Program-made: the position numbers and the translations under genes | Notes under the pieces: generated by a model | Told to the model about the DNA's origin: nothing | Databases searched by the model: none | Seen by the model: the letters and a program-made list of their open reading frames with translations, nothing else | Assembly: GCA_964464245.1 (NCBI GenBank) | Contig: CAYXFH010000145.1 | Coordinates: 1-54,891, forward strand | Length of the DNA stretch: 54,891 bases | Direction: 5' to 3' | DNA from: an uncultured bacterium | GTDB lineage: Bacteria; Caldisericota; JANLFM01 | Shown: piece by piece, positions 1 to 54,891 of the stretch | Layout of the letters: every line of letters starts with the position of its first letter | How positions within the stretch are numbered: the first letter of the stretch is position 1

Positions 1-422
1 ATCTTGTCTTCCAATCCAAAACCGAACATTTCGGAGAGTTGCTGGATGATTGCCTTGGCCCCCTTATGATCGATGATGAATTTGGTCTTTTCCATGAAAA
101 GGTAGATGTTCTCTAAGATGCTAAGATCAGGCACCAGCTTAAAGAATTGCGGGACCATGCCGATTCCCAATTGAAGTGAATCGCGGGGCGATCTGATTTC
201 ATAAACCTTCCCATTGACCAGAATCTCTCCCGCATCTTTTTGATAGAGCCCATAGATGATGTTCATCAAGGTGGTCTTGCCTGCTCCGTTTTCTCCGAGC
301 AACGTATGAATCTCACCCTTGCGGAAAGAAAGCGAAACACAATCCAATGCTTGTACAGATCCGAAGCGCTTAGAGATTCCTTTTACTTCCAGAACGATCT
401 CGGGTGGTCTGATTTCTTCCAT
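1..422 (-). CDS. ABC transporter ATP-binding protein, N-terminal part (gene runs off the left edge)
   Basis: My own reverse translation from ATG at 422..420 gives MEEIRPPEIVLEVKGISKRFGSVQALDCVSLSFRKGEIHTLLGENGAGKTTLMNIIYGLYQKDAGEILVNG..., with Walker A GENGAGKTT. It is a clear paralogue of the N-terminus of the 17084..18613 ATPase. It is absent from the ORF track because no stop lies in the window. The + ORF 240..512 is its antisense shadow. Confidence 0.85.
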   Translation of the reverse strand, partial: MEEIRPPEIVLEVKGISKRFGSVQALDCVSLSFRKGEIHTLLGENGAGKTTLMNIIYGLYQKDAGEILVNGKVYEIRSPRDSLQLGIGMVPQFFKLVPDLSILENIYLFMEKTKFIIDHKGAKAIIQQLSEMFGFGLEDK

Positions 423-427
423 CCCTG

Positions 428-2731
428 CTACCTCTTCTCTGGGTGTAGAAAAAAGTATACTTCCTCGGCCTTGATTGGAAGCTTGTGTGGACGGAAACCA
501 ACTGCATCATAGATGGCATTGGCAATGGCCGCCGCCGTTGGGTTCAGCCCGATCTCGCCGACGCCCTTGGCGCCGTAGGGTCCCTCTGGATCAAGAGTCT
601 CGACCAGAAAAATATCTTCATCGGGGATATCCATTGCAGTAGGAAGCATCACTCGGTCCAAGCAATCAGTGACGACCTTGCCCGACATCGGATCAACTTT
701 CAGTTCCTCAGTCAGAGCATAGCCCATCCCTTGAGCCAAAGCTCCCTCGATTTGTCCTTCGACAGCAATCGGATTGAGGGCTTTACCCACATCTTGAGCT
801 ACAACCAAGCGCTTCACCCGGATCTCGCCGGTTTGCGTGTCCACGACAACCTCTGCTCCTTGGGCAGAGAAAGCATAGGCAGCAGAGACATTGGCATACC
901 CTTTGGGAGTCAGACGTACAGTTGGAGGGACATATTGGTACGCTGAAGTAAGAATGTGTCCAACAGTGCGAGGGGAATGGAAAACGGAATCTCCATAGGA
1001 AAGGGTCTTGCTTGGATCTTCGCGACAGAGAATCATGCCATCCTGCAGAAATAGAGTCTTCATGGGAACCTCTAATACGACTGCCGCCGATTCCAGCAGG
1101 AAAGTCTTCAATTGAGCGGCAGCCATTTTGGCGGCGTTCCCATCCTCGAAGGCGACGCGAGAGGCAAAGCTCCCAAGGGATTGTGGCGTCGTCTCAGTGT
1201 CCATGCTGATCAGGCGGATAGACTCCATGGGGAGCTGCAACTCCTCTGCAACAATCTGGGTGATGACCGTGTTGGCCCAAGTGCCGGTATCTCCGGACCC
1301 CTTGTACACAGAAACCCGGCCATCGATGAACATCTTCAGCTCGATCGCTGAAAACTCTCCGTCCGGGAAAACATTGCTGCCTGAGACGTGGATAGCTGTG
1401 GCCAAACCCTTTCCTTTCCTGTACCGGCCATCTTTCGGTTCTTTCCGGCGCTCCTTCCAGTTGATCGCCTGGCTCACCTTTTCCAGGCACTCCTCTAGTC
1501 CACAGGTAGTGATTGCCCAGCCGCAGGGCGTGAGATCCCCGGAACGGTTGGCATTCTTAATGCGCAGTTCCAGCGGGTCTATCCCCAAAGCCTCCGCAAT
1601 CTCGTCAAGTTGGGACTCGATAGCGAATATCACTTGAGGAGCTCCGAAACCCCGAAAAGGACCTCCAGCTTGCTTGTTGGTGTAGACGATATCGGCATTG
1701 AATCGGAAGTGAGGGATGCGGTAGCTGGAAGCCGCAGTTCCGGCGGCATAACCGGTAATAGCGGGACCGTAGTGGCAGTAAGCCCCCTTGTCAACAATTA
1801 CCTGCATCTCCCGCGCCATCAATGTCCCATCCAGCTTTACTCCGGTCTTGATGCGCATAAAGAAGGGATGGCGGATGCGGGTAGTGGTCATCTCCTCCTC
1901 GCGGGTGAAGGTAATGCGCACGGGGCGGCCGCAACGAATGGCCAGGAGAGCGGTGACACCTTCATCCTCACAGTACTTGGAACGGGAGCCGAAACCCCCG
2001 CCACAATGGACTTCCATCACTTGGACGGAAGAAATGGGCAAGTCACAAACATGCGCGACTTCCTTTCGCACGAAGTAAGGGCTCTGTGTGCCCGTCCATA
2101 TCTGGAGAACGCCGTCAGGATTCATCCAAGCTGCGCTAGATCGAGGCTCCATGTTGCAGTGGGACACAGCCTGAGTAGAGAACTGGTCCTCAAAAACTCG
2201 GTCAGATTGAGCGAATCCCTCATCCACGTTTCCGAAATCTCGCTTCATATTCAATACCAGGTTGTTGATCCGATCCTCGTGGATCAGGGGAGCTCCATCC
2301 AGCAATGCTTCGCAAGGATCGAAGACGGCAGGCAGAGGTTCATATTCAACTTCGATCAAGGCCAATGCTTCCTGCGCAATCTCCTCCGTCTCCGCCGCTA
2401 CAGCAACTACTGAGTCTCCTACGTAGCGAACCTTGTCGATTGCCAGGGGATACATGTCCGAGATCTGGGCAACGTATTTGATACCTGGTGTATCCGCTCC
2501 TGTCATAACAGTTACTACACCCGGCAATTCCAAAGCTCGAGAGGCATTGATGCTTCGAATACGCGCGTGAGCATGGGGGCTTCTTAGAATTTTCCCAAAG
2601 AGCATTCCGGGCAATCGCAAATCATCGGTGAAAGGAGCTTCTCCGGTGACTTTCGCCCACGCGTAGATCTCTGGAATTCGCTGCCCAACGTATTTCAGTG
2701 GTTCCATTCTAGCCTCCATCGAATTGATCAT
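428..2731 (-). CDS. Xanthine dehydrogenase/aldehyde oxidase family molybdopterin-binding large subunit (CoxL/XdhA-like)
   Basis: 767 aa. The N-terminus (YVGQRIPEIYAWAKVTGEAPFTDDLRLPGMLFGKILRSPHAHARIRSI) is typical of Mo-hydroxylase large subunits. The start overlaps the stop of the upstream gene (TAATG). Confidence 0.9.
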   Translation of the reverse strand: MINSMEARMEPLKYVGQRIPEIYAWAKVTGEAPFTDDLRLPGMLFGKILRSPHAHARIRSINASRALELPGVVTVMTGADTPGIKYVAQISDMYPLAIDKVRYVGDSVVAVAAETEEIAQEALALIEVEYEPLPAVFDPCEALLDGAPLIHEDRINNLVLNMKRDFGNVDEGFAQSDRVFEDQFSTQAVSHCNMEPRSSAAWMNPDGVLQIWTGTQSPYFVRKEVAHVCDLPISSVQVMEVHCGGGFGSRSKYCEDEGVTALLAIRCGRPVRITFTREEEMTTTRIRHPFFMRIKTGVKLDGTLMAREMQVIVDKGAYCHYGPAITGYAAGTAASSYRIPHFRFNADIVYTNKQAGGPFRGFGAPQVIFAIESQLDEIAEALGIDPLELRIKNANRSGDLTPCGWAITTCGLEECLEKVSQAINWKERRKEPKDGRYRKGKGLATAIHVSGSNVFPDGEFSAIELKMFIDGRVSVYKGSGDTGTWANTVITQIVAEELQLPMESIRLISMDTETTPQSLGSFASRVAFEDGNAAKMAAAQLKTFLLESAAVVLEVPMKTLFLQDGMILCREDPSKTLSYGDSVFHSPRTVGHILTSAYQYVPPTVRLTPKGYANVSAAYAFSAQGAEVVVDTQTGEIRVKRLVVAQDVGKALNPIAVEGQIEGALAQGMGYALTEELKVDPMSGKVVTDCLDRVMLPTAMDIPDEDIFLVETLDPEGPYGAKGVGEIGLNPTAAAIANAIYDAVGFRPHKLPIKAEEVYFFLHPEKR

Positions 2732-3444
2732 TATTCCATGCTGCCGCAGGCTGTTCTGTTAACTTGCTCGCCATAAGGGTCGCGGTGAGCTCGCTCGATC
2801 AGCTCATCGGAACGCATCCTGCTCGAATCGTAGCGTTCCTGGTGAGTGAACGAATCGGCCGGTCGGCGAGGCCTAGGCTCTCTGTCCTCATTGGGGTAAC
2901 CCAAGGGCAAGATGCAGACGATGCGTAGCGGATCCGGAATCTCCAGAAGAGATTTTACTTCCTCCGGGAAGAAGTTGGTGAAAACGGCAGTGCCCAGTCC
3001 CAGTGCAGTAACAGCCAGCAGCATATTCTGGATGGCCATGCTTACGCTGCCCCAGAAGGCAAATTGCTCAATGTTCTCCTCGACCTGGTGCATCATGCTG
3101 ACGTACCGGAAACGAGGATCCCCGATCACCACCAAGTGGACAGGGGCTTCCATCAAATATCCACCGGTAAACGTACGGAGGAAGGGGAAATCTCTTAGTT
3201 CCTTGATTCGCTTGATACAACGCTGCACACTTAATTGAATTTTTTCCTTGGTGTCCAGATCGCGCACCACCAGGAATTCCCAGGGTTGAGAATTGGCACT
3301 GGATGGCGCCCATCGACCAGCTTCGATGATCTTGGCGATACTCTCATCCGATACTGGGTCTGGCCTGAATGACCGGATTGAGCGCCGTTTCTGCATCAGC
3401 GTGAGTAAAGATTCGATTCCTATGCACGAATTTCCCTGGCTCAC
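2731..3444 (-). CDS. Nitroreductase family (FMN-dependent) protein
   Basis: 237 aa. It contains RRSIRSFRPDPVSDESIAKIIEAGRWAPSSANSQPWEFLVVRD, the classic nitroreductase N-terminal signature. The GTG start overlaps the aminotransferase stop (GTGA). Confidence 0.85.
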   Translation of the reverse strand: MSQGNSCIGIESLLTLMQKRRSIRSFRPDPVSDESIAKIIEAGRWAPSSANSQPWEFLVVRDLDTKEKIQLSVQRCIKRIKELRDFPFLRTFTGGYLMEAPVHLVVIGDPRFRYVSMMHQVEENIEQFAFWGSVSMAIQNMLLAVTALGLGTAVFTNFFPEEVKSLLEIPDPLRIVCILPLGYPNEDREPRPRRPADSFTHQERYDSSRMRSDELIERAHRDPYGEQVNRTACGSME

Positions 3445-4757
3445 GCGGCGCCTTCAGCTATCGCAAGAGCCTTTTCGAAGACTTCCAGCGTCCGCTCCGC
3501 TTCCTTTCGCGTAAAGCATAAGGGCGGCTGGAACCGGATGCGGTTGTAGTAGAGACCACCCCGGCCGATCAGCATCTTCTCTTTCAACGCTTCGTCGAGG
3601 ATTCGGGTCATAACCATATTGCTAGCAGGTGTCTTCTTTTCCTTGTCGGTGGTGATTTCAGCTCCAATGAAAAGACCTTTCCCTTCTACATCATCGAGGA
3701 AGGGATGATGTTTGCTCAACTCTACCAGACCAGCCTTGAGAAATTCTCCTACTTGTGCGGAGTTCTTCACCAGTCCTTCTTCTTCGGTGACCTCAATCGC
3801 TGCCAGAGCTGCCCGGCAACTGACCGGGTTCCCACCGAAAGTGGCGAAATCAGGCCCAGGGAAAGTATCGGCAATCTCGGTCTTGGCTACTACAGCGCCG
3901 ATTGGAAGTCCACCACCCAATCCTTTTGCTAACGTGACTACATCTGGCTCCACCCCATAATGCTCGATGCCGAACATCATTCCAGTGCGACCGAAACCAG
4001 TTTGCACTTCATCCACAATTAATAGGATCTGGTTCTCTTCGAGGATTGGCTTGAGCATCTTGAAATAGTCCGGCGGGGCTTCCACAATGCCACCGATGCC
4101 TTGGATAGGTTCCACAACAACAGCCGCCGTCCGGCTGCTGGTCTGAGTCTTCAAGGCGATTTTAAGATAGTTGGCACAGGCATAGCCGCACTCACTGTAA
4201 TGGTGATGACCCAAGGGACAACGGTAACAGTGGTACATTGGCAAATGCAGTGTTCCAGACATGAATGGCCCCAGGCCAGAGCGCCAAGCTCCCAGGCCGG
4301 TGATGCTCATGGTAAAGCCACCCCGCCCATAGAAGCCGTTTTGCAAGCCGAATATTTCAAACTTCTTGGTAGCGATACGGGCTAGGCTGATGGCATGTTC
4401 GTTCGCTTCGGTTCCCGAGTTGCAGAAGAAACTCTTCGCACGACCCTCGCCCATCGGGACGATCTCGGCCAGCTTCTTTGCCAGCAAGGGCATTGGAACA
4501 GTGCGATAAAGGGTAGAGAGATGGGTCAGTTGCCCTACTTGATCTTGTACTGCTGCCACCATTCTAGGATGCGCATGGCCGATGTTAATCACGGAAACCC
4601 CACTAAAGCAATCGAGGTATTCCTGCCCTTCGATATCCCAGAGCGTGGAACCCTTCCCCATCACGAATACTTTATCGTTCCAAGCCTCTACGCTCTTCAT
4701 CACATATTGATCCTGCATTTGGATGACTTCTGCTGCAGTCAGCCTTTCCTCAATCAT
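3441..4757 (-). CDS. Class-III (omega) aminotransferase, PLP-dependent
   Basis: The ORF track gives 3441..4865. I prefer ATG at 4757 (MIEERL...) because it is preceded by GGAGGAAGTG and avoids overlap with the upstream gene ending at 4795. Motifs seen are GHAHPRMVAAV, FFCNSGTEANE, LLIVDEVQTGFGRTG and the TLAKGLGGG lysine region. Confidence 0.88.
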   Translation of the reverse strand: MIEERLTAAEVIQMQDQYVMKSVEAWNDKVFVMGKGSTLWDIEGQEYLDCFSGVSVINIGHAHPRMVAAVQDQVGQLTHLSTLYRTVPMPLLAKKLAEIVPMGEGRAKSFFCNSGTEANEHAISLARIATKKFEIFGLQNGFYGRGGFTMSITGLGAWRSGLGPFMSGTLHLPMYHCYRCPLGHHHYSECGYACANYLKIALKTQTSSRTAAVVVEPIQGIGGIVEAPPDYFKMLKPILEENQILLIVDEVQTGFGRTGMMFGIEHYGVEPDVVTLAKGLGGGLPIGAVVAKTEIADTFPGPDFATFGGNPVSCRAALAAIEVTEEEGLVKNSAQVGEFLKAGLVELSKHHPFLDDVEGKGLFIGAEITTDKEKKTPASNMVMTRILDEALKEKMLIGRGGLYYNRIRFQPPLCFTRKEAERTLEVFEKALAIAEGAA

Positions 4758-4794
4758 CACTTCCTCCGTATTCTCTGCCTGAGTCACTGTTTTT

Positions 4795-6132
4795 TTACCT
4801 TGTCTTCCTGGCTTGAATGACCTTATGAGCAGCCCGTGTGGCTTCCTCAATGACCTGGTTTTCATCGACAGTCAGCAATTTCCGGCCTTCCATCAGGATC
4901 TTGCCATCTACGATCGTGGTATCCACGTTTTCACCGTGAGCCACATAGACTAGATGAGGAAGCACGTTTGAGTTGCTTCCATGGAAGACAGGCGTCAAAG
5001 CGGGGGTCCAGGTATCAACCAAGATCACGTCCGCTTTTTTTCCTACTTCCAGGGATCCAATTTGCTTATCGAGCCCCAGCGCCCGTGCGCCGTTGATCGT
5101 TGCCATTTCCAGGATTTGCCAAGAGGGGAGAAGGCTTGCATCGGTGTGAATGGCTTTCTGGAAAAGGGAGGCGTATTTCATGACTTCGAACATATCGTTG
5201 TTATTGTTGCAAGGAGCGTCGTCTGTGCCCAGGCCAACGTTGATACCGGCCTTCAAGAAGTCAATGGTCCGAGCAATCCCGTTCCCCAATTTGGCGTTGG
5301 AAACAGGGTTGTGGGAGATATGGGCGCCCGTCTTAGCTATCAGCTCTATTTCCGGATCGGATAGCCAAACACAATGGGCGGCCACCACATCCGGCCCAAG
5401 AAGACCTAAATCATATACGAACTCCACGGGAGGCTTTCCGTATTTCTCTTTACACAACTGTACCTCGCCCTTGGATTCGTTAAGGTGGACATGAACGCCG
5501 ACTCCATATTTGTCAGCCAGGGAACGGCACTTCTTGATATATTCCGCAGAACAAACAGGAATCCATTCAATGCCGAAAACAACCAGAATCCGTCCCCCAG
5601 CCGTGTTATTCCGTTCCAAGAAAGCCTTCTCGTTGTCTTCCAAGGTCTCTTGGCCCGGGATCAAATCGGCGCCTTCGCTGGAAAGCACGGCGCGGATACC
5701 GGTCTTCTCCGCCGCATCGGCCAAGGAAGGGAGCTTGATGTACATATCATTGACTGTTGTCGTTCCGCCCTTAATGACTTCTGAGTAGGCCAACATGGCG
5801 GTTTTGTAGGCATCATCAGGAGTCATCGCAGCCAGCATGGGGTAATAAATCGTATCGATCCATTCTTCCAAGCCCAGATGCTCGCCAACTCCACGTGAAA
5901 AATTATCCGCATGAAAGTGAAGATTGACGAGTCCCGGCATTATTATTTTATGAGTCGCATCGATTTCCTTCTTGCCGCTGTATTGGCTTCGAAGGACTTT
6001 CGAATCTCCCACGTCGGTGATTCTGCCTTGGTCAATCGCTACGGCTCCATCTTCAATAATGAGCCGTTCTGGATTCATCGTTACAACAATCCCGCTATGG
6101 ATCAAGAGCTCAATCGTTCTTGATTCCGGCAT
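4795..6132 (-). CDS. Metal-dependent amidohydrolase (cytosine/guanine deaminase, SsnA/TRZ-ATZ-like subgroup)
   Basis: It has an HxH metal motif (PGLVNLHFHADNF), later HVHLNES, and the C-terminal LGTDDAPCNNNNDMF and GSLEVGKKADVILVD typical of the family. I chose the start at 6132 (MPESR) because it is preceded by GGAGGG. Confidence 0.85.
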   Translation of the reverse strand: MPESRTIELLIHSGIVVTMNPERLIIEDGAVAIDQGRITDVGDSKVLRSQYSGKKEIDATHKIIMPGLVNLHFHADNFSRGVGEHLGLEEWIDTIYYPMLAAMTPDDAYKTAMLAYSEVIKGGTTTVNDMYIKLPSLADAAEKTGIRAVLSSEGADLIPGQETLEDNEKAFLERNNTAGGRILVVFGIEWIPVCSAEYIKKCRSLADKYGVGVHVHLNESKGEVQLCKEKYGKPPVEFVYDLGLLGPDVVAAHCVWLSDPEIELIAKTGAHISHNPVSNAKLGNGIARTIDFLKAGINVGLGTDDAPCNNNNDMFEVMKYASLFQKAIHTDASLLPSWQILEMATINGARALGLDKQIGSLEVGKKADVILVDTWTPALTPVFHGSNSNVLPHLVYVAHGENVDTTIVDGKILMEGRKLLTVDENQVIEEATRAAHKVIQARKTR

Positions 6133-6211
6133 TGCTACCCTCCTGTTCTGCCACATAAAGTATTACCAGTTCTTAGCGCCAAACTCTATGCAAGCTAACA
6201 TGCTGGTACCG

Positions 6212-6709
6212 TTACTGATCTTTGAGCTCTCTATCGTTGGATTGGTTGGAAGATCGCTCGCTTGCAGAAACGACTGCTTCCTCGATTTTTCGATAGCCGG
6301 TACAACGACAAATGTTTCCAGATAACCCTCTACGAATCTCATCCCGATTGGGTTTGGGGTTTTTGTCCAACAACGCCTTGGCTGATAGGATCATCCCGGG
6401 CGTACAGAACCCACATTGAAAGGCGCCCTTTTCGATAAAAGCTTCTTGCAGTGGATGAGGGTTGTCTTTGGTTCCCAACCCCTTTGCCGTGATGATCTTG
6501 GCGCCTTCTGCCTGCAACGCCAGGGTGAGACAGGAATCAATGGATATGCCGTTCATGATGACGGTACAGGCGCCACAGTCTCCTTTGCCGCACCCTTTCT
6601 TCACTTCCGTGCAGTTCAGTTCTTCGCGCAGGAAATCTAGAAGCGTTTGTCCCGGATTTGCCCATCCTGTCCGCCACGCTCCGTTGATCTGAAGGCGGAT
6701 ATGTTTCAC
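6212..6709 (-). CDS. (2Fe-2S)-binding small subunit of the molybdenum hydroxylase (CoxS/XdhC-type)
   Basis: 165 aa. Cys clusters are CGKGDCGACTV and CGFCTPG...CRCTGY. There is an ATGA overlap with the FAD subunit gene. Confidence 0.92.
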   Translation of the reverse strand: MKHIRLQINGAWRTGWANPGQTLLDFLREELNCTEVKKGCGKGDCGACTVIMNGISIDSCLTLALQAEGAKIITAKGLGTKDNPHPLQEAFIEKGAFQCGFCTPGMILSAKALLDKNPKPNRDEIRRGLSGNICRCTGYRKIEEAVVSASERSSNQSNDRELKDQ

Positions 6710-7584
6710 GCCAGGCTCCCTTCCAAGCGACTGATCGCTAGCTTTATAGTCTCTCTTGCAAGCGCTTCTGCCATTTCCTTGCGGTAAAGTCCGGATCCAC
6801 GCAACACTGAATCTCTTGGCTGAACTTCCTTCTGAACGACCGCTGCGCAGGTAGATATCGTTTCGTCATTCAGTAGTTTTCCGATTAAATAAGTTTCCGC
6901 CTGACGCGCTCGAAATGGCATCGTCGCAACGGGACCAACAGCGATTCGAGCATCAGCGCAATACCCTGCGGATGAAGCAATCCACACTGCGCAATTCAGT
7001 TGGGGGAGCGCTAACGCTTTCCGTATCGCCATTCTGCGAAATGCCGATGCCTCCCCCTGGTGTTGTGCCTCGAACTCGATGCACGTGATCATTTCACGGG
7101 ATGCGTCTATTGCCGATCTTCCGACACCGACATACGAATTACTCAGCATAAGGTCACGCTCCCCCTGGAAGCCAAGGATCTTAAGTCTGGCATCCAGTGC
7201 AACCAAAGCGATTGCTCCGTCCGCTGCCGGCTGGGCTGAGACGATATTGCCTGCCAACGTAGCGCGGTTTCGAATCTGAGGCCCGCCAACCCAGGAACAG
7301 GCTTCCCATAGAGCTGTTGCATGATGCTTTAACAATCGCGATTCCTCGACCTGAGTCATCGTTACCAGCGGACCCAACTGAATGCGTTCTCCATCTGAAT
7401 GAATCCGATCCAATCCCGGAATTCGACTTACATCAACCAGCGCCTCAAAACTGTTGGCATGATCACGAATCTCCAAGATTAAATCGGTTCCGCCTGCAAT
7501 CAGACGAGCCTTTCCATCTTCGATCAGAAGCATATCGATAGCCTCTGATGAGCTGGTTGGAAAGAGATGATCTCGAATTCTCAC
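6706..7584 (-). CDS. FAD-binding medium subunit of the molybdenum hydroxylase (CoxM-like)
   Basis: 292 aa with a GTG start. It shows ARLIAGGTDLILEIRD and NRATLAGNI motifs of the FAD_binding_5 / CO dehydrogenase flavoprotein family. Confidence 0.88.
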   Translation of the reverse strand: MRIRDHLFPTSSSEAIDMLLIEDGKARLIAGGTDLILEIRDHANSFEALVDVSRIPGLDRIHSDGERIQLGPLVTMTQVEESRLLKHHATALWEACSWVGGPQIRNRATLAGNIVSAQPAADGAIALVALDARLKILGFQGERDLMLSNSYVGVGRSAIDASREMITCIEFEAQHQGEASAFRRMAIRKALALPQLNCAVWIASSAGYCADARIAVGPVATMPFRARQAETYLIGKLLNDETISTCAAVVQKEVQPRDSVLRGSGLYRKEMAEALARETIKLAISRLEGSLA

Positions 7585-7590
7585 GGCGTG

Positions 7591-8361
7591 TTATTCCTCG
7601 AGAAAGGCAACCGCTCGCACAAAGCCAGCGCTCCCATGGTAAAACTTGATAGGAAATCCGTAAAACTTAAAACCAAATGGTGGCAATTGGTCTAAGTTAG
7701 CGAGTTTCTCGTAGTGAGCATATTCCTTACGAGTTCCTACCAAATGGCATGGCCAAAGATATTTCGGATCGCGACCATGGTCTTTATATTGCTTGGACCA
7801 GTGGTTGTATCCTATGTCAAAGCTCCACGAATCAGTTCCTACCGTCTTGATTCCTTGGTCAAGAACCCACTCCAAGGCTTCTGCGGAAAGATGGCCGCCA
7901 TGATCGGCGTAATGTGGTTGGCCCCAAAGCTTATCGTTGCCGGTCATGGCGAGGAAGATATCCAGCGGCTTCAGCGTGTAGCCGATCTTGCTCAAACGAT
8001 CCTTCAGCTCACCTGCAGAGAGCTGGCAACCATCCGCTACATCCCGAATATCGACCACTACGCCATCCCCAAAGCACCATTCCAACGGCCACTCTTCGAT
8101 GGTCTTCGGTTTCATCCCAGCGCAGAGAGGACCCATGTGCCAAGGAGAATCGAGATGTGTTCCCGCATGGGTTGTCATCTCAAGGAAATCATCCGCCCAT
8201 GCCTTGCCGGGGAACGGCCAATCTTGAGGATCGATGCCGTAGTATTTTTGGTCTTCTTTAGCGCCATTCTCATGCGGCAGATTGGTGATTTTTACATTCA
8301 TCAAGGGGCTGGGGTCGGTAGATGTTACCATCGAGAGATCGATTATTCTCGTCAAAATCAT
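7591..8361 (-). CDS. Putative cyclase family protein (kynurenine formamidase/isatin hydrolase-like)
   Basis: 256 aa with HAGTHLDSPWH (the HxGTHxDxPxH metal motif of the cyclase family). The exact start is uncertain. The SD GGAG sits only 1 nt from the ATG, and a TTG two codons downstream has better spacing. Confidence 0.8.
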   Translation of the reverse strand: MILTRIIDLSMVTSTDPSPLMNVKITNLPHENGAKEDQKYYGIDPQDWPFPGKAWADDFLEMTTHAGTHLDSPWHMGPLCAGMKPKTIEEWPLEWCFGDGVVVDIRDVADGCQLSAGELKDRLSKIGYTLKPLDIFLAMTGNDKLWGQPHYADHGGHLSAEALEWVLDQGIKTVGTDSWSFDIGYNHWSKQYKDHGRDPKYLWPCHLVGTRKEYAHYEKLANLDQLPPFGFKFYGFPIKFYHGSAGFVRAVAFLEE

Positions 8362-8378
8362 GCTCCTTTCAAAATAAG

Positions 8379-9629
8379 TTACTGATTAGTTAAAACAGTG
8401 TACGCATTCGTGAAGCAATCTAAGGGAGGTCGAAAAAGTCCAGCCCCGATTTGCCCAATTCCTGGAAGGCGATGTGCGATCCCCGTGTTGATCACTGGGG
8501 TAATTTGGAGTTCGACGACTTTACGCACATCGATTCCCAATGGAGTGCCACGGTAGTCCAAGAAAGGGATTCTAAAACGAGGGTGTTCGGCAGCAGTGAT
8601 CCTGTACATCTCTTCTGTTGCAGTGAGAGCATCTTGAACTGTTCCTCCAACGAAACTGGTAATCGCTGGAGCAGCAGCCATAGCGACCCCCCCTAGCCCA
8701 GTTGCTTCCGATAGATACGAGTCTCCCATTACCGGATTGGCATCCTGCTCTCCATAACCTTGGAAATATCTCCCTTCGGCCAGCGGAGCTGGTGTCGTGA
8801 ACCAGTGAGAACCCAATCCGGCAACCTGGATTGCGAATTGAAAGCCATTCGCCGCCATACATGAAACAATTGTACTTCCCCGAATGTCTCTCACGTTGTC
8901 CATCGTCGCCTTGCTTGCGGCCATCGAGAGATTTAGGAAAAATTGGTCGTTACGATCAATAAAAAAAAGAGCCTCGGCGATCTCTTCTTTGGAGAAAGAT
9001 GATCTCACTAACCAAGGCGCAATCCGGCGAAACAGCAATGAAGTCGCTGATTTATTGCGATTGTGGCACTCATCTCCTCGTTGCAGCGCTCTTTCAATAA
9101 TAGCGGAGATATCTACCTCTCCTCCTAACGCAATTGCTTCTTCCAGCAAAGGGGCAAAATAGCGTTCAATCCAACGCAGTCTCTCGATAACATGGCTTCC
9201 ATTGGCGCCAAAACGCAAGGTTTGTCCAAGGCCTTCATTGATGGTAATAAAAACTCTATTAGAAAAAGGCCTGTTCTCGACAATGAAAACGGGCATGGCG
9301 GGACTTACGATACCAGCCATCGGACCCAACATGCCGTATGCATGTGCCGACGCGAACTCCACTTCCCCTCTTTCTGCCATCGCCTGGGCTTCCTCCAGAG
9401 TCTCTGCCCATCGCTGATAGACAATGGCGCCGATTGCGGCATTGCGCATTGCTCCGCACATTTCGTTCCAAGGCAGAGGAGAACCTGCATGAAGCAAACG
9501 CCGCCCCTCGCGTAGCCAATGAACTTCTCGACCAGCCGTACTCATTCCGACCCAGAATACATGGGCAGAGCCAATCCGCCGCAATACCTCCTCATTCGCT
9601 TTTTCGAAAGGGGAAGAGTGCGCTGTCAT
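8379..9629 (-). CDS. DUF1116 family protein (YlbE/AllG-like)
   Basis: 416 aa. LLHAGSPLPWNEMCGAMRNAAIGAIVY, GPMAGIVSPAMPVFIVEN, NEGLGQTLRFGANGSHVIERLRWI and GDECHNRN match my recollection of E. coli YlbE-type DUF1116 proteins. Confidence 0.65.
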   Translation of the reverse strand: MTAHSSPFEKANEEVLRRIGSAHVFWVGMSTAGREVHWLREGRRLLHAGSPLPWNEMCGAMRNAAIGAIVYQRWAETLEEAQAMAERGEVEFASAHAYGMLGPMAGIVSPAMPVFIVENRPFSNRVFITINEGLGQTLRFGANGSHVIERLRWIERYFAPLLEEAIALGGEVDISAIIERALQRGDECHNRNKSATSLLFRRIAPWLVRSSFSKEEIAEALFFIDRNDQFFLNLSMAASKATMDNVRDIRGSTIVSCMAANGFQFAIQVAGLGSHWFTTPAPLAEGRYFQGYGEQDANPVMGDSYLSEATGLGGVAMAAAPAITSFVGGTVQDALTATEEMYRITAAEHPRFRIPFLDYRGTPLGIDVRKVVELQITPVINTGIAHRLPGIGQIGAGLFRPPLDCFTNAYTVLTNQ

Positions 9630-9631
9630 AC

Positions 9632-10024
9632 CTACCCTAGCGCTGCGATCCCACTAATTTCGATCATCAATTCCTCCATCACCAAGTGACTAATCTCGAC
9701 AAGCGTGCTGGCAGGAGGATTGTCTCGAAAATACGGATCACGGACCTTTGCAAAAATCGCGCGGTTTCTAATATCGGTAAGAAAAACATTGATGCTGATC
9801 AAGTCTTCAGGACTCCCACCTACAGATTTCAACATGGCCATCAAATTATCCAATGCTTGCTTTGCCTGAGCTTCAAAATCTCCCTTCCCCACTACCTTGC
9901 CGTCGCTATCCAAAGAGATTTGTCCAGAGATGCAAACTATCCCCCCACGGCGCACACATTGAGACCATGTCCCATCGCTTGCAGCCACTTCATTCGTTCC
10001 CAGGACTCTAGTTGCTTTTTCCAT
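9632..10024 (-). CDS. RidA/YjgF family reactive-intermediate (enamine/imine) deaminase
   Basis: ISGQISLDSDGKVVGKGDFEAQAKQALDNLMAMLKSVGGSPEDLISINVFLTD is typical RidA. The ORF track starts at 10060. I use the in-frame ATG at 10024 (MEKATRV), but the start is uncertain. Confidence 0.82.
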   Translation of the reverse strand: MEKATRVLGTNEVAASDGTWSQCVRRGGIVCISGQISLDSDGKVVGKGDFEAQAKQALDNLMAMLKSVGGSPEDLISINVFLTDIRNRAIFAKVRDPYFRDNPPASTLVEISHLVMEELMIEISGIAALG

Positions 10025-10700
10025 CCGCGATCGCATCCTTTCCATTGGCCATTCGCACAAAATCCTTAATAACGCTCTCCAGATGATCTTGTGCCGCTTT
10101 TTCTGATCGCACTGGATCGTGGCTCTTGAAGCTATCGATAATTGCTTGGTGCTCCTTAACCGAGTGAGAATAGCGATCAGGCGCCCTTATCGTATAAAAT
10201 CGGCACAAATATACTAATGATAATTGCTTTTCCAAGATATTGATCAATGTTGGGGAACCAGAACAGCGAACTAACATCGCATGTATCTTTCGGTCGTAAT
10301 CGAAAAATTCCTCTTGGCCTACTGGTTGTTGGCGTAAACTCATCTCTTGCTGAAGCGATTCCAATTCACCGATCTCCTCAGGGGTAATCCTTCTTGCCGC
10401 CTCGCCGGCCGCTAAACCCTCCATGGCAGCTTCTACACGGAGTAAATCCACAATCTCTTCACGGCGAAACGAAATAACAAACATGCCAACATGAGGTTGA
10501 TTGTCGATCAATCCTTCCTGCTCGAGGACTAATAAGGCCTCCCGAATCGGAGTTCTGCTTACTCCATATTTGGCGCTGATCTCTTCTTCGATAAGTTTCT
10601 GACCAGGTAAGTATTCCCGATTGAGTATAGCTTCACGTATGACTTGAACCAATTCCGTCCTCATCGTTCTTCTGAGATCATTAACCGTTGGAATCTGCAT
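10008..10700 (-). CDS. GntR family transcriptional regulator (FadR/FCD-type C-terminal domain)
   Basis: 230 aa. It has an N-terminal winged HTH (LPGQKLIEEEISAKYGVSRTPIREALLVLEQEGLI) and a helical C-terminal effector domain. Confidence 0.9.
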   Translation of the reverse strand: MQIPTVNDLRRTMRTELVQVIREAILNREYLPGQKLIEEEISAKYGVSRTPIREALLVLEQEGLIDNQPHVGMFVISFRREEIVDLLRVEAAMEGLAAGEAARRITPEEIGELESLQQEMSLRQQPVGQEEFFDYDRKIHAMLVRCSGSPTLINILEKQLSLVYLCRFYTIRAPDRYSHSVKEHQAIIDSFKSHDPVRSEKAAQDHLESVIKDFVRMANGKDAIADGKSN

Positions 10701-10722
10701 CTGGACCCTTTTTCATCTCCAA

Positions 10723-10762
10723 AGCATCTGGAGGTCGAGATCTCTCGGCCTCCAGATGCTTA
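10723..10762 (-). terminator. 13-bp stem hairpin between the thiaminase-like gene and the GntR gene (attenuator or partial terminator)
   Basis: AAGCATCTGGAGG (10723..10735) pairs perfectly with CCTCCAGATGCTT (10750..10762). No strong U-tract follows, so it may only attenuate read-through. Confidence 0.45.
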
Positions 10763-10771
10763 TTGAAATCA

Positions 10772-12271
10772 TTAGTTCGTCGGCAAGAGCTCGTCCAACT
10801 TCGCTCTCAATCCTGGCGCCCAATCCCAGTCGGCCGGAGGCGGGTAGTAGCGGCCAAGCTGCATCACGGGAAGCATTTGTATATAGAGCGGAGAAGTTTT
10901 CAGTAAATTCGCGTCTTGATAGACTGACATTCGAGCAGGGGAAAGGTAACGAACTGGGCTGGTCGGTGGGGCTACCTGGCGGACGTTCTCGCTCGTGCTG
11001 GTGACAAACTGGATAAAGGTCAGCGCATCAGCCCTCTTCTGGCCGGTCAATGATTTATCGAGACAGAAGCTATCCGTGTAACCAGTTGAAGCGGACTTGC
11101 CGGTATCGGATTGAATGAACGGCATGATGGCGATGTCATCCAAGCTGATGGTCGTGTCCCACAAACCTTGAGCTTGCTCGATGATGTTCGCCATGTAACC
11201 CAAGGCCTCAGAGTAATAAACATAAGCTCGGCCGTTGCCATAGACGAACTTCCGCATCAGATCGTCAGTGATCTTATCGTTAATCGGGTTAGCTCCGTTG
11301 CCTGGATCCATCATGGCGATGATGCGCTTCTCAATGTCGATGGCCTGCTGATTGATGTTGTCTTTGTTTACGTAACTGTAGAATTTCACGGGGTCGTTTG
11401 GAAAGAGATCCATCAATGTGTCTTTATACATTTCCTCAGTTCGGTAGCTCCCCAGCATATCGCACAGCAAGCCCTGTCCAAGGGGGTGGTTCTTCCCGCC
11501 GATCACCTTCTCAAGCTCGGAGAACGTCTTTGTATTGGCAAGTTCCGTATCGTTTTTATTGTAGAAAAGGAAATTCGTACAAGTCCAATGAGGGATTCCC
11601 CACCACTTGCCATCAATGACAGCCACATCTTTGACGATTTGCAAGAAGTCATCCGGATTCGGAACTTCGCTATCGAGCAAGGGCTGCAACTTGTCTTTAG
11701 CGATAAACTCACGCAAATAACCCTCGTCCAATTCCCACACGTCTGCCTTTGCTGTAAAAAGGCCGGATGGGTCGCTGTAGTAATCAGGTAAGTTGATAAT
11801 TTCAAGGTCGATTTCGGGGTAGGCTTTCTCGAAATCCCTCTCCATTGTCGTCATGTATTCCTCTAGGTTGGGAATCCAGTTGTAGATGACTGCAGAGAGG
11901 GGTCTCCTGGCTGCGGTCCCGGTTGGCGTCGCAGGAATATCAGCCCCAGGCGCATAGAAATAGACGGCATCGGTGCTCCCGTCCTCCTTGTTAGACCATG
12001 TCGCGGATCCGCCGAATAACTCCACCGCCCAGCGGAATGGCACATAGGTTAACCCATCAATGAGCTTGGCGCCTTCTGTCTGTACAGGGCCTTTATCGGT
12101 TTCCCATTGAGTGGAGCCGATCCCATTGTCGAAGGGAATCTGCACCCATGAAGCGTCGCGAATCGGGGAAACATACTCTATTGGATGCATAGTTGATCCG
12201 AGAGCCAAACTACTGCCGGCAAGGAGCAGGACGAGAAGACAAACTACTCCATTGACCCAGAACCTCTTCAT
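10772..12271 (-). CDS. Secreted thiaminase-I-like (thiamine pyridinylase family, periplasmic-binding-protein fold) protein with an N-terminal copper-amine-oxidase-N-like stalk domain
   Basis: 499 aa with a signal peptide (MKRFWVNGVVCLLVLLLAGSSLALG). A stalk-type segment follows (LIDGLTYVPFRWAVELFGGSATW). The remainder has AVIYNWIPN...YPEIDLEI...YYSDP, GIPHWTCTNFLFYNKND, GRAYVYYSEALGYM and RYLSPARMSVYQ. These parallel my recollection of Paenibacillus thiaminolyticus thiaminase I (AIYPYVPD, LCTNLLFYRKGD with the nucleophilic Cys, GRAFIGYSESMM, YLLPARHQVYE). A plain solute-binding protein is the fallback call. Confidence 0.6.
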   Translation of the reverse strand: MKRFWVNGVVCLLVLLLAGSSLALGSTMHPIEYVSPIRDASWVQIPFDNGIGSTQWETDKGPVQTEGAKLIDGLTYVPFRWAVELFGGSATWSNKEDGSTDAVYFYAPGADIPATPTGTAARRPLSAVIYNWIPNLEEYMTTMERDFEKAYPEIDLEIINLPDYYSDPSGLFTAKADVWELDEGYLREFIAKDKLQPLLDSEVPNPDDFLQIVKDVAVIDGKWWGIPHWTCTNFLFYNKNDTELANTKTFSELEKVIGGKNHPLGQGLLCDMLGSYRTEEMYKDTLMDLFPNDPVKFYSYVNKDNINQQAIDIEKRIIAMMDPGNGANPINDKITDDLMRKFVYGNGRAYVYYSEALGYMANIIEQAQGLWDTTISLDDIAIMPFIQSDTGKSASTGYTDSFCLDKSLTGQKRADALTFIQFVTSTSENVRQVAPPTSPVRYLSPARMSVYQDANLLKTSPLYIQMLPVMQLGRYYPPPADWDWAPGLRAKLDELLPTN

Positions 12272-12292
12272 TTCTTTTCCTCCTTAAGCGGG

Positions 12293-12308
12293 GTAATGTA
12301 TACATTAC
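12293..12308. promoter_or_regulatory. Perfect 16-bp palindrome GTAATGTATACATTAC, candidate GntR-type operator
   Basis: It lies 22-37 nt upstream of the start codon at 12271, just beyond the AAGGAGGA ribosome-binding site. The GT..AC dyad is the generic GntR-family operator architecture. Confidence 0.4.
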
Positions 12309-12720
12309 ACAGTATAACTTGAAAGTCAATACGCATAGACGAAGAGAAAAGAAGTGTGAGGCAAGGGTGTTCTGGAGTTGAAAACTGCACTGCCGGTCCT
12401 CGGATCGGGTTCTTGTTCTTCACCGCTCGTTTCTGCCGCACTGGGGTGCGGCGTTCCCAGAGATTCCACCACCAGCCGGACTTCCTGGTCCATCACGCTC
12501 AAGGTGCGCTACCGACTGCCCAGATAAGTCGTGGACCGATATAATCCACCTTCATGCCAAAGCCCGATGATAAGACCGCGGAACGCCAAGGCATGCTCCT
12601 GTGATGCATCGACCATTTTGAAGCGCCATCCTTGGAAGAAGCCTTACTTGTGTCCGAAGCCGTGGCACATTTATGGGCGCCGGATAGAGTACAGACGCGT
12701 GAGGAAATCTCTATTCATTG

Positions 12721-12756
12721 ATTGACCTCCGGTCAATTCGGACCTCCGGTCAATTC
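12721..12756. promoter_or_regulatory. Tandem operator-like dyads upstream of the aldo-keto reductase gene
   Basis: ATTGACCTCCGGTCAAT (12721..12737) is a perfect 7-3-7 inverted repeat. The 16-nt string GACCTCCGGTCAATTC occurs twice (12724..12739 and 12741..12756) with a 17-nt period, about 80-115 nt upstream of the GTG at 12838. Confidence 0.4.
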
Positions 12757-12837
12757 AGGTATCATTGTACAGCATTCGCTACATCACGAGAGCTAACGTA
12801 AGATGTTTGTTGCAATCGTTTCTTGAAGGAGGAACAC

Positions 12838-13986
12838 GTGCAATATCGAACCTTTGGCCGTCTGGACTGGAAACCGTCCGCCTTAGGCTTTGGAGCGATG
12901 CGTCTGCCGGTTTTAGATGGAGACCCCAAACGCATCGACGAGGAGCAAGCCACCGCCATGCTCCAACTGGCGATCGATGGTGGAGTGAACTATGTGGACA
13001 CCGCCTATCCTTATCATGGTGGAACAGGTGAAGTATTCATCGGTAAGGCATTGGAGGGCGGTAACCGCAGCAAGGTGAGACTGGCCACCAAGCTGCCTTG
13101 TTGGTTGGTAACCGACGCAGATGACTTCGAACGCTACCTTGATGAACAGTTGACTCGGCTTCGCACGGAGAGCATTGACTGCTATTTGTTGCATTCCCTA
13201 TCCAAGGGGACGTGGAGCAAGGTGCGCGATCTGGGTGTGCTGGACTGGGCAGAACGGGCCAAGGCAGAGGGTCGTATCCAACATCTCGGGTTCTCCTTTC
13301 ATGACAGCTATCCTGTCTTCCAGGAGATCATCGATAGCTACGACAATTGGGATTTCTGCCAGATCCAATACAATTACATGGACATTGAACAGCAGGCCGG
13401 CAGGCGAGGTCTGCAATACGCAGCAGCCAAGGGGTTAGGCGTGGTGGTAATGGAACCCATTCGAGGCGGGCATCTGGCCAACCCTCCCGATCCCATTAAA
13501 ATGCTTTGGTCCCAAGCTGAGAACCCTCGCTCTCCGGCTGATTGGGCTTTGCAGTGGGTTTGGGACCAAGCGGAGGTTTCGCTTGTTCTCTCGGGGATGA
13601 GCGCCTTGGCACAGGTCAGGGAGAACTTGGCAAGCGCGGAACGTTCCAAGATCGGCTCTCTCTCCAGCGAGGAACAGGCGCTGATCACCCAAGTAAGCGA
13701 GAAATACCGCACGATGAGCCCTGTCCCCTGCACTGGCTGCGGCTACTGCCAACCTTGCCCTCAGGGTGTGCGGATCCCGGCTATCCTGGAACTCTACAAC
13801 GAGGCGATCATATACAACACGGCGCTACGTTCCCGTGTTGTCTACGCCAACTGGTTCCGACCAGAAGGGAAAGCAGATCGCTGCACACAGTGCGGTCAAT
13901 GCCTAGAGCATTGCCCTCAGGCCATTCCTATACCTCAGTGGTTGGAGAAAGCGCAGAGTTTCCTTTCCGGTGAAGAGGTGCGCTAG
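12838..13986 (+). CDS. Aldo/keto reductase with a C-terminal 4Fe-4S ferredoxin-like domain
   Basis: It is the only clear plus-strand gene. The track start is TTG at 12823. I prefer GTG at 12838, 7 nt after AAGGAGGA. The AKR core has GFGAMRLP and VNYVDTAYPYHGG. The C-terminus has CTGCGYCQPCP and CTQCGQCLEHCP. Confidence 0.88.
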   Translation: MQYRTFGRLDWKPSALGFGAMRLPVLDGDPKRIDEEQATAMLQLAIDGGVNYVDTAYPYHGGTGEVFIGKALEGGNRSKVRLATKLPCWLVTDADDFERYLDEQLTRLRTESIDCYLLHSLSKGTWSKVRDLGVLDWAERAKAEGRIQHLGFSFHDSYPVFQEIIDSYDNWDFCQIQYNYMDIEQQAGRRGLQYAAAKGLGVVVMEPIRGGHLANPPDPIKMLWSQAENPRSPADWALQWVWDQAEVSLVLSGMSALAQVRENLASAERSKIGSLSSEEQALITQVSEKYRTMSPVPCTGCGYCQPCPQGVRIPAILELYNEAIIYNTALRSRVVYANWFRPEGKADRCTQCGQCLEHCPQAIPIPQWLEKAQSFLSGEEVR

Positions 13987-13996
13987 CTAGGTTCGA

Positions 13997-14497
13997 TCAG
14001 GGCTTCTTGGCTTGGTAGAGCGCTCGCATGGTGCGTATCTGGGCGGCATGCCATGTATTGTGAGCGATCAGCCAGACCCAGATTTGCCATGCCGGATATT
14101 CTTCCCCCCAGAAGGCCTTGGCCCTCTCTGCCAATGATTCCTCGGAGCTGTCCAAGAAAGCTTGGCGGAAGGAAGCGATCGCTTCTTTGAGGAATTCCAT
14201 CCAGCCGGCGAAATCCTGGGGAGCGCGAGCCAATATATCTTTAGGAGTCAGCTTACCGGGGCCGATCGCATATTCTCCAGTCAGAGCCAGGCCTACCACC
14301 AAGTGGGCAATCTTGAAACCGATGGTAGAGACCCCAGAGGGTTGTGGGTGCTCGAAAGCCTTTTCGGGCATCAGCGCCCCCGGGACCGGCTTCCAATAGA
14401 ACTCCTCCGAAGTGAGATCCTTCAGCGCCATCTCCAGGTTCGATTGCGCGTCATCCAGCATAAAGAGCAACATTTCCTTGCGATTGACAGATTCCAT
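13997..14497 (-). CDS. DinB family (DinB_2 / four-helix-bundle metalloenzyme-like) protein
   Basis: I chose the start at 14497 (MESVNRK), 8 nt after AAAGGAGG. It is a helical protein with conserved His positions (IAHLVVG, HNTWHAAQI) typical of the DinB superfamily. Confidence 0.7.
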   Translation of the reverse strand: MESVNRKEMLLFMLDDAQSNLEMALKDLTSEEFYWKPVPGALMPEKAFEHPQPSGVSTIGFKIAHLVVGLALTGEYAIGPGKLTPKDILARAPQDFAGWMEFLKEAIASFRQAFLDSSEESLAERAKAFWGEEYPAWQIWVWLIAHNTWHAAQIRTMRALYQAKKP

Positions 14498-14642
14498 CAG
14501 TGATTTACCTCCTTTTATCATTAGAAACTGACCAAGCCTGTTTCGTTCCCGATCCGCAGCCTTTCTTCACGGCTTCAATTCTCCTGTCATCGGGGCCCAG
14601 CGTCAATCACAGTCTCGCGGTTCACCCCTCTCTCCCACAGCA

Positions 14643-14678
14643 CCAAATAAAGAAAGGCCGGAGGATGCCGGCCTTTCT
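14643..14678 (-). terminator. Rho-independent terminator after the BMP-type ABC operon
   Basis: The 11-bp stem AGAAAGGCCGG (14651..14661) pairs with CCGGCCTTTCT (14668..14678). On the minus strand it is followed by TTTATTTGG. Confidence 0.7.
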
Positions 14679-14716
14679 CGACACTCGACCCGAACTGACC
14701 GGAGGTCTATTAGGGA

Positions 14717-15823
14717 TTATTTCTCGCCCTTCTCGTAGGGGATTCCATCAGCAGCCGGAGGGACCGCCCGTCCCACGAAACCGGCTAGAGCCAGCAAGGT
14801 GAGCATATACGGGAAGGCGTTCAACCAACCACGGGGAATTGAAGCCAGCGCTGGGTAAGTGGTGCTAAGCCCCTGGATCAGATCGCCAGCCACCCCGGCC
14901 AGGGTGAAGAAGAGGACGGCTGCCAAGGTGCCAAGCGGTTTCCATTTGCCGAAGATCATCGCTGCCAAAGCGATGAACCCCTTGCCGGCCGGCATATGGT
15001 TGTCGAAGATGTCCAGTTGCCCGATCGACATCGATGCGCCGGCGATGGCGCCGAAGACATAGGAAAGGATGACGCAGACGTAACGGATCACATAAATGTT
15101 GATGCCCAGGGTGTCAGCGGCTTTTGGATTCTCACCCACCGCACGAATCCGCAGGCCCCATTTGGTCTGGTAAAGGAGGAAATGCAAGAGGAAGGGAAGG
15201 ATCAGTGCGAAGTAGACGAAGATGGTCTGCTTGTTGAAAGCGCCAAAAACGACTTCTCGTGCTGGAGCAAAAAAGGAAAAGGCAATGCCGAGTGGAAGAC
15301 CGATCACCGCGGTAAGGATCAAAGCTTTTTTGGCATTGCTTCGTTTCATTCGGGCCATCGACCAGGAGACAACGGCATAGGTCAAACCGACCACCAGGAA
15401 TACCAACAGTCCTTGGGCAAATGTGGGCGAGATGACCACACCGGAGGAGAAGGAAGAGACTGGGGGCGAGTGGCCCGTGGTGTTGAAGAACAGTTGCAAC
15501 AGGTAGGTCATTCCGCCCAGTGCGAAGACGTTGACAGCCACACCATAGACAACTTGGTCGCCACGCCAACTGACGGTCACCCAGGCGGCCAGAAGACCCA
15601 TGACAGCTCCCATTCCAATGCCGAGAGCCAATCCCAGCCAAGGGTTGCCGGTGTAATAAGAGCCGACTACAGCGAAGAAGCCACCCATGCGCATAATTCC
15701 TTCCAACGCGAGGTTGACCACGCCGGAATTCTCGCTGATCACCCCACCCAAGCCGGCGATGAGGATCGGTGTGCCGAATTGCAGCATCGAAAAGAGTGCG
15801 GCGATAAGGATTTGTTGGAACAT
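14717..15823 (-). CDS. ABC transporter permease (BMP/nucleoside-type, second permease)
   Basis: 368 aa, multi-pass hydrophobic. It overlaps the upstream permease by 1 nt. Its position and family resemblance match the YufQ/NupQ-type permeases that accompany BMP binding proteins. Confidence 0.88.
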   Translation of the reverse strand: MFQQILIAALFSMLQFGTPILIAGLGGVISENSGVVNLALEGIMRMGGFFAVVGSYYTGNPWLGLALGIGMGAVMGLLAAWVTVSWRGDQVVYGVAVNVFALGGMTYLLQLFFNTTGHSPPVSSFSSGVVISPTFAQGLLVFLVVGLTYAVVSWSMARMKRSNAKKALILTAVIGLPLGIAFSFFAPAREVVFGAFNKQTIFVYFALILPFLLHFLLYQTKWGLRIRAVGENPKAADTLGINIYVIRYVCVILSYVFGAIAGASMSIGQLDIFDNHMPAGKGFIALAAMIFGKWKPLGTLAAVLFFTLAGVAGDLIQGLSTTYPALASIPRGWLNAFPYMLTLLALAGFVGRAVPPAADGIPYEKGEK

Positions 15824-17097
15824 CAGTCCACCTCCCCTTTTCGCTTGAAGGGAAACATGAGGAGATAGCGGATAATGTTATTCGCTGCGATGAAGAGAAC
15901 CACTGACCCTTGGATGATATCCGCGAAGGTCTTATGGATCTCATACGGTGGCAGTTGCATGCTGGTCGCCCCTCCACGGATGATGCCGAAAAGAACCGAA
16001 GCCAGGAAGGTGCCGATCGGGCTATTCTGGCCGATTAAAGCCATGGCAATGCCGTCAAAACCGTACCCGCCAGGGAACACGCCAGGGAAACGTCTCTCCG
16101 TACCACAAATCATCAACATCCCAGCCAAACCAGAAAGTCCACCGGCGATGAACATGGTCAAGATAGTGCGTTGCTTGATGTTGATCCCAGCGTAACGAGC
16201 GGCTTCTTGGTTGAAACCGGTAGCTCGGATCTCATAGCCCGTAACGGTGCGGTAGAGAAGGATGAAGGTGATGGCTACCGCAGCCATGGCGAAGAAGATG
16301 CCAATGTTGGCGCGATCCCCAGGGATGCCGTACTGCCATTGAAAGATAGCGATCGAGGAGAGAGTCGCCACTCCGGCGCCGACAACCAAAGAGAGTATCA
16401 AATTGGTCGCTCTTGCCATAGAGCTGCGGTTGAGGATGTAGTGAGCCACGATCGCTGCCACAAGGAAAATGACAACCAGCAGACCGATTCTACCGGCCTG
16501 ATCAGGCGGATAGGCAATGAAACGCCAGAGCATGGCGCTACCGTCGATGATCGGTGTCCCGGCATCGCTCGATCCGGTCGCCTTCACCGCGGAAAGGGGG
16601 CCTGTCACCAGCCAATTCTCCACCAAGTAGACAGCGATCCAATTAAGCATGATCGTCGAGATCACCTCATGCACCCCGCGGGTCACTTTCAACCAACCGG
16701 CGATCGCTGCCCAAAGTCCTCCCATGATGAAGGAGGCCACCATGATCACGGGGATGTGGAGAATCCCCGGAAGATGGATCCAGTGACCCAGAAAGGCGGC
16801 GGTGATAGCGCCGATGATGAACTGGCCCTCCGCGCCGATATTGAAGAGCCCCACTTTATAGGCGAATGCCACGGAGAGGCCGGTGAAAGTGAGAATCGCC
16901 GTCTTGATGATCACTTCGGAGATGCTGTTGATGCTGCCGAAGGCGCCACTGAACATGGCCCCGTACGCTCCGAAAGGATTCTTGCCGGCTACGGCGATGA
17001 GGATCATCCCCACGATCAGACCAAGGAGAATGGAGACAATGGGAACCAACAAGTCGAGCAGATTGGAATAGGAAAAACGCCCTTTAGGCCTCGACAT
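15823..17097 (-). CDS. ABC transporter permease (BMP/nucleoside-type, first permease)
   Basis: 424 aa, multi-pass hydrophobic. It overlaps the ATPase gene end by 14 nt. Confidence 0.88.
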   Translation of the reverse strand: MSRPKGRFSYSNLLDLLVPIVSILLGLIVGMILIAVAGKNPFGAYGAMFSGAFGSINSISEVIIKTAILTFTGLSVAFAYKVGLFNIGAEGQFIIGAITAAFLGHWIHLPGILHIPVIMVASFIMGGLWAAIAGWLKVTRGVHEVISTIMLNWIAVYLVENWLVTGPLSAVKATGSSDAGTPIIDGSAMLWRFIAYPPDQAGRIGLLVVIFLVAAIVAHYILNRSSMARATNLILSLVVGAGVATLSSIAIFQWQYGIPGDRANIGIFFAMAAVAITFILLYRTVTGYEIRATGFNQEAARYAGINIKQRTILTMFIAGGLSGLAGMLMICGTERRFPGVFPGGYGFDGIAMALIGQNSPIGTFLASVLFGIIRGGATSMQLPPYEIHKTFADIIQGSVVLFIAANNIIRYLLMFPFKRKGEVD

Positions 17098-18613
17098 GCT
17101 CTTGCCTCTTCAGACCCAGCATGTAATGAGCCAGTTCATCTTCGTTGGTTGTCTTCGTTTCGAAACAACCGACGATCTCACCGCCATACATCACCATTAC
17201 CCGGTCGGATAGGGAGAGGATTTCTTCCAGTTCAAGGGATTGCAAAAGCACTGCCTTGCCCTTGTCCCGCTCCTCCAGCAGCTTGCGATGCACGAACTCG
17301 GTGGCGCCGATGTCTAGGCCGCGAGTGGGTTGGGCGGCGATCATCACCTCGGGACCGGAGGAGACTTCGCGGGCGATGATGACCTTCTGTTGATTCCCGC
17401 CAGAGAGGCTCTTCGCTTTAACCGTAATATCCCGTGGGCGCACGTCAAATTCATCTTCCTTCTCCTTGGCGAATCGGTTCACTTCAGCCCGCTGTTGAAC
17501 GATGCCTCGGGCGAAGGGGGGTTCGCTATGCATCCCCAGGACAATGTTCTCGGAGATATTGAATGGGAGGATCAAGCCGGTTCTCAAGCGGTCCTGGGGA
17601 ATATGAGCGATCCCTGCCCGGCGCAGTGATTTGACCGTTGCTCCGGTCATTTCTTTCCGGTTCACCAGAACTTTGCCCGATTCCGCTTTGGCCATTCCGG
17701 TTAGAACCCGAATCAACTCAGTCTGGCCGTTGCCCTCCACTCCGGCGATGCCAAGGATCTCTCCCCGGCGCAGGTGGAAGGAGATTCCCTTCACTGCATC
17801 CAGTCCTCGCTCGTTCTTGGCGCGAAGATCCTGCACTTCAAGCACCAGCTCTCCCAGCTTCTGGGGGTTTTTGGCAATGTCCAGCACCACATCTCGACCG
17901 ACCATCATCCGCGCCAATTGCGCCTCACTCGTTTCCTTGCTGTCGACGACCCCCATCACACGCCCTCCTCGAAGCACAGCAATCCGATCGGCGATGGCCA
18001 TTACCTCGTTGAGTTTGTGAGAAATGAAGATCACGGTTTTTCCTTGTTCGATCAAGGCATTGATGGTCAAGAAGAGACCCTCCCGCTCCAATGGGGTTAG
18101 GACAGCGGTGGGTTCGTCCAAGATGAGGATTTCGGCGCCGCGAAAGAGCGCTTTGATGATCTCCACTCGTTGCTGCATCCCTACCGGTAGGTATTCCACG
18201 CGGGCATCCGGGTCGATCGGCATCCCGTACTTCTGAGAGAACTCGGCCACTTCCTTGCGCGCCCGGTCCATGTCCATTACTAGACCAGCCTTTGTCGGCT
18301 CGATGCCCAAGACGATATTCTCGGCGACCGTTAGAACCGGGACCAGCATAAAGTGCTGATGCACCATGCCGATCCCTTCGGCGATGGCTTGGTGGGGCCC
18401 GTTGATGCGTGTTTCCTTGCCGCGGATGAGGATCTTTCCACTGTCCGGCTGGTACAGTCCATAAATAATGTTCATCAGGGTGGTCTTCCCAGCGCCGTTT
18501 TCGCCGACGATGGCGAAGACTTCCTTCTTCCGGATGGACATGTCGATATGATCATTGGCCAGGACTGCGGGAAATTGTTTGGTGATGCCCTTCAGCTCAA
18601 TAACCGGTTCCAA
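17084..18613 (-). CDS. ABC transporter ATP-binding protein with duplicated ATPase domains
   Basis: 509 aa with a TTG start after GAGGTGA. It has Walker A GENGAGKTT, the signature LSGGNQQK, and a second degenerate nucleotide-binding domain, as in RbsA/YufO-type importers. Confidence 0.92.
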   Translation of the reverse strand: MEPVIELKGITKQFPAVLANDHIDMSIRKKEVFAIVGENGAGKTTLMNIIYGLYQPDSGKILIRGKETRINGPHQAIAEGIGMVHQHFMLVPVLTVAENIVLGIEPTKAGLVMDMDRARKEVAEFSQKYGMPIDPDARVEYLPVGMQQRVEIIKALFRGAEILILDEPTAVLTPLEREGLFLTINALIEQGKTVIFISHKLNEVMAIADRIAVLRGGRVMGVVDSKETSEAQLARMMVGRDVVLDIAKNPQKLGELVLEVQDLRAKNERGLDAVKGISFHLRRGEILGIAGVEGNGQTELIRVLTGMAKAESGKVLVNRKEMTGATVKSLRRAGIAHIPQDRLRTGLILPFNISENIVLGMHSEPPFARGIVQQRAEVNRFAKEKEDEFDVRPRDITVKAKSLSGGNQQKVIIAREVSSGPEVMIAAQPTRGLDIGATEFVHRKLLEERDKGKAVLLQSLELEEILSLSDRVMVMYGGEIVGCFETKTTNEDELAHYMLGLKRQEHVEA

Positions 18614-18632
18614 CGCTCACCTCACGATGAAA

Positions 18633-18663
18633 ATGGGAGATGGGGTTTGGCCCCATCTCCCAT
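18633..18663 (-). promoter_or_regulatory. Intercistronic 13-bp stem-loop between the binding-protein gene and the ATPase gene
   Basis: ATGGGAGATGGGG (18633..18645) pairs with CCCCATCTCCCAT (18651..18663). A short U-run (UUUC) follows on the minus strand. This placement is typical for differential expression of a binding protein versus its membrane components. Confidence 0.55.
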
Positions 18664-18681
18664 GCTTGCTCGATTGCTTAG

Positions 18682-20325
18682 TTAGGGAACGGCCGGCGGA
18701 ACGAAGGTCGCCAGCCCTTCCAGGGTAGCGGGAACCTTGATGGTTCCGTCTGCGATCATCGCTTTCAGGGCATTCACTGTGGCCAGTACGGTCGCAGGGA
18801 TGATGTCCTTGGTAAAGATCAAGGCGCTGTAGCCGACGCCGCCTTCTTTGACGCCCAGTTCAATTAAGCTGGACTTAAAGGTAGCTGTGGCGACTGATTT
18901 GCAGGCATCGTAGACAGCCAGGTCGACATGCTTGATCATCGAGGTCAGCACGCGGCCGGGCGCCATGTAGTCCTGATCGGAGTCGACGCCGATGGCGAAG
19001 TAACCTGCGCCACGATCCTTGGCTTCCTGGATGACGCCGATGCCGCAAGCGCCGGCAGCAGCGAAGACGATGTCGGCGTTTTGCCCGAACTGGGATACCG
19101 CAGCCTTCTTGCCGTCGTCCGCTGAGGAGAAGTTGCCGGTGTAGTTGACCAAGACCTTGGCATCCTTGTTGATAGTCTGGATGCCGGCCTTGTAGCCGGC
19201 CTCGAACTTCTTGATGATGGGCAGCTCCATGCCGCCGACAAAGCCAAGGATGTTCTTCTTGGTCATCAAGGCAGCCATGGCGCCGACCAGGAAGGAGCCT
19301 TCCTGTTCCTTAAAGGTGTAGCAGACCAGGTTGGGCGGAAGCGGGTCGACGGTGGAGTCGATCAACATGAACTTGGTGTCGGGGAACTGCGGAGCGACTT
19401 CCTTGACGGCGTCGGCCAACATGAAGCCCACAGCGATGACCAGGTCGCACTTCTCATCCTTGGCCAGCTTGGTCAAGTTGGGGATGTAGTCCTCGGAAGC
19501 CTTCGACTCTAGGATGACCGGGGTCACACCCAAGCTGACGATGCCCATGTTCTTCAGGTCGTCAGGGATGGTGGAGAGATCCTGCCCGCCGGCCCACAGT
19601 TCCAGGCCGCGCAGGGCGGAGTCGTTGAAGGACTTGTCGCCGCGGCCGCCCACGTCTGTGACGAGGCCGACTTTGATGGCGCCTTCGGTAGGAAGCAAAC
19701 GGGCGCCGACCACTGCCGTCTCGGCGCGGGTCAGGTTGGCCAGCGGACGGAAGTTGCCGGTGGGGTCGCCTTTCATCAGGCCAGCCTTCATGGCGGAGGC
19801 AACGAAGGGACGCGCCCACTCGGAGACGGTGGCCCAGTCCGGAACAGTGACGGCCATATTGGCCATCTCATCAGCGGAGACGTAGGTGGTCTCGTCGATG
19901 TTTTTGGCCTTCACCAGGATCTTGGCCACTTCCTGGCGGGTGATCGGGTTGTTGGGGAGGAAGGTTCCGTCCGGGTACCCACCCACCAGATTGTGCTGCG
20001 CGGCCGACATGACATATTTGAAGAACCAATCCGTCATGGCCACGTCGCTGTAAGGAGAGGCGCCGGCCGGCGCCGGTTCCGGGTAGTTCAAGACGCCGGT
20101 GATGATCTTCAGGAACTCAGCGCGAGTTACAGAGTTGCCCGGCTTGAAGGCGCCGTCCGGGTAGCCGGCAATGTAGCCTAGGTCTACTAACTTCATGATG
20201 TCGGCTTCGGCCCAGTTGCCGGCGATGTCGGTGGGAGTGGCGGCGAGGGCAGACGGCAAGACCGGGAGCATAAACTGAGTCACTACAAGCAAAGTAACGA
20301 GCATACCTACTAGATACTTCTTCAT
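18682..20325 (-). CDS. BMP family (PnrA/Med-like) ABC substrate-binding protein fused to three N-terminal SLH domains
   Basis: 547 aa. A signal peptide ends ALA-A. Three SLH-like repeats follow (GYPDGAFKPGNSVTRAEFLKII; GYPDGTFLPNNPITRQEVAKIL; GDPTGNFRPLANLTRAETAVV). The BMP core then starts KVGLVTDVGGRGDKSFNDSA. Confidence 0.85.
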   Translation of the reverse strand: MKKYLVGMLVTLLVVTQFMLPVLPSALAATPTDIAGNWAEADIMKLVDLGYIAGYPDGAFKPGNSVTRAEFLKIITGVLNYPEPAPAGASPYSDVAMTDWFFKYVMSAAQHNLVGGYPDGTFLPNNPITRQEVAKILVKAKNIDETTYVSADEMANMAVTVPDWATVSEWARPFVASAMKAGLMKGDPTGNFRPLANLTRAETAVVGARLLPTEGAIKVGLVTDVGGRGDKSFNDSALRGLELWAGGQDLSTIPDDLKNMGIVSLGVTPVILESKASEDYIPNLTKLAKDEKCDLVIAVGFMLADAVKEVAPQFPDTKFMLIDSTVDPLPPNLVCYTFKEQEGSFLVGAMAALMTKKNILGFVGGMELPIIKKFEAGYKAGIQTINKDAKVLVNYTGNFSSADDGKKAAVSQFGQNADIVFAAAGACGIGVIQEAKDRGAGYFAIGVDSDQDYMAPGRVLTSMIKHVDLAVYDACKSVATATFKSSLIELGVKEGGVGYSALIFTKDIIPATVLATVNALKAMIADGTIKVPATLEGLATFVPPAVP

Positions 20326-20449
20326 TCACATCCTCCTTTTTAATCTTTTCCTTGGCTTTCCAGGATAATTCTAAACCTTTCCCCCCTTTCTTTTGGGTAA
20401 GTGATGGTTGAATTCGCTAGATTGATCGGATTTGTACATCCGTGCCTAC

Positions 20450-21820
20450 CTAGACGGTGGTCACCTTAATCTTGGCTTTCAATTCTTCGATGAAAGCGCT
20501 CCAGGCGTCATTCTTCTTCTTATCCAAGATCGTGCTTTGGATGAACGCTTGCAATGTCTGCGCCTCGTTCAACTTGAGTAGGTAGAACTGACTTCCATCA
20601 CTCACAATGGACGAGACTTCCCCGAGGGCCAAGCTATCCAGGGCATTCAATTGCCAATCCTTCAAGCTCTTGCGGTTGACGGTTCCCATGTCCCCGCCGT
20701 TCGCTCCGGTCACCGTGTCAGTGGAAGTTATCATGGCCACATCGGCAAAAGTAGTGCCTGTTTTCACCAGGTCCAGAGCAACCTGGGCTTGACTGGGAGT
20801 ATCAGTGGCAATCTGCTGGAAAGTGAAGTTCCATCGGTCGCCCAATTGAGCGGTGTAGCTGGGAGTGCGGGAGTAGATCTGGAATATGCCGAAGCCATTC
20901 TTAATGGGGATTAAACCGCTGACCTCGCCCAAGGGGATGGTGGAGGTGAAAACAGCCTGATCGAAGGCATCTCCAAACTTGCCGACCTGCGAGCTGGGAG
21001 TGATCGTCCCGAGATCCCCCAACTTATCACGGGTCTCTTTGTCGTCCGAGTATTGCGTGACCGCATCGGCGAAGCTGGTTCCCGCCTTGATTTTAGCCAG
21101 GGCTTCTTCGCCGCGGGCGAGGGTCTGCTCTTCAGTCCGTCCACCGTTCAGGGTTGAGACATTGTTCAAGAAGAGGAAACGGACGCCGGCTTGCGCTGGA
21201 GCGTCATAGCTCTTCCTCTGCTCCTCGAAGGCAGTCTTGATCTCATCCTCGTTGACCGTGACCGTTCCGGTCATTTTTTGATAGATTTGCTGGCGTTGCA
21301 GTCCGGTGGCGATGTCTTGCAAGACACTTTCCCAGGCAAGATTCTGCTTGGCCAGGGCTTCTTTGAACTGATCCACTGTCATCTGGTACTGGGAAGCGGT
21401 CCTGGTAACCTCCTCTTGAATCTGGATGGCGGTGGGGATAATCCCCAAGCGATCCGCTTCTTTAAGAGCCAATCGTTCTTGGATGGCAGCCTCCAGGGAC
21501 TGGTCCCAGATCATCTGGTACTCCTCTGAACCCTCGGTGATCTCCATCCCCTGTTGTTGCAGGCTACTGGCCTGCTGGGAGAAGAGCTGGTTAACCTGGT
21601 CCCGGGTAATGGTTTCCGTTCCCACGTAGGCCAGGACACTCCCGCGATAGCTTCCCCAGACTGTGACGACAACAGCGATCAGCGCTACGGCCACAGCCAG
21701 GACAACTCCGATCATCTTCACCCGCGTCTCGTAAGCGGAGATCCGGGCATGGCCGCGCTGATGTATCTTTTTTTTCTGGGCGAGCTCTGCTTGCTTGCGT
21801 GCTCTCTGCTTTTTGCTCAT
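20450..21820 (-). CDS. Membrane-anchored peptidyl-prolyl isomerase (PrsA/SurA-like parvulin)
   Basis: 456 aa. It has a basic N-terminus plus one TM helix, a SurA-N-like helical region, and parvulin-like segments (KIKAGTSFADAVTQYSDD...DLGTI; GFGIFQIY). Confidence 0.8.
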   Translation of the reverse strand: MSKKQRARKQAELAQKKKIHQRGHARISAYETRVKMIGVVLAVAVALIAVVVTVWGSYRGSVLAYVGTETITRDQVNQLFSQQASSLQQQGMEITEGSEEYQMIWDQSLEAAIQERLALKEADRLGIIPTAIQIQEEVTRTASQYQMTVDQFKEALAKQNLAWESVLQDIATGLQRQQIYQKMTGTVTVNEDEIKTAFEEQRKSYDAPAQAGVRFLFLNNVSTLNGGRTEEQTLARGEEALAKIKAGTSFADAVTQYSDDKETRDKLGDLGTITPSSQVGKFGDAFDQAVFTSTIPLGEVSGLIPIKNGFGIFQIYSRTPSYTAQLGDRWNFTFQQIATDTPSQAQVALDLVKTGTTFADVAMITSTDTVTGANGGDMGTVNRKSLKDWQLNALDSLALGEVSSIVSDGSQFYLLKLNEAQTLQAFIQSTILDKKKNDAWSAFIEELKAKIKVTTV

Positions 21821-21861
21821 AGATAATTTAGGCGAGCCTTCCTTTCTTTAATCGGCCCCTA

Positions 21862-23085
21862 TTATACCAGAGTCCCTTTCTTGATTGAAAATCCTTTGGG
21901 CAATAAAAATGCACCAAAATGGTCTCTACCCGTGGAAAAAAAGTAAGCAACTCCGCCAAGCCTAAGCGTTGCACCGACCGCCAAGGCCCAGCGGATGCCA
22001 ATCCAGTCAGCCAGAGCAACGCCTAGCAAGGGCAAGAGGATGGCTGTCAGATTCATAAAAAAGTTATAAATGGCGATCCCGCGTTCCCGTGCGCCTAAAG
22101 GACATGTCTCCAAAAGGGTATTGAACGAGATTAAATTGAATCCGGACCAGCCGAACCCTGCCACCAGGTTAAACAATAGAAGAGGCCATAGCGAGTTCAC
22201 CGAAGCATATAGCAAGGGGGTCAGGGACATTAGGATTAACGACCAAACCAAGGGAGCGATCCCACCGAAACGATGGCTCCAGCGAGCCCATAGGGGATAA
22301 GCCGCCACTTGAGCCACCCCAGAGACGATTACTATTAAGGAAACCCAGATCGGCGATGCTCCCAGGTCGCGTAAAGTGTAGATGGTGAAGAGAGGGAGAG
22401 TGAACTGGAAACCGACCTGGAACAACAGAGAGCCGATCAGAAACTGCCGGTAGAGCGGATTGCCGCGAATGAGTTGACCAACCCCCACTCGGCTTGTGGG
22501 AATCTTCTCTAGGTGAAGCGGCTTCAACAAGAGCAATGTATAGACCTCGAAGAGGGCGAAGAGGAAGGCAGAGGCGAAGACAACTCGGTAACTCCAGGGA
22601 AAAGCCAGCGCTTCCATCATCTGCCCGGCTGCCATGGTGGCCAGGATGCCAAAGATAGAGATCAGTCGGTTCCGAGCCGAGAAGGCAGTGGCGCGTTTCT
22701 CTTGCGAGATCGATTCTCCGATCAAGGCAGTCCAAGACAAGCCGGACCAAGCGTTGGGCAAAGCAGCCAGGGCGACGAAAATCAATAGCAGCCAGACGGA
22801 AGGCTGGAAGAAAGAAGCCAGAGCAAACAAGAGGTAGAACAGCCGGCCTGCTAGCGCCAATACGGCGGTGAAGCGCATCTTGTCCCTCAGTCTTTCTACC
22901 AGGGGCAATCCTGGGAGAATGGTGAAGGTGGTTACCAAAGCCGGAAGGGAAGTCAACAGGCCGAACTGGAATGAGCCTGCGCCGAGGTCTCGGGCATAAA
23001 TGCCGAGGAAGTTGTTGACCATGTTACTGTTAATAGAAGCGAACAGTCCGTTCCAGTTGTTGGCCCGGATGTTTCGCTCCTCCAT
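21862..23085 (-). CDS. MFS transporter
   Basis: About 12 predicted hydrophobic segments. I prefer ATG at 23085 (MEERNIR), which sits one nt after the mazG-like stop, over the track start at 23127. Confidence 0.8.
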   Translation of the reverse strand: MEERNIRANNWNGLFASINSNMVNNFLGIYARDLGAGSFQFGLLTSLPALVTTFTILPGLPLVERLRDKMRFTAVLALAGRLFYLLFALASFFQPSVWLLLIFVALAALPNAWSGLSWTALIGESISQEKRATAFSARNRLISIFGILATMAAGQMMEALAFPWSYRVVFASAFLFALFEVYTLLLLKPLHLEKIPTSRVGVGQLIRGNPLYRQFLIGSLLFQVGFQFTLPLFTIYTLRDLGASPIWVSLIVIVSGVAQVAAYPLWARWSHRFGGIAPLVWSLILMSLTPLLYASVNSLWPLLLFNLVAGFGWSGFNLISFNTLLETCPLGARERGIAIYNFFMNLTAILLPLLGVALADWIGIRWALAVGATLRLGGVAYFFSTGRDHFGAFLLPKGFSIKKGTLV

Positions 23086-23086
23086 G

Positions 23087-24382
23087 CTAGCTGGGTTGCG
23101 GTTTTTCTTTCGCTTTCTCCCAAACAAGATCCAATTCCTCGACGCTCATGTTCGTTGTTTCTTTGCCAATACGGCCGGCGATCTCAACCACGCGCTTGGA
23201 GCGGGCCAGGAACTTATCGATAGAGCGGTGCAGCGCTTCCTCCGGGTTCAAGCGGAGGAAGCGGGAAAGATTGACAAGACTGAAGAGCAGATCGCCAATC
23301 TCCTCTTCGATCTGGTCCGGTTTTTCCCCATGAACCGCTTCCTGCAGTTCCCGCCATTCCTCCCCTACCTTGTCCAGCACACCGGCGCTATCCCGCCAAT
23401 CGAGCCCCTGGAGGGAGGCCGTCTCTTGGATGCGTTCCGCTCGGCTTAGAGCGGGCATGTAACGCCGGGCTTTTTCCTCCCCGTTCCGCTGCTCCTGACT
23501 GTCTTTGATGTCCTCCCACTGCTGCTCTACTCCATCCGGCGACAATTCGCGCCTTTGGTTAAAGACGTGTGGATGACGCTGGACCAGTTTTCGGGTGATG
23601 CGGTGCAAGACCTGGGAAAGGGTAAATTCTTCCTCTTCCTCGGCAATCACAGCATGGAAGACGACCTGCAAGAAGACGTCGCCCAATTCCCCGGCCAATG
23701 CTTCACTGTTCCCCTGGCGCACCGCTTCGATCAATTCCCAGGATTCCTCCAACAAATACTTGGTCAGCGAACGGTGTGTCTGTTGGCGGTCCCAAGGACA
23801 GCGACTGCGCAAGGCGCGCATGATGCGGTTGAACTCTTGAAATCGTTCCCCCTCTTCCGGCTGAGCTCGCAGAAGATGAGGGGTAATCCTCTCTAAGGCG
23901 CAGCGCAAGTCATCGTCCCGGCAACCTTTGATCAAGGCGCCCACGCGTCCTGCCGCTTCACCGAGGGAAATTCCTTGCGCAAGCAAGAAGAAGGAGAGGT
24001 AGGTTGCAGCCAAGGCGCTGCTACGGTCTGAACCGATCAGCACGGGGCGTTCCATCTCCCGCATCAGCAGGAGGAAGTCGAGGAACTGAATCAGGTCAGA
24101 GCGGGAAGGCCAAGGGCCTTCCGGCGGATGCTGGGTCAACTGCTCGAAGCTTGGTCCCCATGATGGGCTGGAACCATCTAAAAGCAGAGCCAAAGAGAAG
24201 ATCCCTTGCTCCTCAAGGCTCTCCCGACTAGGCAAGACTGTCCCCTCCAATAAAGCCACACGTTCAGGCAACAACCAGTGAATAGCCCCCGGCAGCATGA
24301 CAGCCCCCGGCAGCATGACAGCCCCCGGCAGCATGACAGCCCCCGGCAGCATGACAGCCCCCGGCAGGGTGTCCTGGATCAT
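23087..24382 (-). CDS. mazG: MazG-type nucleoside triphosphate pyrophosphohydrolase (tandem MazG domains, YabN-like position) with an unrecognised N-terminal region
   Basis: The C-terminal roughly 240 aa carry two MazG repeats (CPWDRQQTHRSLTKYLLEESWELIEA...ELGDVFLQV and EEWRELQEA...EEIGDLLFSLVNL). The N-terminus begins with (LPGAVM)x4 encoded by an 18-nt tandem repeat. It lies downstream of mfd, as yabN does in Bacillus. Confidence 0.85.
   Translation of the reverse strand: MIQDTLPGAVMLPGAVMLPGAVMLPGAVMLPGAIHWLLPERVALLEGTVLPSRESLEEQGIFSLALLLDGSSPSWGPSFEQLTQHPPEGPWPSRSDLIQFLDFLLLMREMERPVLIGSDRSSALAATYLSFFLLAQGISLGEAAGRVGALIKGCRDDDLRCALERITPHLLRAQPEEGERFQEFNRIMRALRSRCPWDRQQTHRSLTKYLLEESWELIEAVRQGNSEALAGELGDVFLQVVFHAVIAEEEEEFTLSQVLHRITRKLVQRHPHVFNQRRELSPDGVEQQWEDIKDSQEQRNGEEKARRYMPALSRAERIQETASLQGLDWRDSAGVLDKVGEEWRELQEAVHGEKPDQIEEEIGDLLFSLVNLSRFLRLNPEEALHRSIDKFLARSKRVVEIAGRIGKETTNMSVEELDLVWEKAKEKPQPS
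24284..24373. repeat. Five tandem 18-nt units (4x AGCCCCCGGCAGCATGAC plus the terminal variant AGCCCCCGGCAGGGTGTC)
   Basis: Read directly from the sequence. The four full units are perfect and fall in frame within the first 32 codons of the mazG-like gene. Confidence 0.97.
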
Positions 24383-27300
24383 TAGCCCGCTTCCTGGGTG
24401 GAAACAGCCACCCCAGCTTTGATAGGGGCGGGCTTGTGATTAGTAAGGATCCGCAGCAGCTCTTCGGCGCGGTCAAGGGCATTTCCCAGCTCATCTTCCT
24501 CAAGACGAAGGTAGAAGTCGGCTTCTCGTATTTTGAAGCGCTTGGGGAAGCGGCGCGCCAGCAAGACGAGGCGCTCCGGGTCGAAGAACGGCTCCGGCCC
24601 GACCTCGAAAACGAGAAGGCGGTCGTCCAGACGTACCCGTTCGATTCCGGCTTTCTCGGCCATTAAGCGCACACGGCTTACCCGCAGAAGATTCTCCAAG
24701 GGAAGAGGGATCGGCCCGAAGCGGTCACGCAATTGCTGGGCGACCTGACCCAACTCGTCCTCTCCGTGGATCTCCGGTCGCCCCAGAGAAGCGAGCCGCT
24801 CGTACAATTCCATCTTGCTCCCCTCGTCAGGGATGTAGTCGGATGGGATATAAGCGCTGATCTCCATCTCCAAGACGCTGTGCGAAATAAGTGGGATCTC
24901 TTCCTCGTCCATCTCAACCGGTATCGCCTCTCCCTTTCGCAGTCGGTCCATGGCCTCCTCCAACATCTGCCGGTACATTTGATAGCCGACGTTGATCATA
25001 AAGCCGTGCTGTTCTTCCCCAAGCAGATTCCCTGCTCCACGTATCTCCAGATCGCGGGTGGCGATCAAGAGGCCGGCCCCGAGGGTCGTGAAATCGCGAA
25101 TCGCTTCCAGGCGTTTCTCGGATTCTTCGGACAATGCGCGGCGCTTGGGGTAAAGGAAATAGGCATAGGCATGAATGTCGCTGCGCCCGACCCGCCCGCG
25201 CAATTGATAGAGCTGAGCCAAACCAAGGTTCTGGGCGTCTGAGACGATCAATGTATTAACATTGGGGAGGTCGATCCCACTTTCGATAATGGCAGTGCAA
25301 AGAAGGATATCGAATTGACCTTGGGCAAACTCCCACATCGTCTTCTCTAACCTCTCCTCAGCCATCTGACCATGCGCGGTGGCAATGCGGGCGTCCGGGA
25401 GAATAGATTGAAGGCGAGCGTGCAACCTTGGCAGTCCATGTATTCGGTTGTGTACCACGAAGGCCTGCCCGCCCCGTTCTATCTCTCGCAAGAGAGCGCT
25501 GCGGACGATTCCCTCATCTGCCTCCACAACATAAGTCTTCACTGGAAAACGGTTGGCCGGCGCGGTTTCGATCATGCTCACTTCGCGGATCCCCAAGAGG
25601 CTCATCTGAAGTGTGCGGGGAATGGGCGTAGCGGACAAGGTGAGAACATGCAAGTCCCCCTTCCACTCACGTATGCGCTCCTTTTGAAGAACCCCGAAAC
25701 GTTGCTCCTCATCGATGATCAACAACCCCAGATCTTTGAACTGGACGCGCTTCCCGAGCAAGCTATGGGTTCCGATGAGGATGTCGACGCGACCTTCGAC
25801 CACCTTTTGAAGAATCTCTTTCTGTTCTCCTTGCGAGCGGAAGCGGGAAAGCATTTCCGTTTGCACCGGGAAGTGACGCAATCGCTCTTGAAAGGTATTG
25901 AAGTGCTGCTGGCAGAGGATTGTCGTAGGGGCCAGAAAAGCCACTTGCTTATTGGCTAAAACGGCGCGGAAGGCGGCACGCAAAGCTACTTCCGTCTTAC
26001 CGTAGCCGACGTCGCCGCAGATCAAGCGGTCCATCGGTTTTTGCCGTTGCAGATCCCTCATGACATCCTGAATGGCTCTCTCTTGGTCTGCTGTCTCCTC
26101 AAAGGCGAAAGTCATGGAGAGATCTTCTTCCCAAGGCTGAACCTCGGGATAGGGTTCGGGAGCGGCGACCTCTCGGGCGGCATATAGCTCCAGCAGTTGA
26201 TGTGCAATTTCAGCCACTGCCCGTCGTGCTTTGCGTTTGGTGCGAGCCCAATCGGGGGAATGCAGGCGGGACAAAGAAGGCAGCTTGACGTTGTCTCCTA
26301 GGTACTTGGCCACCAGATAAATCTGTTCACTGGGAACATAAAGCTTGTCCTGGTCGGCGTAGGAGATCTGGATGTAGTCTCGAGAAAGACCATCGATCTC
26401 CAGAGTGGCCAGTCCCTGGTAACGCCCGATCCCGTATGTCTCATGAACGACCAGATCCCCTGATTTCAGCTCTTCCCAAGAGCTAAGAATCTTCGCTTCG
26501 CGGTATCGGCGCTCGCTTTTTGGTTTGCGTCGCCAACCGAACAACTCCATCTCGGAGACAAGGGTTAATTCCAAGGAGGGAAGCGTGAAACCAGGCGCAG
26601 GCGCCGTTTTCCACAGATAAGCCGCTCCTGGTTGCAGATCTCGGGCCCAATCCATCTCTTCAAGCGGAAGATCCTGGCTGCGAAAGAGATCCTGGTAGCG
26701 GGCTATCCCTCTGCCGGCAAGGATCACCCGCCGCCCTTCCTTTAACCACCCCTTCATCACTGGAAGAAAATCGGAGAGTTGCCCCTGGTATGAGGGCAAG
26801 GCTTGGTAAGGGAAATCGACATCTCCCCCGAAGGAAGAAAAGGAGAGGGACGGGAAAGAGTGAAAAACGGCTTGAAGCGACCACCAATCGGGAAGCAAGG
26901 GAAACTCAGCGGTCTGGCCGGCGCCAATCTCCCAGGACACTCTTCCGGGGGCTGTCATCCTTCCGGGGGCTGTCAAATTGCCGCGGGCTGTCGTGCCATA
27001 CGGGACTGCCTCGCCTTGATCGAGAGCGCTGCGGTAGGACATTTCACTGGCGCGCCGCGTCTCCTCGAAGGCTTGCTGCAGTTTCCCTTCCTCTTCCGAT
27101 AGAATCAAGGTAGATGGGGGTAAATGAGATAAAAGACTAGCCACGGGAGAGAAGAAAGGGTGATAATATTCTTCCCCAAGAAAGTGCATTCCCTTTTCCA
27201 ACAATCTCAAGTCAGACCCGACCGTCTCCTCTAGAAACCGAGCCTCGCTGGTCCGAAGGCGCTCGCGCAGCCTCTTGTGCTGGCGAGACAAGCCGGCTTG

Positions 27301-28005
27301 GATTGCCGCCAACCCTTCCTCATGAATCGAGAAAGCCCGCCAGGGGAGCAGCAGCGCTTCCTCAACCTGCCCTTCGGAGACTTGCGCACTGGGATCAAAG
27401 AGTCGTATCGAAGCCAAGACGTCTCCTTCGAATTCGAAGCGCAATGGAAGGGGTGAGCTTGGCGTGAACACATCGACGATGGCGCCTCGCTGGCTGTATT
27501 CACCGAGCGCTTCCACTCGGGCGCTTCGGCTATAGCCCGCCCCGTTGAGGAAACTCAGGAAGTCCTCACGCCACACCTCTTGGCCGAGACGAAATGCCAT
27601 GCGCTGTTGGTTGAAATAGCTGGGTGAAGGGCAAGACTGAAGCAAGGATCTCAAGGTTGCGCAGACTACCGGCAGACGACCTCCCCGGAGCTCCCACAGC
27701 GTGCTCAGGCGAGTTGCAAGAGTAGTCGAATCAGCAGGAGCTTTCTCACCGAAGTGCGGTTTCAGTGCTGGAAAAGGGTACACTGGAAGGCCCCACTCGG
27801 CCAGCAAGGATGCTGTCCTCTCCATCGGTTCTCCTTCTGCGAAGAGCAACAGCAGGGGGCGCAGCAACGACTGATAAATAGCGTAAATGAGAAGTGGCCG
27901 AAGACCTTCCCCCACCTGACCTAGACGCTGAGGATGACCTGCTTCCAAGCTGCTGATCAGCTTCCGCATGCCTTGTTCAGAGAGAAGCAACGAGGCCAGA
28001 TTCAT
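24382..28005 (-). CDS. mfd: Transcription-repair coupling factor Mfd
   Basis: I chose the start at 28005 (MNLASLLL), which forms an ATGA overlap with the pth stop. The protein has the RNA-polymerase-interacting CarD-like region ([13 protein letters not shown]), helicase motifs ([31 protein letters not shown]) and the TRG region. Confidence 0.95.
26936..26989. repeat. Three tandem 18-nt units of the same repeat family, opposite orientation, inside mfd
   Basis: The minus strand reads ACAGCCCGCGGCAATTTG ACAGCCCCCGGAAGGATG ACAGCCCCCGGAAGAGTG TCCTGG. This encodes [18 protein letters not shown]. Confidence 0.9.
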
Positions 28006-28604
28006 GGGGCGAGGAGGTTCTTCTTGTTGAAGCGGTTCATGCACATCGCGATACCCTCCCCCAGCCAGCAGTCGATACCGCGTTGAGCTTGCTCGATGAG
28101 CGCCGGAAGACAACCTTCATCCTCCGGCAAGAAAGGTTCGAGGATAAAATCTAGAGCTTTTTTCCCAGCTTCTCGACCTACGCCGAAGCGAAGGCGATCG
28201 AATTCAGCTTTTCGTACGTATTGCAGGATCGACGCCAGCCCTTGGTGACCTCCGGAGGAGCCTCCATGCTTGAAGCGGATCTCGCCCAAAGGCAGATCCG
28301 CATCATCGTGAATCACCAAGATCTCCTCCGCCTGGATGTGATAGAAACTACCGGCCCCGGCAACAGCTAGTCCAGACAGGTTCATAAAAGTCTGCGGCAA
28401 GAGAAGCAACCACCCTTCTCCTACCGCGATCTTTCCATGAAAACGCTTCCTCCAAGGAAGAACCCGTCGTTCCTCAGCAAAGGCTTGGGCGATGCGGAAG
28501 CCGATGTTGTGCCGGCTATTCCGGTATTCCATCCCCGGATTTCCCAGGCCGACGATCAGTCTAGCCCCCGGCATCTTGACAGCCCCCGGCAGGGAGTCCT
28601 TCAA
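28002..28604 (-). CDS. pth: Peptidyl-tRNA hydrolase
   Basis: It has LIVGLGNPGMEYRNSRHNIGF and HDDADLPLGEIRFKHGGSSGGHQG. The track start is TTG at 28604. An alternative ATG at 28574 (MPGARLIVGLGNPG) gives a canonical N-terminus. Confidence 0.93.
   Translation of the reverse strand: MKDSLPGAVKMPGARLIVGLGNPGMEYRNSRHNIGFRIAQAFAEERRVLPWRKRFHGKIAVGEGWLLLLPQTFMNLSGLAVAGAGSFYHIQAEEILVIHDDADLPLGEIRFKHGGSSGGHQGLASILQYVRKAEFDRLRFGVGREAGKKALDFILEPFLPEDEGCLPALIEQAQRGIDCWLGEGIAMCMNRFNKKNLLAP
28563..28598. repeat. Two 18-nt units of the same repeat family at the 5' end of pth
   Basis: AGCCCCCGGCATCTTGAC AGCCCCCGGCAGGGAGTC on the plus strand, antisense to pth. It encodes LPGAVKMPGA. Confidence 0.9.
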
Positions 28605-28606
28605 GA

Positions 28607-29242
28607 TTACGCTTCTTTGGCAGTCCTCTCGGCAGATTTGTTAGGAGCTTCCGCCACGACAGCGGGTGTCTCAACAACCTCTTCCTTCTCGGGTGGGATC
28701 AAAGTCACTACAGCCGTGCCGGCATCGGTGACGAGTCTTACTTTCTCTGGAAGAACCAAGTCTGCGGCGAATAGGCTATCACCGATACCCAACCCGCTGA
28801 CATCAACTACCAGGTAACTAGGGATGTCCATCGGCAGGCACTCTACTTCAACTTGGTGAAGATTCTCTTGCATAATGCCGCCCTCCTTGACGCCGATAGG
28901 AGTTCCGCGCAAATGGAGCGGTACATGGGCGCTGATCACTAATTCCAGGGAGATGGCATGAAAATCAATGTGCTGGATGGTTCGGTAGACGGGCTCACGC
29001 TGCAGTTCCTTCACAATCGTCACGACTGGTTTGGTTTCACCCTCTACCAGTAAGCTGAAGATGGCGTTGGAGCCGCTTCGCTCCAGCGTCTTGACGAAGC
29101 CTTTGTGATCGACGGCGATGGCTATCGGCTCAACGTTCTTGCCATACACGACAGCGGGAATCCATCCCTGCCGTCGTAAGCCATGCGTTTCCCCCTTGGT
29201 TGTGGCAGCCCTTCGGGATGCCTCTAATCGGACTTCTGCCAT
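28607..29242 (-). CDS. ctc: 50S ribosomal protein L25 / general stress protein Ctc
   Basis: 211 aa with GETHGLRRQGWIPAVVYG and a two-domain Ctc-type length. Synteny is prs-ctc-pth. Confidence 0.92.
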   Translation of the reverse strand: MAEVRLEASRRAATTKGETHGLRRQGWIPAVVYGKNVEPIAIAVDHKGFVKTLERSGSNAIFSLLVEGETKPVVTIVKELQREPVYRTIQHIDFHAISLELVISAHVPLHLRGTPIGVKEGGIMQENLHQVEVECLPMDIPSYLVVDVSGLGIGDSLFAADLVLPEKVRLVTDAGTAVVTLIPPEKEEVVETPAVVAEAPNKSAERTAKEA

Positions 29243-29257
29243 GATTATTCTCCTTTC

Positions 29258-30253
29258 CTAATACAGGGCGATTTGTTCGGATGAACCGTAGCTGAAGAGG
29301 TCTGAGATGGAACGGTTCTCGCGGATGCGGGTGATCCCTTCCCCCAAGAGCGGCGCCACGGAGAGGACCTTAATCTTGTCGATCATCTTTTCAGGGGGGA
29401 TGGGAACAGTATTGGTCACCACTAATTCGGCAATTGGAGAATCGGCAAGCATTTTCACCGAGTCGCCACAAAGGACCGCGTGGGTGCAAGCTGCGATGAT
29501 CTGCCGCGCTCCGGCCTTATAGATCGTGTCGGCAGCAGAGAGCAGCGTCTTCCCGGTGGTAATCATGTCGTCCACCAAGACTGCCACCTTCCCGCTGACG
29601 TCCCCGATCACTCCCATCGTTTCCACTCGGTCAGGGCCCATGCGACGCTTCTCAACGATGGCCAGGGAGTAGTTCAGTTTATCCGAGAGAATGCGGGTTC
29701 GAGGAACCCGGCCGATGTCGGGTGAGACCACTACTGCCTCTTGCAGACCTTTCTTCTTAAGGAAGTAGTCTTGAAAGAGCAGGCTGGCTGTCAGATTGTC
29801 GAAGGGGATGTTGAAGAAGCCCTGGATCTGGCCGGCATGAAGGTCAACAGCCACCACTCGGTTGGCTCCGGCCACCGTCAACAGGTCGGCCACCAATTTA
29901 GCAGTGATCGGCTCTCGCGGCTTAGTCTTGCGGTCCTGGCGACCGTAGCCGTAGTATGGCACGATGGCGGTGATGCTCCTGGCCGACGCTCTCTTCAGCG
30001 AGTCGATCATGACCAGCAATTCCACCAGGTTCTCGTTGACGGGTGGGCAAGTCGGCTGGAGGAGGAAAACATCCTGTCCGCGCACGCTCTCTTGGCAACG
30101 GACATGGATCTCGCCGTCCGGGAAGCGCGATGCTTCCATGGCGCCGAGAGGAATATGGAGAAAATCGGCGACCTCTTGAGCCAGGGCTAGGTTGGCATTC
30201 CCGCTGAATAGATGAAACTCCCTGCCGGGGGCTGTCTGCTCTTCCAAGCTCAT
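29258..30253 (-). CDS. prs: Ribose-phosphate pyrophosphokinase
   Basis: 331 aa with FSGNANLALAQEVA, RFPDGE, YYGYGRQDRK and VLVDDMITTGKTL. Confidence 0.95.
   Translation of the reverse strand: MSLEEQTAPGREFHLFSGNANLALAQEVADFLHIPLGAMEASRFPDGEIHVRCQESVRGQDVFLLQPTCPPVNENLVELLVMIDSLKRASARSITAIVPYYGYGRQDRKTKPREPITAKLVADLLTVAGANRVVAVDLHAGQIQGFFNIPFDNLTASLLFQDYFLKKKGLQEAVVVSPDIGRVPRTRILSDKLNYSLAIVEKRRMGPDRVETMGVIGDVSGKVAVLVDDMITTGKTLLSAADTIYKAGARQIIAACTHAVLCGDSVKMLADSPIAELVVTNTVPIPPEKMIDKIKVLSVAPLLGEGITRIRENRSISDLFSYGSSEQIALY
30219..30234. repeat. Single copy of the repeat-family terminal unit near the 5' end of prs
   Basis: The minus strand reads GACAGCCCCCGGCAGGGAGTT (codons 7-12, TAPGRE). It matches the terminal unit at the pth locus (AGCCCCCGGCAGGGAGT). 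Confidence 0.8.
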
Positions 30254-31239
30254 CGTTCTTCTCCTCGATTAGACAGGCCTTGCATGCAGGACAGCCCGCG
30301 ACAGCGCGTCCCGTCCGGGATGACGGCGTCAACCAAATGCAGGAAGGGTCCCAGCACACAACCTTGACCGATACGGCAGGCGCCTTCCAGAACAGTAAAA
30401 GGCTTGATCACGGTGTCCGGCTTCAAGCGCACTTCCCAGTCCAAAGAGACGCTGCTCGGGTCTTCCATTGTGACTCCCGCTCTCATCCACTGGCGCAATA
30501 TGCGGTCATGCAAGATGCTCCGGCATTGACTTAGCTGCATTCGATCGTTGACCCCGATGACAGGAATATCATCCACCCGGATAGCCTGAACGTTTCCCGC
30601 CTTGCGCATCATCGGCAGCACGTCGTTCAGGTAGTACTCGCCTTGGGCGTTTTCGGGGCAAAGACGCTCCAGGTAGCCGAAGACCGCCGGTAGGGAAAAA
30701 GCATAGACAGAAGTGGACACCTCATGGATGGTCTTCTCGGCGGCGCCGGCATCCGCTTCCTCAATGATCGAGTCGAAAGCGCCATCGGCATTGCGACGAA
30801 CACGCCCCAGGAGAGAAGGATCCTCCACATCAGCAGTCAGAACTGAACCCAAACACTGCGATTGAGACTGGTGCGCTTCCAACAAACGAGAGAGATGATC
30901 GGTTCGCACTAAAGGGATGTCTCCCGGCAAGACCAGTAATGTCCCGGTCTCGTCACTCAAGGCTTCCCTGGCTTGCTGCAAGGCGTGTCCAGTCCCAAGC
31001 TGGTGATTCTGCCACGCATAACGGTAGCCGGATCCGATTTGCTCTTGCACCTGTTCCCCACCATGACCGACAACGATCACTGTCTGCGCCAAGTTCAGCG
31101 GTTTTAAGGAATCCAAGGCGTAGGAAATCATCGGCCGCCCCAGTAAGGAGTGTAAAACTTTGGGGAGAGCGGAATTCATTCGCTTACCCATGCCGGCTGC
31201 CAACACGACTGCATACAAGCGTTCTTGCATGATCCTCAC
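30250..31239 (-). CDS. glmU: GlmU-like N-acetylglucosamine-1-phosphate uridyltransferase with a truncated left-handed beta-helix (acetyltransferase) domain
   Basis: 329 aa. It has the nucleotidyltransferase motif AVVLAAGMGKRMNSALPKVLH and GTGHAL. Only about 70 aa follow the helical arm before the stop, which overlaps the prs start (ATGA). The start is GTG at 31239 or ATG at 31230. Confidence 0.8.
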   Translation of the reverse strand: MRIMQERLYAVVLAAGMGKRMNSALPKVLHSLLGRPMISYALDSLKPLNLAQTVIVVGHGGEQVQEQIGSGYRYAWQNHQLGTGHALQQAREALSDETGTLLVLPGDIPLVRTDHLSRLLEAHQSQSQCLGSVLTADVEDPSLLGRVRRNADGAFDSIIEEADAGAAEKTIHEVSTSVYAFSLPAVFGYLERLCPENAQGEYYLNDVLPMMRKAGNVQAIRVDDIPVIGVNDRMQLSQCRSILHDRILRQWMRAGVTMEDPSSVSLDWEVRLKPDTVIKPFTVLEGACRIGQGCVLGPFLHLVDAVIPDGTRCRGLSCMQGLSNRGEER

Positions 31240-31249
31240 TTGTTCGTTT

Positions 31250-31323
31250 TGGCTGGGGAGGATGGGCTCGAACCACCGTCGGCGGATCCAAAGTCCGCTG
31301 TCCTACCACTGGACGACTCCCCA
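31250..31323 (-). tRNA. tRNA-Gln (anticodon UUG), CCA encoded
   Basis: I folded it by hand as TGGGGAG-TC-GTCC-AGTGGTA-GGAC-A-GCGGA-CTTTGGA-TCCGC-CGAC-GGTGG-TTCGAGC-CCATC-CTCCCCA-G-CCA. Confidence 0.9.
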
Positions 31324-31389
31324 GCGAAAAATACCTGACGAGTTCCAGCATCCGCTTCGACTCGGTTCAGACGTTCTTTCCGAAAACTG

Positions 31390-31465
31390 TGGTACCCCCA
31401 GGCGGAATTGAACCGCCGTCTTCGCCTTGAAAGGGCGATGTCCTCGGCCACTAGACTATGGGGGC
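31390..31465 (-). tRNA. tRNA-Glu (anticodon UUC), CCA encoded
   Basis: I folded it by hand as GCCCCCA-TA-GTCT-AGTGGCCGA-GGAC-A-TCGCC-CTTTCAA-GGCGA-AGAC-GGCGG-TTCAATT-CCGCC-TGGGGGT-A-CCA. Confidence 0.9.
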
Positions 31466-31481
31466 ACAAAAAGCCGGAGAT

Positions 31482-31510
31482 AGTCTACCCGATCGCATCC
31501 TCCCTCGCAA
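31482..31510 (-). promoter_or_regulatory. Candidate sigma-70-type promoter for tRNA-Glu/tRNA-Gln
   Basis: On the minus strand: TTGCGA (31510..31505), a 17-nt spacer, then TAGACT (31487..31482). It lies about 16 nt upstream of the tRNA-Glu 5' end. Confidence 0.35.
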
Positions 31511-31575
31511 GGTCGTTCGGGGGCTGGGTGGAGTCGCTCCTTACGGTGCATTAGTAGACTGCTGCCGAAGGCTGA

Positions 31576-32475
31576 TTAGTCCAAGGAACGAATCAGAATC
31601 TTTCCTCTATCATAGATGCCCAGAGGCATCCTTTCGGTATTGGCGTAATAACCGATCTGACCGCGCCAGTCGATCCCGATGAGGCCTCCTGCGAAGGTCT
31701 GCGGATCCTCAGGCAGAAGAGTGGTGACAGCTTTCAAGACAGGCTCCCGGCGCATCATCTGAACTGCGCGGAAAGCCAGTAAACGGCGCATGATCTGTTC
31801 CCCGTGGCCGGTAGCGGCGGCGCCTCCCCAACGAGAGGCAAAAAGCCCAGCTCCTAAGATCGGCGTGTCGCCAACCCGGCCCGGGAGCTTCCCAGCCAAA
31901 CCCCCGGTGGAGCAAGCCACCGCCAACCGCCCACTTCGGTCTCTGGCTACTGCTCCAACCGTATCACTGCAACGCTGCAACCCTCGGAAATTCTCCAGGT
32001 GGGGAAGAAGATTGGACTGTCGCTGGTCAACGATCTCACGCCATAGAGACCGTTGCGAGTCTGTGGTCGGATCGTAGTGAGGAAAACCGCAGGAGCGAGC
32101 AAACCTCGTAGCGGCTTCCCCAACCAAGAGGAGATGATCGGTGCGCGTCATCACTTCACGCGCCACATCGATCGGGTGCTGCACATTCTCTAGGGCTGCC
32201 ACCGCCCCGAACATCCCTTCGCTGGTCATCACGGCGGCGTCCATCTGGGCTCTCCCGTCAAGATTCAAGGAAGAACCGGACCCACAATTGAAAAGAGGGT
32301 CATCCTCAAGAACCTCAATGGAGGCAATGACTGCTTCCAGCGCGTTTTCCCTCTCTAGGACGGCAATCCCGCAGTCAAGCGCCCGTCGGATACCCTCTTG
32401 ATAACTTTCACCGGAGACCTCGCGCCAAGATCCCCCATGATCGTTCCAAGCCCCACCGTGGACGATAAGTTGCAT
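31576..32475 (-). CDS. Isoaspartyl peptidase / L-asparaginase (Ntn-hydrolase, plant-type asparaginase family), paralogue B
   Basis: I chose the start at 32475 (MQLIVHGGAW). It has LFNCGSGSSLNLDG, the autoprocessing site DTVGAVARD, and STGGLAGKLPGRVGDTPILGAG. Confidence 0.85.
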   Translation of the reverse strand: MQLIVHGGAWNDHGGSWREVSGESYQEGIRRALDCGIAVLERENALEAVIASIEVLEDDPLFNCGSGSSLNLDGRAQMDAAVMTSEGMFGAVAALENVQHPIDVAREVMTRTDHLLLVGEAATRFARSCGFPHYDPTTDSQRSLWREIVDQRQSNLLPHLENFRGLQRCSDTVGAVARDRSGRLAVACSTGGLAGKLPGRVGDTPILGAGLFASRWGGAAATGHGEQIMRRLLAFRAVQMMRREPVLKAVTTLLPEDPQTFAGGLIGIDWRGQIGYYANTERMPLGIYDRGKILIRSLD

Positions 32476-32525
32476 GATGCCGCTTACCTTATTGCCTTTA
32501 AAGCAAACAAGGTGGTCTGATTCTT

Positions 32526-33398
32526 CTACGCATCGAGCGTCAACTGCCCATTTTCTATAGTTCCCCAGAGCATCGCTTCCGTGTTGAAGGCCTGGGCCAT
32601 GCGCCCTCGCCAATCGATTCCGATCAAACCGCAGCTACAACCCTGCTCCTTGGCTTCTCTCACCAGACCAGGGATTACTTGCCCGGCAGGGTGAAGCTGC
32701 ATCCTTTCCACCGCTTCGAAGCATAGAAGTTGCCGCCAGATTTGCTCGCCATGACCTGTGGCTGACGCGCCTCCCCAGCGTGAGGCATAGGTTCCGGCGC
32801 CTAAGATAGCTGAATCTCCGATACGTCCGGGAAGCTTGGCTGCGTACCCTCCTGTGGAAGTGGCGACAGCGATTCGGCCCATCCGATCGCGAGCCACTGC
32901 GCCAACGGTTCCCTTCGTTTCGTCCCCAAGGAAGCTATGCAGGTTTGGAAGGAAAGCGCTGCCCTTGCGCTTGACATCCTCCAGCTCCTTCCGACGACTT
33001 CCGATGACAGGATCGTAGAGTGGGTATCCCCAATAACGAGCCAGGCGTTCTGCCCCATCTCCGACGATCAAGAGGTGGTCCGTCTCTTCCATCACGCGCC
33101 TGGCAATCAGGATGGGGTGCTCGACCCGTTTTAGAGAACCCACTGCTCCGAAACGTTCCTTGCTAGTCATGACGGAGGCATCCATCTCCACTTCTCCATC
33201 CAAATTCAAAGCAGACCCGGTCCCGCAGTTGAACAACGAGTTTTCCTCAAGAGAGAGAACTGCTGCCATGACGCCTTCCAGAGCGCCTTCTTTTTCTAGA
33301 ACGGAGTAACCACGGCGAAGGGCTTCTTCCATACCCTTGCGATATGGCAGGGAATTACGGGATTTCCCGGCTCCACCGTGGACAATCAGTTGGCACAT
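32526..33398 (-). CDS. Isoaspartyl peptidase / L-asparaginase (Ntn-hydrolase), paralogue A
   Basis: 290 aa with MCQLIVHGGAG, LFNCGTGSALNLDG, GTVGAVARD and STGGYAAKLPGRIGDSAILGAG. By eye it is roughly half identical to paralogue B. Confidence 0.88.
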   Translation of the reverse strand: MCQLIVHGGAGKSRNSLPYRKGMEEALRRGYSVLEKEGALEGVMAAVLSLEENSLFNCGTGSALNLDGEVEMDASVMTSKERFGAVGSLKRVEHPILIARRVMEETDHLLIVGDGAERLARYWGYPLYDPVIGSRRKELEDVKRKGSAFLPNLHSFLGDETKGTVGAVARDRMGRIAVATSTGGYAAKLPGRIGDSAILGAGTYASRWGGASATGHGEQIWRQLLCFEAVERMQLHPAGQVIPGLVREAKEQGCSCGLIGIDWRGRMAQAFNTEAMLWGTIENGQLTLDA

Positions 33399-33474
33399 GA
33401 TTCAATCTCCAGCCTCAGCATGATGACTTGATTGATCTTCCTTCCTTGGGTTGCCTGAGGCGCGTGATGGATCT

Positions 33475-33551
33475 TGGTGAGCCGTGCAGGACTCGAACCT
33501 GCGACCCCCTGCTTAAAAGGCAGATGCTCTACCATGCTGAGCTAACGGCCC
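33475..33551 (-). tRNA. tRNA-Lys (anticodon UUU), CCA encoded
   Basis: The sequence GGGCCGTTAGCTCAGCATGGTAGAGCATCTGCCTTTTAAGCAGGGGGTCGCAGGTTCGAGTCCTGCACGGCTCACCA gives a cloverleaf by hand, with anticodon loop CTTTTAA. Confidence 0.9.
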
Positions 33552-33576
33552 ACACGTGCTGCTGGCACGAGCCCTG

Positions 33577-33605
33577 ATTATAAGCAAAAAGGGTTGGGCC
33601 GGCAA
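33577..33605 (-). promoter_or_regulatory. Near-consensus sigma-70 promoter upstream of tRNA-Lys
   Basis: On the minus strand: TTGCCG (33605..33600), a 17-nt spacer, then TATAAT (33582..33577). It lies about 25 nt upstream of the tRNA 5' end. Confidence 0.6.
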
Positions 33606-33679
33606 ACTAGTCACTAACTTCCCCTACGGTGCAACGGGGGTCGTTTTCAGGCTTCCCCCCTCAAACTCTCTAACCCTGT

Positions 33680-35026
33680 TTAGAAGGTATCGCCGTGGGC
33701 GCCCAAGTTCTCGAAGCGGGTGTATTCTTTGATGAACTTCAACTTGACGGTACCGATTGGCCCATTGCGCTGCTTGGCGATGATGATGTCCGTGGCGCCG
33801 GTTTGATCGCCGCTCTCACGTGTTTTGTAGAGATCCTCTCGGAAGAGCATCAAGACCGTGTCTGCATCTTGTTCGATGGAACCGGACTCTCTCAAATCTG
33901 ATAGTTGAGGCTTCTTCCCCTCGCGTTTCTCCACCTCACGGGAGAGCTGTGAGACGACGATGATTGGGACTTGCAGCTCTCTGGCGAGGTTCTTCAAGCC
34001 GCGCGTCATTTCAGAGACCTCTTGCACGCGATTCTCGGCCCGGGTCCGGTTGGACATCAACTGCAGGTAGTCAACTATCACAATTCCCAAGCCCCGTTCC
34101 ATCTTCAGGCGCCTCGCCTTGATGCGAATCTCCAATAACGAGATGCCGGGCGTATCGTCGATGTAGATGGGGGCGCTGTAAAGCTCGGGCACCGAGTTGC
34201 TGAGGCGCTCCATGTCTTCGTTGCTGAGGAAACCTGTGCGCACCTTTTGGGCATCGACGCGCGCCTGGGAACAGATCATCCGCTGGACCAACTGTTCTTT
34301 GCTCATCTCCAGTGAAAATATAGCGACAGGCAGCTTCTCCTTCAATGCTACATATTCTGCCACATTAAGGCAGAAGGATGTCTTGCCCACCGAGGGTCGA
34401 GCTGCCACAATGACCATATCGGAAGACTGGAAGCCGGCGGTCATGCGATCCAGGGCGTCGAACCCGGTCCGCACGCCGGTGGTCAAGCGCTTATTGTGGA
34501 ATAGATTATCAATCCGTGCATATACCGCGGTAACCAATCCCTTGATCTCCACGAAATCCGTTGAAAGGCGTCGTTGGGCGATGGTGAAAACCAACTTTTC
34601 GGATTGGTCGATCAATTCCTCAAGGGGGGTATCCGTGTCGTAACCGAGCGTAGCGATTTTCGTTCCAGCCTCGATTAAGCGACGCAGCACCGATTTCTGC
34701 TCGACAATACGCGAATAATAGAGCGCATTTGAGGCAGTGGGAACCACCGAGGCAAGGGAGGCAATGTAAGCGCTCCCCCCCACCGTCTCCAGCTTTCCTT
34801 GGTTACGTAGGCTATCCACTACCGTAACGATATCGACCGGCTCCCCACGTTCCAATAGGTCGGCGATAGCAGAGAAGATGATGGCGTGCGGTTCACGATA
34901 AAAATCGACCGGGCTGAGTATCTCCAGAACCTGGGCGATCACATCCCGGTCCAGCAGCAAAGAACCCAAGACTGCCTGCTCCGCGTCTAGATTGTGGGGA
35001 GGTAAACGGGAGAGATCAGTAGACAA
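33680..35026 (-). CDS. dnaB: Replicative DNA helicase DnaB
   Basis: 448 aa with PPHNLDAEQAVLGSLLLD, Walker A AARPSVGKTSF, IVIVDYLQLM and SQLSREVEKR. No intein-sized insertion is present. Confidence 0.95.
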   Translation of the reverse strand: MSTDLSRLPPHNLDAEQAVLGSLLLDRDVIAQVLEILSPVDFYREPHAIIFSAIADLLERGEPVDIVTVVDSLRNQGKLETVGGSAYIASLASVVPTASNALYYSRIVEQKSVLRRLIEAGTKIATLGYDTDTPLEELIDQSEKLVFTIAQRRLSTDFVEIKGLVTAVYARIDNLFHNKRLTTGVRTGFDALDRMTAGFQSSDMVIVAARPSVGKTSFCLNVAEYVALKEKLPVAIFSLEMSKEQLVQRMICSQARVDAQKVRTGFLSNEDMERLSNSVPELYSAPIYIDDTPGISLLEIRIKARRLKMERGLGIVIVDYLQLMSNRTRAENRVQEVSEMTRGLKNLARELQVPIIVVSQLSREVEKREGKKPQLSDLRESGSIEQDADTVLMLFREDLYKTRESGDQTGATDIIIAKQRNGPIGTVKLKFIKEYTRFENLGAHGDTF

Positions 35027-35030
35027 GGCT

Positions 35031-35480
35031 TTATTCCTTCGCTTTAACTTCCAGCTCGACCTCGATGGTCAGCTCTCGGTGGAGTTTGATCGGGACCTTG
35101 TGTTTGCCAAGAGTGCGAATTGACTCCTCTAGCAAGACCCGCTTCCGTTCGACGGAAGTCTGACAAGTGGAAAATATCGCATCGACGATATCTTGTGCAG
35201 TCACTGAACCGAACAACTTACCGCTCTCCCCTGCCTCGGCGAGTAACACCAATGGGTTTCCTTCTATTGTGGCGGCTGTCTTTCTTGCTTCCGCCAACTC
35301 TCGGTCTTCGCGCTTCTTCCAGCCAAACTTGCGTTGCTCAAGCGTGCGCAAGGCGCCAGAAGTAGCCTCCTCGGCCAACTCTCGAGGGATGAGGTAGTTG
35401 CGCGCATACCCATCTTTCGTCTCCACCAGATCACCTTGTTTCCCCAGTTCTGGGTGATCCCTTAAGAGAATGATCTTCAT
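35031..35480 (-). CDS. rplI: 50S ribosomal protein L9
   Basis: 149 aa, starting MKIILLRDHPELGKQGDLVETKDGYARNYLIP. Confidence 0.95.
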   Translation of the reverse strand: MKIILLRDHPELGKQGDLVETKDGYARNYLIPRELAEEATSGALRTLEQRKFGWKKREDRELAEARKTAATIEGNPLVLLAEAGESGKLFGSVTAQDIVDAIFSTCQTSVERKRVLLEESIRTLGKHKVPIKLHRELTIEVELEVKAKE

Positions 35481-35481
35481 T

Positions 35482-35751
35482 CTAGTTGACCACGTACGGC
35501 AAGAGAGCCATCACACGAGCCCTCTTGATGGCGCGGGTTAAAGTCCGCTGGTGCTTGGCGCAATTCCCGGTGACGCGGCGAGGGATAATTTTGCCTTTTT
35601 CGCTAAGGAACTTACGCAAACGGTTGGCATCTTTGTAATCGATGAAAAGGTTCTTTTCAGCGCAGAATGCGCAGAATTTCTTGCGGGGTCTTCTATCTTT
35701 GGCGCCGCGCGTACGGCGTCGCCGCGGGTCCATTGGCTTTCTAGAATCCAT
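35482..35751 (-). CDS. rpsR: 30S ribosomal protein S18
   Basis: 89 aa with [43 protein letters not shown]. Confidence 0.95.
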
Positions 35752-35766
35752 CGTTTTTCCTTCTTC

Positions 35767-36201
35767 CTAGCCTACAAACTCATCGTTGGAACGATCGGTC
35801 GAAAAATCGTCGGGTGGAAAGATCTCGCTCTCCTCGATTGAGGGAGAAAATGGCTCGAGACCACTATCAGCGGTGGTGGCCGGCCGGTCAAGGAAAGTTA
35901 CCGAGGTGGCGGTGATCTCCACCCGATAGACTTTCTGGCCATCTTTCTCGTAGGTGCGGCTGGTCAAGCGTCCCTCCACCAAGGCTCTTCTCCCTTTCTT
36001 CAGGAAGTTGGCCACGTTCACTGCTTGTTTCTTCCACACCACCACATTGAAAAAATAGGCATTCTCCCGACGCTCTCCACTTTGCGTGGTGTAGTTGTCG
36101 TTCACTGCCAAGCGAAAGGTCGCCACCGAGACGCCGGCCGCGGTATACCGCAACTCGGGGTCAGCAACCAAGTTTCCCATCAAAATGACATGGTTGATCA
36201 T
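35767..36201 (-). CDS. ssb: Single-stranded DNA-binding protein
   Basis: 144 aa with an OB fold ([34 protein letters not shown]). The acidic C-terminal tail ends DEFVG rather than the usual D-D-D-I/L-P-F tip. Confidence 0.92.
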
Positions 36202-36214
36202 GAGGTCCGACCCG

Positions 36215-36505
36215 TCACTGTCGCACGAACATGAATCGAATGACTTCCGGCGCCAGCGATATCTGGCGCTTGGCCTCAGCGATACTGGGCGGGGCGCCTA
36301 GCAGGGTAAAGATGAAATAATACCCCTCGTTCTGCCGCTGGATGGGAAAAGCCAATCTACGTTTCCCCCAGCGGTCCACTTTGCTTACCTCGCCACCTGT
36401 GCTGGTGATGATCTCTTGCACCTTCTCTGCCAGCTTGTCAGCCTCTTCCGGGGCCAGGGCGGGGGAGGCGATCAGACATACTTCGTATGGACGCACTCTG
36501 TTCAC
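36215..36505 (-). CDS. rpsF: 30S ribosomal protein S6
   Basis: It has [13 protein letters not shown]...[13 protein letters not shown]. The track start is GTG at 36505. GTG at 36496 has a better SD (GGGAG, 8 nt). Confidence 0.93.
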
Positions 36506-36585
36506 TCCCTTCGGGATTTGCTCCGTTGTTCGGAGCAGGGTTGGTGACAGCCTCGTATACTATCATGAATGGCTCTTGGCGCCAA
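36506..36585 (-). promoter_or_regulatory. rpsF operon promoter and 5' leader with hairpin
   Basis: On the minus strand: TTGGCG (36585..36580), a 17-nt spacer, then TAGTAT (36562..36557). The leader contains TGCTCCG-AACAA-CGGAGCA (7-bp stem) just ahead of the SD. This is a candidate S6:S18 autoregulatory structure. Confidence 0.45.
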
Positions 36586-36588
36586 AAG

Positions 36589-37518
36589 TTAAGAAGTTGG
36601 AGGTGTCTCCGGAGCAATCTGAGAGGCAGGTATTCCCTCTGTAGCTGAGACGACGGCCAATTCCCCTTCTTTTGCAGTCAGCTCCAGTTTCTCTAATTCA
36701 CCTGCCCGTTTTCCCTCCTTCAGAAAGAAGTAGCGCTGCGCGTAGTAACCTGCAGCCAACCCCCAAAGTGTGCTTAGGAAAACCATCAAGGCGGGCAGGG
36801 TGACCCGTGCCGGGTCTACGAAGACCCCTGCTAGTTCTGCCCCCAACTGACTGAAGGAAGCATAGGTCGTGTAAAGAAACAGTGTGAGAAACTCACTAAG
36901 GAAGACGAAGGAGAAAGAGGCCAAGGCGCTCCAACCCGTAGAGAGGGTGAGCAAACCACCGATGGTGGCGAATAAGAGATAGAGAGAGAGGCGAAAGATC
37001 TGCGGGGAGCCGAGAAAGGTGATCGATGCAGTCGGGAGCCAGCAATAGTAAAGAGCCAAGGCATTGAGGAAACCGAGGATCAAGGCGAAGAGGAACCAAA
37101 AAGGCCCCGCGGCTGTCTGTACTGTCACTTGGTGCTTCCGGGCTTGAACCATATAGCCCAACAGTCCGGCGCCATGCTCAGCGTAAAACGAGACAAGGAA
37201 GACGCTTAATAAAACGGCAGCGAGGGTGGTTGAGTAATTCACCAAGTTGAAGAGATCCGCTGTGGGTGGAAAGAGAAAGGCTACTGCGCCGTAGGCTATA
37301 AAGGTTAACAGCAGCCCAAGCGAAGCCCAACCCCAACGACGCAGGATCAGAATCGAAAGCAGCGTCCACAGTAGAACCAGGACAAAGCAGAAAACCGGCA
37401 TCCAACTGCGGTATGGTTCGATGAAAAGGTTGCCAAAGTAAGCATACTTGCTTTCAAGAGCCCAAAAGATGCCTAAACCAAGATCGATTAGTAAAATGAT
37501 GAGATTTCGAATGATCAT
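36589..37518 (-). CDS. Hypothetical polytopic membrane protein (about 8 hydrophobic segments)
   Basis: 309 aa with strongly hydrophobic periodic segments and a hydrophilic C-terminal tail. I recognise no family motif. There is an ATGA overlap with the DUF951 gene. Confidence 0.6.
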   Translation of the reverse strand: MIIRNLIILLIDLGLGIFWALESKYAYFGNLFIEPYRSWMPVFCFVLVLLWTLLSILILRRWGWASLGLLLTFIAYGAVAFLFPPTADLFNLVNYSTTLAAVLLSVFLVSFYAEHGAGLLGYMVQARKHQVTVQTAAGPFWFLFALILGFLNALALYYCWLPTASITFLGSPQIFRLSLYLLFATIGGLLTLSTGWSALASFSFVFLSEFLTLFLYTTYASFSQLGAELAGVFVDPARVTLPALMVFLSTLWGLAAGYYAQRYFFLKEGKRAGELEKLELTAKEGELAVVSATEGIPASQIAPETPPTS

Positions 37519-37793
37519 TTCCTCTCACCTTCATGTGGAGATTTTCTTACATCATAGCACTCTAGCTTCCCCGCACCACCGTTCTCGCTCTCTTCCGACA
37601 GATGAGAACTCAGCTTTTTACGAACTCGCTTCTCCAGTTGTGAACGGGGCAGTAAAACAAGATGCCCGCAGCCCAAGCAGCGGATGCGAATGTCTGCCCC
37701 CAGCCGGACTACTTCCCAGCGATCTGAGCCGCAGGGGTGCTGCTTTCGCAGGAGCAATAGATCGCCTATGGCCAAAGGCAAAACTGGGCGCAT
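37515..37793 (-). CDS. DUF951 family small protein (YyzM-like, zinc-ribbon-like CxxC)
   Basis: It has GDLLLLRKQHPCGSDRWEVVRLGADIRIRCLGCGHLVLLPRSQLEKRV, which matches the DUF951 pattern. The start overlaps the ftsK stop (TAATG). Confidence 0.75.
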   Translation of the reverse strand: MRPVLPLAIGDLLLLRKQHPCGSDRWEVVRLGADIRIRCLGCGHLVLLPRSQLEKRVRKKLSSHLSEESENGGAGKLECYDVRKSPHEGERK

Positions 37794-39820
37794 TAGAATT
37801 TCAGGGATGACTGATCAGTGTGGCGCAGGATTTGACGTGGTTTGGAACCGCTCGACGGCCCTACGATACCGCGCCGTTCCATGAGATCGATCAGTCGTCC
37901 AGCCCGTGCATAGCCGACCTTCATCTTGCGTTGCAGCATCGAGGCCGAACCTTCCCCGGCTTGCATCACCCATTGCACCGCCTCTTCAAAGAGAGGGTCG
38001 TCCTCTTCTTCCTCCCAATCCTTGCCCTCAGCTTGAAGAATGGGCAGGGGGCGAAGCGGATTGTCCTGGTTCTGTTCTTTCCAGAAGGCGACGACCAGGT
38101 CGATCTCTTCCTCCGAGATGTAAGCGCCTTGAAGGCGGACCGGCTTTGGGTAGTTGACCGGGTAGAAAAGCATGTCACCACGTCCCAACAGCTTTTCTGC
38201 GCCATTCATGTCCAAGATCACGCGGGAGTCCATCTGAGAAGCTACCGCAAAAGCGATGCGAGAGGGGATGTTTGCCTTGATAATGCCGGTGATGACGTCT
38301 GTAGACGGGCGCTGGGTGGCCACGATCAGGTGGATGCCGGTGGCGCGGGCCAATTGGGCCAAACGGATGATGTATTTCTCTACGTCGGCGGGAGCAACCA
38401 TCATAAGGTCAGCCAATTCATCGATCACCACGACATAGTACGGCAATGATTCTCCCAGATCCTGCTCTTTCAACTTCAGGTTATATGCCTCAATATCTCG
38501 CGCCCCTATTTCGGAGAACTTCACCAAACGGCTCTCCATATCGTTGACGATCTCTTTTAAGACGGCCCCTGCTTGCTTCACGTCCATAACTACCGGATAA
38601 AGAAGGTGCGGTAACTCGCGGTAGTTGTAAAGCTCTACCCGTTTTGGGTCGATGAGGACCAAGCGAACTTCATCCGGAGTGGAGCGATAGAGAATGCCGG
38701 ATAGGATGGAGTTGATGCAGACGCTCTTCCCGCTGCCGGTCGCTCCCGCTACGAGGAGGTGAGGCATCTCTCGCAGCTCCCCGACCACAGGATGACCGCT
38801 GATGTCCTTTCCCAAGGTCAGAGGAATGCGGAATTTCCGCCTCACAAAGGCCTCGCTCTCCACGATCTCACGCAAATAGACGATGGAGATCTTCTCCGAA
38901 GGCACTTCGATCCCCAGCACCGATTTCCCGGGGACAGGCGCCTCGATTCGGACACCCGTCGCTGCCAGAGTCAGGGCAATGTCATCGGAAAGGTTCAGAA
39001 TTTTGGAGACCTTCACTCCGGGATCCAGTTGCAGTTCGTAACGCGTGATGGCCGGCCCCACTTCGATATTCACCACGTGCGTGCCGATGCCGAAACTATT
39101 TAACTTGTCCTCCAGGATCTGCGCCACATTGCGTGTTTCCCGCCGGGAGTTCTTGGGGTTCTCTTGAACCGGCCTTCGCAGTAAGTCAAGGGGGGGCAAG
39201 CGATAGGTAGGGGGAACGAGAGAAGTTGACAATTGCGCCTTTTGCTCCAGAGTGGTAGAAATCCTTGAGCGATGCGCCTTGGCCTTCACTTCCTTGGCGT
39301 CTGTCTTAGAAGGCGCCTTCACAGACGAAGCGATTGTCTCCCCCGCCTTAAAGGCCTTGGCTCGCTTTCGTCGCATCTTCCACCAACCCAATAGGCCTGG
39401 CCAGAACAGTGCAGAGAAGCAGGCCAAGAAAAGGAAACACATCAGGAGGTAGGCAATCCACCCAAGGCTATTAAAAATCCCCACCACCCACCAACCCCGG
39501 CTAAGGGAACCAACGATCATCAGTATCAGCAGAGAGCCCAAAACAAAGGTCAACAGGAAACGGGAGCGGCCTTTTTGCAGGTTACGCCAAAGGAGAAAGC
39601 CGATCAGTAGAAAGAAAAAAAAGAGGGGCAGATCCCAAGCCAAGGCGCCCCAGAAGAAGGAAGTTACTCGAGGGAGGTAGTAAGCCAAGACTGCGATGGC
39701 GACAATGCCAAGGATGGCCAGCGCCACCCACAATAGGGCTCGTTCCTGGTGGTGGGGGTCGCGTCGTTTGTCTCCCCCGCTTTTATTTATTTTTTTTCTC
39801 GTTGGTGACGGTGTGGCCAT
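37793..39820 (-). CDS. ftsK: DNA translocase FtsK/SpoIIIE
   Basis: 675 aa. It has N-terminal TM helices, the motor domain with Walker A LLVAGATGSGKS and VVVIDELADLM, and a C-terminal gamma winged helix (SASMLQRKMKVGYARAGRLID). Confidence 0.95.
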   Translation of the reverse strand: MATPSPTRKKINKSGGDKRRDPHHQERALLWVALAILGIVAIAVLAYYLPRVTSFFWGALAWDLPLFFFFLLIGFLLWRNLQKGRSRFLLTFVLGSLLILMIVGSLSRGWWVVGIFNSLGWIAYLLMCFLFLACFSALFWPGLLGWWKMRRKRAKAFKAGETIASSVKAPSKTDAKEVKAKAHRSRISTTLEQKAQLSTSLVPPTYRLPPLDLLRRPVQENPKNSRRETRNVAQILEDKLNSFGIGTHVVNIEVGPAITRYELQLDPGVKVSKILNLSDDIALTLAATGVRIEAPVPGKSVLGIEVPSEKISIVYLREIVESEAFVRRKFRIPLTLGKDISGHPVVGELREMPHLLVAGATGSGKSVCINSILSGILYRSTPDEVRLVLIDPKRVELYNYRELPHLLYPVVMDVKQAGAVLKEIVNDMESRLVKFSEIGARDIEAYNLKLKEQDLGESLPYYVVVIDELADLMMVAPADVEKYIIRLAQLARATGIHLIVATQRPSTDVITGIIKANIPSRIAFAVASQMDSRVILDMNGAEKLLGRGDMLFYPVNYPKPVRLQGAYISEEEIDLVVAFWKEQNQDNPLRPLPILQAEGKDWEEEEDDPLFEEAVQWVMQAGEGSASMLQRKMKVGYARAGRLIDLMERRGIVGPSSGSKPRQILRHTDQSSLKF

Positions 39821-41762
39821 GCAGCCTCTCTTCCGCCTTCACGCCGGCTTTTCTCTGGGAGACTCGCTTCTCCGTCTGGCGCTTCTCACCCTTCCCTTTA
39901 GCGACCTTCGTTGAAGTCCTTCCCGCCCGCATCTTTCCTTTGCCCGCCGTTGGGGTTCCAGGCGCTGCTTTCCCGAGAAGAAGGGGAGGGGAGTCAGCTT
40001 TCGGTGCGACTGCTAGGTGGGGCGACGCATGCGTCGCCCCACCTAGCTCCTCCTTCAACTTCTGCGCATGGTTCCGCTGTGATGATGGAAGGATCGGACC
40101 GCCACCCTCCAGCACGCTAACCAGGACCAGGGGGCGTCGCTTCAGTCTCTTTGCTAGGAAGCGTTCGGTTTGTTCCTGAATCTTCTCCTCAATTCGTAGT
40201 AGGGGCGACGCATGCGTCGCCCCACCCTCTTCCTCGATCATCTTCCGCAGGAGGGCAGTGATCTGATCGTGCAGAAGGATCTTCCAGACAAGCCAGTCCT
40301 TCTCTTGGAGAAGGCCGCGGGTGATAAAAAGGGGACCGCTGAAGATTTTCCTCGCATCTAGGGAGACTACTGCCGCCACTACTAGCACTCCTTCTTGAGC
40401 GAGAGCCCGACGGTCCTCGATCACTTCACTTTTCACCTCGTCAATACAGATGCCGTCGACAAAATTGGGAGCGCTCGCCACTTTTCCCTGCACATATGCT
40501 CGCCCTGGTGTAAAACTGACCATATCTCCGTTCTCCAGTAAAAGGACATTTTCCTGGCGGATGCCCATCTCTTGGGCGAGGCGGCTGCTCCAGACAAGGT
40601 GCCTATATTCCCCGTGGATTGGGATGAAGTAACGTGGACGACTGATCTGCAGCATTGTCTTGATATCCTCGCGGAAAGCGTGGCCGGAAACGTGGACACC
40701 GGCCTGAGTGCCATAGATGACCTCGGCTTTGAGGCGAAAGAGATTGTTGATCGTCTCTGACACCAATCGTTCGTTTCCGGGAATGGGGTCAGCCGAGAAG
40801 ATCACTGTGTCGCCTGCCTCGATCTTGATCTTGCGATGCTCCCCAGTTGCAATGCGAGAAAGGGCGGAGAGTGGCTCCCCTTGGCTGCCGGTGGTGATGA
40901 TCACCAACTGATCACGAGGGAAGAGAGAGAGATCCTCTACTTTGATCAGTTGTCCCTCCGGTATATTCAGATACCCCAGCTCCTGAGCCGTATTGACCAC
41001 ACGCGTCATAGACATCCCGTCAATAGCCACTTTCCGGTTGAACAAGGCTGCGGTCTCAATGATCTGCTGAATTCTGTGCACGTTGGAAGCAAAGGTAGTG
41101 ACGATGATGCGATTGCGAGCTTTCTCGAAAATCCGTTCAAGACCTGGTTTTACTGTCCGCTCCGAGGATGCGAAACCTGGCTTCTCGGCGTTGGTGGAGT
41201 CACAAAGCAGACAAAGGACGCCATCAGCGGTGATCTTGGCGAAACGCTCGAAGTCGAAAGGCTTTCCTCCCACTGGTGTTTTGTCGAACTTGAAATCGCC
41301 GGAATGGACGATCATCCCGAGCGGGGTTCGAATTGCCAGGCCCAGCCCGCCAGGCACACTGTGGGTTACCGGCAGCAATTCCACCTGAAAAGGACCGAAG
41401 GGGAGCCGGTCACCTGGCTTGACCGTGTGAAGATCCATTTTCACCCCCAGTTCTTTAGCCCGTCCGGCGGTCAACCCGAGAGTGATATCGGTGCCGTAAA
41501 CGGGAACAGAGAGTTGTTGCAAGAGGTAGGGCACCGCACCAACATGGTCCTCGTGGCCATGAGTCAGGATAATCCCGGCAATTCGTTTCTGGTTGGCCAA
41601 CAAATAGGTAAAATCCGGGAGGATCAGATCCACGCCGGGTGTTTTTTCATCAGGAAACTTCACCCCGGCATCGATTAGGAGCATCGTTCCGCTCATCTCC
41701 AAGGCCATCATGTTTTTTCCGATCTCCCCCAGCCCACCGAGCGCAACAAGTTTAAGCTCCAA
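39783..41762 (-). CDS. rnj: Ribonuclease J with a roughly 100-aa Lys/Gly/Ala/Pro-rich C-terminal extension
   Basis: I chose the start at TTG 41762, 6 nt after AAGGAGG (M-ELKLVALGGLGEIGKNMM). It has the metallo-beta-lactamase motif THGHEDHVGA, a beta-CASP region, and a C-terminal domain ending RRPLVLVSVLE. A basic tail follows, and its last 38 nt overlap ftsK. Confidence 0.9.
   Translation of the reverse strand: MELKLVALGGLGEIGKNMMALEMSGTMLLIDAGVKFPDEKTPGVDLILPDFTYLLANQKRIAGIILTHGHEDHVGAVPYLLQQLSVPVYGTDITLGLTAGRAKELGVKMDLHTVKPGDRLPFGPFQVELLPVTHSVPGGLGLAIRTPLGMIVHSGDFKFDKTPVGGKPFDFERFAKITADGVLCLLCDSTNAEKPGFASSERTVKPGLERIFEKARNRIIVTTFASNVHRIQQIIETAALFNRKVAIDGMSMTRVVNTAQELGYLNIPEGQLIKVEDLSLFPRDQLVIITTGSQGEPLSALSRIATGEHRKIKIEAGDTVIFSADPIPGNERLVSETINNLFRLKAEVIYGTQAGVHVSGHAFREDIKTMLQISRPRYFIPIHGEYRHLVWSSRLAQEMGIRQENVLLLENGDMVSFTPGRAYVQGKVASAPNFVDGICIDEVKSEVIEDRRALAQEGVLVVAAVVSLDARKIFSGPLFITRGLLQEKDWLVWKILLHDQITALLRKMIEEEGGATHASPLLRIEEKIQEQTERFLAKRLKRRPLVLVSVLEGGGPILPSSQRNHAQKLKEELGGATHASPHLAVAPKADSPPLLLGKAAPGTPTAGKGKMRAGRTSTKVAKGKGEKRQTEKRVSQRKAGVKAEERLHGHTVTNEKKNK
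40013..40046. repeat. 34-bp perfect palindrome CTAGGTGGGGCGACGCATGCGTCGCCCCACCTAG inside the rnj tail
   Basis: I verified by hand that the reverse complement equals the sequence. It encodes ELGGATHASPHLA. Confidence 0.97.
40202..40223. repeat. Second copy of the 22-bp palindromic core GGGGCGACGCATGCGTCGCCCC inside the rnj C-terminal domain
   Basis: The 22-bp core is identical to the one in the 40013 copy, with 26 of 28 nt identical including flanks. It encodes EEGGATHASPLL. Confidence 0.97.
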
Positions 41763-42342
41763 GGAGCGCCTCCTTTTCCACCAGCAGGCGCAGGGTATGA
41801 AAGTCAAGTGACAACTCTACCTTCACTTGCGAGTTGCGCAGAGCAGCAGCGGGGTGAAAAGTGGGGAAGAAGAGGATCCCGTCTTTGCGGAAGATCTTCC
41901 CGTGGACAGTAGAAATGCTCCAATCCGGGTCAAGCAATGTGTGCAGTGAGTGTCGCCCTAGGATGCAAACCAGCGCAGGGGCGACCAGGCCAATCTGGGC
42001 AATTAAGTATGGGTGGCAGGCTTCAACCTCGTCCGGTAGAGGGTCACGGTTCTCGGGAGGACGACACTTGACGATATTCGTTATGTAGACTTGTTCCCGT
42101 TTCAAGCCCAAAGCGCTCTGAATGAGGCTCTCCAGAAGTACTCCAGCTGGGCCGACAAAAGGCCGTCCCTGCTGGTCTTCCCGTTGTCCGGGTCCTTCCC
42201 CCACGAACAGAAGGGGGGAATAAAGATCGCCTTCACCCGGCACAACCTGTAAGCGCATCTCGCAAAGACGACACTTTCGGCAGGCCAGGATCTCCTTCCT
42301 TAAACTGGGGTATAGTTCTTCCCTACCGTCCGGTATGACCAA
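41752..42342 (-). CDS. udg: Uracil-DNA glycosylase, family 4 (4Fe-4S type)
   Basis: 196 aa with CRKCRLCEMRLQVVPGEGDLYSPLLFVGEGPGQREDQQGRPFVGPAG and HPAAALR. Confidence 0.9.
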   Translation of the reverse strand: MVIPDGREELYPSLRKEILACRKCRLCEMRLQVVPGEGDLYSPLLFVGEGPGQREDQQGRPFVGPAGVLLESLIQSALGLKREQVYITNIVKCRPPENRDPLPDEVEACHPYLIAQIGLVAPALVCILGRHSLHTLLDPDWSISTVHGKIFRKDGILFFPTFHPAAALRNSQVKVELSLDFHTLRLLVEKEALLGA

Positions 42343-42763
42343 AGCCTCCCTGGGCCCGTTCCGTTTCCTCCAGACTCTCCGTCGTTCTCAGTAGAGCATG
42401 GAGCACGGGGCTGATTACCAACTGGGCGATCCGTGCTCCACGCTCTACTTGGTAATTCCGAGTTCCATGATTGATCAGGATCACCTGAACCAGACCACGA
42501 TAATCCGCATCGATCGTCCCTGGAGCATTCAGGACAGTAACACCGTACTCCAAAGCTATTCCACTGCGAGGGCGCACTTGACCCTCATAGCCGATCGGAA
42601 TGGCGATGGAAAACCCACAACAAACTTTCGCCCAATCTCCTGCGCCAATCATCACCGACTCGCTGGCCAGAAGATCCAGGCCAGATGAACCGGGTGTCAT
42701 GTAATTCGGGATCGGCAGGTCGCGGGCGCTCGCCTCGATCCTTATCTGGATCTCGACTTCCAC
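42323..42763 (-). CDS. dut: dUTP diphosphatase
   Basis: 146 aa with GSSGLDL, RPRSGIALEYGVTVLNAPGTIDADYRG and RIAQLVI. Confidence 0.93.
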   Translation of the reverse strand: MEVEIQIRIEASARDLPIPNYMTPGSSGLDLLASESVMIGAGDWAKVCCGFSIAIPIGYEGQVRPRSGIALEYGVTVLNAPGTIDADYRGLVQVILINHGTRNYQVERGARIAQLVISPVLHALLRTTESLEETERAQGGFGHTGR

Positions 42764-44907
42764 GGTCGATCCGATCGATCCGGACGGTCTCGACGCTCGT
42801 GCTTTTCCTCTTCTTCATTGAAGTCCTGGCCGGTCAATCCTTTCCGGGTCAGGCTGATGCGGCCTCGATCGTCAACCCCGTCCACGATGACAGGGAGCTC
42901 ATCGCCCATCTTGAAACTTTCCTCGACACGCTTGACGGCGCGGTCATACATGCGTGACTTATGCAGCAACCCTTCCTTGCCGGGACTGATCTCCATGAAG
43001 ACACCGTATGTCTCCACGCGCGACACTTTCCCGGTGAAAGAAGCGCCGATCTCCACCTCTCCGGTTAGCGCTTCGATCTGTTGCTTGGCCAGCTCACCGG
43101 CCTCGACTGAGGGCGCAGTGATGAAGACTCGACCACTCTGTTCGATATCGATCATGGCGCCGGTTTCTTCAGTGATCTTCTTGATCATCTTGCCACCCGG
43201 TCCGATTACATCGCGGATCTTGTCGGGGTTAATCTGCAAGACAAAAACACGAGGGGCATAGCGGGAAAGCTCGGCTCGCGGTTGGGGTATGGCTGTCCGG
43301 ATCTTTTCGAGAATGGCAAGACGAGCCTCCTTCGCCTGAGTTAAAGCTGTGCGCAGGATCTCCAGTTCGATCCCTTTGATCTTCATATCCATCTGCAAGG
43401 CGGTTATTCCCGAAGCGGACCCAGCAACCTTGAAATCCATGTCCCCTAAAGCGTCTTCCATTCCCTGAATGTCGGTCAAAACTGCGACCTGTTCTTTCTC
43501 CTTGATCAAACCCATGGCAATCCCTGCGATCGGAGTGGTAATGGGGACGCCCGCATCGAGCAATGCGAGGGTGCTGCCACAGACCGAGGCCATCGAGGTA
43601 GAACCGTTGGACTCCAACACTTCAGAGACAAGTCGAATCGTGTAGGGGAACTCCTCTTGGTGCGGGATCACCGAAAGAAGCGCTCGTTCGGCAAGAGAAC
43701 CATGGCCTATCTCCCGACGGCCTGGTCCGCGCATTGGGCGCACCTCCCCAACCGAGAAAGGAGGGAAGTTATAATGGTGCATGTAACGCTTGAACTCTTC
43801 GATGCCGAGTCCTTCAATGATTTGCACCTCACCGATGGCTCCAAGGGTGAGTATCGTCAGGACTTGTGTCTGCCCACGGGTAAAGAGTCCGGAACCATGA
43901 ACCCTGGGCAAGACTCCAACTTCGCATGTGATCGGACGAATTTCGGAGGTAGTCCTCCCATCCGGGCGGATGCCCTCCCGCAGAATCATGGCGCGCGTCT
44001 CTTCTTTGAGAATCTTTCGCTCGATCTCCTGGAGCGCGACTTCCATATTGGGAAATTGATCCGCTAATGTTGCTCGCATTTGGCTGTCGATTGCAGCCAA
44101 GGCCTCCTCGCGGGAATGTTTCTCGACGATGCGTATTGCCTCGCACAGGCGCTGCCGGACTTCTCGTTTGACCGCATCCACCATCTCGGGTGCATATTCC
44201 GATGGCGCGAAGACAGTTTTCTCCTTTCCGGCTTTAGACATCATCTCCCGTTCTAGGGCGATGATCCGCCGGATTTCCTGTTGCGCCATGGCTAAGCCTT
44301 CCAGCAATAATTCCTCACTGACCTGTTTCGCTCCAGCTTCAACCATTAGGATGGCATCTTCGGTGGCAGCCACTACCAGATCGAGCTGGCCTTCCTCGAT
44401 CTGCTGATAAGTGGGGTTCAAGATAAGCTTCCCATCCTGGGCTCCCAACCGGATCGCGGCCACTGGCCCTTCGAAGGGTATCTCGCTGATGGAAATCGCC
44501 GTTCCTGCGGCGATCATGGCAGCGATATCCGGAGGATAGGCGGGGTCAGCGGAGAGAACCTTCGCAACTACTTGTATGTCTCTTCGCAAGTGGCTGGCAA
44601 AGAGCGGCCGGATAGAGCGGTCGATCAAGCGAGATCGCAAGATCTCCTTCTCGCTGGGGCGACCTTCTCTCTTGAAGAAACCGCCCGGGATCTTACCGAT
44701 GGAGTACATCTTCTCCTCGTAATCCACCATCAAAGGTAGGTAGTCGATCCCCTCCCTGGCTTGCCCAGCCAATGTGGCCGTTGCCAGAACCACAGTCTCC
44801 CCGTGTGTGACGAGAACGGCGCCTCCAGCTTGTTTAGCTAATTTCCCCGTCTCTAAAGTAAGTCTCTGTCCAGCCAGGCTGGATTCAATACGTGTGATAT
44901 CGCTCAA
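42742..44907 (-). CDS. pnp: Polyribonucleotide nucleotidyltransferase (PNPase)
   Basis: 721 aa. It has two RNase PH domains, a KH domain ([22 protein letters not shown]), an S1 domain ([17 protein letters not shown]) and a basic/acidic C-terminal tail. Confidence 0.96.
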
Positions 44908-44914
44908 TGCATGT

Positions 44915-45184
44915 CTACTTTCTCAAGCCCAGGGACTTGATCAGGAAGTTGTACCGATCGCTCGATTCCTTCTTGAGATAGTTGAGCAACCTACGCCGCT
45001 CCCCAACCATCTTTAAGAGTCCCCTACGTGAATGGTGGTCTTTCGAGTGTACTTTCAGGTGTTCCGTTAGGTAGTTGATGCGCTCCGTTAAAATCGCAAC
45101 CTGCACTTCGGGCGATCCAGTGTCCATCTCATGGATTTGATACTTACGAATGATGCTTTGCTTCTCTTCTTTGGCTAGGGTCAC
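44915..45184 (-). CDS. rpsO: 30S ribosomal protein S15
   Basis: 89 aa with a GTG start after AAGGAGGA. It has [50 protein letters not shown]. Confidence 0.95.
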
Positions 45185-45222
45185 AATTCGTCCTCCTTGT
45201 CGATTGTATTATTCGCCTCACC

Positions 45223-45296
45223 GGGCAATCCCTGGAGGAGGCAATTGCCCAGATTAAGACATATTCATCTTACCACGTTTCGATGAGTTTGAACAA
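45223..45296 (-). promoter_or_regulatory. rpsO promoter and leader hairpin
   Basis: On the minus strand: TTGTTC (45296..45291), an 18-nt spacer, then an extended -10 TGGTAAGAT (-10 hexamer at 45272..45267). The leader stem is GGGCAAT/ATTGCCC (45223..45250). This is a candidate S15 autoregulatory element. Confidence 0.5.
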
Positions 45297-45306
45297 GCAA
45301 TTACAC

Positions 45307-46071
45307 CTACAGGCGAGAGATAAATGAAATGCCAATGCGCTCACAGACTATTACTGGGAGGTACAGAGTCCCTTCATACAAGACGCCTTCAATTTCCTCC
45401 CCATCGCGCAGTCGAAGAGTGTAACGGCCGTTGGGAGGAAGGATCTTCTTCCGATCCACCAGCTCGTAGCCGTGATTATCCCCCACTGCTCGAAATTTGG
45501 CATGGTATGGGCTGCCAAGTAGGGTATTGGCTTGTTCCACCGCACCCTCCAGGAGCAATTGACGGATCCAGGAGGCGGAGATGGTCGTACCTGCCTTATC
45601 TTTCAGTAATGGTAAAACCGTTACCGTGAACCCTAACCTTTGGCCGATGGCCTGTAATGAAATTGGGCTTCCTTCTCCTTTCCAACCGTATGTGAAATTC
45701 TCTCCGACGACGATGATTGCCGGTCGAGACCAAGACAACAACCTTTCGGCGAAATATCCGGCTGGATAGGCTGCAATCTCCGGGGTAAACGAAAGCAGGA
45801 AAAGCACTTCGATTCCCAACTCCAGGAAGCGCTCCACTTTCTCTTCCAGGGAGAGCAGTGGCTGAAACTGGTCTTCTCGCCATAAGTCGGGGGGGGGCGG
45901 GTCAAAGGTCAGCGCTGCAGGCGCCAGTGATCGAGTCAAAGCAACTCGATGGACTTCCGCAATCAACGCCAGGTGGCCGCAGTGCAGACCGTCAAAGACC
46001 CCGATCCCCAGCGCTGTCTCGCGTTTCCCGGGTGGACCGGGTAAACGCCGCACTTCCATTAGGGTAGGCAC
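45307..46071 (-). CDS. ribF: FAD synthetase (RibF family) with a shortened, degenerate riboflavin kinase module
   Basis: 254 aa. The FMN adenylyltransferase part is recognisable (GVFDGLHCGHLAL, TFDP, IVVGENFTYG, ISASWIRQLL). Only about 70 aa follow LLGSPY, and I cannot find a PTAN-type kinase motif. Confidence 0.8.
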   Translation of the reverse strand: MPTLMEVRRLPGPPGKRETALGIGVFDGLHCGHLALIAEVHRVALTRSLAPAALTFDPPPPDLWREDQFQPLLSLEEKVERFLELGIEVLFLLSFTPEIAAYPAGYFAERLLSWSRPAIIVVGENFTYGWKGEGSPISLQAIGQRLGFTVTVLPLLKDKAGTTISASWIRQLLLEGAVEQANTLLGSPYHAKFRAVGDNHGYELVDRKKILPPNGRYTLRLRDGEEIEGVLYEGTLYLPVIVCERIGISFISRL

Positions 46072-46922
46072 TCCGCTACCAAGAGGTGTTCTTCCTGCCT
46101 CTTACCCAGTCCGATGAAGCGCCCGCGGCGGTCTTGGACACGGAAGAACTGCCCCGTGCCTTGGAGCGAGGCGGAAATGCCCCTCCCATTCATGAAGGAA
46201 GACAAATCCCGCTCGGGAACCACTTCCAACGGCAAGTGCTGGAGAGCCGACTCGATCGGTAGAAGCGGCCATGGACTACTCTCCAGATCACGAAGGGTAC
46301 TGCTCTCTTCAAGGCGATAGTTGGAGGATCGCAACCGGATGATAAAACGGGCGCAGGCTGGAAGGCCGAGCGCTGCGCCGATGTCTTTGGCCAGAGTTCG
46401 GACGTAAGTGCCGCCAGAGCACCGCAACAATAGGCGAGCCCGGGGATATTTACCTAACAAAAAATCTAAGAAGCGCAGCGAGTAGATATGAACCTTGGTC
46501 GTCTTCTGCGCCGAGGGTTCCCGTCCCGCCATGGCCAATTGGTACAACCGCTTGCCATCTTGGTGTTTGGCCGAGAAGAGAGGCACCTCTTGCACCAGTG
46601 CGCCGATGAAGCGAGTTAACACTTCTTCCACGACGGTTCGCTCGATTATTGCTCCTGTATCCTTGACAATCTCACCCCACAAGTCTCCAGTGTCTGTCTG
46701 TAAGCCAAAGATCACCTCGAAGAGGTATTCTTTCTCGGCGAGCAGGTACGGAAGAAATTTGGTCGCTCTTTCCACCGCTACAACAAGGACCCCGCAGGCG
46801 GGCAGGTCGAGCGTTCCGCTGTGCCCCAGTTTGAGCTTGGGCTGTCCTCCGCGCAAGGCGCGAAGTACATCAAATGAAGTCATTCCGGGGGGTTTGAGGA
46901 GGTTGAGAAATCCGCTAGGCAT
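46059..46922 (-). CDS. truB: tRNA pseudouridine(55) synthase TruB
   Basis: 287 aa with GFLNLLKPPGMTSFDVL and HSGTLDLPACGVLVV (catalytic Asp). Confidence 0.93.
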   Translation of the reverse strand: MPSGFLNLLKPPGMTSFDVLRALRGGQPKLKLGHSGTLDLPACGVLVVAVERATKFLPYLLAEKEYLFEVIFGLQTDTGDLWGEIVKDTGAIIERTVVEEVLTRFIGALVQEVPLFSAKHQDGKRLYQLAMAGREPSAQKTTKVHIYSLRFLDFLLGKYPRARLLLRCSGGTYVRTLAKDIGAALGLPACARFIIRLRSSNYRLEESSTLRDLESSPWPLLPIESALQHLPLEVVPERDLSSFMNGRGISASLQGTGQFFRVQDRRGRFIGLGKRQEEHLLVAECLP

Positions 46923-47862
46923 CTTTCAGCAACTCCCGAAACGCCTCCAATAGACGCTGCTGCACCTGGCGGTAGTCGCCTTCCAGTCGGCAACCACTGG
47001 CGGCGGCATGCCCTCCCCCATGAAAAAGCCGCGCTACCTGGCTGACGTCGACCGTTCCATGGGATCTCAAGCTAACTTTGAAATGCTGTGGCTCAGTCTC
47101 CTTGAAAAGAGCGTAGACGATGGGATCGGGCCATCTTCGCCACTCGTTCATCAGGATGTCCGAGTCGTACTCCTCCCCTACCCCGCTCTCGAACGGCAAA
47201 CAAGCGCAAGCCATTCCCTCCAGGCACTCCAAAGAGGACATGGCCCGCGCGAAATAACGAATGTCGCGTTCGCTCCAGCGATTGAAAAAGAGGTTGGCCA
47301 ATTGGTCGGGATGGGCGCCTTTGCTCACCAGGCGAGCAGCCAGCTCCAAAGTGCGGGCGCTGGTATTGGGGAATTGGAAGCCATTAGTGTCGGCCAGAAT
47401 AGCGTAGTACCAACAGGCGCAGGCTTGTTGCGGAATGTTTATCTCGTCAAGGAAAAGAGAAGCCAAGATCTCTCCAGTGGAGGAGGCCTTCGGCTCGCAC
47501 CAAGAGAAATCAGCGGGGAGATCGCTGCCGGGGTGATGATCAATGGAGATCATCCCGCGGTATCCTTCTAGGGAGAGCGGGACGCGCTCCCTGCCTCCGG
47601 CATCTAAGATGGCTAACGTGAAGGAAGCAGGGTTGGCCGGCGGCGCGTGGAGAGAGGGAAGGCCGGCTGCTAATGCGTCATATTTTGCTTCGAGGGGGTG
47701 GGGGAAAAAAACGAAAACTTCCTTGCCCCACGACCGCAAAATGTGACCTAGGCCCAGCAAGCTCCCGACGGCGTCCCCGTCTGGCCCTTCATGAGTGGCG
47801 AGGAGGAAAGAAGAAGACCGGTCAATGATCTGGGCAAGCAGGGTCGGGAGGATGGGTCTCAT
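46915..47862 (-). CDS. nrnA: DHH/DHHA1 family phosphoesterase (NrnA-like oligoribonuclease / pAp phosphatase)
   Basis: 315 aa with ATHEGPDGDAVGS, SIDHHPG and HGGGHAAASG. Confidence 0.88.
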   Translation of the reverse strand: MRPILPTLLAQIIDRSSSFLLATHEGPDGDAVGSLLGLGHILRSWGKEVFVFFPHPLEAKYDALAAGLPSLHAPPANPASFTLAILDAGGRERVPLSLEGYRGMISIDHHPGSDLPADFSWCEPKASSTGEILASLFLDEINIPQQACACWYYAILADTNGFQFPNTSARTLELAARLVSKGAHPDQLANLFFNRWSERDIRYFARAMSSLECLEGMACACLPFESGVGEEYDSDILMNEWRRWPDPIVYALFKETEPQHFKVSLRSHGTVDVSQVARLFHGGGHAAASGCRLEGDYRQVQQRLLEAFRELLKDA

Positions 47863-48208
47863 TCTCCTCTTCTAATCGTCTCAGGAGCTGTTGAACCTGC
47901 ATCGCCTTTTCCAGGGAATCATCATAAACGATCTGCACATGGGGGGCGAAGCGCATCTGCAAGTGTTCCGCAACGCGCTTCTGGAGAAAGCCCTGCGCCT
48001 TCGTCAGTCCTTCTATAGTGCGCTGTATCTGCTCCGCGGCGCCCAGCACCGAGAAAAAGACCTTTACCGACCGTCCGTCCGGAGTCATCTCCACTTTTGT
48101 GATCGTGACAAATCCCACACGAGGGTCTTTTAACTCTCGGTGGATCACTGTGGCGATTAACTCGCGGATCGCCTCTTGTAATTTCTCTCGCCGGAGAGGA
48201 CTGACCAT
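47822..48208 (-). CDS. rbfA: Ribosome-binding factor A
   Basis: I chose the start at 48208 (MVSPLRREKLQEAIRELIATVIHRELKDPRVGFVTITKVEMTPDGRSVKVFFSVLG). The longer track ORF would overlap the upstream gene. Confidence 0.92.
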   Translation of the reverse strand: MVSPLRREKLQEAIRELIATVIHRELKDPRVGFVTITKVEMTPDGRSVKVFFSVLGAAEQIQRTIEGLTKAQGFLQKRVAEHLQMRFAPHVQIVYDDSLEKAMQVQQLLRRLEEENETHPPDPACPDH

Positions 48209-48215
48209 GCCGGTT

Positions 48216-48494
48216 TCAGAGAACCTCGTAGGTAGAGGAAAGAACCTGAATCGAGGGGTCTCCTTCAAAGGTTCGCAGCAAAGCGGCGAAGGTCTCCTCT
48301 ACCGCAGTTTGGCTGGTCCCTACCCAGGCCGCTTCCAAGCGGGAGCGCTGCCAACTGTCTTGCCTCTCAACCTCGCAAAGGGAGACGTTGAAATGTTTTC
48401 CAATTCTCTGCATCATACTGGAGAGAACCTGGCGTTTATCTTTAAGGGAATGGCTGCCGGGAATGAGCAGCTCGACTTCACCCCAACCGACCAC
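48216..48494 (-). CDS. DUF503 family protein (YlxP-like)
   Basis: I chose the GTG start at 48494, 1 nt after the infB stop codon. It has VELLIPGSHSLKDKRQVLSSMMQRI, typical of DUF503. It holds the conserved position between infB and rbfA. Confidence 0.8.
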   Translation of the reverse strand: MVGWGEVELLIPGSHSLKDKRQVLSSMMQRIGKHFNVSLCEVERQDSWQRSRLEAAWVGTSQTAVEETFAALLRTFEGDPSIQVLSSTYEVL

Positions 48495-48495
48495 T

Positions 48496-50433
48496 TCAAA
48501 CCTGCTGCAAGGTGTAAAATTCCAACAGATCGCCTTCGCGGAGATCGGTCGCTTTGTCCAAGCCGATTCCGCATTCGTACCCGCTGGCCACGTCGCGGAC
48601 ATCTTCTTTGAAGCGTCGCAGGGAAGTAACCTTGGTTTCACCGACTACGATGTTGTCTCGCACCACGCGAGCCTTGGAGTTGCGCTCGACTTTGCCATCC
48701 TGAATATATGAACCGGCAATGAAACCCAGCTTGGGTACCCGGAAGAGCTTACGGATCACCGCTCGCCCCACCGTTTTCTCCTCGATGCGGGGCTCGCAAC
48801 GCCCGCGTACGCATCCTTCCAAGTCAGTCACCAACTCGTAGATGAGATCATAAGTGCGGATCTCGATGTCCTCGCGCTCGCTGGCCTTTCTTGCCATGGA
48901 ATCCGGCCGTACGTTGAAGCCGAGCACCATCGAAGCCGTGACCGAGGCCAGATCGATATCCGATTCCGTAATCGCCCCTACGCCAGCATGCATTGTCTCG
49001 ATCTCCATCTCGGTGGATTTTACCTTGCTGATGGCCACCAGCAAGGCATCCAGCGTGCCCTGGGAATCAGCCTTGAGGACCAGTGGAAACTTATTGCTCT
49101 CTTTCTGAAAGGCTTTGAAGAGCCTATCGGTGGAGCGGAAATCCTTTCCTTGCGGCTGGCTCTCAGCGCTGCGCTGCAACTTAAGATCCTTAGTCGTCTG
49201 GAAACGCACTCCAGGGCGGGGAACCGCTTCCAGGCCGACGATTTCAACCGCTGTGGAGGGACCGGCTTGTTTGAGACGCTCTCCCATGGCGTTGATGATG
49301 GAACGTACTTTGCCACCCGTCTCCCCTACTTGCAGGATATCCCCAACACGAAGAAGACCTCCTTGTACGATCACAGCCGCCACTGGCCCCAGGCCTCTGT
49401 CCAACCTGGCTTCAATTACCGTGCCGAAAACGGCGGCGTTGGGTGAGGTTTTCAATTCTTGCACCTCGGCCAAAAGCGAGATCATCTCCAGGAGCTTGTC
49501 GACACCCTCCCCTTTCTTGGCTGACAGGGGTACGTAAATAGTCTCCCCACCCCATTCCTCAGGAACCAGGCCAAGGTCCGAGAGCTGTTGTTTGACCCGG
49601 TCGGGGTTCGCCGCTTCTTTGTCCATTTTGTTCAGAGCAACGATGATGGAAACCTTGGCGGCTTTGGCGTGATTGAGCGCTTCCACAGTCTGGGGCATGA
49701 CCCCTTCGTCGGCCGCAACTACCAGAACGGCGATATCGGTCACCTTGGCGCCCTGAGCTCGCATGGCGGTGAAGGCTTCATGCCCGGGTGTGTCGATGAA
49801 GACGATGCGCTGCCCTTTGAACTGGATCTCCGATGCGCCGATCTTTTGGGTGATCCCACCTTTTTCCTTCTCTGCCACCGAGGAATGACGGATCGCGTCC
49901 AGGAGCGTGGTCTTTCCGTGGTCTACATGACCCAATACGGTGACGACAGGAGCTCTACCGACCCAATCCTTCGTTTCATTCGAGGGCAGAGGGGCAAACT
50001 TGGCGCTCTTGTCGCTGGATTCCATACTGGGGCTTGCTGTGGCTGGCAGCGTTCCAGCGCTGGGGACCAATGCTTTCAACAGCTCTTTACCCTTTTGGCT
50101 GAGTGGCTGGGTGATTGTAACCATCTCGCCCTTCTTCCGGAGGTATTCGGCTACCTGGGCTGGTTCAAGGTGGTAGAGCTTGGCGAAATCCCCCACAGAA
50201 GCAGGAATGGTCGGGGCGGCAACCGCCTGGGCTGCGTCCACCTCGCTGATCGGCTCCGATTCAAGCTGTATGGGGCGTTCGGCCAAGATCTCCTGCACTA
50301 ACTTGGCCATCTCATCTTCAATAGTCGAGGCGTGGGTTTTCGCCTCCACGCCAAGCTCTTTAAGAATGGACAGCAGTTGAGCGCTGGAGATGTTCAACTC
50401 CTTGGCTAATTCATAGATTCGTTTCTTCGGCAC
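48496..50433 (-). CDS. infB: Translation initiation factor IF-2
   Basis: 645 aa with an N-terminal [14 protein letters not shown] and G-domain motifs [20 protein letters not shown] and NKMD. Confidence 0.96.
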
Positions 50434-50708
50434 GGTTTAACCTCCTGTCCGTTCTTAATGGACTCCCGCAACTGCGTCAGGAGTTCTTCGGGGAGACGAG
50501 CTCCGATCTTCCTTTCAAAGTTCCTGTTCTTCAGCGCACGCTCCAAACATGCCTGCCGGCGGCATAAGTAAAAACCACGGCCGGGCTTCTTTCCTACCAA
50601 GTCAAGGGATAAGTCGCCCTGCGGGGAACGAGCGATGCGCAGTAGTTCTCTTTTGGCGAAAACCCCGCTACAACCCGAACATGTTCGCAGGGGTAGACGC
50701 GTACTCAT
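50406..50708 (-). CDS. ylxR: YlxR family (DUF448) RNA-binding protein
   Basis: 100 aa with RTCSGCSGVFAKRELLRI...GRGFYLCRRQACLERALK. It lies between nusA and infB. Confidence 0.88.
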   Translation of the reverse strand: MSTRLPLRTCSGCSGVFAKRELLRIARSPQGDLSLDLVGKKPGRGFYLCRRQACLERALKNRNFERKIGARLPEELLTQLRESIKNGQEVKPCRRNESMN

Positions 50709-51754
50709 TTAACCCCCTCGGATTGGATGTCGATCTTCCAGTTGGTTAGCTTGGCGGCCAAGCGGGCGTTCTGCCCTTCTTTACCGATGGCCAGGGAGAG
50801 CTGATCTGGCGCGACCCAGACTTTCGCCGTCCTAGCCTTCTCGTCCAGTTGCACGCGGGAGATCTTGGCCGGGCTGAGGGCATTGGCGATAAACTCCTGG
50901 GAATCCTTGGAATAGCGGATGATGTCGATTCGCTCCCCCCGCAGCTCTCGTACGATTGCTTGGATTCGCACCCCTTTCGGGCCGACGCAGGCGCCAACCG
51001 GGTCGATCTTCTCCTCTCGAGAGCTTACAGCTACCTTTGAACGCATCCCTGGTTCGCGAGCGATGCTCTTGATCTCGACGCGTCCTTCAAAGATTTCCGG
51101 GACTTCCAACTCGAAGAGCCGGAGCACCAGGTTGGGGTGAGCCCGCGAGACGATCAATTCCGGTCCCCGCTTGGATTGCAACACGGATGCGAGGTAGATG
51201 CGGTAGTGCCCATTCATCTCGTAGCGCTCGCCTGGAACCTGCTCCTTCTGCATGAGGACTGCCTCGGCTCTCCCCAAGTCAATGAAAATAGTGGTTCCCT
51301 CCCGACGCCGGATCACCCCCACCAGCATCTCTCCCTCTTTGTCGAGGAATTCTTGGAAAGCTGCTTCCCGCTCAGCTTCTTTGATCTTCTGAAATACGAC
51401 CTGTTTTGCTGTCTGTGCGGCCAATCGGCCAAAGTCCTTGGGTGTTATCTCTTGTTTGATGATGTCGCCCAATTGAGCCTCCGGCACGATTTGATGGGCT
51501 TCCTCTAAAGAAATGGAGGCGAACTTATTCTCCACCAATTCAACGACATCTTTTTGGGCGAAGACGTGAATCTCACCAGTCTTCACATTGAGATCAACGA
51601 GGACGTTCTGACTGGCTCCGTAATCTTTTCTGTAAGCGGTGGTGAGCGCTACTTCAATAGCCTCAATCAAGGACTCCTTGCTGATTCCCTTCTCTCTCTC
51701 GATCTGTTCGAGGGCGAGGATCAACTCTTTTGACACGACTGCCTCCCCCCTCAA
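50705..51754 (-). CDS. nusA: Transcription termination/antitermination factor NusA
   Basis: 349 aa with an N-terminal domain, S1, and two KH domains (DPVGACVGPKGVRIQAIVREL; LAIGKEGQNARLAAKLTNWKIDI). Confidence 0.95.
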   Translation of the reverse strand: MRGEAVVSKELILALEQIEREKGISKESLIEAIEVALTTAYRKDYGASQNVLVDLNVKTGEIHVFAQKDVVELVENKFASISLEEAHQIVPEAQLGDIIKQEITPKDFGRLAAQTAKQVVFQKIKEAEREAAFQEFLDKEGEMLVGVIRRREGTTIFIDLGRAEAVLMQKEQVPGERYEMNGHYRIYLASVLQSKRGPELIVSRAHPNLVLRLFELEVPEIFEGRVEIKSIAREPGMRSKVAVSSREEKIDPVGACVGPKGVRIQAIVRELRGERIDIIRYSKDSQEFIANALSPAKISRVQLDEKARTAKVWVAPDQLSLAIGKEGQNARLAAKLTNWKIDIQSEGVK

Positions 51755-52197
51755 CGGTAGACCAAGCGGGCTTTCTCAATCAGAGGGATGGGCAAAGCCC
51801 GTTGCCGTCCATCGACCTCTAGGAGCAGCGATTCGCCTTCTACGCCCTCCAGGATTCCAGTGTAAAGATCCTCTCCCTCGATCTTCTGGTTAAGACGGAT
51901 CTGAGCCTCGCGCCCGTGAAAAAGGGTGAACTCCTCCGGGTCTCTGATCTCCCGCTCAAGCCCTGGGGAGGAGACCTCCATCCGATAGCGGGAGGGAAAA
52001 AGATCGTCTAGCTCGTTGCCGAGCAGCCTCGAAACCCGTTGACAGTCATCCAGAGAGATCCCTTCCGGGGAAAAGATGATCAACCGTACGACTGGCTCTC
52101 GCTTGCCCACGATGATCACATCCAATAGCCTATAACCTGCCTTCAACAGCATAGGCTGGGCGCGGATCTCTATCGAATTCAGCGTCTTTTTCTCCAT
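51751..52197 (-). CDS. rimP: Ribosome maturation factor RimP
   Basis: 148 aa with YRMEVSSPGLEREI. It lies immediately upstream of nusA with a 4-nt overlap. Confidence 0.9.
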   Translation of the reverse strand: MEKKTLNSIEIRAQPMLLKAGYRLLDVIIVGKREPVVRLIIFSPEGISLDDCQRVSRLLGNELDDLFPSRYRMEVSSPGLEREIRDPEEFTLFHGREAQIRLNQKIEGEDLYTGILEGVEGESLLLEVDGRQRALPIPLIEKARLVYR

Positions 52198-52202
52198 CCT
52201 GG

Positions 52203-52232
52203 GAACGAAAAGAGTGGGCCAACCCCACTCTT
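52203..52232 (-). terminator. Rho-independent terminator downstream of the transferase-fusion gene
   Basis: The 9-bp stem AAGAGTGGG (52210..52218) pairs with CCCACTCTT (52224..52232). On the minus strand it is followed by TTTCGTT. Confidence 0.6.
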
Positions 52233-52267
52233 ATCCAAATGAAGTATAGGGAGATTTGAAGGGACCG

Positions 52268-53641
52268 TCAACGAGAATGGAAGAGAGTTACGGGATCCCT
52301 ATCAAGTAGGCGGAGGATCCCGATTGGGGTTTGCTCGACATCCTGACCAAGAGGATTGTCTTTCATCAAAGCCAATACGATCCGCTTGTCCGCTCCGCGT
52401 GATGCGCCGCAAATTTCACATCCGCCGATGTCGTTGACGTCTAATATGGCTACCCGGCATCCGAAGAGTTGGTCCATCTCCTGACAGACTCGAGCGGGTT
52501 CTTTTGGCCCCAACACCGCGTGACCACGCAACATCCCATAAGGAGCGTCTCCGTCGATCCATGCTGCTTGCCGCCCGGCTACTCGGTAGAAAAGACCCTT
52601 GATCCCCAGCAGTTTCCCCACTGCACCGAAGGCTGCAGCCAGGAGAATGCGCCAAGTACCGCACTCGTGTAAGGCCAACTGCATGGTCAGAGGGCTGCCC
52701 AGGCCGATCCCATGAGGAGTCTTCGTTACCTTCCCGGCCAGCCAAATAGCTAAGCGAGTGGGGTGGATTGACTCGGAGGGAACCAGGCGGTTCTGGGTAG
52801 CGGCAACCATCTTCTCAGAGAGAACCAATGTGTCGCTCGATTGGAGGAATTTCCCGGCATACCTTGCCACTTGTTCCTGTAAGCCATCAGGAGGCTTGAT
52901 CTCGTGGGTGCGGATAGGGATCCTTATGTACGCATGCGTGTCAACGGTAAGGATAGCTTCACGCAGCATGGGGACAGATTTGAAATCTGTCCCCATGCTG
53001 CGGCAGGTCTGATCGTCTCCCACAGGAAAAACTTCCTCTCCTTCTGGGCGCTTGTGGAAGCGACGCTTGGCTTCCTCTTTCAACTCCTTGCCTTCCGGAG
53101 TTTGGAAAATGCGGATCACGTAGATCGCACCGGTGTAAAGGTAGATGGCGAAACAGATGTAAAAGAGGAGAACGGCATAAGGGACTTCGATGACCACCAG
53201 AGCAAGGCTCAACATAAAAAGACCGGTGGAGAACTTGCCGACTTTGGTTTCGGTGAGGATCCGCTTGTGTTGGGCGGTGAGGATGAACATGGTGATGAGT
53301 AGGATCAAGTCTCGCGCAGCGAAGAAGGCGAAGATACTCCAAGGCAGATACTGGGCAATACATAAGGAAATGAAAGCGGCGCCACCCAAGAGCTTATCGG
53401 CAGTGGGGTCAAGGATCTTTCCGAGCCTGCTCTCTTGCTTGAACCGGCGCGCCAGATAGCCGTCCAAATAATCGGAGAAGGTGGCCAAGAGGATGACCAG
53501 GAAAGCCGCCAGCGAATTTCGCGCAAGGATAAAGATGACCAACGGCGCCACGGCTGCCAGACGGAAGATGGTGAGTAGATTGGGGATCGTCAACACCTCA
53601 AATACGCTTCGCCTTTCGTTTGATTCCTTGTACGAGCCCAT
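52268..53641 (-). CDS. Fusion ORF: N-terminal CDP-alcohol phosphatidyltransferase (PgsA-like) plus C-terminal CofE-like (F420-0:gamma-glutamyl ligase family) domain
   Basis: 457 aa. The N-terminus has IPNLLTIFRL and DYLDGYLARRFKQESRLGKILDPTADKLL (the D-G-x2-A-R...G-x3-D-x3-D motif) plus TM helices. The C-terminus has LVLSEKMVAATQNRLV and DNPLGQDVEQTPIGILR, which resemble the F420_ligase family. An alternative start is GTG at 53596. Confidence 0.65.
   Translation of the reverse strand: MGSYKESNERRSVFEVLTIPNLLTIFRLAAVAPLVIFILARNSLAAFLVILLATFSDYLDGYLARRFKQESRLGKILDPTADKLLGGAAFISLCIAQYLPWSIFAFFAARDLILLITMFILTAQHKRILTETKVGKFSTGLFMLSLALVVIEVPYAVLLFYICFAIYLYTGAIYVIRIFQTPEGKELKEEAKRRFHKRPEGEEVFPVGDDQTCRSMGTDFKSVPMLREAILTVDTHAYIRIPIRTHEIKPPDGLQEQVARYAGKFLQSSDTLVLSEKMVAATQNRLVPSESIHPTRLAIWLAGKVTKTPHGIGLGSPLTMQLALHECGTWRILLAAAFGAVGKLLGIKGLFYRVAGRQAAWIDGDAPYGMLRGHAVLGPKEPARVCQEMDQLFGCRVAILDVNDIGGCEICGASRGADKRIVLALMKDNPLGQDVEQTPIGILRLLDRDPVTLFHSR
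52961..53001. repeat. 41-bp perfect palindrome (20-bp arms, 1-nt centre) CGCAGCATGGGGACAGATTT-G-AAATCTGTCCCCATGCTGCG
   Basis: I verified the arms by hand. It lies in the linker between the two domains of the fusion ORF and encodes RSMGTDFKSVPMLR. Confidence 0.97.
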
Positions 53642-54713
53642 GCTCGGCCCAGATCAGACTGGCTCCTATTCTACTCCCCCATCCCCCACGTCGAACTAAA
53701 AGTCGCTGGTTGACGGCGACCTGTGGTTTCCAGTGCATCTTGTAATCCTCCAAACCCCTGAGGAAATCAAAAGTCAGGCAACCCTCCTCAATGGCCCGGC
53801 GGATGGCCTCAACCTGGAGGATGAATCCGGGGCCATAGCGGGAGAAACGGTCATCTTGCGCGCAGAGGTAGAATGAAAAGCGTTTGCCGAAAGAATAGCC
53901 GTAAAGAAATGCCACCGGTCGCCCGTCGACGAGGAGGGTGTAGAGCCGCAAAGCTCGCCCCAACAAGGACTTCGCCACTCGTGCATGGAAAAGGCGAAAA
54001 CCCGGCAGGAGGAACGAGGAGGGGACCCCTTTGCGCAGCCAGCGGTGCACATTGAGAGAAGCCAAAGTATCCAACCGGTCCTGCAAGTTCCCCTGGTCAG
54101 CTTCCTCGATCGACCATTGATAGTCGCGGCTGAGCATCCGGGGGTAATACTTGATCTTGTCGCGACGCTTCTTGCTATAACCGCCCAAGAACTCCTCCCA
54201 AGTGGTGGGCAGGGTCAGGTAGGGTAGCTTACTCTGCAAAGAAACTTGCGTCATACGTGAGGAAAGAGAGGCGTGTAGGCGTTGGGAGATGGGATCGTCC
54301 ACCGGCAATTCCCGAAGATCGCAGAGTTGCCAGCCCGTATGCTCGTCGAGAGCTTGAAATAATTCGCGAGAGAAGGCGTCCTCCTTCCCGGGGCGAACGA
54401 TGAAACCATGACGATCCGATACGCCGGCCCCGAGAAAGGTAATCCGTTCAAGGCCGAAAAATGAAGTACTGCAGAGGGGAGCCAGTCCAGCCAAACCGTC
54501 ATGATCGTAATAGGCCAGGATACAGGGTCGTTTGCCGGCTCCGAATACTGCCAGCCACGCGTCCAGCCATTCCCAGCTACGGAAGAAGTCTGGGGTGGAG
54601 GAAGCCAAAAGGAAAGAGTTCCAGGAGCCTTTCAGTTCCCGGAGGGAATCGACTCGATCCCAACCAGTCGATACACTATTCACTTTGACTGGCCTCAATG
54701 GTTCGTTCGTCAA
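53598..54713 (-). CDS. GNAT-fold acyltransferase of the CelD/BcsL / FemAB-like (Acetyltransf_6) type
   Basis: 371 aa. SWEWLDAWLAVFG near the N-terminus and LTFDFLRGLEDYKMHW near the C-terminus match my recollection of this family. An alternative start is GTG at 54683. Confidence 0.65.
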   Translation of the reverse strand: MTNEPLRPVKVNSVSTGWDRVDSLRELKGSWNSFLLASSTPDFFRSWEWLDAWLAVFGAGKRPCILAYYDHDGLAGLAPLCSTSFFGLERITFLGAGVSDRHGFIVRPGKEDAFSRELFQALDEHTGWQLCDLRELPVDDPISQRLHASLSSRMTQVSLQSKLPYLTLPTTWEEFLGGYSKKRRDKIKYYPRMLSRDYQWSIEEADQGNLQDRLDTLASLNVHRWLRKGVPSSFLLPGFRLFHARVAKSLLGRALRLYTLLVDGRPVAFLYGYSFGKRFSFYLCAQDDRFSRYGPGFILQVEAIRRAIEEGCLTFDFLRGLEDYKMHWKPQVAVNQRLLVRRGGWGSRIGASLIWAEHGLVQGIKRKAKRI

Positions 54714-54891
54714 ACCCGCAGAGAGCGAGAAAGTTCTCTAGCGCTTCTTGCTGACCTTTGAACTCCGCTGTCTCCTCGCGCTGTTGAATGGCCCTCCGGT
54801 ACTCGTGTAACGCGTGAGCACAAGCGCTGTCCACGCCTTCCTGCTCGACTTGGGCGATGAGGTATTTATAGACCAGTCGCCAAGACTCCGC
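54676..54891 (-). CDS. C-terminal fragment of an unidentified protein (gene enters from the right edge)
   Basis: My own translation of the minus strand gives an open frame from the window edge to TAG at 54678..54676: AESWRLVYKYLIAQVEQEGVDSACAHALHEYRRAIQQREETAEFKGQQEALENFLALCGFDERTIEASQSE. I recognise no family. Confidence 0.4.
   Translation of the reverse strand, partial: AESWRLVYKYLIAQVEQEGVDSACAHALHEYRRAIQQREETAEFKGQQEALENFLALCGFDERTIEASQSE

What the first reader, a model, noticed from the sequence alone, without database searches (positions are those of the whole stretch)
1..12308. Candidate uncharacterised N-heterocycle catabolic island headed by a thiaminase-I-like gene and a GntR regulator
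Twelve co-directional genes run with almost no intergenic space. In order they are:
- thiaminase-I-like secreted protein
- GntR regulator
- RidA
- DUF1116 protein
- cyclase/formamidase-like protein
- Mo-hydroxylase FAD subunit
- Mo-hydroxylase 2Fe-2S subunit
- amidohydrolase
- class-III aminotransferase
- nitroreductase
- Mo-hydroxylase large subunit
- ABC ATPase

Several pairs are translationally coupled (ATGA, TAATG or GTGA overlaps).

From established enzymology, each family fits one step of aromatic N-heterocycle breakdown. The Mo-hydroxylase hydroxylates the ring. The amidohydrolase deaminates it or opens it. The cyclase family acts as a formamidase or amidase. The aminotransferase removes an amine. 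RidA quenches enamine/imine intermediates, and the nitroreductase reduces a reactive product.

I do not recognise this exact combination as any characterised purine, pyrimidine (Rut or reductive), nicotinate or allantoin cluster. Linkage to a thiaminase-I-like gene raises the inference that the substrate is the thiamine pyrimidine moiety or a related aminopyrimidine.
Basis: partly seen in the sequence, partly recalled or inferred. Interest (0 to 1): 0.72.

Follow-up and report, generated by a model that had tools for sequence, protein, structure and literature searches.

The report
Thiaminase-linked anaerobic aminopyrimidine breakdown operon
This is a real, tightly packed operon, conserved in at least two bacterial phyla, that couples a secreted thiamine-cleaving-type enzyme to oxygen-independent ring-degrading enzymes, making it a candidate first gene set for breaking down the pyrimidine half of vitamin B1, though no function has been shown.

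Summary
Twelve co-directional minus-strand genes with the stated families lie at 1-12308, with gaps of -17 to 79 nt. The cluster runs off the window's left edge into a Bmp-type ABC transporter.

- **Conservation:** the same order (thiaminase-I-like, GntR, Rid-like, DUF1116/AllG, cyclase, Mo-hydroxylase FAD and FeS subunits, cog0402 deaminase, class-III aminotransferase, nitroreductase, Mo large subunit, ABC) recurs in six lineages, including Coprothermobacterota and Spirochaetes.
- **Thiaminase-like protein:** it keeps both catalytic residues of thiaminase I and has a signal peptide.
- **Regulation:** a 14-bp palindrome upstream of it recurs in relatives. In one relative it also precedes the GntR operon.
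- **Thiamine link:** a 56% homologue elsewhere sits behind a TPP riboswitch next to TenA. Another relative has two TenA genes beside the cluster.
- **Corrections:** the "RidA" lacks the essential Arg (invariant PAST), DUF1116 has no AllF/AllH partners here, and most claimed start/stop overlaps come from longest-ORF starts.
- **Status:** no protein reaches an equivalog cutoff and no paper describes the cluster.

Best reading: a GntR-controlled operon for uptake and anaerobic catabolism of an aminopyrimidine released from thiamine or an analogue. The N-heterocycle assignment is fairly secure. The substrate is inferred.

The parts
12294..12307 (.). Perfect 14-bp palindrome TAATGTATACATTA, a candidate operator for the GntR/FCD regulator. 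It lies 22 nt upstream of the start codon of the thiaminase-like gene.
   Evidence: It occurs once in the window. That count alone is not significant, because 34 of 100 shuffles give at least one match at up to 3 mismatches. The same motif sits at the same place in L001 and L089. In L002 it precedes both the thiaminase-like gene and the GntR gene. The TTGACT and TATACT hexamers just upstream are only 7 nt apart, so no sigma-70 promoter can be assigned.
10772..12271 (-). Secreted thiaminase-I-like protein (499 aa): a signal peptide, an N-terminal stalk of about 85 aa that resembles the N-terminal domain of copper amine oxidase (my reading), and a thiaminase-I domain.
   Evidence: Pfam PF22141 and PF13416 match. 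TIGR04541 scores 137 bits against a cutoff of 175. PDB 4KYS and 2THI align at E 5e-25 and 2e-19, with C231 on Cys113 and E355 on Glu241. C231 is invariant and E355 at least 90% conserved in 25 homologues. The N-terminus reads MKRFWVNGVVCLLVLLLAGSSLALGS. The stalk region is shared with proteins carrying PF07833.
10722..10761 (-). Strong RNA hairpin between the thiaminase-like gene and GntR, followed by only UUU. It may be a partial terminator or a transcript-stabilising element.
   Evidence: The fold is -33.5 kcal/mol, z = -6.4, and 0 of 200 shuffles fold as well. Analogous hairpins lie at the same junction in L001, L002 and L089.
10008..10700 (-). GntR-family regulator with an FCD effector domain (FadR subfamily).
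   Evidence: Pfam PF00392 and PF07729 match. No NCBIfam equivalog cutoff is reached. It is conserved at the same position in L001, L002, L003, L089, L090 and L099.
9632..10024 (-). Rid-family (YjgF/L-PSP) protein of a non-RidA subtype. In this subfamily it always sits directly upstream of the solo DUF1116 gene.
   Evidence: PF01042 matches. TIGR00004 scores 77.8 bits against a cutoff of 106. The RidA Arg aligns to Ser (PPAST against PARV). PAST is invariant in 9 orthologues, including one from an archaeon.
8379..9584 (-). DUF1116/AllG-family protein without AllF or AllH partners; biochemical role unknown.
   Evidence: PF06545 matches at E 4e-83. PDB 3CLQ, an uncharacterised protein, matches at E 2.5e-104. 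The AlphaFold2 model (pLDDT 86.5) matches only 3CLQ in the PDB fold search. tblastn finds no AllF or AllH homologue in the window.
7591..8355 (-). Cyclase-family (kynurenine formamidase / isatin hydrolase type) metal-dependent amidohydrolase. It is one of the best-conserved proteins of the cluster.
   Evidence: PF04199 matches. Isatin hydrolase 5NNB matches at E 2e-6. The HxGTHxDxPxH motif is present as HAGTHLDSPWH. Identity is 82-98% in L001, L002, L003, L087, L089 and L090.
6706..7584 (-). Mo-hydroxylase FAD subunit (XdhB-like).
   Evidence: PF00941 and PF03450 match. The best NCBIfam hit is XdhB at 206 bits against a cutoff of 310.
6212..6700 (-). Mo-hydroxylase 2x[2Fe-2S] subunit.
   Evidence: PF01799 and PF00111 match. 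No equivalog cutoff is reached.
4795..6132 (-). cog0402-type amidohydrolase, probably a deaminase acting on an exocyclic amino group of a heterocycle.
   Evidence: PF01979 matches at E 8e-76. The best NCBIfam hits are N-ethylammeline chlorohydrolase and 5'-deoxyadenosine deaminase, both below cutoff. PDB 4F0R, an MTA/SAH deaminase, matches at E 8e-67. The HxH, HxxE (VHLNES) and GTDD motifs are present.
3441..4757 (-). Class-III (omega-amine) aminotransferase.
   Evidence: PF00202 matches at E 1e-100. The closest solved structures are GABA aminotransferases. No equivalog cutoff is reached.
2731..3396 (-). Nitroreductase-superfamily flavoprotein.
   Evidence: PF00881 matches. The best NCBIfam hit is BluB at 97.6 bits against a cutoff of 150. 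PDB hits are nitroreductases, NADH oxidase and BluB.
428..2707 (-). Mo-hydroxylase molybdopterin-binding large subunit.
   Evidence: PF01315, PF02738 and PF20256 match. The best NCBIfam hits are 4-hydroxybenzoyl-CoA reductase alpha (636 bits, cutoff 995) and XdhA (585 bits, cutoff 916). PDB 1RM6 matches at E 1e-132. A GVGE motif (my reading: the catalytic Glu) and an FRGFG motif are present.
1..422 (-). 5' part of a double-domain ABC ATPase, cut by the window edge. It is the first gene of a BPD_transp_2/Bmp-type uptake system.
   Evidence: PF00005 matches. L098, the same sequence, continues with a 516-aa ATPase and two permeases. L099 adds an M20 hydrolase and a tandem Bmp binding protein.

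Best explanation
This is a substrate-inducible operon, repressed by its own GntR/FCD regulator through the palindrome at 12294-12307. It lets an anaerobe harvest and degrade an amino-substituted pyrimidine.

**Proposed sequence of events. Only the protein families and motifs are shown; every step is inferred.**
1. The secreted thiaminase-I-like enzyme uses its conserved Cys/Glu pair to cleave thiamine, or an analogue carrying a (4-aminopyrimidin-5-yl)methyl leaving group. This frees a pyrimidine adduct outside the cell.
2. The Bmp-type ABC transporter encoded at the operon's 3' end imports the pyrimidine.
3. In relatives, an M20 deacylase encoded among the transporter genes may deformylate formylaminopyrimidine.
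4. The class-III aminotransferase converts the 5-aminomethyl group to an aldehyde.
5. The Mo-hydroxylase, which takes its oxygen from water and needs no O2, oxidises that aldehyde and/or hydroxylates ring C6. Some relatives carry an extra tungsten-type aldehyde:ferredoxin oxidoreductase that could take over the aldehyde step.
6. The cog0402 amidohydrolase removes the 4-amino group.
7. The nitroreductase-family flavoprotein reduces the activated ring or a product of it.
8. The cyclase-family metallo-amidohydrolase opens a cyclic amide.
9. The Rid-like/DUF1116 pair processes the ring-opened product by chemistry not yet known.

The Rid-like/DUF1116/cyclase/Mo-hydroxylase core is a general module for N-heterocycle breakdown. 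In this cluster it has been joined to thiaminase-specific feeder enzymes.
For: **Families and operon structure.**
- Every family assignment is confirmed.
- Spacing is tight and there is no excess of internal terminators.

**Synteny.**
- The full gene order is kept in six lineages whose DUF1116 proteins are 61-89% identical to the window's. They include Coprothermobacterota MAGs and a Spirochaetes MAG.
- The flanking genes differ between lineages.
- Further co-occurrence follows from matching contig lengths: P0122/P0005, P0124/P0010, P0128/P0040 and P0132/P0038/P0160.

**Thiaminase chemistry is plausible.**
- C231 aligns with Cys113 and E355 with Glu241. The Cys is invariant and the Glu nearly invariant.
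- A signal peptide is present.

**Co-regulation.**
- The palindrome TAATGTATACATTA or a near copy sits upstream of the thiaminase-like gene in the window, L001, L002 and L089.
- In L002 it also sits upstream of the GntR operon.

**Independent links of this thiaminase subfamily to thiamine.**
- L088: a TPP riboswitch (60.2 bits, gathering score 54.3) lies directly upstream, with TenA downstream.
- L090: two TenA genes abut the cluster.

**Catabolic rather than salvage regulation.** No TPP riboswitch occurs in the window or in five syntenic loci.

**Active-site motifs are intact.**
- The deaminase has HxH, HxxE and GTDD.
- The cyclase has HxGTHxDxPxH.

**Aldehyde intermediate.** An aldehyde:ferredoxin oxidoreductase is inserted in the operon in L087 and L003.

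**Oxygen independence.** All the enzyme families present work without O2, and no oxygenase is present. This fits the anaerobic relatives named by the sources.
Against: - No enzyme reaches an equivalog cutoff, and no activity or expression data exist.
- The core (Rid-like, DUF1116, cyclase, Mo-hydroxylase) also occurs without a thiaminase.
  - In an Oscillospiraceae genome (L005) it sits beside PucR, adenine deaminase and an SSF transporter.
  - In an archaeon (L006) it sits beside several amidohydrolases.
  - L003 has the GntR-led cluster but no thiaminase gene in the 9 kb shown upstream.
  - The ring chemistry could therefore be of purine type.
- Thiamine is scarce in nature, so a catabolic operon of roughly 16 genes dedicated to it is energetically surprising (my own reasoning).
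- The true substrate of this divergent thiaminase subfamily is untested. It is about 30% identical to characterised enzymes and scores below the TIGR04541 cutoff.
- The strong hairpin after the thiaminase gene might insulate it transcriptionally from the rest of the operon.
- The best NCBIfam hits of the transporter are "putative B6 ABC transporter" models, far below cutoff.
Confidence: 0.45

Rival explanations
1. The operon degrades a purine or another common nucleobase-type heterocycle, such as an adenine- or guanine-like compound. The thiaminase-I-like protein is then functionally separate, or it acts on a substrate other than thiamine.
For: - The Rid-like/DUF1116/cyclase/Mo-hydroxylase core sits with PucR, adenine deaminase and a transporter in L005.
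- It sits with amidohydrolases and a cytidine-deaminase-like gene in L006.
- A wider DUF1116 family is linked to a cyclase in 45 of the 89 loci and to Mo-hydroxylase subunits in 34-37. Among the AllF-type loci, about 19 also have a xanthine/uracil permease.
- The closest solved relatives of the deaminase act on the adenine ring.
- The transporter is of the Bmp/PnrA type, which is known for nucleosides (the substrate class is from my own knowledge).
Against: - The thiaminase-like gene travels with the cluster in six lineages, in different flanks and in two orientations.
- It shares the operator-like palindrome.
- No purine-specific enzyme is present, such as uricase, allantoinase or a PucR regulator.
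- The Xdh-type equivalog cutoffs are not met.
- The class-III aminotransferase and the aldehyde oxidoreductase insertions have no obvious role in purine breakdown.
Confidence: 0.25
2. The cluster serves thiamine salvage or detoxification of antivitamins rather than catabolism. It would reshape damaged or analogue pyrimidines into usable HMP.
For: Homologues of the thiaminase-like protein occur in clear salvage contexts, with a TPP riboswitch, TenA and a permease in L088. TenA genes abut the cluster in L090. An M20 deacylase lies among the transporter genes in L099. Its family may be that of YlmB, the formylaminopyrimidine deformylase; that link is from memory and was not verified.
Against: - The window and five syntenic loci have no TPP riboswitch and no ThiD, ThiE or TenA.
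- A cog0402 deaminase and a ring-hydroxylating Mo enzyme would destroy the 4-aminopyrimidine that salvage needs.
- Control by a GntR regulator and a palindrome is typical of catabolic operons (my own knowledge).
Confidence: 0.1
3. The operon degrades vitamin B6 vitamers. The aminotransferase would act on pyridoxamine and the Mo-hydroxylase would act as a pyridoxal oxidase, with uptake by a B6-type Bmp transporter.
For: The best NCBIfam hits for the ATPase and the Bmp binding proteins are the "putative B6 ABC transporter" models. The enzyme families could fit in principle (my own knowledge).
Against: Those hits are far below cutoff: 123 bits against 670, and 80 and 164 bits against 400. The conserved thiaminase-I catalytic residues and the TenA/TPP links point to thiamine. 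B6 has no exocyclic ring amino group for a cog0402 deaminase to remove.
Confidence: 0.07

Closest known systems
Thiaminase I (thiamine pyridinylase, EC 2.5.1.2): Paenibacillus thiaminolyticus enzyme (PDB 2THI) and Clostridium botulinum BcmE (PDB 4KYS)
   Same: The domain is the same (PF22141, a periplasmic-binding-protein fold). The catalytic Cys113 and Glu241 are conserved, and the protein is secreted.
   Different: Identity is only about 30%, and the TIGR04541 equivalog score is below cutoff (137 against 175). The window protein has an extra N-terminal stalk domain. It is encoded in, and apparently co-regulated with, a catabolic operon rather than a bacimethrin or salvage cluster.
Oxamic transcarbamylase AllFGH of E. 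coli (PMC11326118)
   Same: It contains an AllG/DUF1116 subunit (PF06545) and lies in an anaerobic N-heterocycle (purine/allantoin) catabolic context.
   Different: [quoted passage not shown] The window has no AllF or AllH, and no carbamate kinase turned up among the ORFs scanned. A Rid-like protein occupies the adjacent position instead.
Widespread uncharacterised AllH-AllF-AllG-cyclase clusters, with Mo-hydroxylase, thiolase-like/DUF35 genes and a xanthine/uracil permease, in anaerobes (for example Clostridium rhizosphaerae, L041)
   Same: DUF1116 is followed directly by a cyclase-family gene and is linked to a three-subunit Mo-hydroxylase. An unknown 245-aa protein typical of those clusters also follows the window-type cluster in L099.
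   Different: The window type lacks AllF, AllH, the thiolase-like gene and DUF35. It has instead a Rid-like protein, a cog0402 deaminase, an aminotransferase, a nitroreductase, a thiaminase-like gene and a Bmp ABC transporter. Its cyclase is only about 27% identical to the cyclase of those clusters.
Mo-hydroxylase-initiated anaerobic heterocycle catabolism, such as nicotinate fermentation in Eubacterium barkeri and clostridial purine fermentation (my own knowledge)
   Same: Ring hydroxylation by an XDH-family enzyme uses water-derived oxygen. It is followed by reduction and by ring opening with an amidohydrolase, and no oxygenases are involved.
   Different: The downstream enzymes are different, with no enamidase or B12 mutase set. 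The Mo subunits are not equivalogs of Ndh or Xdh.
Rut pyrimidine pathway (RutA-G) and the YlmB/TenA thiamine-pyrimidine salvage pathway (my own knowledge; YlmB is described in PMC10470507)
   Same: A Rid-family protein and a nitroreductase-family protein occur together, as RutC and RutE do. TenA and an M20 deacylase are present in relatives.
   Different: There is no RutA monooxygenase, RutB or RutF. TenA and the M20 protein are absent from the window itself.

Membership tests
Thiaminase I (TIGR04541 / PF22141) | Thiaminase-1 domain recognised above the Pfam gathering score | tested here: met
   PF22141 scores 47.8 bits against a cutoff of 27.
Thiaminase I (TIGR04541 / PF22141) | NCBIfam equivalog score at or above the curated cutoff | tested here: not met
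   TIGR04541 scores 137.3 bits against a cutoff of 175.
Thiaminase I (TIGR04541 / PF22141) | Catalytic nucleophile Cys113 and base Glu241 (2THI numbering) | tested here: met
   C231 and E355 align to them. C231 is invariant and E355 is conserved in at least 90% of 25 homologues.
Thiaminase I (TIGR04541 / PF22141) | Cleaves thiamine by base exchange | not testable with these tools
   This needs an enzyme assay.
Archetypal RidA (enamine/imine deaminase) | YjgF/L-PSP fold | tested here: met
   PF01042 scores 88 bits.
Archetypal RidA (enamine/imine deaminase) | Conserved active-site Arg (Arg105 in the E. coli/Salmonella protein) in the PAR motif | tested here: not met
   Ser replaces the Arg: PPAST against PARV/PARA. 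PAST is invariant in 9 orthologues. TIGR00004 scores 77.8 bits against a cutoff of 106.
Oxamic transcarbamylase AllFGH | AllG (PF06545) subunit | tested here: met
   PF06545 matches at E 4e-83.
Oxamic transcarbamylase AllFGH | AllF (FdrA) and AllH (DUF2877) partners, all three being required for activity | tested here: not met
   The requirement is stated in PMC11326118. tblastn with AllF and AllH from L041 finds nothing in the 54.9-kb window or in L001, L087, L089 and L090.
Xanthine dehydrogenase (XdhABC / PucCDE) | Three-subunit Mo-hydroxylase (Mo, FAD and 2x[2Fe-2S] subunits) | tested here: met
Xanthine dehydrogenase (XdhABC / PucCDE) | Equivalog-level similarity to XdhA/B/C or PucC/D/E | tested here: not met
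   XdhA scores 585 bits against 916, XdhB 206 against 310, and XdhC 175 against 217. The top hit for the large subunit is instead 4-hydroxybenzoyl-CoA reductase alpha, also below its cutoff.
Xanthine dehydrogenase (XdhABC / PucCDE) | Substrate-binding Glu802/Arg880 of purine-specific enzymes | tested here: inconclusive
   By eye, the GGGFGSRS motif puts Ser where XDH has Glu802 (the motif position is from memory). No alignment to XDH was run.
Rut pyrimidine pathway | RutA monooxygenase, RutB amidohydrolase and RutF flavin reductase together with RutC and RutE | tested here: not met
   Only weak, sub-cutoff RutC-like (52 bits against 169) and RutE-like (58 bits against 152) hits were found. No RutA, RutB or RutF family is present in the cluster.
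GntR/FadR-subfamily repressor with a palindromic operator | N-terminal GntR winged helix-turn-helix domain plus C-terminal FCD domain | tested here: met
   PF00392 and PF07729 match.
GntR/FadR-subfamily repressor with a palindromic operator | Binding to a cognate palindrome in its own regulon | tested here: inconclusive
   A conserved TTGTATACAT-type palindrome lies upstream of the regulon genes in four lineages. Binding itself was not tested.

The most novel reading that the evidence does not exclude
This is the first gene set for complete, oxygen-independent mineralisation of the pyrimidine ring of vitamin B1. It would give secreted thiaminase I a physiological role, which has long been unclear, as the harvesting enzyme of a nutrient-acquisition pathway. 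The solo DUF1116 protein, with its Arg-less Rid partner and a cyclase-type hydrolase, would form a previously unknown enzyme system for ring opening or amide processing. That system would be shared with a large family of uncharacterised nucleobase clusters in anaerobic bacteria and archaea.
Probability: 0.3. Interest if true: 0.8.

Novelty: new variant of a known kind. Interest (0 to 1): 0.62.

Why it matters
- **Thiamine turnover.** Thiamine and its fragments are traded and competed for in microbial communities. As far as I could find, no genes are known for breaking down the pyrimidine ring. The natural role of thiaminase I also remains unclear.
- **A testable candidate.** A conserved operon ties a catalytically intact, secreted thiaminase-like enzyme to a transporter, a regulator and ten enzymes. 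This gives a concrete pathway whose parts can each be tested.
- **An unexplored enzyme module.**
  - A solo DUF1116 protein is paired with a Rid-family protein that lacks the canonical Arg, next to a cyclase-type hydrolase and a Mo-hydroxylase.
  - This module recurs in bacteria and archaea.
  - Related AllF-type clusters occur in many anaerobe phyla.
  - Solving one member would annotate many genomes.

Tried and rejected
- **Sequence origin.** A megablast of the region against E. coli genomes found no match. The sequence is not enterobacterial.
- **Exact-match look-up of the longest DUF1116 ORF.** It failed because the called gene starts 15 codons later. The look-up with the 759-aa large subunit worked.
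- **GTDB genome scan with a DUF1116 alignment.**
  - These turned out to be mostly the different AllF-linked cluster type.
  - It therefore did not sample the window-type cluster.
- **Metagenome scan with the thiaminase-like family.** It gave only 8 loci. Two were informative (L090, L091).
- **Structure of DUF1116.** The AlphaFold2 model and PDB fold search gave no structural relative other than 3CLQ, whose function is unknown. No mechanistic lead came from it.
- **Unknown 245-aa protein of L099.** It has no PDB sequence relative and no Pfam match.
- **Riboswitch in the window.** No TPP riboswitch or any other Rfam element lies near the cluster.
- **Promoter.**
  - I first read TTGACT and TATACT as -35 and -10 elements, but they are only 7 nt apart.
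  - The consensus scan reports no promoter there.
  - I withdraw any promoter assignment.
- **TenA remnants.** None were found in the 550-nt non-coding stretch upstream of the thiaminase gene.
- **Literature.** Searches on DUF1116, FdrA/YlbE with xanthine dehydrogenase, clostridial purine-fermentation intermediates, thiaminase I gene clusters and thiamine catabolism found no description of this cluster.
- **Thiaminase-like protein as the transporter's binding protein.**
  - Considered and rejected.
  - The catalytic residues are conserved.
  - The transporter has its own Bmp binding protein in L099.

Full report
**1. What is in the sequence**

Positions 1-12308 carry twelve consecutive genes on the minus strand.

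| Window coordinates | Product |
|---|---|
| 10772-12271 | Thiaminase-1 domain / SBP_bac_8 protein |
| 10008-10700 | GntR + FCD regulator |
| 9632-10024 | Rid (L-PSP) protein |
| 8379-9584 | PF06545 protein (DUF1116, now named AllG) |
| 7591-8355 | Cyclase-family protein |
| 6706-7584 | Mo-hydroxylase FAD subunit |
| 6212-6700 | Mo-hydroxylase 2Fe-2S subunit |
| 4795-6132 | Amidohydro_1 enzyme |
| 3441-4757 | Class-III aminotransferase |
| 2731-3396 | Nitroreductase-family protein |
| 428-2707 | Mo-hydroxylase large subunit |
| 1-422 | Start of a double-domain ABC ATPase |

- The start positions are those called in an identical public record (L098, GCA_037130295.1).
- Most of these starts are preceded by GGAGG-type ribosome-binding sites.
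- With these starts the gaps between genes are -17 to 79 nt.
- Promoter-like and terminator-like sites inside the cluster are no more frequent than in shuffled sequence.

**2. Boundaries and surroundings**

- **Left edge.**
  - The cluster runs off the window.
  - L098 continues with the rest of the ATPase and two BPD_transp_2 permeases.
  - A relative whose large subunit is 79% identical (L099) continues with ATPase, permease, an M20 deacylase, a second permease, a tandem Bmp substrate-binding protein and an alcohol dehydrogenase. An unknown 245-aa protein and a carboxyltransferase follow.
- **Upstream genes.**
  - These are a divergent aldo-keto reductase/ferredoxin gene, a DinB-family gene and a second Bmp-type ABC transporter whose binding protein carries SLH domains.
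  - They are syntenic only in close relatives. In L089/L099 and L087 unrelated genes take their place.
  - They are therefore not part of the conserved unit.
- **Rest of the window.** It holds housekeeping genes: mfd, pth, prs, dnaB, ftsK, RNase J, pnp, ribF, truB, infB and nusA.
- **Base composition.** The cluster has 49-53% G+C against 54-59% for the rest of the window.
- **Mobility.**
  - The changing flanks fit horizontal spread. So does the high identity to a Spirochaetes MAG (cyclase 82%, amidohydrolase 71%).
  - No mobility genes were seen.
- **Taxonomy.** The closest named relatives are Coprothermobacterota MAGs.

**3. Conservation**

- **Gene order.**
  - The order runs from GntR through the Mo large subunit: Rid, DUF1116, cyclase, FAD, FeS, amidohydrolase, aminotransferase, nitroreductase, large subunit.
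  - It is kept in L001, L002 (truncated at the contig end), L089, L090, L099 and L087.
- **Thiaminase-like gene.**
  - It is adjacent in every one of these loci.
  - It is usually first in the operon. In the Spirochaetes locus L087, and apparently in L091, it is divergently oriented.
- **Size of the thiaminase-like family.**
  - It is small: 24 sequence clusters at 55-91% identity among 5.8 billion proteins.
  - Identity then drops to about 33% for canonical thiaminases.
- **Shared contigs.** Several family members share a contig length with close DUF1116 or large-subunit homologues, which implies further co-occurrence.
- **Chance.** The arrangement is therefore not a chance juxtaposition.

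**4. The thiaminase-like protein**

- It aligns over its whole catalytic domain with the solved thiaminases 4KYS and 2THI.
- Its C231 lies on the catalytic Cys113 and its E355 on Glu241.
- C231 is invariant in 25 homologues and E355 is conserved in at least 90% of them.
- It has a typical signal peptide and an N-terminal stalk of about 85 aa. The stalk is shared with other secreted proteins annotated with PF07833.
- It scores below the TIGR04541 equivalog cutoff (137 bits against 175).
- I therefore call it a divergent, probably active, secreted thiaminase-I-type enzyme, not a confirmed thiaminase.

**5. Regulation**

- **Palindrome.**
  - A perfect palindrome, TAATGTATACATTA (12294-12307), lies 22 nt upstream of the thiaminase start codon.
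  - Its single occurrence in the window is not significant on its own.
  - The same motif occupies the same position in L001 and L089.
  - In L002 it precedes both the thiaminase-like gene and the GntR gene.
  - It has the T-GT-AC-A character of FadR-subfamily GntR operators (my own knowledge).
- **Hairpin.**
  - A strong hairpin (-33.5 kcal/mol, z = -6.4) with a weak U-tract follows the thiaminase gene.
  - Relatives have an analogous hairpin.
  - It may set differential expression within the operon.
- **Promoter.** I could not assign one. The TTGACT and TATACT hexamers are only 7 nt apart, and the consensus scan lists nothing there.
- **Riboswitch.** No TPP riboswitch occurs in the window or in five syntenic loci.

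**6. Independent links to thiamine**

- **L088.**
  - A 56%-identical member of the thiaminase-like family sits directly behind a TPP riboswitch (60.2 bits, gathering score 54.3).
  - It is followed by TenA and an amino-acid-type permease.
- **L090.**
  - This locus has the full catabolic cluster.
  - Two TenA-family genes are inserted immediately upstream of the thiaminase-like gene, divergently oriented.
- **L099.**
  - The M20 protein encoded among the transporter genes passes the NCBIfam PRK08596 model (534 bits against a cutoff of 412).
  - From memory, that family includes YlmB, the formylaminopyrimidine deformylase, which is itself an M20 enzyme (PMC10470507).
  - I could not verify this link, so it is only a lead.

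**7. Corrections to the proposed enzyme roles**

- **Rid protein.**
  - It is not an archetypal RidA. The Arg needed for enamine/imine deaminase activity is replaced by Ser.
  - The motif PAST is invariant in nine orthologues, one of them archaeal.
  - The protein always sits directly upstream of the DUF1116 gene, even where the cyclase is absent (L004). This suggests a functional pair.
- **DUF1116.**
  - It belongs to the AllG family, but E. coli oxamic transcarbamylase needs AllF, AllG and AllH together (PMC11326118).
  - The window encodes neither AllF nor AllH.
  - The fold has no solved relative other than the uncharacterised 3CLQ.
- **Amidohydrolase.**
  - It has the HxH, HxxE and GTDD motifs of cog0402 deaminases.
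  - Its closest relatives deaminate adenine-type 4-aminopyrimidine rings.
- **Cyclase.** It has the complete HxGTHxDxPxH metal-binding motif.
- **Mo large subunit.** It is closest to 4-hydroxybenzoyl-CoA reductase alpha and XdhA, and reaches neither cutoff.

**8. The wider family**

- **Window-type core elsewhere.**
  - The Rid-like/DUF1116/cyclase/Mo-hydroxylase core also occurs without a thiaminase.
  - In an Oscillospiraceae genome it sits with PucR, adenine deaminase, an SSF transporter and an Amidohydro_2 enzyme (L005).
  - In an archaeon it sits with several amidohydrolases (L006).
- **A second cluster type.**
  - More distant DUF1116 genes (45-57% identity) in 80 reference genomes from many anaerobe phyla mostly belong to it.
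  - Its layout is AllH-AllF-AllG-cyclase. It often includes a Mo-hydroxylase, a thiolase-like/DUF35 pair, an unknown protein of about 230 aa and a xanthine/uracil permease.
  - The same unknown protein follows the window-type cluster in L099.
- **Meaning.**
  - DUF1116 plus cyclase plus Mo-hydroxylase is a recurrent, uncharacterised module for heterocycle catabolism.
  - The window carries a derived version of it, fitted with a thiaminase, a deaminase, an aminotransferase and a nitroreductase.

**9. Best explanation and its limits**

- **Model.**
  - I read the locus as a GntR-repressed operon.
  - It releases a (4-aminopyrimidin-5-yl)methyl compound outside the cell, imports it and degrades it without oxygen.
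  - The proposed steps are transamination of the aminomethyl group, oxidation of the aldehyde and/or hydroxylation of the ring by the Mo enzyme, and removal of the 4-amino group. Reduction, hydrolytic ring opening and processing by the Rid-like/DUF1116 pair would follow.
  - The aldehyde:ferredoxin oxidoreductase inserted in L087 and L003 supports an aldehyde intermediate.
- **What is shown.** Only the gene families, motifs, synteny and shared motifs are shown. Every reaction is inferred.
- **Confidence.**
  - About 0.8 that this is an N-heterocycle catabolic operon.
  - About 0.45 that the substrate is the thiamine pyrimidine or a close analogue.
- **Main rival (0.25).** Purine-type catabolism, with the thiaminase-like enzyme acting on something else. 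The L005 and L006 contexts and the scarcity of thiamine in nature support this rival.
- **Minor rivals.** Salvage or detoxification (0.10) and vitamin B6 catabolism (0.07).

**10. Novelty**

- I found no paper describing this cluster, or any genes for catabolism of the thiamine pyrimidine. The library does not cover subscription-only journals.
- The logic, a Mo-hydroxylase followed by amidohydrolases under a GntR repressor, is a known kind of system.
- The gene combination, the thiaminase front end and the Rid-like/solo-DUF1116/cyclase triad are new. I rate it a new variant of a known kind, with interest 0.62.

Noticed in passing
L041 5106-17072; also L010, L011, L013, L025, L027, L047, L056, L065, L078 and others: A second, much more widespread uncharacterised cluster type occurs in anaerobes of many phyla. 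Its layout is an unknown protein of about 230 aa, a thiolase-like protein, a DUF35/zf-ChsH2 protein, AllH, an AllF (FdrA-like) protein, AllG (DUF1116), a cyclase, a three-subunit Mo-hydroxylase and a xanthine/uracil permease. AllF is adjacent to DUF1116 in 66 of the 89 loci scored, and the cyclase in 45.
   Followed up: partly
L099 20524-21261, with a carboxyltransferase at 21378 onwards: An unknown 245-aa protein has no Pfam match and no PDB sequence match. It lies downstream of the window-type cluster and is 34-56% identical to the unknown protein of the AllF-type clusters. This suggests a shared downstream step.
   Followed up: partly
window 14717-20325 (minus strand): A second, complete Bmp/PnrA-type ABC transporter (two permeases, a double ATPase and a binding protein) lies upstream of the cluster. 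Its 547-aa binding protein carries three N-terminal SLH cell-wall-anchor domains. It is syntenic in L001, L002 and L090 but not in L087, L089 or L099.
   Followed up: partly
window 12272-12822: A 550-nt stretch without an ORF separates the thiaminase-like gene from the divergent aldo-keto reductase gene. It contains a tandem direct repeat, GAATTGACCGGAGGTC, twice, near 12725-12760. In L090 the equivalent space holds two TenA genes and two unknown genes. No TenA remnant is detectable in the window.
   Followed up: partly
L087 3453-5270 and L003 13438-14850: A tungsten-type aldehyde:ferredoxin oxidoreductase gene is inserted between the FeS-subunit gene and the amidohydrolase gene in L087. A partial copy, 88% identical, follows the FeS-subunit gene at the contig end of L003.
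   Followed up: partly
window 31576-33398 (minus strand): Two tandem Asparaginase_2 (isoaspartyl peptidase / L-asparaginase type) genes, whose longest ORFs overlap, lie next to three tRNA genes at 31253-31465 and 33478-33551.
   Followed up: no
window 52268-53641 (minus strand): A 457-aa ORF combines a CDP-alcohol phosphatidyltransferase domain with a weak match to an F420-0:gamma-glutamyl ligase-like domain, which is an unusual fusion.
   Followed up: no
window 36589-37518 (minus strand) and 35027-36588: A 309-aa ORF has no Pfam match. Just downstream of it on the plus strand lies a stretch of about 1.5 kb with no ORF of 150 aa or more, between dnaB and ftsK.
   Followed up: no
window 1-12000 against 12001-54891: The cluster has lower G+C (0.49-0.53) than the rest of the window (0.54-0.59). 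Together with near-identical gene order in different phyla and different flanks, this fits horizontal acquisition. No integrase or transposase was seen.
   Followed up: partly

What the first reader, a model, noticed from the sequence alone, without database searches (positions are those of the whole stretch)
10772..12271. Thiaminase-I-like protein with conserved CTN nucleophile motif, fused to a cell-wall stalk-type domain
After a signal peptide and a segment resembling the copper-amine-oxidase N-terminal (stalk) domain, the protein shows a string of blocks: AVIYNWIPN, YYSDP, GIPHWTCTNFLFYNKND, GRAYVYYSEALGYM and YLSPARMSVYQ. These parallel, in the same order, what I recall of Paenibacillus thiaminolyticus thiaminase I, including the Cys of the LCTNLLFY block that is its catalytic nucleophile.

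The physiological role of thiaminase I is still debated. A copy that leads a regulated catabolic operon would be informative. If the Cys is catalytic, this is an enzyme and not the solute-binding protein that automated annotation would probably call.
Basis: partly seen in the sequence, partly recalled or inferred. Interest (0 to 1): 0.62.

Follow-up and report, generated by a model that had tools for sequence, protein, structure and literature searches.

The report
Surface-tethered thiaminase I leading catabolic operon
This gene encodes an exported, cell-surface-tethered relative of the vitamin-B1-splitting enzyme thiaminase I with its catalytic residues intact. It is wired to the same ring-degrading genes in two distant bacterial lineages, in a host that cannot rebuild vitamin B1 from the pieces, which points to breakdown rather than the recycling role now favoured.

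Summary
ORF 10772..12271 (-) encodes a 499-aa protein with a signal peptide, a roughly 85-aa Cu-amine-oxidase-N1-type stalk module, a linker and a thiaminase-I core.

- **Best matches:** the best sequence and fold matches in the PDB are the two bacterial thiaminase I structures (4KYS, 2THI/3THI).
- **Catalytic residues:** Cys231 aligns with the nucleophile C113 and Glu355 with the base E241. Five more active-site positions are also conserved.
- **Clade:** the protein belongs to a long-stemmed clade of 23 sequences. This clade lies outside the BcmE "equivalog" group (137 bits against a cut-off of 175).
- **Gene neighbourhood:** in 7 of 7 stalk-bearing loci, and in the lipoprotein-type loci of a Spirochaetes-labelled lineage, the gene sits beside the same cluster. 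That cluster encodes a GntR/FCD regulator, RidA, an AllG-like protein, a cyclase, a Mo-hydroxylase, an aminohydrolase, an ω-aminotransferase and a nitroreductase, and in a congener also a BMP-type ABC importer.
- **Host thiamine genes:** no ThiC, ThiD, ThiE, ThiN (all four MAGs of the genus) or TenA (own MAG) was found. The host's only TPP riboswitch precedes ThiT and TPK.

Salvage is therefore implausible here. My best reading is an extracellular front-end enzyme that feeds an aminopyrimidine catabolic pathway. Enzyme activity, substrate and pathway are all inferred, not shown.

The parts
10772..12271 (-). Whole ORF, 499 aa (P0001): exported thiaminase-I-family protein
   Evidence: Pfam PF22141 47.8 bits against gathering score 27; TIGR04541 137.3 bits against cut-off 175; PDB 4kys E=4.6e-25, 2thi E=2.1e-19
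12191..12271 (-). Sec-type signal peptide (about aa 1-27: MKR, hydrophobic run, ALG/S); no lipobox Cys
   Evidence: Read directly from the sequence. The short-form homologues instead have lipoboxes such as LAGC, LAAC and FSGC
11942..12190 (-). N-terminal beta-rich module of Cu_amine_oxidN1 ('stalk') type, about aa 28-110
   Evidence: Direct Pfam hit is below cut-off (15.8-18.3 bits). The same module heads P0051, P0092, P0114 and P0170 (phmmer E 9e-37 to 9e-14). P0027, P0092 and P0170 pass the Pfam gathering score. AF2 confidence here is low, pLDDT 39-68
11906..11941 (-). Pro/Thr-rich linker (ADIPATPTGTAARR)
   Evidence: pLDDT below 50 for residues 111-118; variable in alignment A1
10775..11905 (-). 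Thiaminase-I catalytic core (aa 123-499), group-II periplasmic-binding-protein fold
   Evidence: pLDDT mostly 86-97; Foldseek top hits 4kys and 3thi with TM 0.78 normalised to the target
11579..11581 (-). Cys231 codon (TGT) in PHWTCTN: predicted catalytic nucleophile, aligned with C113 of 2THI
   Evidence: invariant in 25 of 25 rows of A1; Cys in 130 of 134 family members
11207..11209 (-). Glu355 codon (GAG) in VYYSEA: predicted general base, aligned with E241 of 2THI
   Evidence: Glu in 132 of 134 family members
12279..12285 (-). Shine-Dalgarno AAGGAGG, 7 nt before the ATG
   Evidence: the AGGAGG core is kept in L006, L007, L008 and L011
12293..12308 (-). Perfect 16-bp palindrome GTAATGTATACATTAC: candidate operator of the GntR/FCD regulator
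   Evidence: Identical in L008 and L011; TAATGTATACATTA in L007; ATTGTATACAAT in L006. A/T-rich TATAC-type dyads lie in the divergent intergenic region of L001 and L013. Binding not tested
12324..12329 (-). TTGACT, a -35-like hexamer conserved in relatives; no convincing -10 found
   Evidence: the consensus scan found no promoter here
10724..10759 (-). Strong hairpin between the thiaminase stop codon and the gntR start, with no U-tract
   Evidence: -33.5 kcal/mol for the intergenic stretch. A hairpin of -30 to -38 kcal/mol sits at the same place in L006, L007, L008, L011 and L012, with a different sequence. Not called a terminator by the scan
10008..10700 (-). GntR/FCD-family transcription regulator
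   Evidence: PF00392 and PF07729; adjacent to the thiaminase gene in every cluster-bearing locus
428..10060 (-). Tight run of nine catabolic genes: RidA, AllG-like (DUF1116), cyclase-family hydrolase, Mo-hydroxylase FAD and 2Fe-2S subunits, TRZ/ATZ-type aminohydrolase, class-III aminotransferase, nitroreductase-family flavoprotein, Mo-hydroxylase large subunit
   Evidence: Pfam; NCBIfam, none at equivalog level; synteny
3..422 (-). Start of an ABC ATPase gene, cut off by the contig end. In a congener it continues into two BPD_transp_2 permeases, a Bmp-family binding protein and a Zn alcohol dehydrogenase

Best explanation
The gene encodes a catalytically competent enzyme of the thiaminase I family (EC 2.5.1.2 type chemistry). 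It is exported by a Sec signal peptide and held at the cell surface by an N-terminal Cu-amine-oxidase-N1-type module. Its shorter relatives use a lipid anchor instead.

By analogy with the solved enzymes, Glu355 would activate Cys231, which attacks C6 of a 4-aminopyrimidine ring. The group attached to the 5-methylene (the thiazole, in thiamine) is expelled, and a second nucleophile then takes its place.

I infer that the enzyme works outside the cell on thiamine or a close thiamine-like compound. The pyrimidine product would then be imported, by the BMP-type ABC system encoded at the end of the island in congeners. The co-regulated cytoplasmic enzymes would degrade it: an aminohydrolase of the guanine-deaminase/TRZ-ATZ group, an ω-aminotransferase, a Mo-hydroxylase, a nitroreductase-like flavoprotein, a cyclase-family hydrolase, an AllG-like protein and RidA. 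The GntR/FCD repressor would control this through the palindrome in front of the thiaminase gene.

On this reading the role is catabolic (nutritional or detoxifying). It is not salvage.

Shown here: family, fold, catalytic residues, clade, conserved linkage, and no thiamine assembly gene found in the host genus. Inferred: activity, substrate, co-transcription, and every step of the pathway.
For: **Family and fold**
- PF22141 scores above its gathering score.
- phmmer against the PDB puts 4KYS and 2THI/3THI/4THI on top, at 4.6e-25 to 3e-19.
- The AF2 core is confident. Foldseek puts thiaminase I five orders of magnitude ahead of any binding protein.

**Catalytic apparatus**
- C231/C113, E355/E241, Y130/Y16, Y165/Y50, D182/D64, Y353/Y239 and D400/D272 are all conserved.
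- Cys and Glu are near-universal across 134 family members.
- dN/dS against a congener is 0.16.

**Precedent**
- Myxobacterial CcThi1 is only 18-19% identical to 2THI and 4KYS and was annotated as a solute-binding protein. It is an active thiaminase I, and C148A/E269A kills it. It is also a lipoprotein (PMC10499793).

**Linkage to the cluster**
- The full cluster lies co-directionally beside the gene in 7 of 7 stalk-bearing loci: the window, L006/9, L007, L008, L011, L012 and L022.
- It lies divergently beside the lipoprotein form in L001/2 and L013. L003 and L023 end just after the divergent GntR gene.
- Within the phylum, the cluster's AllG-like orthologue occurs in exactly the 6 genomes that carry PF22141, and in none of the other 87.

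**Transporter logic**
- The island carries its own Bmp-family binding protein with BPD_transp_2 permeases. The thiaminase-like protein is therefore not the binding protein of that system.

**Host thiamine metabolism**
- No TPP riboswitch is in the window.
- The genome's single TPP riboswitch precedes ThiT and thiamin pyrophosphokinase.
- TenA was not found in the window's own MAG.
- ThiE, ThiC, ThiD and ThiN were not found in any of the four genomes of the genus.

**Downstream enzymes**
- The aminohydrolase belongs to the group that deaminates amino-N-heterocycles. That fits a 4-aminopyrimidine.
Against: - No activity, substrate or product has been measured.
- The protein scores below the BcmE equivalog cut-off (137 against 175 bits). 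Its whole half of the family scores 110-138 bits.
- The clade has its own substitutions beside the catalytic Glu. Y352 stands where 101 of the 111 family members outside the clade have Gly, and E183 and C403 are also clade-specific. The substrate or co-substrate may therefore differ from thiamine.
- Secreting a thiamine-destroying enzyme is paradoxical for an organism that needs intact thiamine.
- Environmental thiamine is scarce (my own knowledge), which makes an 11-gene pathway for it look costly.
- A strong hairpin separates the gene from gntR, and no RNA data could be consulted.
- Three clade members are not next to the cluster (L004/5/10, L014, L016). One of them sits beside TenA, which fits salvage in that organism.
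- The host genomes are MAGs of 74-89% completeness.
- None of the downstream enzymes reaches an equivalog assignment, so the pathway chemistry is conjecture.
Confidence: 0.6

Rival explanations
1. Same fold and chemistry, different natural substrate. The clade cleaves or base-exchanges some other heteroaryl-methyl onium or leaving-group compound. Candidates are a thiamine antivitamin such as methoxythiamine or pyrithiamine, a thiaminase adduct, or an unrelated natural product. The cluster then degrades or detoxifies that heterocycle.
For: - The clade is separate, with a long stem, and scores below the equivalog cut-off.
- It has clade-specific residues next to the catalytic Glu and Cys.
- The host depends on importing intact thiamine. 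Destroying thiamine looks self-harming, while removing antivitamins taken up by the same route would help.
- Freshwater antivitamins are documented (PMC12345177 and PMC12637900, titles and abstracts only).
Against: - All residues that I recall as contacting thiamine's pyrimidine in the solved enzymes are conserved.
- One clade member lies beside TenA, a thiamine-pyrimidine enzyme.
- C. botulinum thiaminase I is reported not to degrade methoxythiamin pyrophosphate (PMC5627462).
Confidence: 0.2
2. A competition weapon. The surface enzyme depletes thiamine around the cell to starve competitors, as shown for myxobacterial CcThi1. The neighbouring cluster would be functionally unrelated.
For: - There is precedent for tethered thiaminase I used in antagonism (PMC10499793).
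- A hairpin separates the gene from the cluster.
Against: - The producer itself appears to need exogenous intact thiamine.
- The linkage to the cluster is conserved in two orientations and in two distant lineages, with strict co-occurrence in the phylum.
Confidence: 0.1
3. A salvage enzyme. It frees the pyrimidine and thiazole from damaged or analogue thiamine so that the cell can rebuild thiamine. This is the role currently favoured for Paenibacillus and Burkholderia.
For: - It is the prevailing view in the literature (PMC5627462, PMC10147936).
- In Peptococcaceae UBA5757 the clade member lies near TenA and a permease.
Against: - TenA was not found in the window's own MAG, and ThiD, ThiE, ThiN and ThiC were not found in any of the four genomes of the genus.
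- No TPP riboswitch precedes the gene. The Paenibacillus operons do have one (PMC5627462).
- The neighbours are catabolic genes, not biosynthetic ones.
Confidence: 0.05
4. A non-catalytic family-1 solute-binding protein for an ABC transporter, which is the default automated call.
For: SBP_bac_8 scores 32.3 bits, above its gathering score of 27. The fold is shared with MalE-type proteins.
Against: - Thiaminase I matches are far stronger.
- The catalytic Cys and Glu are invariant in the clade.
- No BPD_transp_1 permeases are nearby. The island's transporter is of the Bmp/BPD_transp_2 type and has its own binding protein.
Confidence: 0.03

Closest known systems
Thiaminase I of Paenibacillus thiaminolyticus (PDB 2THI, 3THI, 4THI) and C. 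botulinum BcmE (PDB 4KYS); EC 2.5.1.2, TIGR04541
   Same: - Same fold. The catalytic Cys sits in a P-x-x-x-C-T-N motif and the Glu base in a Y-S-E motif.
- The Tyr and Asp cleft residues Y16, Y50, D64, Y239 and D272 are also conserved.
- Both are exported proteins.
   Different: - Only 22-24% identity in the structural alignment.
- A different major branch of the family.
- 137 bits on TIGR04541, against 308-529 bits for the BcmE-type branch.
- An extra N-terminal stalk module.
- A GntR-regulated catabolic neighbourhood, instead of a TPP-riboswitch operon of thiamine salvage and bacimethrin genes (PMC5627462).
- Gly replaced by Tyr352 next to the catalytic Glu.
CcThi1 and MxThi1, the lipoprotein thiaminase I of myxobacteria (PMC10499793)
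   Same: - A divergent thiaminase I that automated annotation calls a binding protein.
- Retained at the cell envelope (by a lipid anchor, like the short-form relatives of this gene).
- The Cys/Glu pair has been shown to be essential.
   Different: - CcThi1 acts as an antagonistic thiamine-scavenging weapon delivered on outer-membrane vesicles.
- No link to a catabolic cluster is reported.
TbpA/ThiB, the periplasmic thiamine-binding protein
   Same: Same group-II binding-protein fold. It has been proposed to share an ancestor with thiaminase I (Soriano et al. 2008, cited from the reference list; not read).
   Different: TbpA has no catalytic Cys and works with a thiamine ABC importer. It did not appear among the PDB sequence hits at E up to 10.
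TenA (thiaminase II)
   Same: It acts on the same pyrimidine moiety through a Cys nucleophile, and it neighbours one clade member.
   Different: An unrelated all-helical fold. It is cytoplasmic and uses water as the nucleophile. It was not found in this genome.

Membership tests
Thiaminase I (thiamine pyridinylase, EC 2.5.1.2; Pfam PF22141) | Pfam Thiaminase-1_dom match above the gathering score | tested here: met
   47.8 bits against 27, residues 232-364
Thiaminase I (thiamine pyridinylase, EC 2.5.1.2; Pfam PF22141) | Catalytic Cys nucleophile at the position of C113 (2THI) / C143 (4KYS) | tested here: met
   Cys231 aligns in both HMMER and MAFFT alignments; invariant in the clade
Thiaminase I (thiamine pyridinylase, EC 2.5.1.2; Pfam PF22141) | Glu general base at the position of E241 / E271 | tested here: met
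   Glu355; the role of the Cys/Glu pair is cited from PMC10499793
Thiaminase I (thiamine pyridinylase, EC 2.5.1.2; Pfam PF22141) | Cleft residues Y16, Y50, D64, Y239, D272 (2THI numbering; their roles are recalled from Campobasso 1998 and Sikowitz 2013, which are not held in the library) | tested here: met
   Y130, Y165, D182, Y353 and D400. Y18 becomes W132. Y222 is not conserved (D336), and that column varies across the family
Thiaminase I (thiamine pyridinylase, EC 2.5.1.2; Pfam PF22141) | Group-II periplasmic-binding-protein fold closest to solved thiaminase I | tested here: met
   Foldseek: 4kys 3.9e-22, 3thi 1.4e-21, TM 0.78 normalised to the target; best binding protein 6e-17
Thiaminase I (thiamine pyridinylase, EC 2.5.1.2; Pfam PF22141) | Cys and Glu side chains juxtaposed in the cleft in 3D | not testable with these tools
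   Model coordinates are not exposed to the Python box, and Foldseek returns no residue-level superposition
Thiaminase I (thiamine pyridinylase, EC 2.5.1.2; Pfam PF22141) | Nucleophile-dependent cleavage of thiamine | not testable with these tools
   Needs an enzyme assay
BcmE-type thiaminase I equivalog (NCBIfam TIGR04541) | Whole-protein score at or above the curated cut-off of 175 bits | tested here: not met
   137.3 bits. The branch with 2THI and 4KYS scores 308-529 bits. The other branch, including this clade, scores 110-138 bits
ABC-transporter family-1 solute-binding protein (SBP_bac_8) | Pfam match above the gathering score | tested here: met
   32.3 bits against 27. This reflects the shared fold and is weaker than the thiaminase match
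ABC-transporter family-1 solute-binding protein (SBP_bac_8) | Encoded with cognate BPD_transp_1 permeases and an ATPase | tested here: not met
   None adjacent. The island's transporter is Bmp plus BPD_transp_2, with its own binding protein
Cu_amine_oxidN1 ('stalk') domain, PF07833 | Pfam match above the gathering score of 24.2 bits | tested here: inconclusive
   15.8 bits for the full protein and 18.3 bits for the isolated domain. Homologous modules in P0027 (24.8), P0092 (28.8) and P0170 (30.8) pass and match the query at E 1e-13 to 1e-36

The most novel reading that the evidence does not exclude
The island headed by this gene would be the first genetically defined route for complete bacterial catabolism of the pyrimidine half of vitamin B1 or of its antivitamin analogues. 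A surface thiaminase I would serve as the extracellular front end. The product would be imported by a BMP-type ABC system and then dismantled by an aminohydrolase, an ω-aminotransferase, a Mo-hydroxylase, a flavoprotein and hydrolases. This would give thiaminase I a third physiological role, catabolic, beside salvage and competition. It would also assign functions to an orphan AllG-like (DUF1116) protein and a cyclase-family hydrolase.
Probability: 0.35. Interest if true: 0.8.

Novelty: new variant of a known kind. Interest (0 to 1): 0.62.

Why it matters
The physiological purpose of thiaminase I has been argued over for decades. Current papers favour either salvage of thiamine precursors or starvation of competitors (PMC5627462, PMC10147936, PMC10499793).

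This case gives a clean natural experiment.
- The catalytic site is intact.
- No gene for reassembling thiamine from its halves was found in the host genus; the genome's one TPP riboswitch controls an importer and a kinase for the intact vitamin.
- The gene is regulated by a GntR protein rather than a TPP riboswitch.
- It travels as a unit with a set of amino-N-heterocycle-degrading genes in two distant lineages.

Together these make a catabolic or detoxifying role directly testable with recombinant proteins. They also supply candidate genes for the old, gene-less biochemistry of bacterial thiamine degradation. On the practical side, about two thirds of the thiaminase-I family (the branch below the TIGR04541 cut-off) is likely to be mis-annotated or under-annotated.

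Tried and rejected
- **TPP riboswitch in front of the gene:** none in the whole window at Rfam gathering thresholds.
- **Sigma-70 promoter and intrinsic terminator scans:** nothing convincing at the gene's ends. TTGACT has no properly spaced -10. The intergenic hairpin lacks a U-tract.
- **Primary structure papers:** PMC3883099, PMC3890816 and PMC6040661 are not held. The roles of Y16, Y50, D64 and D272 therefore rest on my memory. The numbering was checked against the 2THI sequence.
- **A 156-aa ORF next to short-form genes as a possible conserved partner:** the L001 and L016 ORFs are unrelated.
- **The stalk as a general leader in this genome:** only one further weak match turned up in the 81%-complete MAG.
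- **Metagenome scan for more contexts:** only 8 loci, 2 of them in the clade.
- **Literature search for a described thiamine catabolic gene cluster:** none found.
- **Faster protein evolution as the reason for the gene's low identity to congeners:** rejected. dN/dS is ordinary (0.16), and it is dS that is high.
Full report
**What is in the sequence**

The minus strand between 10772 and 12271 carries a 499-codon ORF. Its ATG lies 7 nt after AAGGAGG.

The protein has four parts.
- A Sec-type signal peptide of about 27 residues, with no lipobox.
- A beta-rich module of about 85 residues.
- A Pro/Thr-rich linker.
- A core of about 375 residues.

**Family assignment**

- Pfam gives Thiaminase-1_dom at 47.8 bits (gathering score 27). 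SBP_bac_8 is weaker at 32.3 bits.
- NCBIfam gives only the BcmE thiaminase equivalog. The score is 137.3 bits, below its cut-off of 175.
- Against all PDB sequences, the top hits are C. botulinum thiaminase I (4KYS, E = 4.6e-25) and P. thiaminolyticus thiaminase I (2THI, 3THI, 4THI; about 2e-19). The first binding protein reaches 6e-09 over a partial stretch.
- An AlphaFold2 model built on 25 homologues has a confident core, pLDDT mostly 86-97.
- Foldseek ranks 4KYS and 3THI first, at 3.9e-22 and 1.4e-21 with TM 0.78 normalised to the target. The best sugar-binding protein is at 6e-17.

**Catalytic residues**

I rebuilt the 2THI chain from the HMMER output and checked its numbering. Positions 113, 241, 16, 50, 64, 239 and 272 are C, E, Y, Y, D, Y and D, as I recall from the structural papers. 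In a 134-sequence family alignment the query carries the following residues at those columns.

| 2THI residue | Query residue |
|---|---|
| C113 | C231 |
| E241 | E355 |
| Y16 | Y130 |
| Y50 | Y165 |
| D64 | D182 |
| Y239 | Y353 |
| D272 | D400 |

Across the family the Cys column is Cys in 130 of 134 sequences, and the Glu column is Glu in 132 of 134. In the query's own clade both are invariant, apart from one frameshifted entry.

The Cys/Glu pair is required for activity. This was shown by mutagenesis in the myxobacterial enzyme CcThi1. CcThi1 is only 18-19% identical to 2THI and 4KYS, was annotated as a solute-binding protein, and is a lipoprotein (PMC10499793). The query is 22-24% identical to 4KYS and 3THI in the structural alignment, so it is no further from the solved enzymes than a proven thiaminase is.

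I could not measure the Cys-Glu geometry, because model coordinates are not exposed.

**Position in the family**

The family is small. It has 402 representatives at E ≤ 1e-3 among 1.84 billion cluster representatives. A maximum-likelihood tree of 134 full-length members splits it in two.
- One branch has 38 rows and holds both solved bacterial enzymes.
- The other has 96 rows. Within it the query's 23-row clade hangs on a long stem (0.9 changes per column, support 100).

The split matches the NCBIfam scores. Five members of the first branch score 308-529 bits on TIGR04541. Five members of the second, including two from the query clade, score 110-138 bits. The query is therefore a member of the Pfam-level family but not of the curated BcmE equivalog.

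The clade also has residues of its own near the active site. Tyr352 stands where 101 of the 111 family members outside the clade have Gly. Glu183, Gly358 and Cys403 are also clade-specific. This leaves room for a different substrate or co-substrate preference.

**The N-terminal module**

The direct Pfam hit to Cu_amine_oxidN1 is below threshold, at 15.8 bits for the whole protein and 18.3 bits for the isolated domain. However, the same signal peptide plus module heads other secreted proteins that carry DUF922, CAP or MG2 domains. Identity there is 45-65% over the shared N-terminal stretch, with phmmer E from 9e-37 to 9e-14. In three of those proteins the Pfam model passes its cut-off. So it is a lineage-typical envelope module of the stalk type.

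The 15 shorter clade members (about 390-415 aa) lack the module. Most of them instead show a lipobox-like Cys (LAGC, LAAC, FSGC and similar). Both designs keep the enzyme at the cell, which fits an enzyme whose product the producer wants to capture. That last point is an inference.

**Neighbourhood**

Downstream on the same strand, mostly touching or overlapping, come the following genes.
- A GntR/FCD regulator
- RidA
- An AllG-like (DUF1116) protein
- A cyclase-family hydrolase
- Mo-hydroxylase FAD and 2Fe-2S subunits
- An aminohydrolase
- A class-III aminotransferase
- A nitroreductase-family protein
- The Mo-hydroxylase large subunit
- The start of an ABC ATPase, cut off by the contig end

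None of these reaches an NCBIfam equivalog cut-off. The aminohydrolase belongs to the TRZ/ATZ, guanine-deaminase and deoxyadenosine-deaminase group, which removes amino groups from N-heterocycles.

In a congeneric genome the island continues with the ABC ATPase, two BPD_transp_2 permeases, a 687-aa Bmp-family binding protein and a Zn alcohol dehydrogenase. The island thus has its own binding protein of another family. That removes the main reason to read the thiaminase-like protein as a transporter component.

**Regulatory features**

- A perfect 16-bp palindrome, GTAATGTATACATTAC, lies 7 nt upstream of the ribosome-binding site. It is conserved, with small changes, in the relatives.
- A hairpin of -30 to -38 kcal/mol without a U-tract always lies between the thiaminase stop codon and the gntR start. 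Its sequence differs between the window and the relatives.
- Whether this hairpin terminates, attenuates or stabilises the transcript is unknown.

**Is the linkage conserved?**

I used tblastn with the window's proteins against fetched loci.

| Arrangement | Loci |
|---|---|
| Full cluster co-directional with the thiaminase gene, all 7 distinct stalk-bearing loci | window, L006/9, L007, L008, L011, L012, L022 |
| Cluster divergent from the lipoprotein-type gene, in a Spirochaetes-labelled MAG and a lake metagenome contig; here an aldehyde:ferredoxin oxidoreductase is added | L001/2, L013 |
| Short contigs that end just after the divergent GntR gene | L003, L023 |
| Clade members not adjacent to the cluster | L014, L016, and Peptococcaceae UBA5757 (L004/5/10) |
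| More distant family members (≤ 36% identity), no cluster | L015, L024-L029 |

In Peptococcaceae UBA5757 the gene sits 1.2 kb from TenA and an amino-acid permease. A reduced module (aminohydrolase, RidA, AllG-like, cyclase, ABC ATPase) lies on another contig.

The stalk-bearing loci belong to two genera of one GTDB family, although NCBI labels them Coprothermobacterota, Thermodesulfobiota or just 'bacterium'. The cross-lineage evidence is therefore that family against the Spirochaetes-labelled lineage.

Within the window's phylum (93 genomes, 24 genera), PF22141 occurs in 6 genomes of those 2 genera. Orthologues of the cluster's AllG-like gene (≥ 65% identity) occur in exactly the same 6. The other genomes have only a paralogue at 43-52% identity, or none. 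The thiaminase gene and the cluster are thus gained or lost together.

**The host's thiamine economy**

- There is no TPP riboswitch in the window.
- The genome, an 81%-complete MAG of 1.68 Mb, has one TPP riboswitch. It sits in front of a ThiT (YuaJ) thiamine transporter gene and a thiamin pyrophosphokinase gene.
- TenA was not found in the window's own MAG.
- ThiE, ThiC, ThiD and ThiN were not found in any of the four genomes of the genus (74-89% complete), while the control genomes responded.

If the gaps in the four MAGs are independent, the chance that all four miss a given gene is of the order of 1e-3. The genus therefore looks like an auxotroph that imports intact thiamine and cannot join a pyrimidine to a thiazole. 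This removes the salvage explanation that fits the Paenibacillus operons (PMC5627462) and that recent work favours in general (PMC10147936). It also makes a pure 'starve the neighbours' role awkward.

**Interpretation**

I commit to the following. This is a functional thiaminase-I-type enzyme, tethered at the cell surface. It releases or transfers the aminopyrimidine moiety of thiamine or a thiamine-like compound outside the cell. The product is taken up and degraded by the co-inherited, GntR-controlled cluster.

A chemically reasonable but unproven scheme runs as follows.
1. The aminotransferase acts on a 5-aminomethyl group, or the alcohol dehydrogenase acts on the 5-hydroxymethyl group. Either gives an aldehyde.
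2. The Mo-enzyme, or the AFOR in the Spirochaetes-type cluster, oxidises the aldehyde or hydroxylates the ring.
3. The aminohydrolase removes the 4-amino group.
4. The flavoprotein, the cyclase-family hydrolase, the AllG-like protein and RidA finish ring reduction, ring opening and imine disposal.

From my own memory, 1960s work on soil bacteria reported 4-amino-2-methylpyrimidine-5-carboxylate as a thiamine breakdown product. No genes were ever attached to it. My literature searches found no described gene cluster for thiamine catabolism.

My confidence, claim by claim:

| Claim | Confidence |
|---|---|
| It is a thiaminase-I-fold enzyme with an intact catalytic pair | about 0.9 |
| The natural substrate is thiamine or a close analogue | about 0.65 |
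| It functionally feeds the cluster | about 0.55 |

**Rivals**

- Same chemistry on a different substrate, with antivitamin detoxification an attractive version for an importer-dependent auxotroph.
- A competition weapon with an unrelated neighbour cluster.
- Salvage.
- A plain binding protein.

These are weighed in the dedicated sections of this report.

**Verdict**

The gene itself is a new variant of a known enzyme family: a new clade, a new tethering module and a new regulatory and genomic context. Its value lies in that context, which makes the disputed physiological role of thiaminase I experimentally approachable.

Noticed in passing
window 10724-10759 (-); same position in L006, L007, L008, L011, L012: A very stable hairpin (-30 to -38 kcal/mol) without a U-tract always lies between the thiaminase stop codon and the gntR start. 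The window's stem sequence differs from the one shared by the relatives. It may be a transcript-end stabiliser or an attenuator that sets the ratio of the exported enzyme to the cytoplasmic enzymes.
   Followed up: partly
window 10775-12271 against L011 7284-8780: The thiaminase gene is much more diverged from the congener than its neighbours are: 76% amino-acid identity and dS 1.06, against 89-98% and dS 0.06-0.75. Its dN/dS is ordinary (0.16). This looks like an older allele or a recombinational replacement of the catalytic part, not relaxed selection. The N-terminal 123 aa are 87% identical and the core 72%.
   Followed up: partly
own genome G000:C175:5007-5110 (+) = L018 1501-1604, and ORFs L018 1649-2263 and 2224-2901: The only TPP riboswitch found in the MAG precedes a ThiT (YuaJ) transporter gene and a thiamin pyrophosphokinase gene. 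ThiC, ThiD, ThiE and ThiN were not found in any of the four genomes of the genus, and TenA was not found in the window's own MAG. The genus looks like an auxotroph for intact thiamine.
   Followed up: yes
window 11942-12271 (-); proteins P0027, P0028, P0051, P0092, P0114, P0170: The same signal peptide plus stalk module (45-65% identity over the shared N-terminal stretch) heads unrelated secreted proteins with DUF922, CAP or MG2 domains. This suggests a lineage-specific envelope-tethering cassette that is shuffled between exoproteins. Only one weak second copy was found in the incomplete MAG of the window.
   Followed up: partly
L001 3453-5270 (-), L013 3443-5260 (-): The Spirochaetes-type version of the cluster carries an extra tungsten-type aldehyde:ferredoxin oxidoreductase (AFOR_N/AFOR_C) between the 2Fe-2S subunit gene and the aminohydrolase gene. 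This hints at an aldehyde intermediate in the pathway.
   Followed up: no
L020 1116-8094 (congener G089:C259), continuing from window 3-422: Beyond the window's contig end, the island continues with a double ABC ATPase, two BPD_transp_2 permeases, a 687-aa Bmp-family binding protein (about twice the usual length) and a Zn alcohol dehydrogenase.
   Followed up: partly
L004/L005 12474-14849; L021 1981-9378 (Peptococcaceae UBA5757): In this Firmicute MAG the clade's thiaminase gene lies beside TenA and an amino-acid permease. A reduced module (aminohydrolase, RidA, AllG-like, cyclase, ABC ATPase) sits on another contig. RidA, AllG-like and cyclase may be the conserved core of the pathway.
   Followed up: partly
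window 8379-9629 (-) and G000:C17:4079-5287: The genome has two AllG-like (DUF1116) genes. The cluster copy is restricted to thiaminase-bearing genomes. A paralogue at about 49% identity is widespread in the phylum. Neither was seen with the AllF/AllH partners known from E. coli oxamate carbamoyltransferase (PMC11326118, title and abstract only).
   Followed up: partly
window 1-12000 against the rest: G+C is 0.49-0.53 across the island and 0.54-0.59 in the rest of the window. Together with its patchy distribution in the phylum, this is consistent with horizontal acquisition of the island.
   Followed up: no
protein positions 352, 183, 358, 403 (window codons within 10775-11905): Clade-specific residues lie next to the catalytic Glu and in the cleft strands. 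Tyr352 replaces a near-universal Gly. Glu183, Gly358 and an invariant Cys403 are also clade-specific. These are possible determinants of a distinct substrate or co-substrate preference.
   Followed up: no

Follow-up and report, generated by a model that had tools for sequence, protein, structure and literature searches.

A capped, hairpin-free 18-nt tandem repeat dispersed through the genomes of uncultured lake bacteria and inserted in frame in housekeeping genes

Mobile-looking small dispersed repeats (SDRs) have reportedly been described in Nostoc and relatives by Elhai et al. 2008 (Genome Res 18:1484); they are said to be only 21–27 nt long, to vary in presence and absence at orthologous sites and to nest within other repeats, and several SDR families are said to share a hairpin. 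Rickettsia palindromic elements (RPEs) are selfish repeats inserted many times in frame into unrelated housekeeping genes at protein-compatible positions (PMC10969869; Ogata 2000 as cited in PMC3184786). Mycobacterial interspersed repetitive units (MIRU-VNTR) form dispersed loci of head-to-tail repeats that vary in copy number among strains and sit at operon gene junctions, where their frames overlap those of the neighbours (PMC3184786). Pneumococcal BOX elements are modular and polar, combining a variable number of internal modules with a fixed terminal module, with occasional fusion to ORFs (PMC10969869, PMC3184786). REP, REPIN and BIME sequences are short, GC-rich, interspersed and mostly extragenic, with hairpin-forming inverted pairs, tandem clusters and mosaics (PMC3116915).

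Judged by its features, the family analysed here appears kin in kind to RPE, MIRU, BOX or SDR, with what seem to be new variant traits: it is tiny, capped and hairpin-free. As with RPEs, copies lie in frame in Prs, Mfd, Pth, MazG, EF-G, DnaX, MurC, CheA and SbcC, and orthologues lack them. RPEs, however, are palindromic single insertions of ~100–150 bp, whereas the unit here measures 18 nt (seed 21–27 nt), forms no hairpin and expands into a tandem array that a cap closes; intergenic copies predominate, and the lineage is unrelated. Like MIRU-VNTRs, the loci are dispersed, tandem and strain-variable in copy number, and three of the five in the window lie at gene junctions. MIRU units are ~40–100 bp long, occupy ~40–50 loci between genes and are oriented with the operon, whereas the 18-nt unit occurs in both orientations at >130 loci, reaches deep into genes and carries a distinct cap. 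The polar build, with variable internal units, a fixed terminal cap and occasional joining to ORFs, recalls BOX; BOX modules, by contrast, are ~45–60 bp with stable RNA structures, and differ from the present family in taxon and without any sequence relation. Seed size and behaviour recall SDRs, with an 18-nt solo at prs and 21-nt seeds at pth and mazG relative to empty sites. SDRs differ in phylum (the hosts here are non-cyanobacterial MAGs) and probably in sequence, and the unit here has no hairpin; SDRs are not known to form capped 18-nt tandem arrays or to insert frequently in frame in genes.

The window, the whole 54,891-nt (54.9-kb) stretch of DNA that was analysed, holds five repeat loci in one string of genes:

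23087..31239, minus strand: host gene string of glmU-like, prs, ribosomal protein L25, pth, mfd and mazG-like genes (ORFs and Pfam)
23087..24382, minus strand: mazG-like gene (Pfam MazG match)
24284..24376, plus strand: mazG-like array of 5 units, 4 internal AGCCCCCGGCAGCATGAC and the cap AGCCCCCGGCAGGGTGTCCTG
24382..28005/28113, minus strand: mfd gene (ORF, Pfam)
26933..26991, minus strand: mfd array of 3 units, ACAGCCCGCGGCAATTTG, ACAGCCCCCGGAAGGATG, then the cap ACAGCCCCCGGAAGAGTGTCCTG
28002..28604, minus strand: pth gene, with an array at its 5' end
28561..28599, plus strand: pth array of 2 units, a 39-nt net insertion of CTAGCCCCCGGCATCTTGAC and AGCCCCCGGCAGGGAGTCC
29258..30253, minus strand: prs gene (ORF, Pfam)
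30217..30234, minus strand: prs solo unit, an 18-nt insertion CAGCCCCCGGCAGGGAGT at codons 7–12
30250..31239, minus strand: glmU-like gene, host of the fifth repeat copy
30286..30313, plus strand: glmU-like fifth member, degenerate (GACAGCCCGCGACAGCGCGTCC), within the C-terminal codons

The host genes are co-directional, and their stops and starts overlap or abut (ATGA at glmU/prs, TAATG at mfd/mazG). Four of these loci had been reported in the initial annotation, and their coordinates, strands and unit counts (5, 3, 2 and 1) hold; the degenerate copy in the glmU-like gene had been missed. Motif counts lie far above those of shuffled sequence: the window contains 9 exact copies of the core AGCCCCCGGMAG, where 0.03 would be expected, AGCCCCCGG has 10 against 0.82, and the 18-mer with up to 3 mismatches allowed has 7 against 0.13. 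Tandem Repeats Finder returned a period-18 array at 24284–24367 (4.7 copies, 100% matches) and a second at 26945–26992.

Each array consists of n 18-nt units, a 12-nt core plus an array-specific 6-nt linker, followed at one end only by a conserved cap, AGCCCCCGGCAGGGTGTYCTG. A terminal variant had been noticed earlier; the polar, capped architecture to which it belongs had been recognised only in part. The cap logo stops sharply after GTTCTG, and the consensus of solo copies is ~27 nt. What spreads is a non-palindromic seed ~21–27 nt long, (CTNGAC)-AGCCCCCGGCAG-GGTGTYCTG. Arrays are homogeneous inside one locus and differ from locus to locus, and the 12-nt core is near-perfectly conserved over ~300 units in three species. 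Across 65 arrays, cap-proximal units carry a mean of 0.23 mismatches and cap-distal units 0.89; this polarity towards the cap is not what simple slippage predicts. At mfd, the 5'-most unit is degenerate (AGCCCGCGGCAA). Periods of 15, 21, 24, 30 and 39 occur besides 18, as expected under generic slippage. The 18-nt unit is non-palindromic, as originally described, and alone forms no significant hairpin (fold z = 0.06 as DNA, −0.35 as RNA), values that rule out a hairpin or terminator role for it.

Relatives at ~90% identity have empty sites for all five window loci, including mfd, where they hold 0, 1 or 2 units. At prs, the start is conserved (ATG with a GAGGAG Shine-Dalgarno 7 nt upstream): relatives L124, L126 and L127 read GAGCAGA/TTCATC across the insertion point, exactly 18 nt fewer, and Prs has 325 aa in six relatives and 331 here. 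The mazG empty site in L124 and L127, ATGGTC/ATTCACTGG, lacks the array, and MazG has 400 aa in relatives against 431 here. For pth, relatives have a TTG start followed directly by AAACTGATCGTC (KLIVGLGNPG); Pth has 187 aa in 6 members of the cluster and 200 here. L124 and L127 read GGGACAAGAATGCAAGG at the glmU-like site, relative to which the window has a net gain of 18 nt and strain L001 of 36 nt. Mfd has 0 units in L124 (92% identity) and in L125 (68%); L127 carries a single degenerate unit, L126 has 2 and L001 has 5. The hexapeptides are absent from the relatives' Prs, Pth, MazG and Mfd and the empty DNA sites are clean; hence the units are lineage-specific insertions and not ancestral protein sequence, an outcome in favour of the initial interpretation.

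Comparison of filled and empty sites at prs, pth and mazG revealed no target-site duplication and slightly variable ends: CAGCC...GGGAGT at prs (18 nt), CTAGCC...GAGTCC at pth (21+18 nt) and AGCC...GTCCTG at mazG (21+72 nt). These ends are defined by four or five filled/empty comparisons only, and selection for frame may have trimmed them. The net insertions of 93 nt (mazG), 39 nt (pth) and 18 nt (prs) are multiples of three, and frame is kept as first stated, although not all are multiples of 18. The mfd empty sites already match the cap tail at 12 of 15 positions, a resemblance that prs, pth and mazG do not share. A cap tail that is target site rather than element is ruled out, as the empty sites of those three genes lack it.

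Copy number differs between strains, bearing out the tandem expandability proposed at first. Read from short-read MAG assemblies, the window and strain L001 have 2 and 6 units at pth, 3 and 5 at mfd, 5 and 7 at mazG, and 1 and 2 at glmU. It also differs between species, a solo cap in one relative corresponding to 7 units in JAPLHV01 ("HV"), and 1 unit plus cap in one relative to 4 units in JAPLHV01. The extra perfect unit at the L001 glmU-like site has the rare linker CACGAC, which recurs in the L001 mfd array; in JAPLHV01 the glmU and mfd arrays have this linker and a CCCGCGG/GCGTGTCC-type cap in common. Orthologous UvrA arrays in two species carry different linkers, and the mfd cap equals the genome-wide consensus in the window lineage and is a diverged version in the sister species. 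These patterns favour local copying and homogenisation.

Three related "Coprothermobacterota" lake MAG species carry the family throughout their genomes, and it is essentially absent elsewhere. A strict pattern found >103 stretches in genome contigs, mostly in JAPLHV01, JAPLHW01 and JBAXQG01; the remaining matches are single, in unrelated taxa and consistent with chance. For one species, the 325 kb sampled contained 131 arrays and 309 perfect cores, and the massive enrichment elsewhere in the source species and the sister species agrees with the dispersal first proposed. A viral collection gave only 14 single matches, at chance level, and a scan of a metagenome subset added only 3 short contigs. 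The genome also holds ~650-bp intergenic mosaics made of the units. Rfam scans of the window and ten repeat-rich loci returned tRNAs only, and neither the units nor the ~650-bp mosaic match any RNA family described there.

Within the window every copy is coding, as the initial annotation held; genome-wide this does not extend, with about 57–68% of arrays intergenic against 16–20% non-coding DNA and a third of arrays in or at genes, as tallied by our own crude codon-bias gene caller on loci chosen for having the motif. Coding DNA is thus tolerated, not preferred, a correction to the earlier reading, which is largely right. The orientation of arrays is unbiased with respect to the genes; few arrays lie between convergent genes, and 13–25 of the 131, according to the gene set used, sit at a gene start or immediately before it. 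Both orientations occur, and at least three reading frames are in use in confirmed genes. Of the readings proposed at first, LPGAVM and TAPGR(M/V/E), both are used: the mazG-like gene reads its array as (LPGAVM)n directly after the start codon, and the prs unit reads (Q)TAPGRE. They are not the sole readings, since one gene whose start codon is conserved reads DSPRQx, and in some other arrays the longest open frame gives AGGCxx. With both orientations, several frames and mostly intergenic copies, the family works at the DNA level, not the protein level.

In-gene arrays, judged by their open frames, would be translated. In proteins identified by Pfam, the array lies between the CheW and REC domains of CheA, after domain III of DnaX, and N-terminally in EF-G, CopA and a transketolase-like protein; CheR-TPR carries one in a linker, and MurC, SbcC and UvrA also have in-frame arrays. 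The mfd array reads as a 19-residue piece within a length-variable stretch after the UvrB-homology module, where orthologues without the unit have VVPYAS-ISWEIG (92% identical) or PPYGT-VSWQVG (68% identical). A weak structural match puts the site after E. coli Mfd residue ~289; because this mapping is weak, it is mainly the alignment gap pattern that suggests an inter-domain linker. At pth, a locus-specific G>T in the internal unit gives rise to an ATG that is in frame and lies 8 nt downstream from GGGGG, and the linker CATCTTGAC occurs at this one locus only among 191 internal units. All confirmed N-terminal arrays in the GGGGG-ATG orientation (mazG, pth and EF-G) have an in-frame ATG. Translation of pth and mazG may start at such an array-internal ATG, with only part of the array translated.

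We consider it probable that this is a lineage-specific, genome-wide miniature repeat, selfish or neutral, in which a seed is copied elsewhere in the genome, leaving no target duplication, and is then multiplied by slippage, and not a protein-coding design. First, the seed arrives as an insertion with no target-site duplication and slightly variable ends, as the filled and empty sites display, perhaps through short-patch templated repair or ectopic conversion from an existing copy, often a nearby one, via microhomology. Second, the 5' 18 nt (6-nt linker plus 12-nt core) multiplies in place while the seed tail stays as the cap, giving arrays that are more decayed away from the cap and strain-variable in number; replication slippage or unequal exchange, possibly helped by the G5/C5 runs, is the likely mechanism. 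Third, in-gene copies sit at protein termini, inter-domain linkers and surface loops, and the glmU-like, prs, pth, mfd and mazG genes here follow this pattern. With a length divisible by 3 and no stop codon in most frames, such copies would survive where additional Pro/Gly/Ala/Ser-rich hexapeptides are harmless. At 5' ends, in one orientation, every unit would supply GGGGG-N5-8-ATG, so translation may restart within the array. Against this account, the core is more conserved over ~300 units in three species than passive decay would allow; a trans-acting factor with sequence specificity, or selection, may be at work.

Instead, an enzyme acting in trans, a transposase or recombinase, could mobilise the units as non-autonomous substrates, in a REP/REPIN-RAYT-like way or by recognising the 12-nt core, with growth on the cap side through repeated enzymatic addition rather than slippage; we regard this as unlikely. 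The extreme conservation of core and cap over hundreds of copies in three species would fit such an enzyme, as would the polarity of the arrays and the replacement of units by different-linker units in orthologous arrays. Pairs of units in inverted orientation fold into strong hairpins (z = −3.7), as in REPINs (PMC3116915). The same genome carries a separate, classical REP-like perfect palindrome beginning GTAG, which abuts or interrupts arrays, and its unit-built ~650-bp mosaics are a further likeness to REPs. Yet a single unit forms no hairpin and lacks the defining REP palindrome (~20–40 nt), and insertion ends are variable without target-site duplication. REPs are, to our knowledge, essentially excluded from coding DNA; the present family is enriched between genes (57–68% against 16–20%) but, unlike REPs, has a third of its arrays in or at genes. 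A tblastn search of ~0.55 Mb, a minor part of the genome, with IS608 TnpA and E. coli RAYT queries found no credible Y1 transposase-like ORF or RAYT, which is weak evidence against an enzyme; its best RAYT/IS200 matches, a CheR-TPR gene and the rimP/nusA region, were dismissed. By Pfam, the genes that have an array on either side are ordinary ones (SbcD-like, TruA, GvpK, TMEM175 and 7TM-HD, with no transposase), and all-against-all blastn of the sampled loci recovered the mosaic and the arrays and no IS-sized repeat.

Comparably doubtful is a bolder reading, in which the seed is a mobile DNA that actively propagates itself, lacks a palindrome and ranks with the smallest on record; sequence-specific copying on the cap side would keep the core identical across loci and species, and the Shine-Dalgarno-like GGGGG plus ATG would be co-opted as a portable translation start at gene 5' ends, as at pth.

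Less probable again is a functional motif maintained by selection or molecular drive: a putative uptake-type sequence, a site for a nucleoid or regulatory protein, or a portable Shine-Dalgarno and ATG start. Conservation of the core across species in both orientations would suit it, as would the scarcity of arrays between convergent genes, the 13–25 of 131 at or just before gene starts, the in-frame ATG of the N-terminal mazG, pth and EF-G arrays, and the pth-specific substitution that places an ATG after GGGGG where relatives use TTG. New copies, however, are insertions of 18–39 nt and tandem duplications, not single dispersed motifs reached by point mutation and biased uptake as in DUS/USS; arrays lack orientation bias relative to genes, their copy number is unstable among strains, and those inside proteins and at C-termini are useless as start sites.

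That the hexapeptides are ancestral or convergent protein repeats, or the arrays assembly artefacts, has a negligible chance of being right: the in-frame, Pro/Gly-rich peptides and the short-read MAG source data would allow it, but it is already contradicted by the empty sites in relatives, by one DNA unit used in both orientations and several frames and mostly between genes, by the presence of the same loci in independent NCBI, ENA, JGI and Logan assemblies, and by arrays of 18–126 nt, below typical read length.

On our preferred reading, hairpin-free selfish or neutral repeats as short as 18–27 nt can colonise a bacterial genome and repeatedly lengthen essential proteins in frame, among them Mfd, Prs, Pth, EF-G, DnaX, MurC and UvrA. 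The arrays offer ready VNTR strain markers for an uncultured lake lineage, and N-terminal extensions and odd low-complexity inserts annotated in these MAGs would be repeat DNA rather than protein features. All five window sites fall inside 6 kb of the 54.9-kb window, with p ~7e-4 by our own simple scan statistic if placement is uniform. At ~2736–2759 on the minus strand there may be a sixth copy, solo and degenerate.

The 18-nt repeat that the initial annotation reported in frame in mazG-like, mfd, pth and prs, with common descent and tandem expandability proposed, is confirmed: the window contains AGCCCCCGGMAG 9 times without mismatch, where 0.03 occurrences are expected. Likewise, AGCCCCCGG has 10 matches against 0.82 expected and the 18-mer, with 3 or fewer mismatches allowed, has 7 where 0.13 are expected, and Tandem Repeats Finder places period-18 arrays at 24284-24367 and 26945-26992. 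The host genes follow one another on the minus strand as glmU-like, prs, L25, pth, mfd and mazG-like (ORFs; Pfam). Read in one orientation, the arrays share a common build of n x (AGCCCCCGGCAG + 6-nt linker) followed by a terminal unit, the cap, AGCCCCCGGCAGGG(T/A)GTCCT. Two degenerate copies extend the set:

~30286-30313: fifth member, in the last codons of the glmU-like gene
~2736-2759, minus strand: possible sixth member, a solo ACAGAACAGCCTGCGGCAGCATGG, in the last codons (…NRTACGSME, then stop) of a minus-strand ORF

The five firm sites cluster in 6 kb of the 54.9-kb window (p ~7e-4 by our own simple scan statistic, which assumes uniform placement).

Lake Pavin MAG contigs labelled "Coprothermobacterota bacterium" (GCA_026389455.1, locus L001) encode the window's Prs protein too, as do GCA_037130295.1 and assemblies from Logan and JGI; the window contig (NCBI) is a further strain. 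A search with Mfd returned orthologues at 92, 90, 88 and 68% identity (loci L124, L127, L126 and L125, respectively). Three related lake MAG species, JAPLHV01 (HV), JAPLHW01 (HW) and JBAXQG01 (QG), are mutually 87-92% identical in aligned DNA. DNA alignments with relatives, read together with protein comparison, revealed empty sites:

prs: GAGCAGA/TTCATC in relatives (slash, insertion point), with Prs of 325 aa in six cluster members; the window has a further 18 nt, CAGCCCCCGGCAGGGAGT, and 331 aa
pth: TTG start then directly AAACTGATCGTC in relatives, 187 aa; window +39 nt, 200 aa
mazG: ATGGTC/ATTCACTGG in relatives, 400 aa; window +93 nt, 431 aa
glmU-like C-terminus: relatives lack 18-36 nt; the window has a degenerate unit
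mfd: no units at 92% and 68% identity, one degenerate unit in HW, two in L126; three in the window and five in strain L001

The prs start codon is kept, with a GAGGAG Shine-Dalgarno sequence. Between strains with identical Prs, unit counts, taken from short-read MAG assemblies, differ at pth (2 vs 6), mfd (3 vs 5), mazG (5 vs 7) and glmU (1 vs 2). Outside the window region, HV has 7 units where one relative has the cap alone, and 4 units where QG has one unit plus cap. The initial annotation named two outcomes that would count against it, hexapeptides that are ancestral protein sequence and a motif not enriched elsewhere. Neither holds: relatives have empty sites at the hexapeptide positions, and the motif is abundant elsewhere, with 131 arrays in 325 kb of HV loci.

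Among the matches listed for genome contigs, the strict cap pattern occurs in more than 103 stretches, mostly in HV and also in HW and QG, and the other listed matches are single, in unrelated taxa and consistent with chance. A viral collection gave 14 single matches, at chance level, and a JGI metagenome subset 3. The 325 kb of sampled HV loci hold 309 perfect cores. There, 75 (lenient gene set) or 89 (strict set) of the 131 arrays are intergenic, as called by our own crude codon-bias gene caller in loci chosen for containing the motif, whereas just 16-20% of the DNA is non-coding. The family therefore favors intergenic DNA and merely tolerates coding DNA. No orientation bias relative to genes was detected among the 131 HV arrays, and few lie between convergent genes.

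Solo copies follow the consensus (C)TNGAC-AGCCCCCGGCAG-GGTGTTCTG, with conservation ending abruptly after GTTCTG. Arrays multiply the 5' 18 nt and retain a single cap. Linkers are array-specific; CAGCTCGAT (26), CAGCTAGAC (25), CAGCATGAC (23) and CAGCTTGAC (19) recur most often in the 191 internal units. Across 65 arrays, cap-adjacent units carry 0.23 mismatches against 0.89 at the far end, a count in which the cap belonged to the selection pattern and the neighboring units did not. Periods of 15, 21, 24, 30 and 39 nt are also present. A single unit has no hairpin (fold z = 0.06 as DNA, -0.35 as RNA); inverted unit pairs fold (z = -3.7).

About a third of the HV arrays touch genes, at the following positions (Pfam):

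CheA: array between the CheW and receiver domains
DnaX: array after domain III
EF-G: array just before the GTP-binding domain
CopA: array at the N-terminus
Transketolase-like protein: array at the N-terminus
SbcC: solo unit inside a domain
MurC: solo unit inside a domain
TerB-domain protein: array host
CheR-TPR: array in the linker, which also carries, in frame, a distinct REP-like palindrome

Genes with conserved starts or good homology use three frames, TAPGxx, LPGAVx and DSPRQx; the DnaX and transketolase-like arrays have a fourth, AGGCxx, as their longest open frame. Because several reading frames are used, the family is defined at the DNA level. A TerB-N/TerB-C protein of 1237 aa carries five internal NMTAPG repeats and a second, degenerate array of three QQDSLR near its C-terminus (locus L080, 7090-7150). 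In the window, the MazG domain begins only at about residue 183 of the mazG-like ORF, and the N-terminal 170-180 residues lack a Pfam match (residues 1-180, 23840-24382, minus strand). This region is kept in the 400-aa proteins of relatives and hence is not repeat-derived.

At new sites seeds appear with no target duplication, and their ends vary slightly: prs has gained 18 nt, pth and mazG 21 nt plus repeats. Array length changes by whole units, up and down, and arrays are homogenized within each locus. Several patterns suggest copying from existing members of the family, often close ones. In HV, the rare linker CACGAC and a CCCGCGG/GCGTGTCC-type cap are common to the glmU and mfd arrays, which are 3.4 kb apart and oppositely oriented; the window-lineage mfd cap equals the genome consensus, HW and L126 retaining a diverged version; linkers of orthologous UvrA arrays differ between HV and HW; and empty mfd sites match the cap tail at 12 of 15 positions. 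Compared with strain L002, both perfect-core units of the window mfd array bear an identical C>A, a sign of concerted change. Seeding, as we infer it together with the role of the cap and the translation of arrays, would proceed by short-patch templated copying through microhomology, and growth by replication slippage or unequal exchange; regularly spaced G5/C5 runs might, speculatively, favor stalling. Selection would then purge gene insertions other than in-frame, stop-free ones at tolerant positions.

In the pth/mazG/EF-G orientation each unit reads CCGGGGGCTGTC(A/AAG)ATG, placing an in-frame ATG 5-8 nt behind a run of G that resembles a Shine-Dalgarno sequence. The pth linker variant CATCTTGAC occurs at 28575-28580 (plus strand) in the window and at 11700-11770 in L001, and at no other locus among the 191 internal units; read in gene orientation, its G>T gives rise to an ATG that is in frame and 8 nt past GGGGG, at a place where relatives use a TTG start. 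A start within the array would limit the N-terminal extension to 3-4 residues. As a rival explanation, some copies might be recognition motifs or portable start sites kept by selection, but this does not fit the insertion-type origin of copies, their unstable number, the absent orientation bias and the copies inside proteins. Enzyme-driven mobilization, REPIN/RAYT-like or similar, is unlikely. It would account for the invariant core and the array polarity, but tblastn with IS608 TnpA and E. coli RAYT queries matched no transposase in the ~0.55 Mb of DNA covered, none adjoins the array-flanked genes, and no IS-sized repeats were found among the sampled loci. Ancestral protein repeats and assembly artefacts are excluded by empty sites, multiple reading frames and independent assemblies.

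The family has partial likenesses elsewhere. Rickettsia palindromic elements (RPE) also invade housekeeping genes in frame, and MIRU-VNTRs are also dispersed, length-variable tandem units at operon junctions (PMC10969869, PMC3184786 for the former; PMC3184786 for the latter). Unlike RPE and REP, the 18-nt family lacks their size and palindrome, and unlike MIRU it lacks the unit size and the intercistronic restriction. It resembles BOX elements in its variable internal module and fixed end, and in behavior the small dispersed repeats of Nostoc, reportedly 21-27 nt. It has no sequence or taxonomic link to RPE, REP, MIRU or BOX and belongs to none of them; its hosts are not cyanobacteria, and it is probably distinct from the Nostoc repeats as well. 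What sets it apart is the very small, hairpin-free unit, the polar arrays closed by a cap, and how often copies sit in frame in essential genes.

The genome has a second repeat family, GTAGGGGCGGGTTTCAAACCCGCCCCTAC. This perfect palindrome with a 13-bp stem resembles REP sequences and has GTAG at its 5' end (DNA fold z = -8). It adjoins or interrupts 18-nt arrays in loci L022 (6790-6905), L033 (799-865 and 2040-2085), L123 (7290-7325) and L077 (1395-1425), and has no copy in the window. In the CheR-TPR linker of L022 it lies in frame as two RRGGFQTRPQDSP with period 39. An intergenic mosaic of ~650 bp, with at least 24 copies at 70-80% identity in sampled HV loci, combines 18-nt units in opposite orientation near both ends, the palindrome and further short tandem repeats; the mosaic matches no Rfam family and lacks a convincing ORF. 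Copies include:

L077 1195-1900
L070 445-1055
L039 703-1368
L088 3865-4740
L118 4717-5389
L036 416-1233

As called mechanically, the mfd ORF begins at a TTG that lies 36 codons before the likely start (MNLASLL…; window 28006-28113, minus strand) and overlaps the pth end by 112 nt; in relatives mfd is called from the downstream Met or close to it. Rfam places three tRNA genes a short way upstream of the glmU-like string (31253-31323, 31393-31465 and 33478-33551, minus strand). A further tandem repeat, (AAACCACT)n-like, for example aaaccactaaaccactaaaccacttaacca, lies directly 5' of solo 18-nt units in L086 (640-670), L109 (350-385) and L054 (2820-2850).

Follow-up and report, generated by a model that had tools for sequence, protein, structure and literature searches.

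Two in-frame palindromes in an RNase J gene of an uncultured bacterium are probably tolerated copies of a GTAG-footed REP element

On the minus strand of the window, a contig of 54,891 nucleotides from an uncultured bacterium of the Caldisericota, lies a 674-codon ORF (39783..41807) that encodes RNase J, as indicated by the Pfam domains beta-CASP, RMMBL, and RNase_J_C and by a match to Bacillus subtilis RNase J1 (3zq4) with an E value of 3e-148. This gene, rnj, has ftsK as its downstream neighbor and contains two copies of a short palindrome, here called site 1 and site 2 in the order of the gene. The features of the locus are as follows.

37793..39820, minus strand: ftsK, with FtsK_alpha, FtsK_SpoIIIE, and FtsK_gamma domains; the start of its ORF overlaps the 3' end of rnj by 38 nt
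39783..41762, minus strand: rnj (RNase J) coding sequence, 659 amino acids from the start of database protein P0002, plus the stop codon
39786..40106, minus strand: lineage-specific C-terminal extension of RNase J, about 107 amino acids, Lys-rich; site 2 falls in its first third
40199..40226: probable REP copy at rnj site 1 (upstream in the gene), plus-strand 28-mer GTAGGGGCGACGCATGCGTCGCCCCACC, encoding GGATHASPL
40016..40043: probable REP copy at rnj site 2 (downstream in the gene), 28-mer GGTGGGGCGACGCATGCGTCGCCCCACC, encoding GGATHASPH
40013..40016: left CTAG of the duplicated target at site 2, from the comparison of filled and empty sites
40043..40046: right CTAG of the duplicated target at site 2, from the same comparison

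A search of the whole window for the 22-mer GGGGCGACGCATGCGTCGCCCC returned two exact matches, at 40019-40040 and 40202-40223, and no third match with up to 3 mismatches; 100 shuffles gave 0 matches. The 22-mer is the core of a 28-bp palindrome, GTAGGGGCGACGCATGCGTCGCCCCTAC. As the initial annotation had described, the two rnj copies agree at 26 of 28 nt when their 3-nt flanks are included, and both are read in frame as GGATHASP within the minus-strand ORF. The perfect 34-bp palindrome that it placed at 40013-40046 is indeed there and extends further, to 36 bp (40012-40047, with an 18-bp stem). The spacing of 189 nt (63 codons) reported for the two copies was wrong, because the start of the 34-mer had been set against the start of the 22-mer; with the copies in register, the distance between the cores is 183 nt (61 codons). 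At site 1, one foot keeps the canonical GTAG and the other has mutated to CACC (canonical form, CTAC), and at site 2 both feet carry the same symmetric variant (GGTG/CACC).

Site 1 interrupts the C-terminal domain of RNase J, as had been proposed, in the loop that joins the domain's two helices. The copy falls in the only gapped stretch when this domain is aligned to 3zq4, and from that alignment the loop is predicted to lie at the surface. Site 2 had been located beyond the point where RNase J proteins normally end, and the comparison agrees: the RNase J proteins of other genera and those in PDB entries stop near residue 567-580 (3zq4 at query residue 567), and in other genera the end comes 10 to 15 residues past the RRP motif. 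This copy sits in the linker between the canonical end of RNase J and the Lys-rich tail. In all four genomes of the genus, as in P0003 and P0004, the extension is conserved as an open frame that shows in-frame indels.

Alignment of orthologues, some of which do not have the residues, identifies GGATHASP as an insertion at both rnj sites, in line with the initial annotation. At site 1, the copy is present in the window's own genome and in its sister genomes G001 and G003, adding 6 residues (net 18 nt); it is absent from G002, P0003, P0004, and other genera, whose sequences are shorter there by 6 residues. At site 2, a clean insert of 30 bp interrupts GCTAGC and is accompanied by a TA/CTAG duplication. 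The site is filled in the window's own genome and in G001, whose copy has the canonical GTAG...CTAC form, and it is empty in G003, which reads GGAGGAG-CTAG-CAGTCG. The target GCTAGC is itself palindromic, which makes a 36-bp palindrome of the insert as a whole. Where the element ends is ambiguous: a length of 28 bp goes with duplication of TA, a length of 26 bp with duplication of CTAG, and positions 40016 and 40043 for this reason belong to both CTAG and the 28-mer.

The 3' end of murG offers another comparison: it is filled in the window's own genome and in G001, shows a gap of 27 nt in G003, and retains a decayed copy in G002. Insert lengths are unequal (27, 30, and net 18 nt), and a clean insertion footprint is seen at one site only. 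Site 1 and a site in a helicase gene have ragged boundaries, the latter showing no clean footprint in the comparison with G001, whose linker there differs. When 34 loci of G001 and G003 were compared with the window's own genome for further clean empty sites, mostly composite differences were found (REP plus an 18-mer unit, or extended stems). A general target motif was considered as well; CTAG adjoins about 9 of the 24 copies described below, mostly those attached to 18-nt repeat arrays, and no rule could be derived. Orthologous copies in rnj and murG differ by symmetric changes on both arms, with the stem preserved.

The palindrome is dispersed in the genome from which the window derives (1.68 Mb), where the 28-mer occurs 4 times exactly, 12 times with at most 1 mismatch, and 24 times with at most 4 mismatches, on 21 contigs. 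The family consensus of these 24 copies is GTAG...CTAC, and the flanks outside the unit are otherwise unrelated. The copies are mostly singletons, not dimers or clusters, and most lie at ORF ends or between ORFs, with 5 to 8 falling inside coding sequence. Besides rnj, in-frame copies are found in genes for a DEAD-box helicase (C30) and an exported protein (C93), internally in murG, and, in G003, in an rpoN-like gene. At most 2 mismatches being allowed, there are 16 copies in the window's own genome (G000), 21 in G001, and 17 in G003, and none in G002 and 37 other relatives. A copy number of 24 is low against classical REPs, which exceed 100 copies. The initial annotation had named two circumstances that would speak against its reading, namely, a 22-mer occurring nowhere else in the genome and orthologues carrying the same residues encoded by nonpalindromic DNA; neither was observed.

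A scan of a sequence collection for the exact 22-mer retrieved at least 120 stretches, in MAGs from many phyla, with GTA/TAC flanks on 64 of the 83 readable matches. The identical 28-mer is present at 6 to 156 copies per genome in MAGs from many phyla, and it lies in frame inside, and often also around, a small HUH/Y1 transposase gene. Across several phyla and within the same genus, at least nine such genes carry the 28-mer in frame, mostly read as VGATHASPL (examples are L186, L183, L134, L081, L093, L075, L137, and L025, the last being on contig C80 of G001, in the same genus). The protein of L186 reads NHIH...VGATHASPL...WQRNYYEH...YIIYNP, and that of L025 has the motifs NHVH, WQRNYYEH, and YIESNP. 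The L025 gene is an intact 184-aa ORF with the 28-mer inside and matches Pfam Y1_Tnp with 30.7 bits (cut-off, 23); NCBIfam REP_Tyr_transpos scores these transposases at 63 to 67 bits, below its 80-bit cut-off. REPtron-like clusters occur at two loci, L227, with 16 copies in 1.9 kb around the gene, and L226, with copies on both sides; at both loci the REP also lies inside the gene. One exact 28-mer is common to many phyla likely because it is carried inside its transposase gene.

No intact cognate transposase was found in the window's own genome, which is 81% complete; its contig C74 holds two truncated subclass-2.4 remnants that carry a sister REP. The 28-mer REP was not found beside the RAYT-like genes of this genome on C109 and C71, both of them non-cognate. 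Among 15 other genomes that hold the REP family, a subclass-2.4 homologue is absent from 5. As a separate observation, the RAYT-like gene on C109 is flanked by inverted repeats that resemble a different palindrome family.

In its structure and dispersal the element matches a GTAG REP. Its unit, a perfect palindrome of 28 bp, lies within the 20 to 40 bp expected of REPs and can form a 12-bp stem closed by a 4-nt loop; its DNA fold is predicted at -14.6 kcal/mol (z = -7). GTAG stands at the foot in the own-genome consensus and in the same 64 of 83 matches elsewhere, the rnj feet being partly mutated, and the family is multicopy, dispersed, and mainly extragenic. Quentin et al. (2018, PMC6006769) describe the long REPs of TnpA_REP subclass 2.4 as having GT[AG]G at their 5' terminus and its complement, C[TC]AC, at their 3' terminus. 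With the systems of this subclass, which corresponds to RAYT group 4 (PMC6006769), the element shares the double foot with three G-C pairs at the stem base (GTAG-GGG...CCC-CTAC), the enzyme motifs (NH[IFV]H, WQ, and YIxNNP), and a distribution scattered across many phyla. It departs from them in that its own genome is without an intact cognate gene and its own copies are mostly singletons.

Di Nocera et al. (2013, PMC3733652) described GTAG REPs that lie in frame inside genes, as well as insertion into palindromic targets. As in rnj, the GTAG/CGTC REPs of that survey lie in frame in housekeeping genes, sometimes two per ORF; they use small palindromic targets, and copies are mostly at gene 3' ends. 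The survey differs from our case in highlighting DNA replication and repair genes and a few RNA-related genes. The host here is an uncultured lineage with a small genome. RNase J and GATHASP do not appear in its tables, supplementary ones included, and a full-text literature search did not find the 22-mer. Rickettsia palindromic elements (RPEs) are alike at the protein level, being selfish palindromic DNA that adds surface peptides, in frame, to essential proteins. Yet RPE-1 measures about 100 to 150 bp, and RPE-4 and RPE-6 are members of the CGTC-tagged superfamily (PMC3733652), whereas the element here is 28 bp long and GTAG-tagged and belongs to a different family. The REPIN/RAYT systems of Pseudomonas and the REP/BIME of Escherichia coli with TnpA_REP likewise combine a GTAG-footed hairpin, a single-copy HUH Y1 enzyme, and spread within the genome. 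Those systems, however, rely on RAYT groups 2 and 3, and their REPs form inverted doublets separated by spacers and are almost strictly extragenic; the present element consists of one perfect palindrome, which might be a collapsed doublet, and is repeatedly intragenic. A MITE (70 to 300 bp, with terminal inverted repeats of 15 to 30 bp and a fixed target-site duplication) does not match a 28-bp unit with unrelated flanks, nor does a fixed duplication agree with the footprints, of which just one shows a TA/CTAG duplication and another, 27 nt long, shows none. Nor do the copies resemble intrinsic terminators, as no T-run follows either of them on the coding strand and both are inside an open frame.

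We favor, with a probability of roughly 0.85, the reading that the rnj palindromes are copies of a 28-bp double-foot GTAG REP of TnpA_REP subclass 2.4 (RAYT group 4), kept as tolerated selfish passengers. A miniature mobile palindromic element tolerated in coding DNA had been among the readings offered at the outset, and it is supported by the dispersed family, the presence and absence of copies at orthologous sites, and the cognate transposase. By analogy with the published biochemistry of TnpA_REP and IS200/IS605, the enzyme would recognize the hairpin and its GTAG foot on single-stranded DNA, cut the REP, and rejoin it elsewhere, preferring small palindromic targets such as GCTAGC. A transposase of the G001 type would have catalyzed the insertions, whose timing we infer. 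To our knowledge, REP transposition in vivo has been demonstrated for no system. Inside a gene, an insertion would survive only if it lengthens the sequence by a multiple of 3 nt and keeps clear of the TAG-containing frame. Site 2 gained 30 nt and site 1 a net 18 nt, and both inserts are read as a small flexible peptide, GGATHASP(L/H), in indel-tolerant spots, the inter-helix surface loop and the linker before the Lys-rich tail. The inserts are probably neutral for RNase J, although the symmetric stem-preserving changes could reflect selection on the hairpin. Events of this type are already published (2013, 2018), and the locus is a well-documented example, not a new mechanism.

Alternatively, selection may have kept the hairpins as cis-acting structures of RNA (or DNA) in the rnj-ftsK transcript, where they could serve as RNase barriers or entry signals (RNase J included), as mRNA stabilizers, or as a long-range-pairing switch on the 3' part of rnj and ftsK. 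Folding of the region predicts strong hairpins, as anticipated in the initial annotation: the palindrome of site 2 folds as DNA at -22.4 kcal/mol (z = -8.4) and that of site 1 at -12.2 kcal/mol, and a 321-nt RNA fold has z = -3.6, its minimum-free-energy structure consisting of two local hairpins and its centroid structure pairing the copies together. An effect on mRNA stability has been reported for REPs of other bacteria (PMC3733652). Symmetric changes on the two arms of orthologous copies also fit a selected stem, but they are expected, too, from hairpin-templated repair or transposase recognition. Beyond the folds, nothing specific to rnj favors this reading, which we regard as unlikely: the same element occupies about 22 unrelated sites in the own genome and occurs in many phyla, and the rnj-ftsK arrangement is the same in G003, without site 2, and in G002, P0003, and P0004, without both copies. 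Moreover, both copies are within a translated ORF, neither hairpin has a T-run behind it, and a search of Rfam gave no family match and only a chance-level miRNA match (E = 0.85). It is quite unlikely, too, that the rnj copies are a domesticated REP retained in the message for the cell's own 5'-3' exonuclease and endonuclease and autoregulating the processing or stability of rnj-ftsK mRNA, as two strong hairpins or as one long-range duplex enclosing 160 nt; were this true, the symmetric differences between orthologues would represent compensatory evolution.

Perfect dyad symmetry and the central GCATGC had suggested a site for a restriction-modification enzyme, or methylase, or for a dimeric DNA-binding regulator. 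We reject this reading as very improbable, since the center varies while pairing is kept (GGATGC, GCTTGC, and GCGTGC in the own genome; subfamilies in G053 with an ACATGT center and with GAGGCATGCCTC) and GCATGC is not enriched in the own genome (354 observed versus about 525 expected). Conservation, furthermore, spans the entire 28-mer, GTAG feet included, and the 28-mer is embedded in, and clustered around, a transposase gene. All collection-scan records with the 22-mer are MAGs, as an assembly or library artefact would have it, and the repeated peptide might otherwise be a native duplicated RNase J motif, palindromic by accident. Either is scarcely credible, given that the copies occupy orthologous positions in three independent assemblies, each with its own point differences, that they are in frame and contig-internal and occur also on complete chromosomes, that identical DNA is found at intergenic sites and in unrelated genes, and that RNase J outside the clade is without the GGATHASP residues.

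Under the REP reading, an odd feature of an essential RNA-decay gene is accounted for by selfish DNA of a documented class, and annotators should take note that inserts of the GGATHASP type are probably REP-encoded. Site 2, with 30 bp inserted into GCTAGC and a TA/CTAG duplication, provides a rare clean filled/empty pair for a REP, and the 27-nt gap at the 3' end of murG adds evidence for precise loss; the two are natural data points on REP movement. The symmetric arm changes between orthologous copies, in turn, would record either hairpin-templated correction or selection on the stem.

The two palindromes in rnj are a real feature of the window: they are two in-frame insertions of a known kind of element, a double-foot GTAG REP of a TnpA_REP subclass 2.4 system. 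The 22-mer GGGGCGACGCATGCGTCGCCCC lies at 40019-40040 and again, identically, at 40202-40223, where chance would yield no copy in a window of this size. As initially annotated, a perfect palindrome surrounds the former copy, although its length is 36 bp (40012-40047) and not 34, and the two cores, taken in register, are separated by 183 nt (61 codons) rather than 189. Both copies do encode GGATHASP, in a minus-strand ORF (39783..41807) whose identity as RNase J is confirmed by Pfam matches to beta-CASP, RMMBL, and RNase_J_C and by an E value of 3e-148 to Bacillus subtilis RNase J1 (PDB 3zq4). The next ORF downstream is ftsK.

We searched the genome (1.68 Mb in 183 contigs, 58% G+C, ~81% complete) and found 4 exact copies of the REP, 12 with up to one mismatch, and 24 with up to four. 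Alignment of their flanks defines a unit of 28 bp, GTAGGGGCGACGCATGCGTCGCCCCTAC, outside which the copies are unrelated. Dyad symmetry tends to persist in the variants, as in GGGGCGCGGCATGCCGCGCCCC (contig C48) and GCAGTGGCGACGCCTGCGTCGCCACTGC (murG). The copies are also clustered locally, with three pairs less than 400 nt apart against 0.13 expected (P ~3e-4). Every copy within a coding sequence or a gene's final codons uses the VGATHASPL frame; a second open frame would give RGDACVAPT, and the third contains TAG. Among 41 related genomes scanned at up to two mismatches, the family is present in three of the four genus members (16, 21, and 17 copies), while no copy was found in G002, the most divergent member of the genus, or in any other relative.

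The proposal that GGATHASP is an insertion is borne out by shorter orthologues at the upstream site in the gene (site 1, 40199..40226) and by an empty downstream site (site 2, 40016..40043) in the congeneric genome G003. In RNase J from four further genera of the family, the peptide was not found. The site 1 sequence in G002 and in the database proteins P0003 and P0004 is MIE(D/E)K(V/S)(N/T)LERIEEK, which matches the length in the other genera and falls 6 residues short of the form with the REP. The boundary is ragged, about 12 nt having apparently been exchanged for 30 nt. When aligned with 3zq4, the C-terminal domain has a single gapped stretch, and this insert falls in it, between the two helices, which we assigned from published RNase J structures. 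Site 2 is cleaner. G003 reads GGAGGAG-CTAG-CAGTCG, whereas its congener G001 has ...CTAG-TAGGGGCGACGCATGCGTCGCCCCTA-CTAG... and our genome has ...CTAG-GTGGGGCGACGCATGCGTCGCCCCAC-CTAG..., that is, a 30-bp insertion in the palindromic hexamer GCTAGC that duplicates either TA (with a 28-bp element) or CTAG (with a 26-bp element). As G002, P0003, and P0004 hold an unrelated 18 nt at this position, the empty state in G003 may be either ancestral or the product of a precise loss. Site 2 lies within the following feature:

39786-40106, minus strand: Lys-rich C-terminal extension of RNase J, ~107 aa, containing site 2 and overlapping the start of the ftsK ORF by 38 nt

RNase J proteins of other genera, like all those in the PDB, lack this extension; in the four other genera of the family, the protein ends 10 to 15 residues past the RRP motif. 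Every genus member, as well as P0003 and P0004, has it as an open frame, conserved with in-frame indels across these six sequences, and it is therefore older than the REP insertion.

The same element is spread across phyla. A scan of one genome per species returned at least 120 stretches with the exact 22-mer, a query that biases the recovered loci toward perfect copies. The hosts among the matches listed include Chloroflexota, Planctomycetota, Acidobacteriota, Binatia, Gemmatimonadota, several Proteobacteria, CPR, and others. Of the 83 readable matches listed, 64 represent the identical 28-mer, since they share the GTA/TAC flanks. Whole-genome counts in 17 genomes (G001, G003, and 15 from other phyla) gave 6 to 156 copies each, and some of these genomes contain stem-compensated subfamilies, such as GAGGCATGCCTC and GACACATGTGTC in G053.

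According to Quentin et al. 2018 (PMC6006769), subclass 2.4 of TnpA_REP, equivalent to RAYT group 4, is characterized by the motifs NH[IFV]H, WQ, and YIxNNP. Among the REPs of this subclass are canonical long ones and a "double foot" type (5' GT[AG]G, 3' C[TC]AC), and it alone carries in-frame REPs within tnpA_REP itself, in the stretch separating HuH from Y. A RAYT search of the REP-bearing genomes placed the REP inside the gene at several loci. At locus L186, the canonical 28-mer is in frame within the ORF ...MPNHIHGIIVITGSD-VGATHASPL-RGAS...WQRNYYEHVIR...YIIYNP, and tblastn with this protein recovered the same arrangement at L183, L134, L081, L093, L075, L137, L184, and L025. The last of these (G001:C80) belongs to the same genus and is an intact 184-aa ORF above the Pfam Y1_Tnp cutoff. 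Two loci are REPtron-like: L227 (G052, a Deferrisomatales MAG; 590-2420), where a subclass 2.4 tnpA_REP gene and its two flanks hold 16 copies within 1.9 kb, and L226, which has copies in the transposase gene as well as upstream and downstream. L134 also shows a REPtron-like cluster of the same REP at 2580-3700. By analogy with published TnpA_REP and IS200/IS605 biochemistry, the cognate enzyme would transpose the REP.

An orthologue of L025 was not found in our own genome. Its two RAYT-like genes, on contigs C109 and C71, score 94.6 and 62 bits, respectively, on NCBIfam REP_Tyr_transpos (cutoff, 80), and no rnj-type REP was found flanking either. The only subclass 2.4-like tnpA_REP sequences are two truncated remnants, both on contig C74 outside the window (459->193 and 3925->3663). 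They carry an internal sister REP, GGGGCGGGTTTxAAACCCGCCCC, and homology ends immediately after it, as if the sister REP were the breakpoint. This sister GTAG family has ~45 copies in the genome. An L186-type homologue is present in 10 of the 15 other REP-bearing genomes. In the remaining five, G041, G043, G046, G047, and G051 (reached via L060, L084, L114, L120, and L067), no subclass 2.4 homologue was detected at E <= 1e-5, despite 10 to 156 copies of the 28-mer; G051, with 156, has RAYTs of other types only.

Other repeats occur in this genome. A second palindrome family, TGGGGACAGATTT-N-AAATCTGTCCCCA (window 52962-53002; also C155:1389-1441 and C26:1981-2031), is more abundant than the rnj REP, with 62 copies. 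Unique flanking sequence prolongs the palindrome in each copy, to stems of up to 26 bp, and the family looks to have inserted at the center of preexisting hairpins or palindromes. Inverted repeats with a resemblance to half of this family, GGGGTCAGATCTTTA and TAAAGATCTGACCCC, flank the RAYT gene on C109 (L001 1015-1950, minus strand). An 18-nt unit, CTGCCGGGGGCTATCAAG, is repeated in tandem arrays whose 5' cap, (C)AGAACACC, is conserved (window 24278-24367, 26960, and 28575; 338 units in 214 arrays genome-wide). Some of these arrays have at their 3' end, ...GGGGGCTA^, a GTAG REP of the rnj type or of a GCGGGTTT family (C86, C94, C175, C79/C55, and C31:20161). Long perfect inverted repeats with 27- to 31-bp stems and a common TGGGGTCACATCTTCATATGTCAC (C147:978-1040, C81:2049-2109, and C171:15243-15300) may be another MITE-like family.

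The palindromes could possibly act as regulatory mRNA hairpins. Strong DNA hairpins are predicted (-22.4 and -12.2 kcal/mol), and the RNA is predicted to fold either into a pair of local hairpins or into a long-range duplex joining both copies. However, neither hairpin is followed by a U-run, the region matches no Rfam family, and nothing specific favors such a role; moreover, one or both copies are missing in close relatives. A methylase site at GCATGC, also suggested initially, was rejected, as variants that alter this hexamer still pair and it is not enriched. The insertion of mobile REPs, in turn, has published counterparts. GTAG-tagged REPs occur inside genes, sometimes two per ORF, with most copies at 3' gene ends and with small palindromic targets receiving insertions (Di Nocera et al. 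2013, PMC3733652); insertions in unrelated genes were also noted in PMC6006769. Neither the rnj 28-mer nor RNase J appears in the searchable text of these two papers.

REP sites also differ among relatives at other loci. Our genome and G003, but not G001, have the REP in a DEAD-box helicase, and a 57-nt in-frame insert (REP plus 18-mer unit) in an rpoN-like gene of G003 has no counterpart in our genome. At the murG 3' end, G003 most likely lost a REP precisely, since the site is filled in our genome and G001, G002 keeps a decayed copy (CAGGGGCGCGTCATGCTGTTCCCCTAC), and the gap in G003 is exactly 27 nt. The internal murG REP is present in all four genomes at the same length and has decayed differently, being symmetric in ours and not in G003. 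Several orthologous pairs, this internal copy among them, differ by changes matched between the two arms: rnj site 2 has GTAG/CTAC in G001 (L004) versus GGTG/CACC in our genome (40016-40043), and the murG 3' end has GTAG/CTAC in ours (C143:8757-8784) versus ATAG/CTAT in G001 (L220). Such matching changes would be unlikely under independent mutation; hairpin-templated correction and selection on the stem would each fit the data. In these orthologous copies, the REP palindrome evolves in concert in situ.
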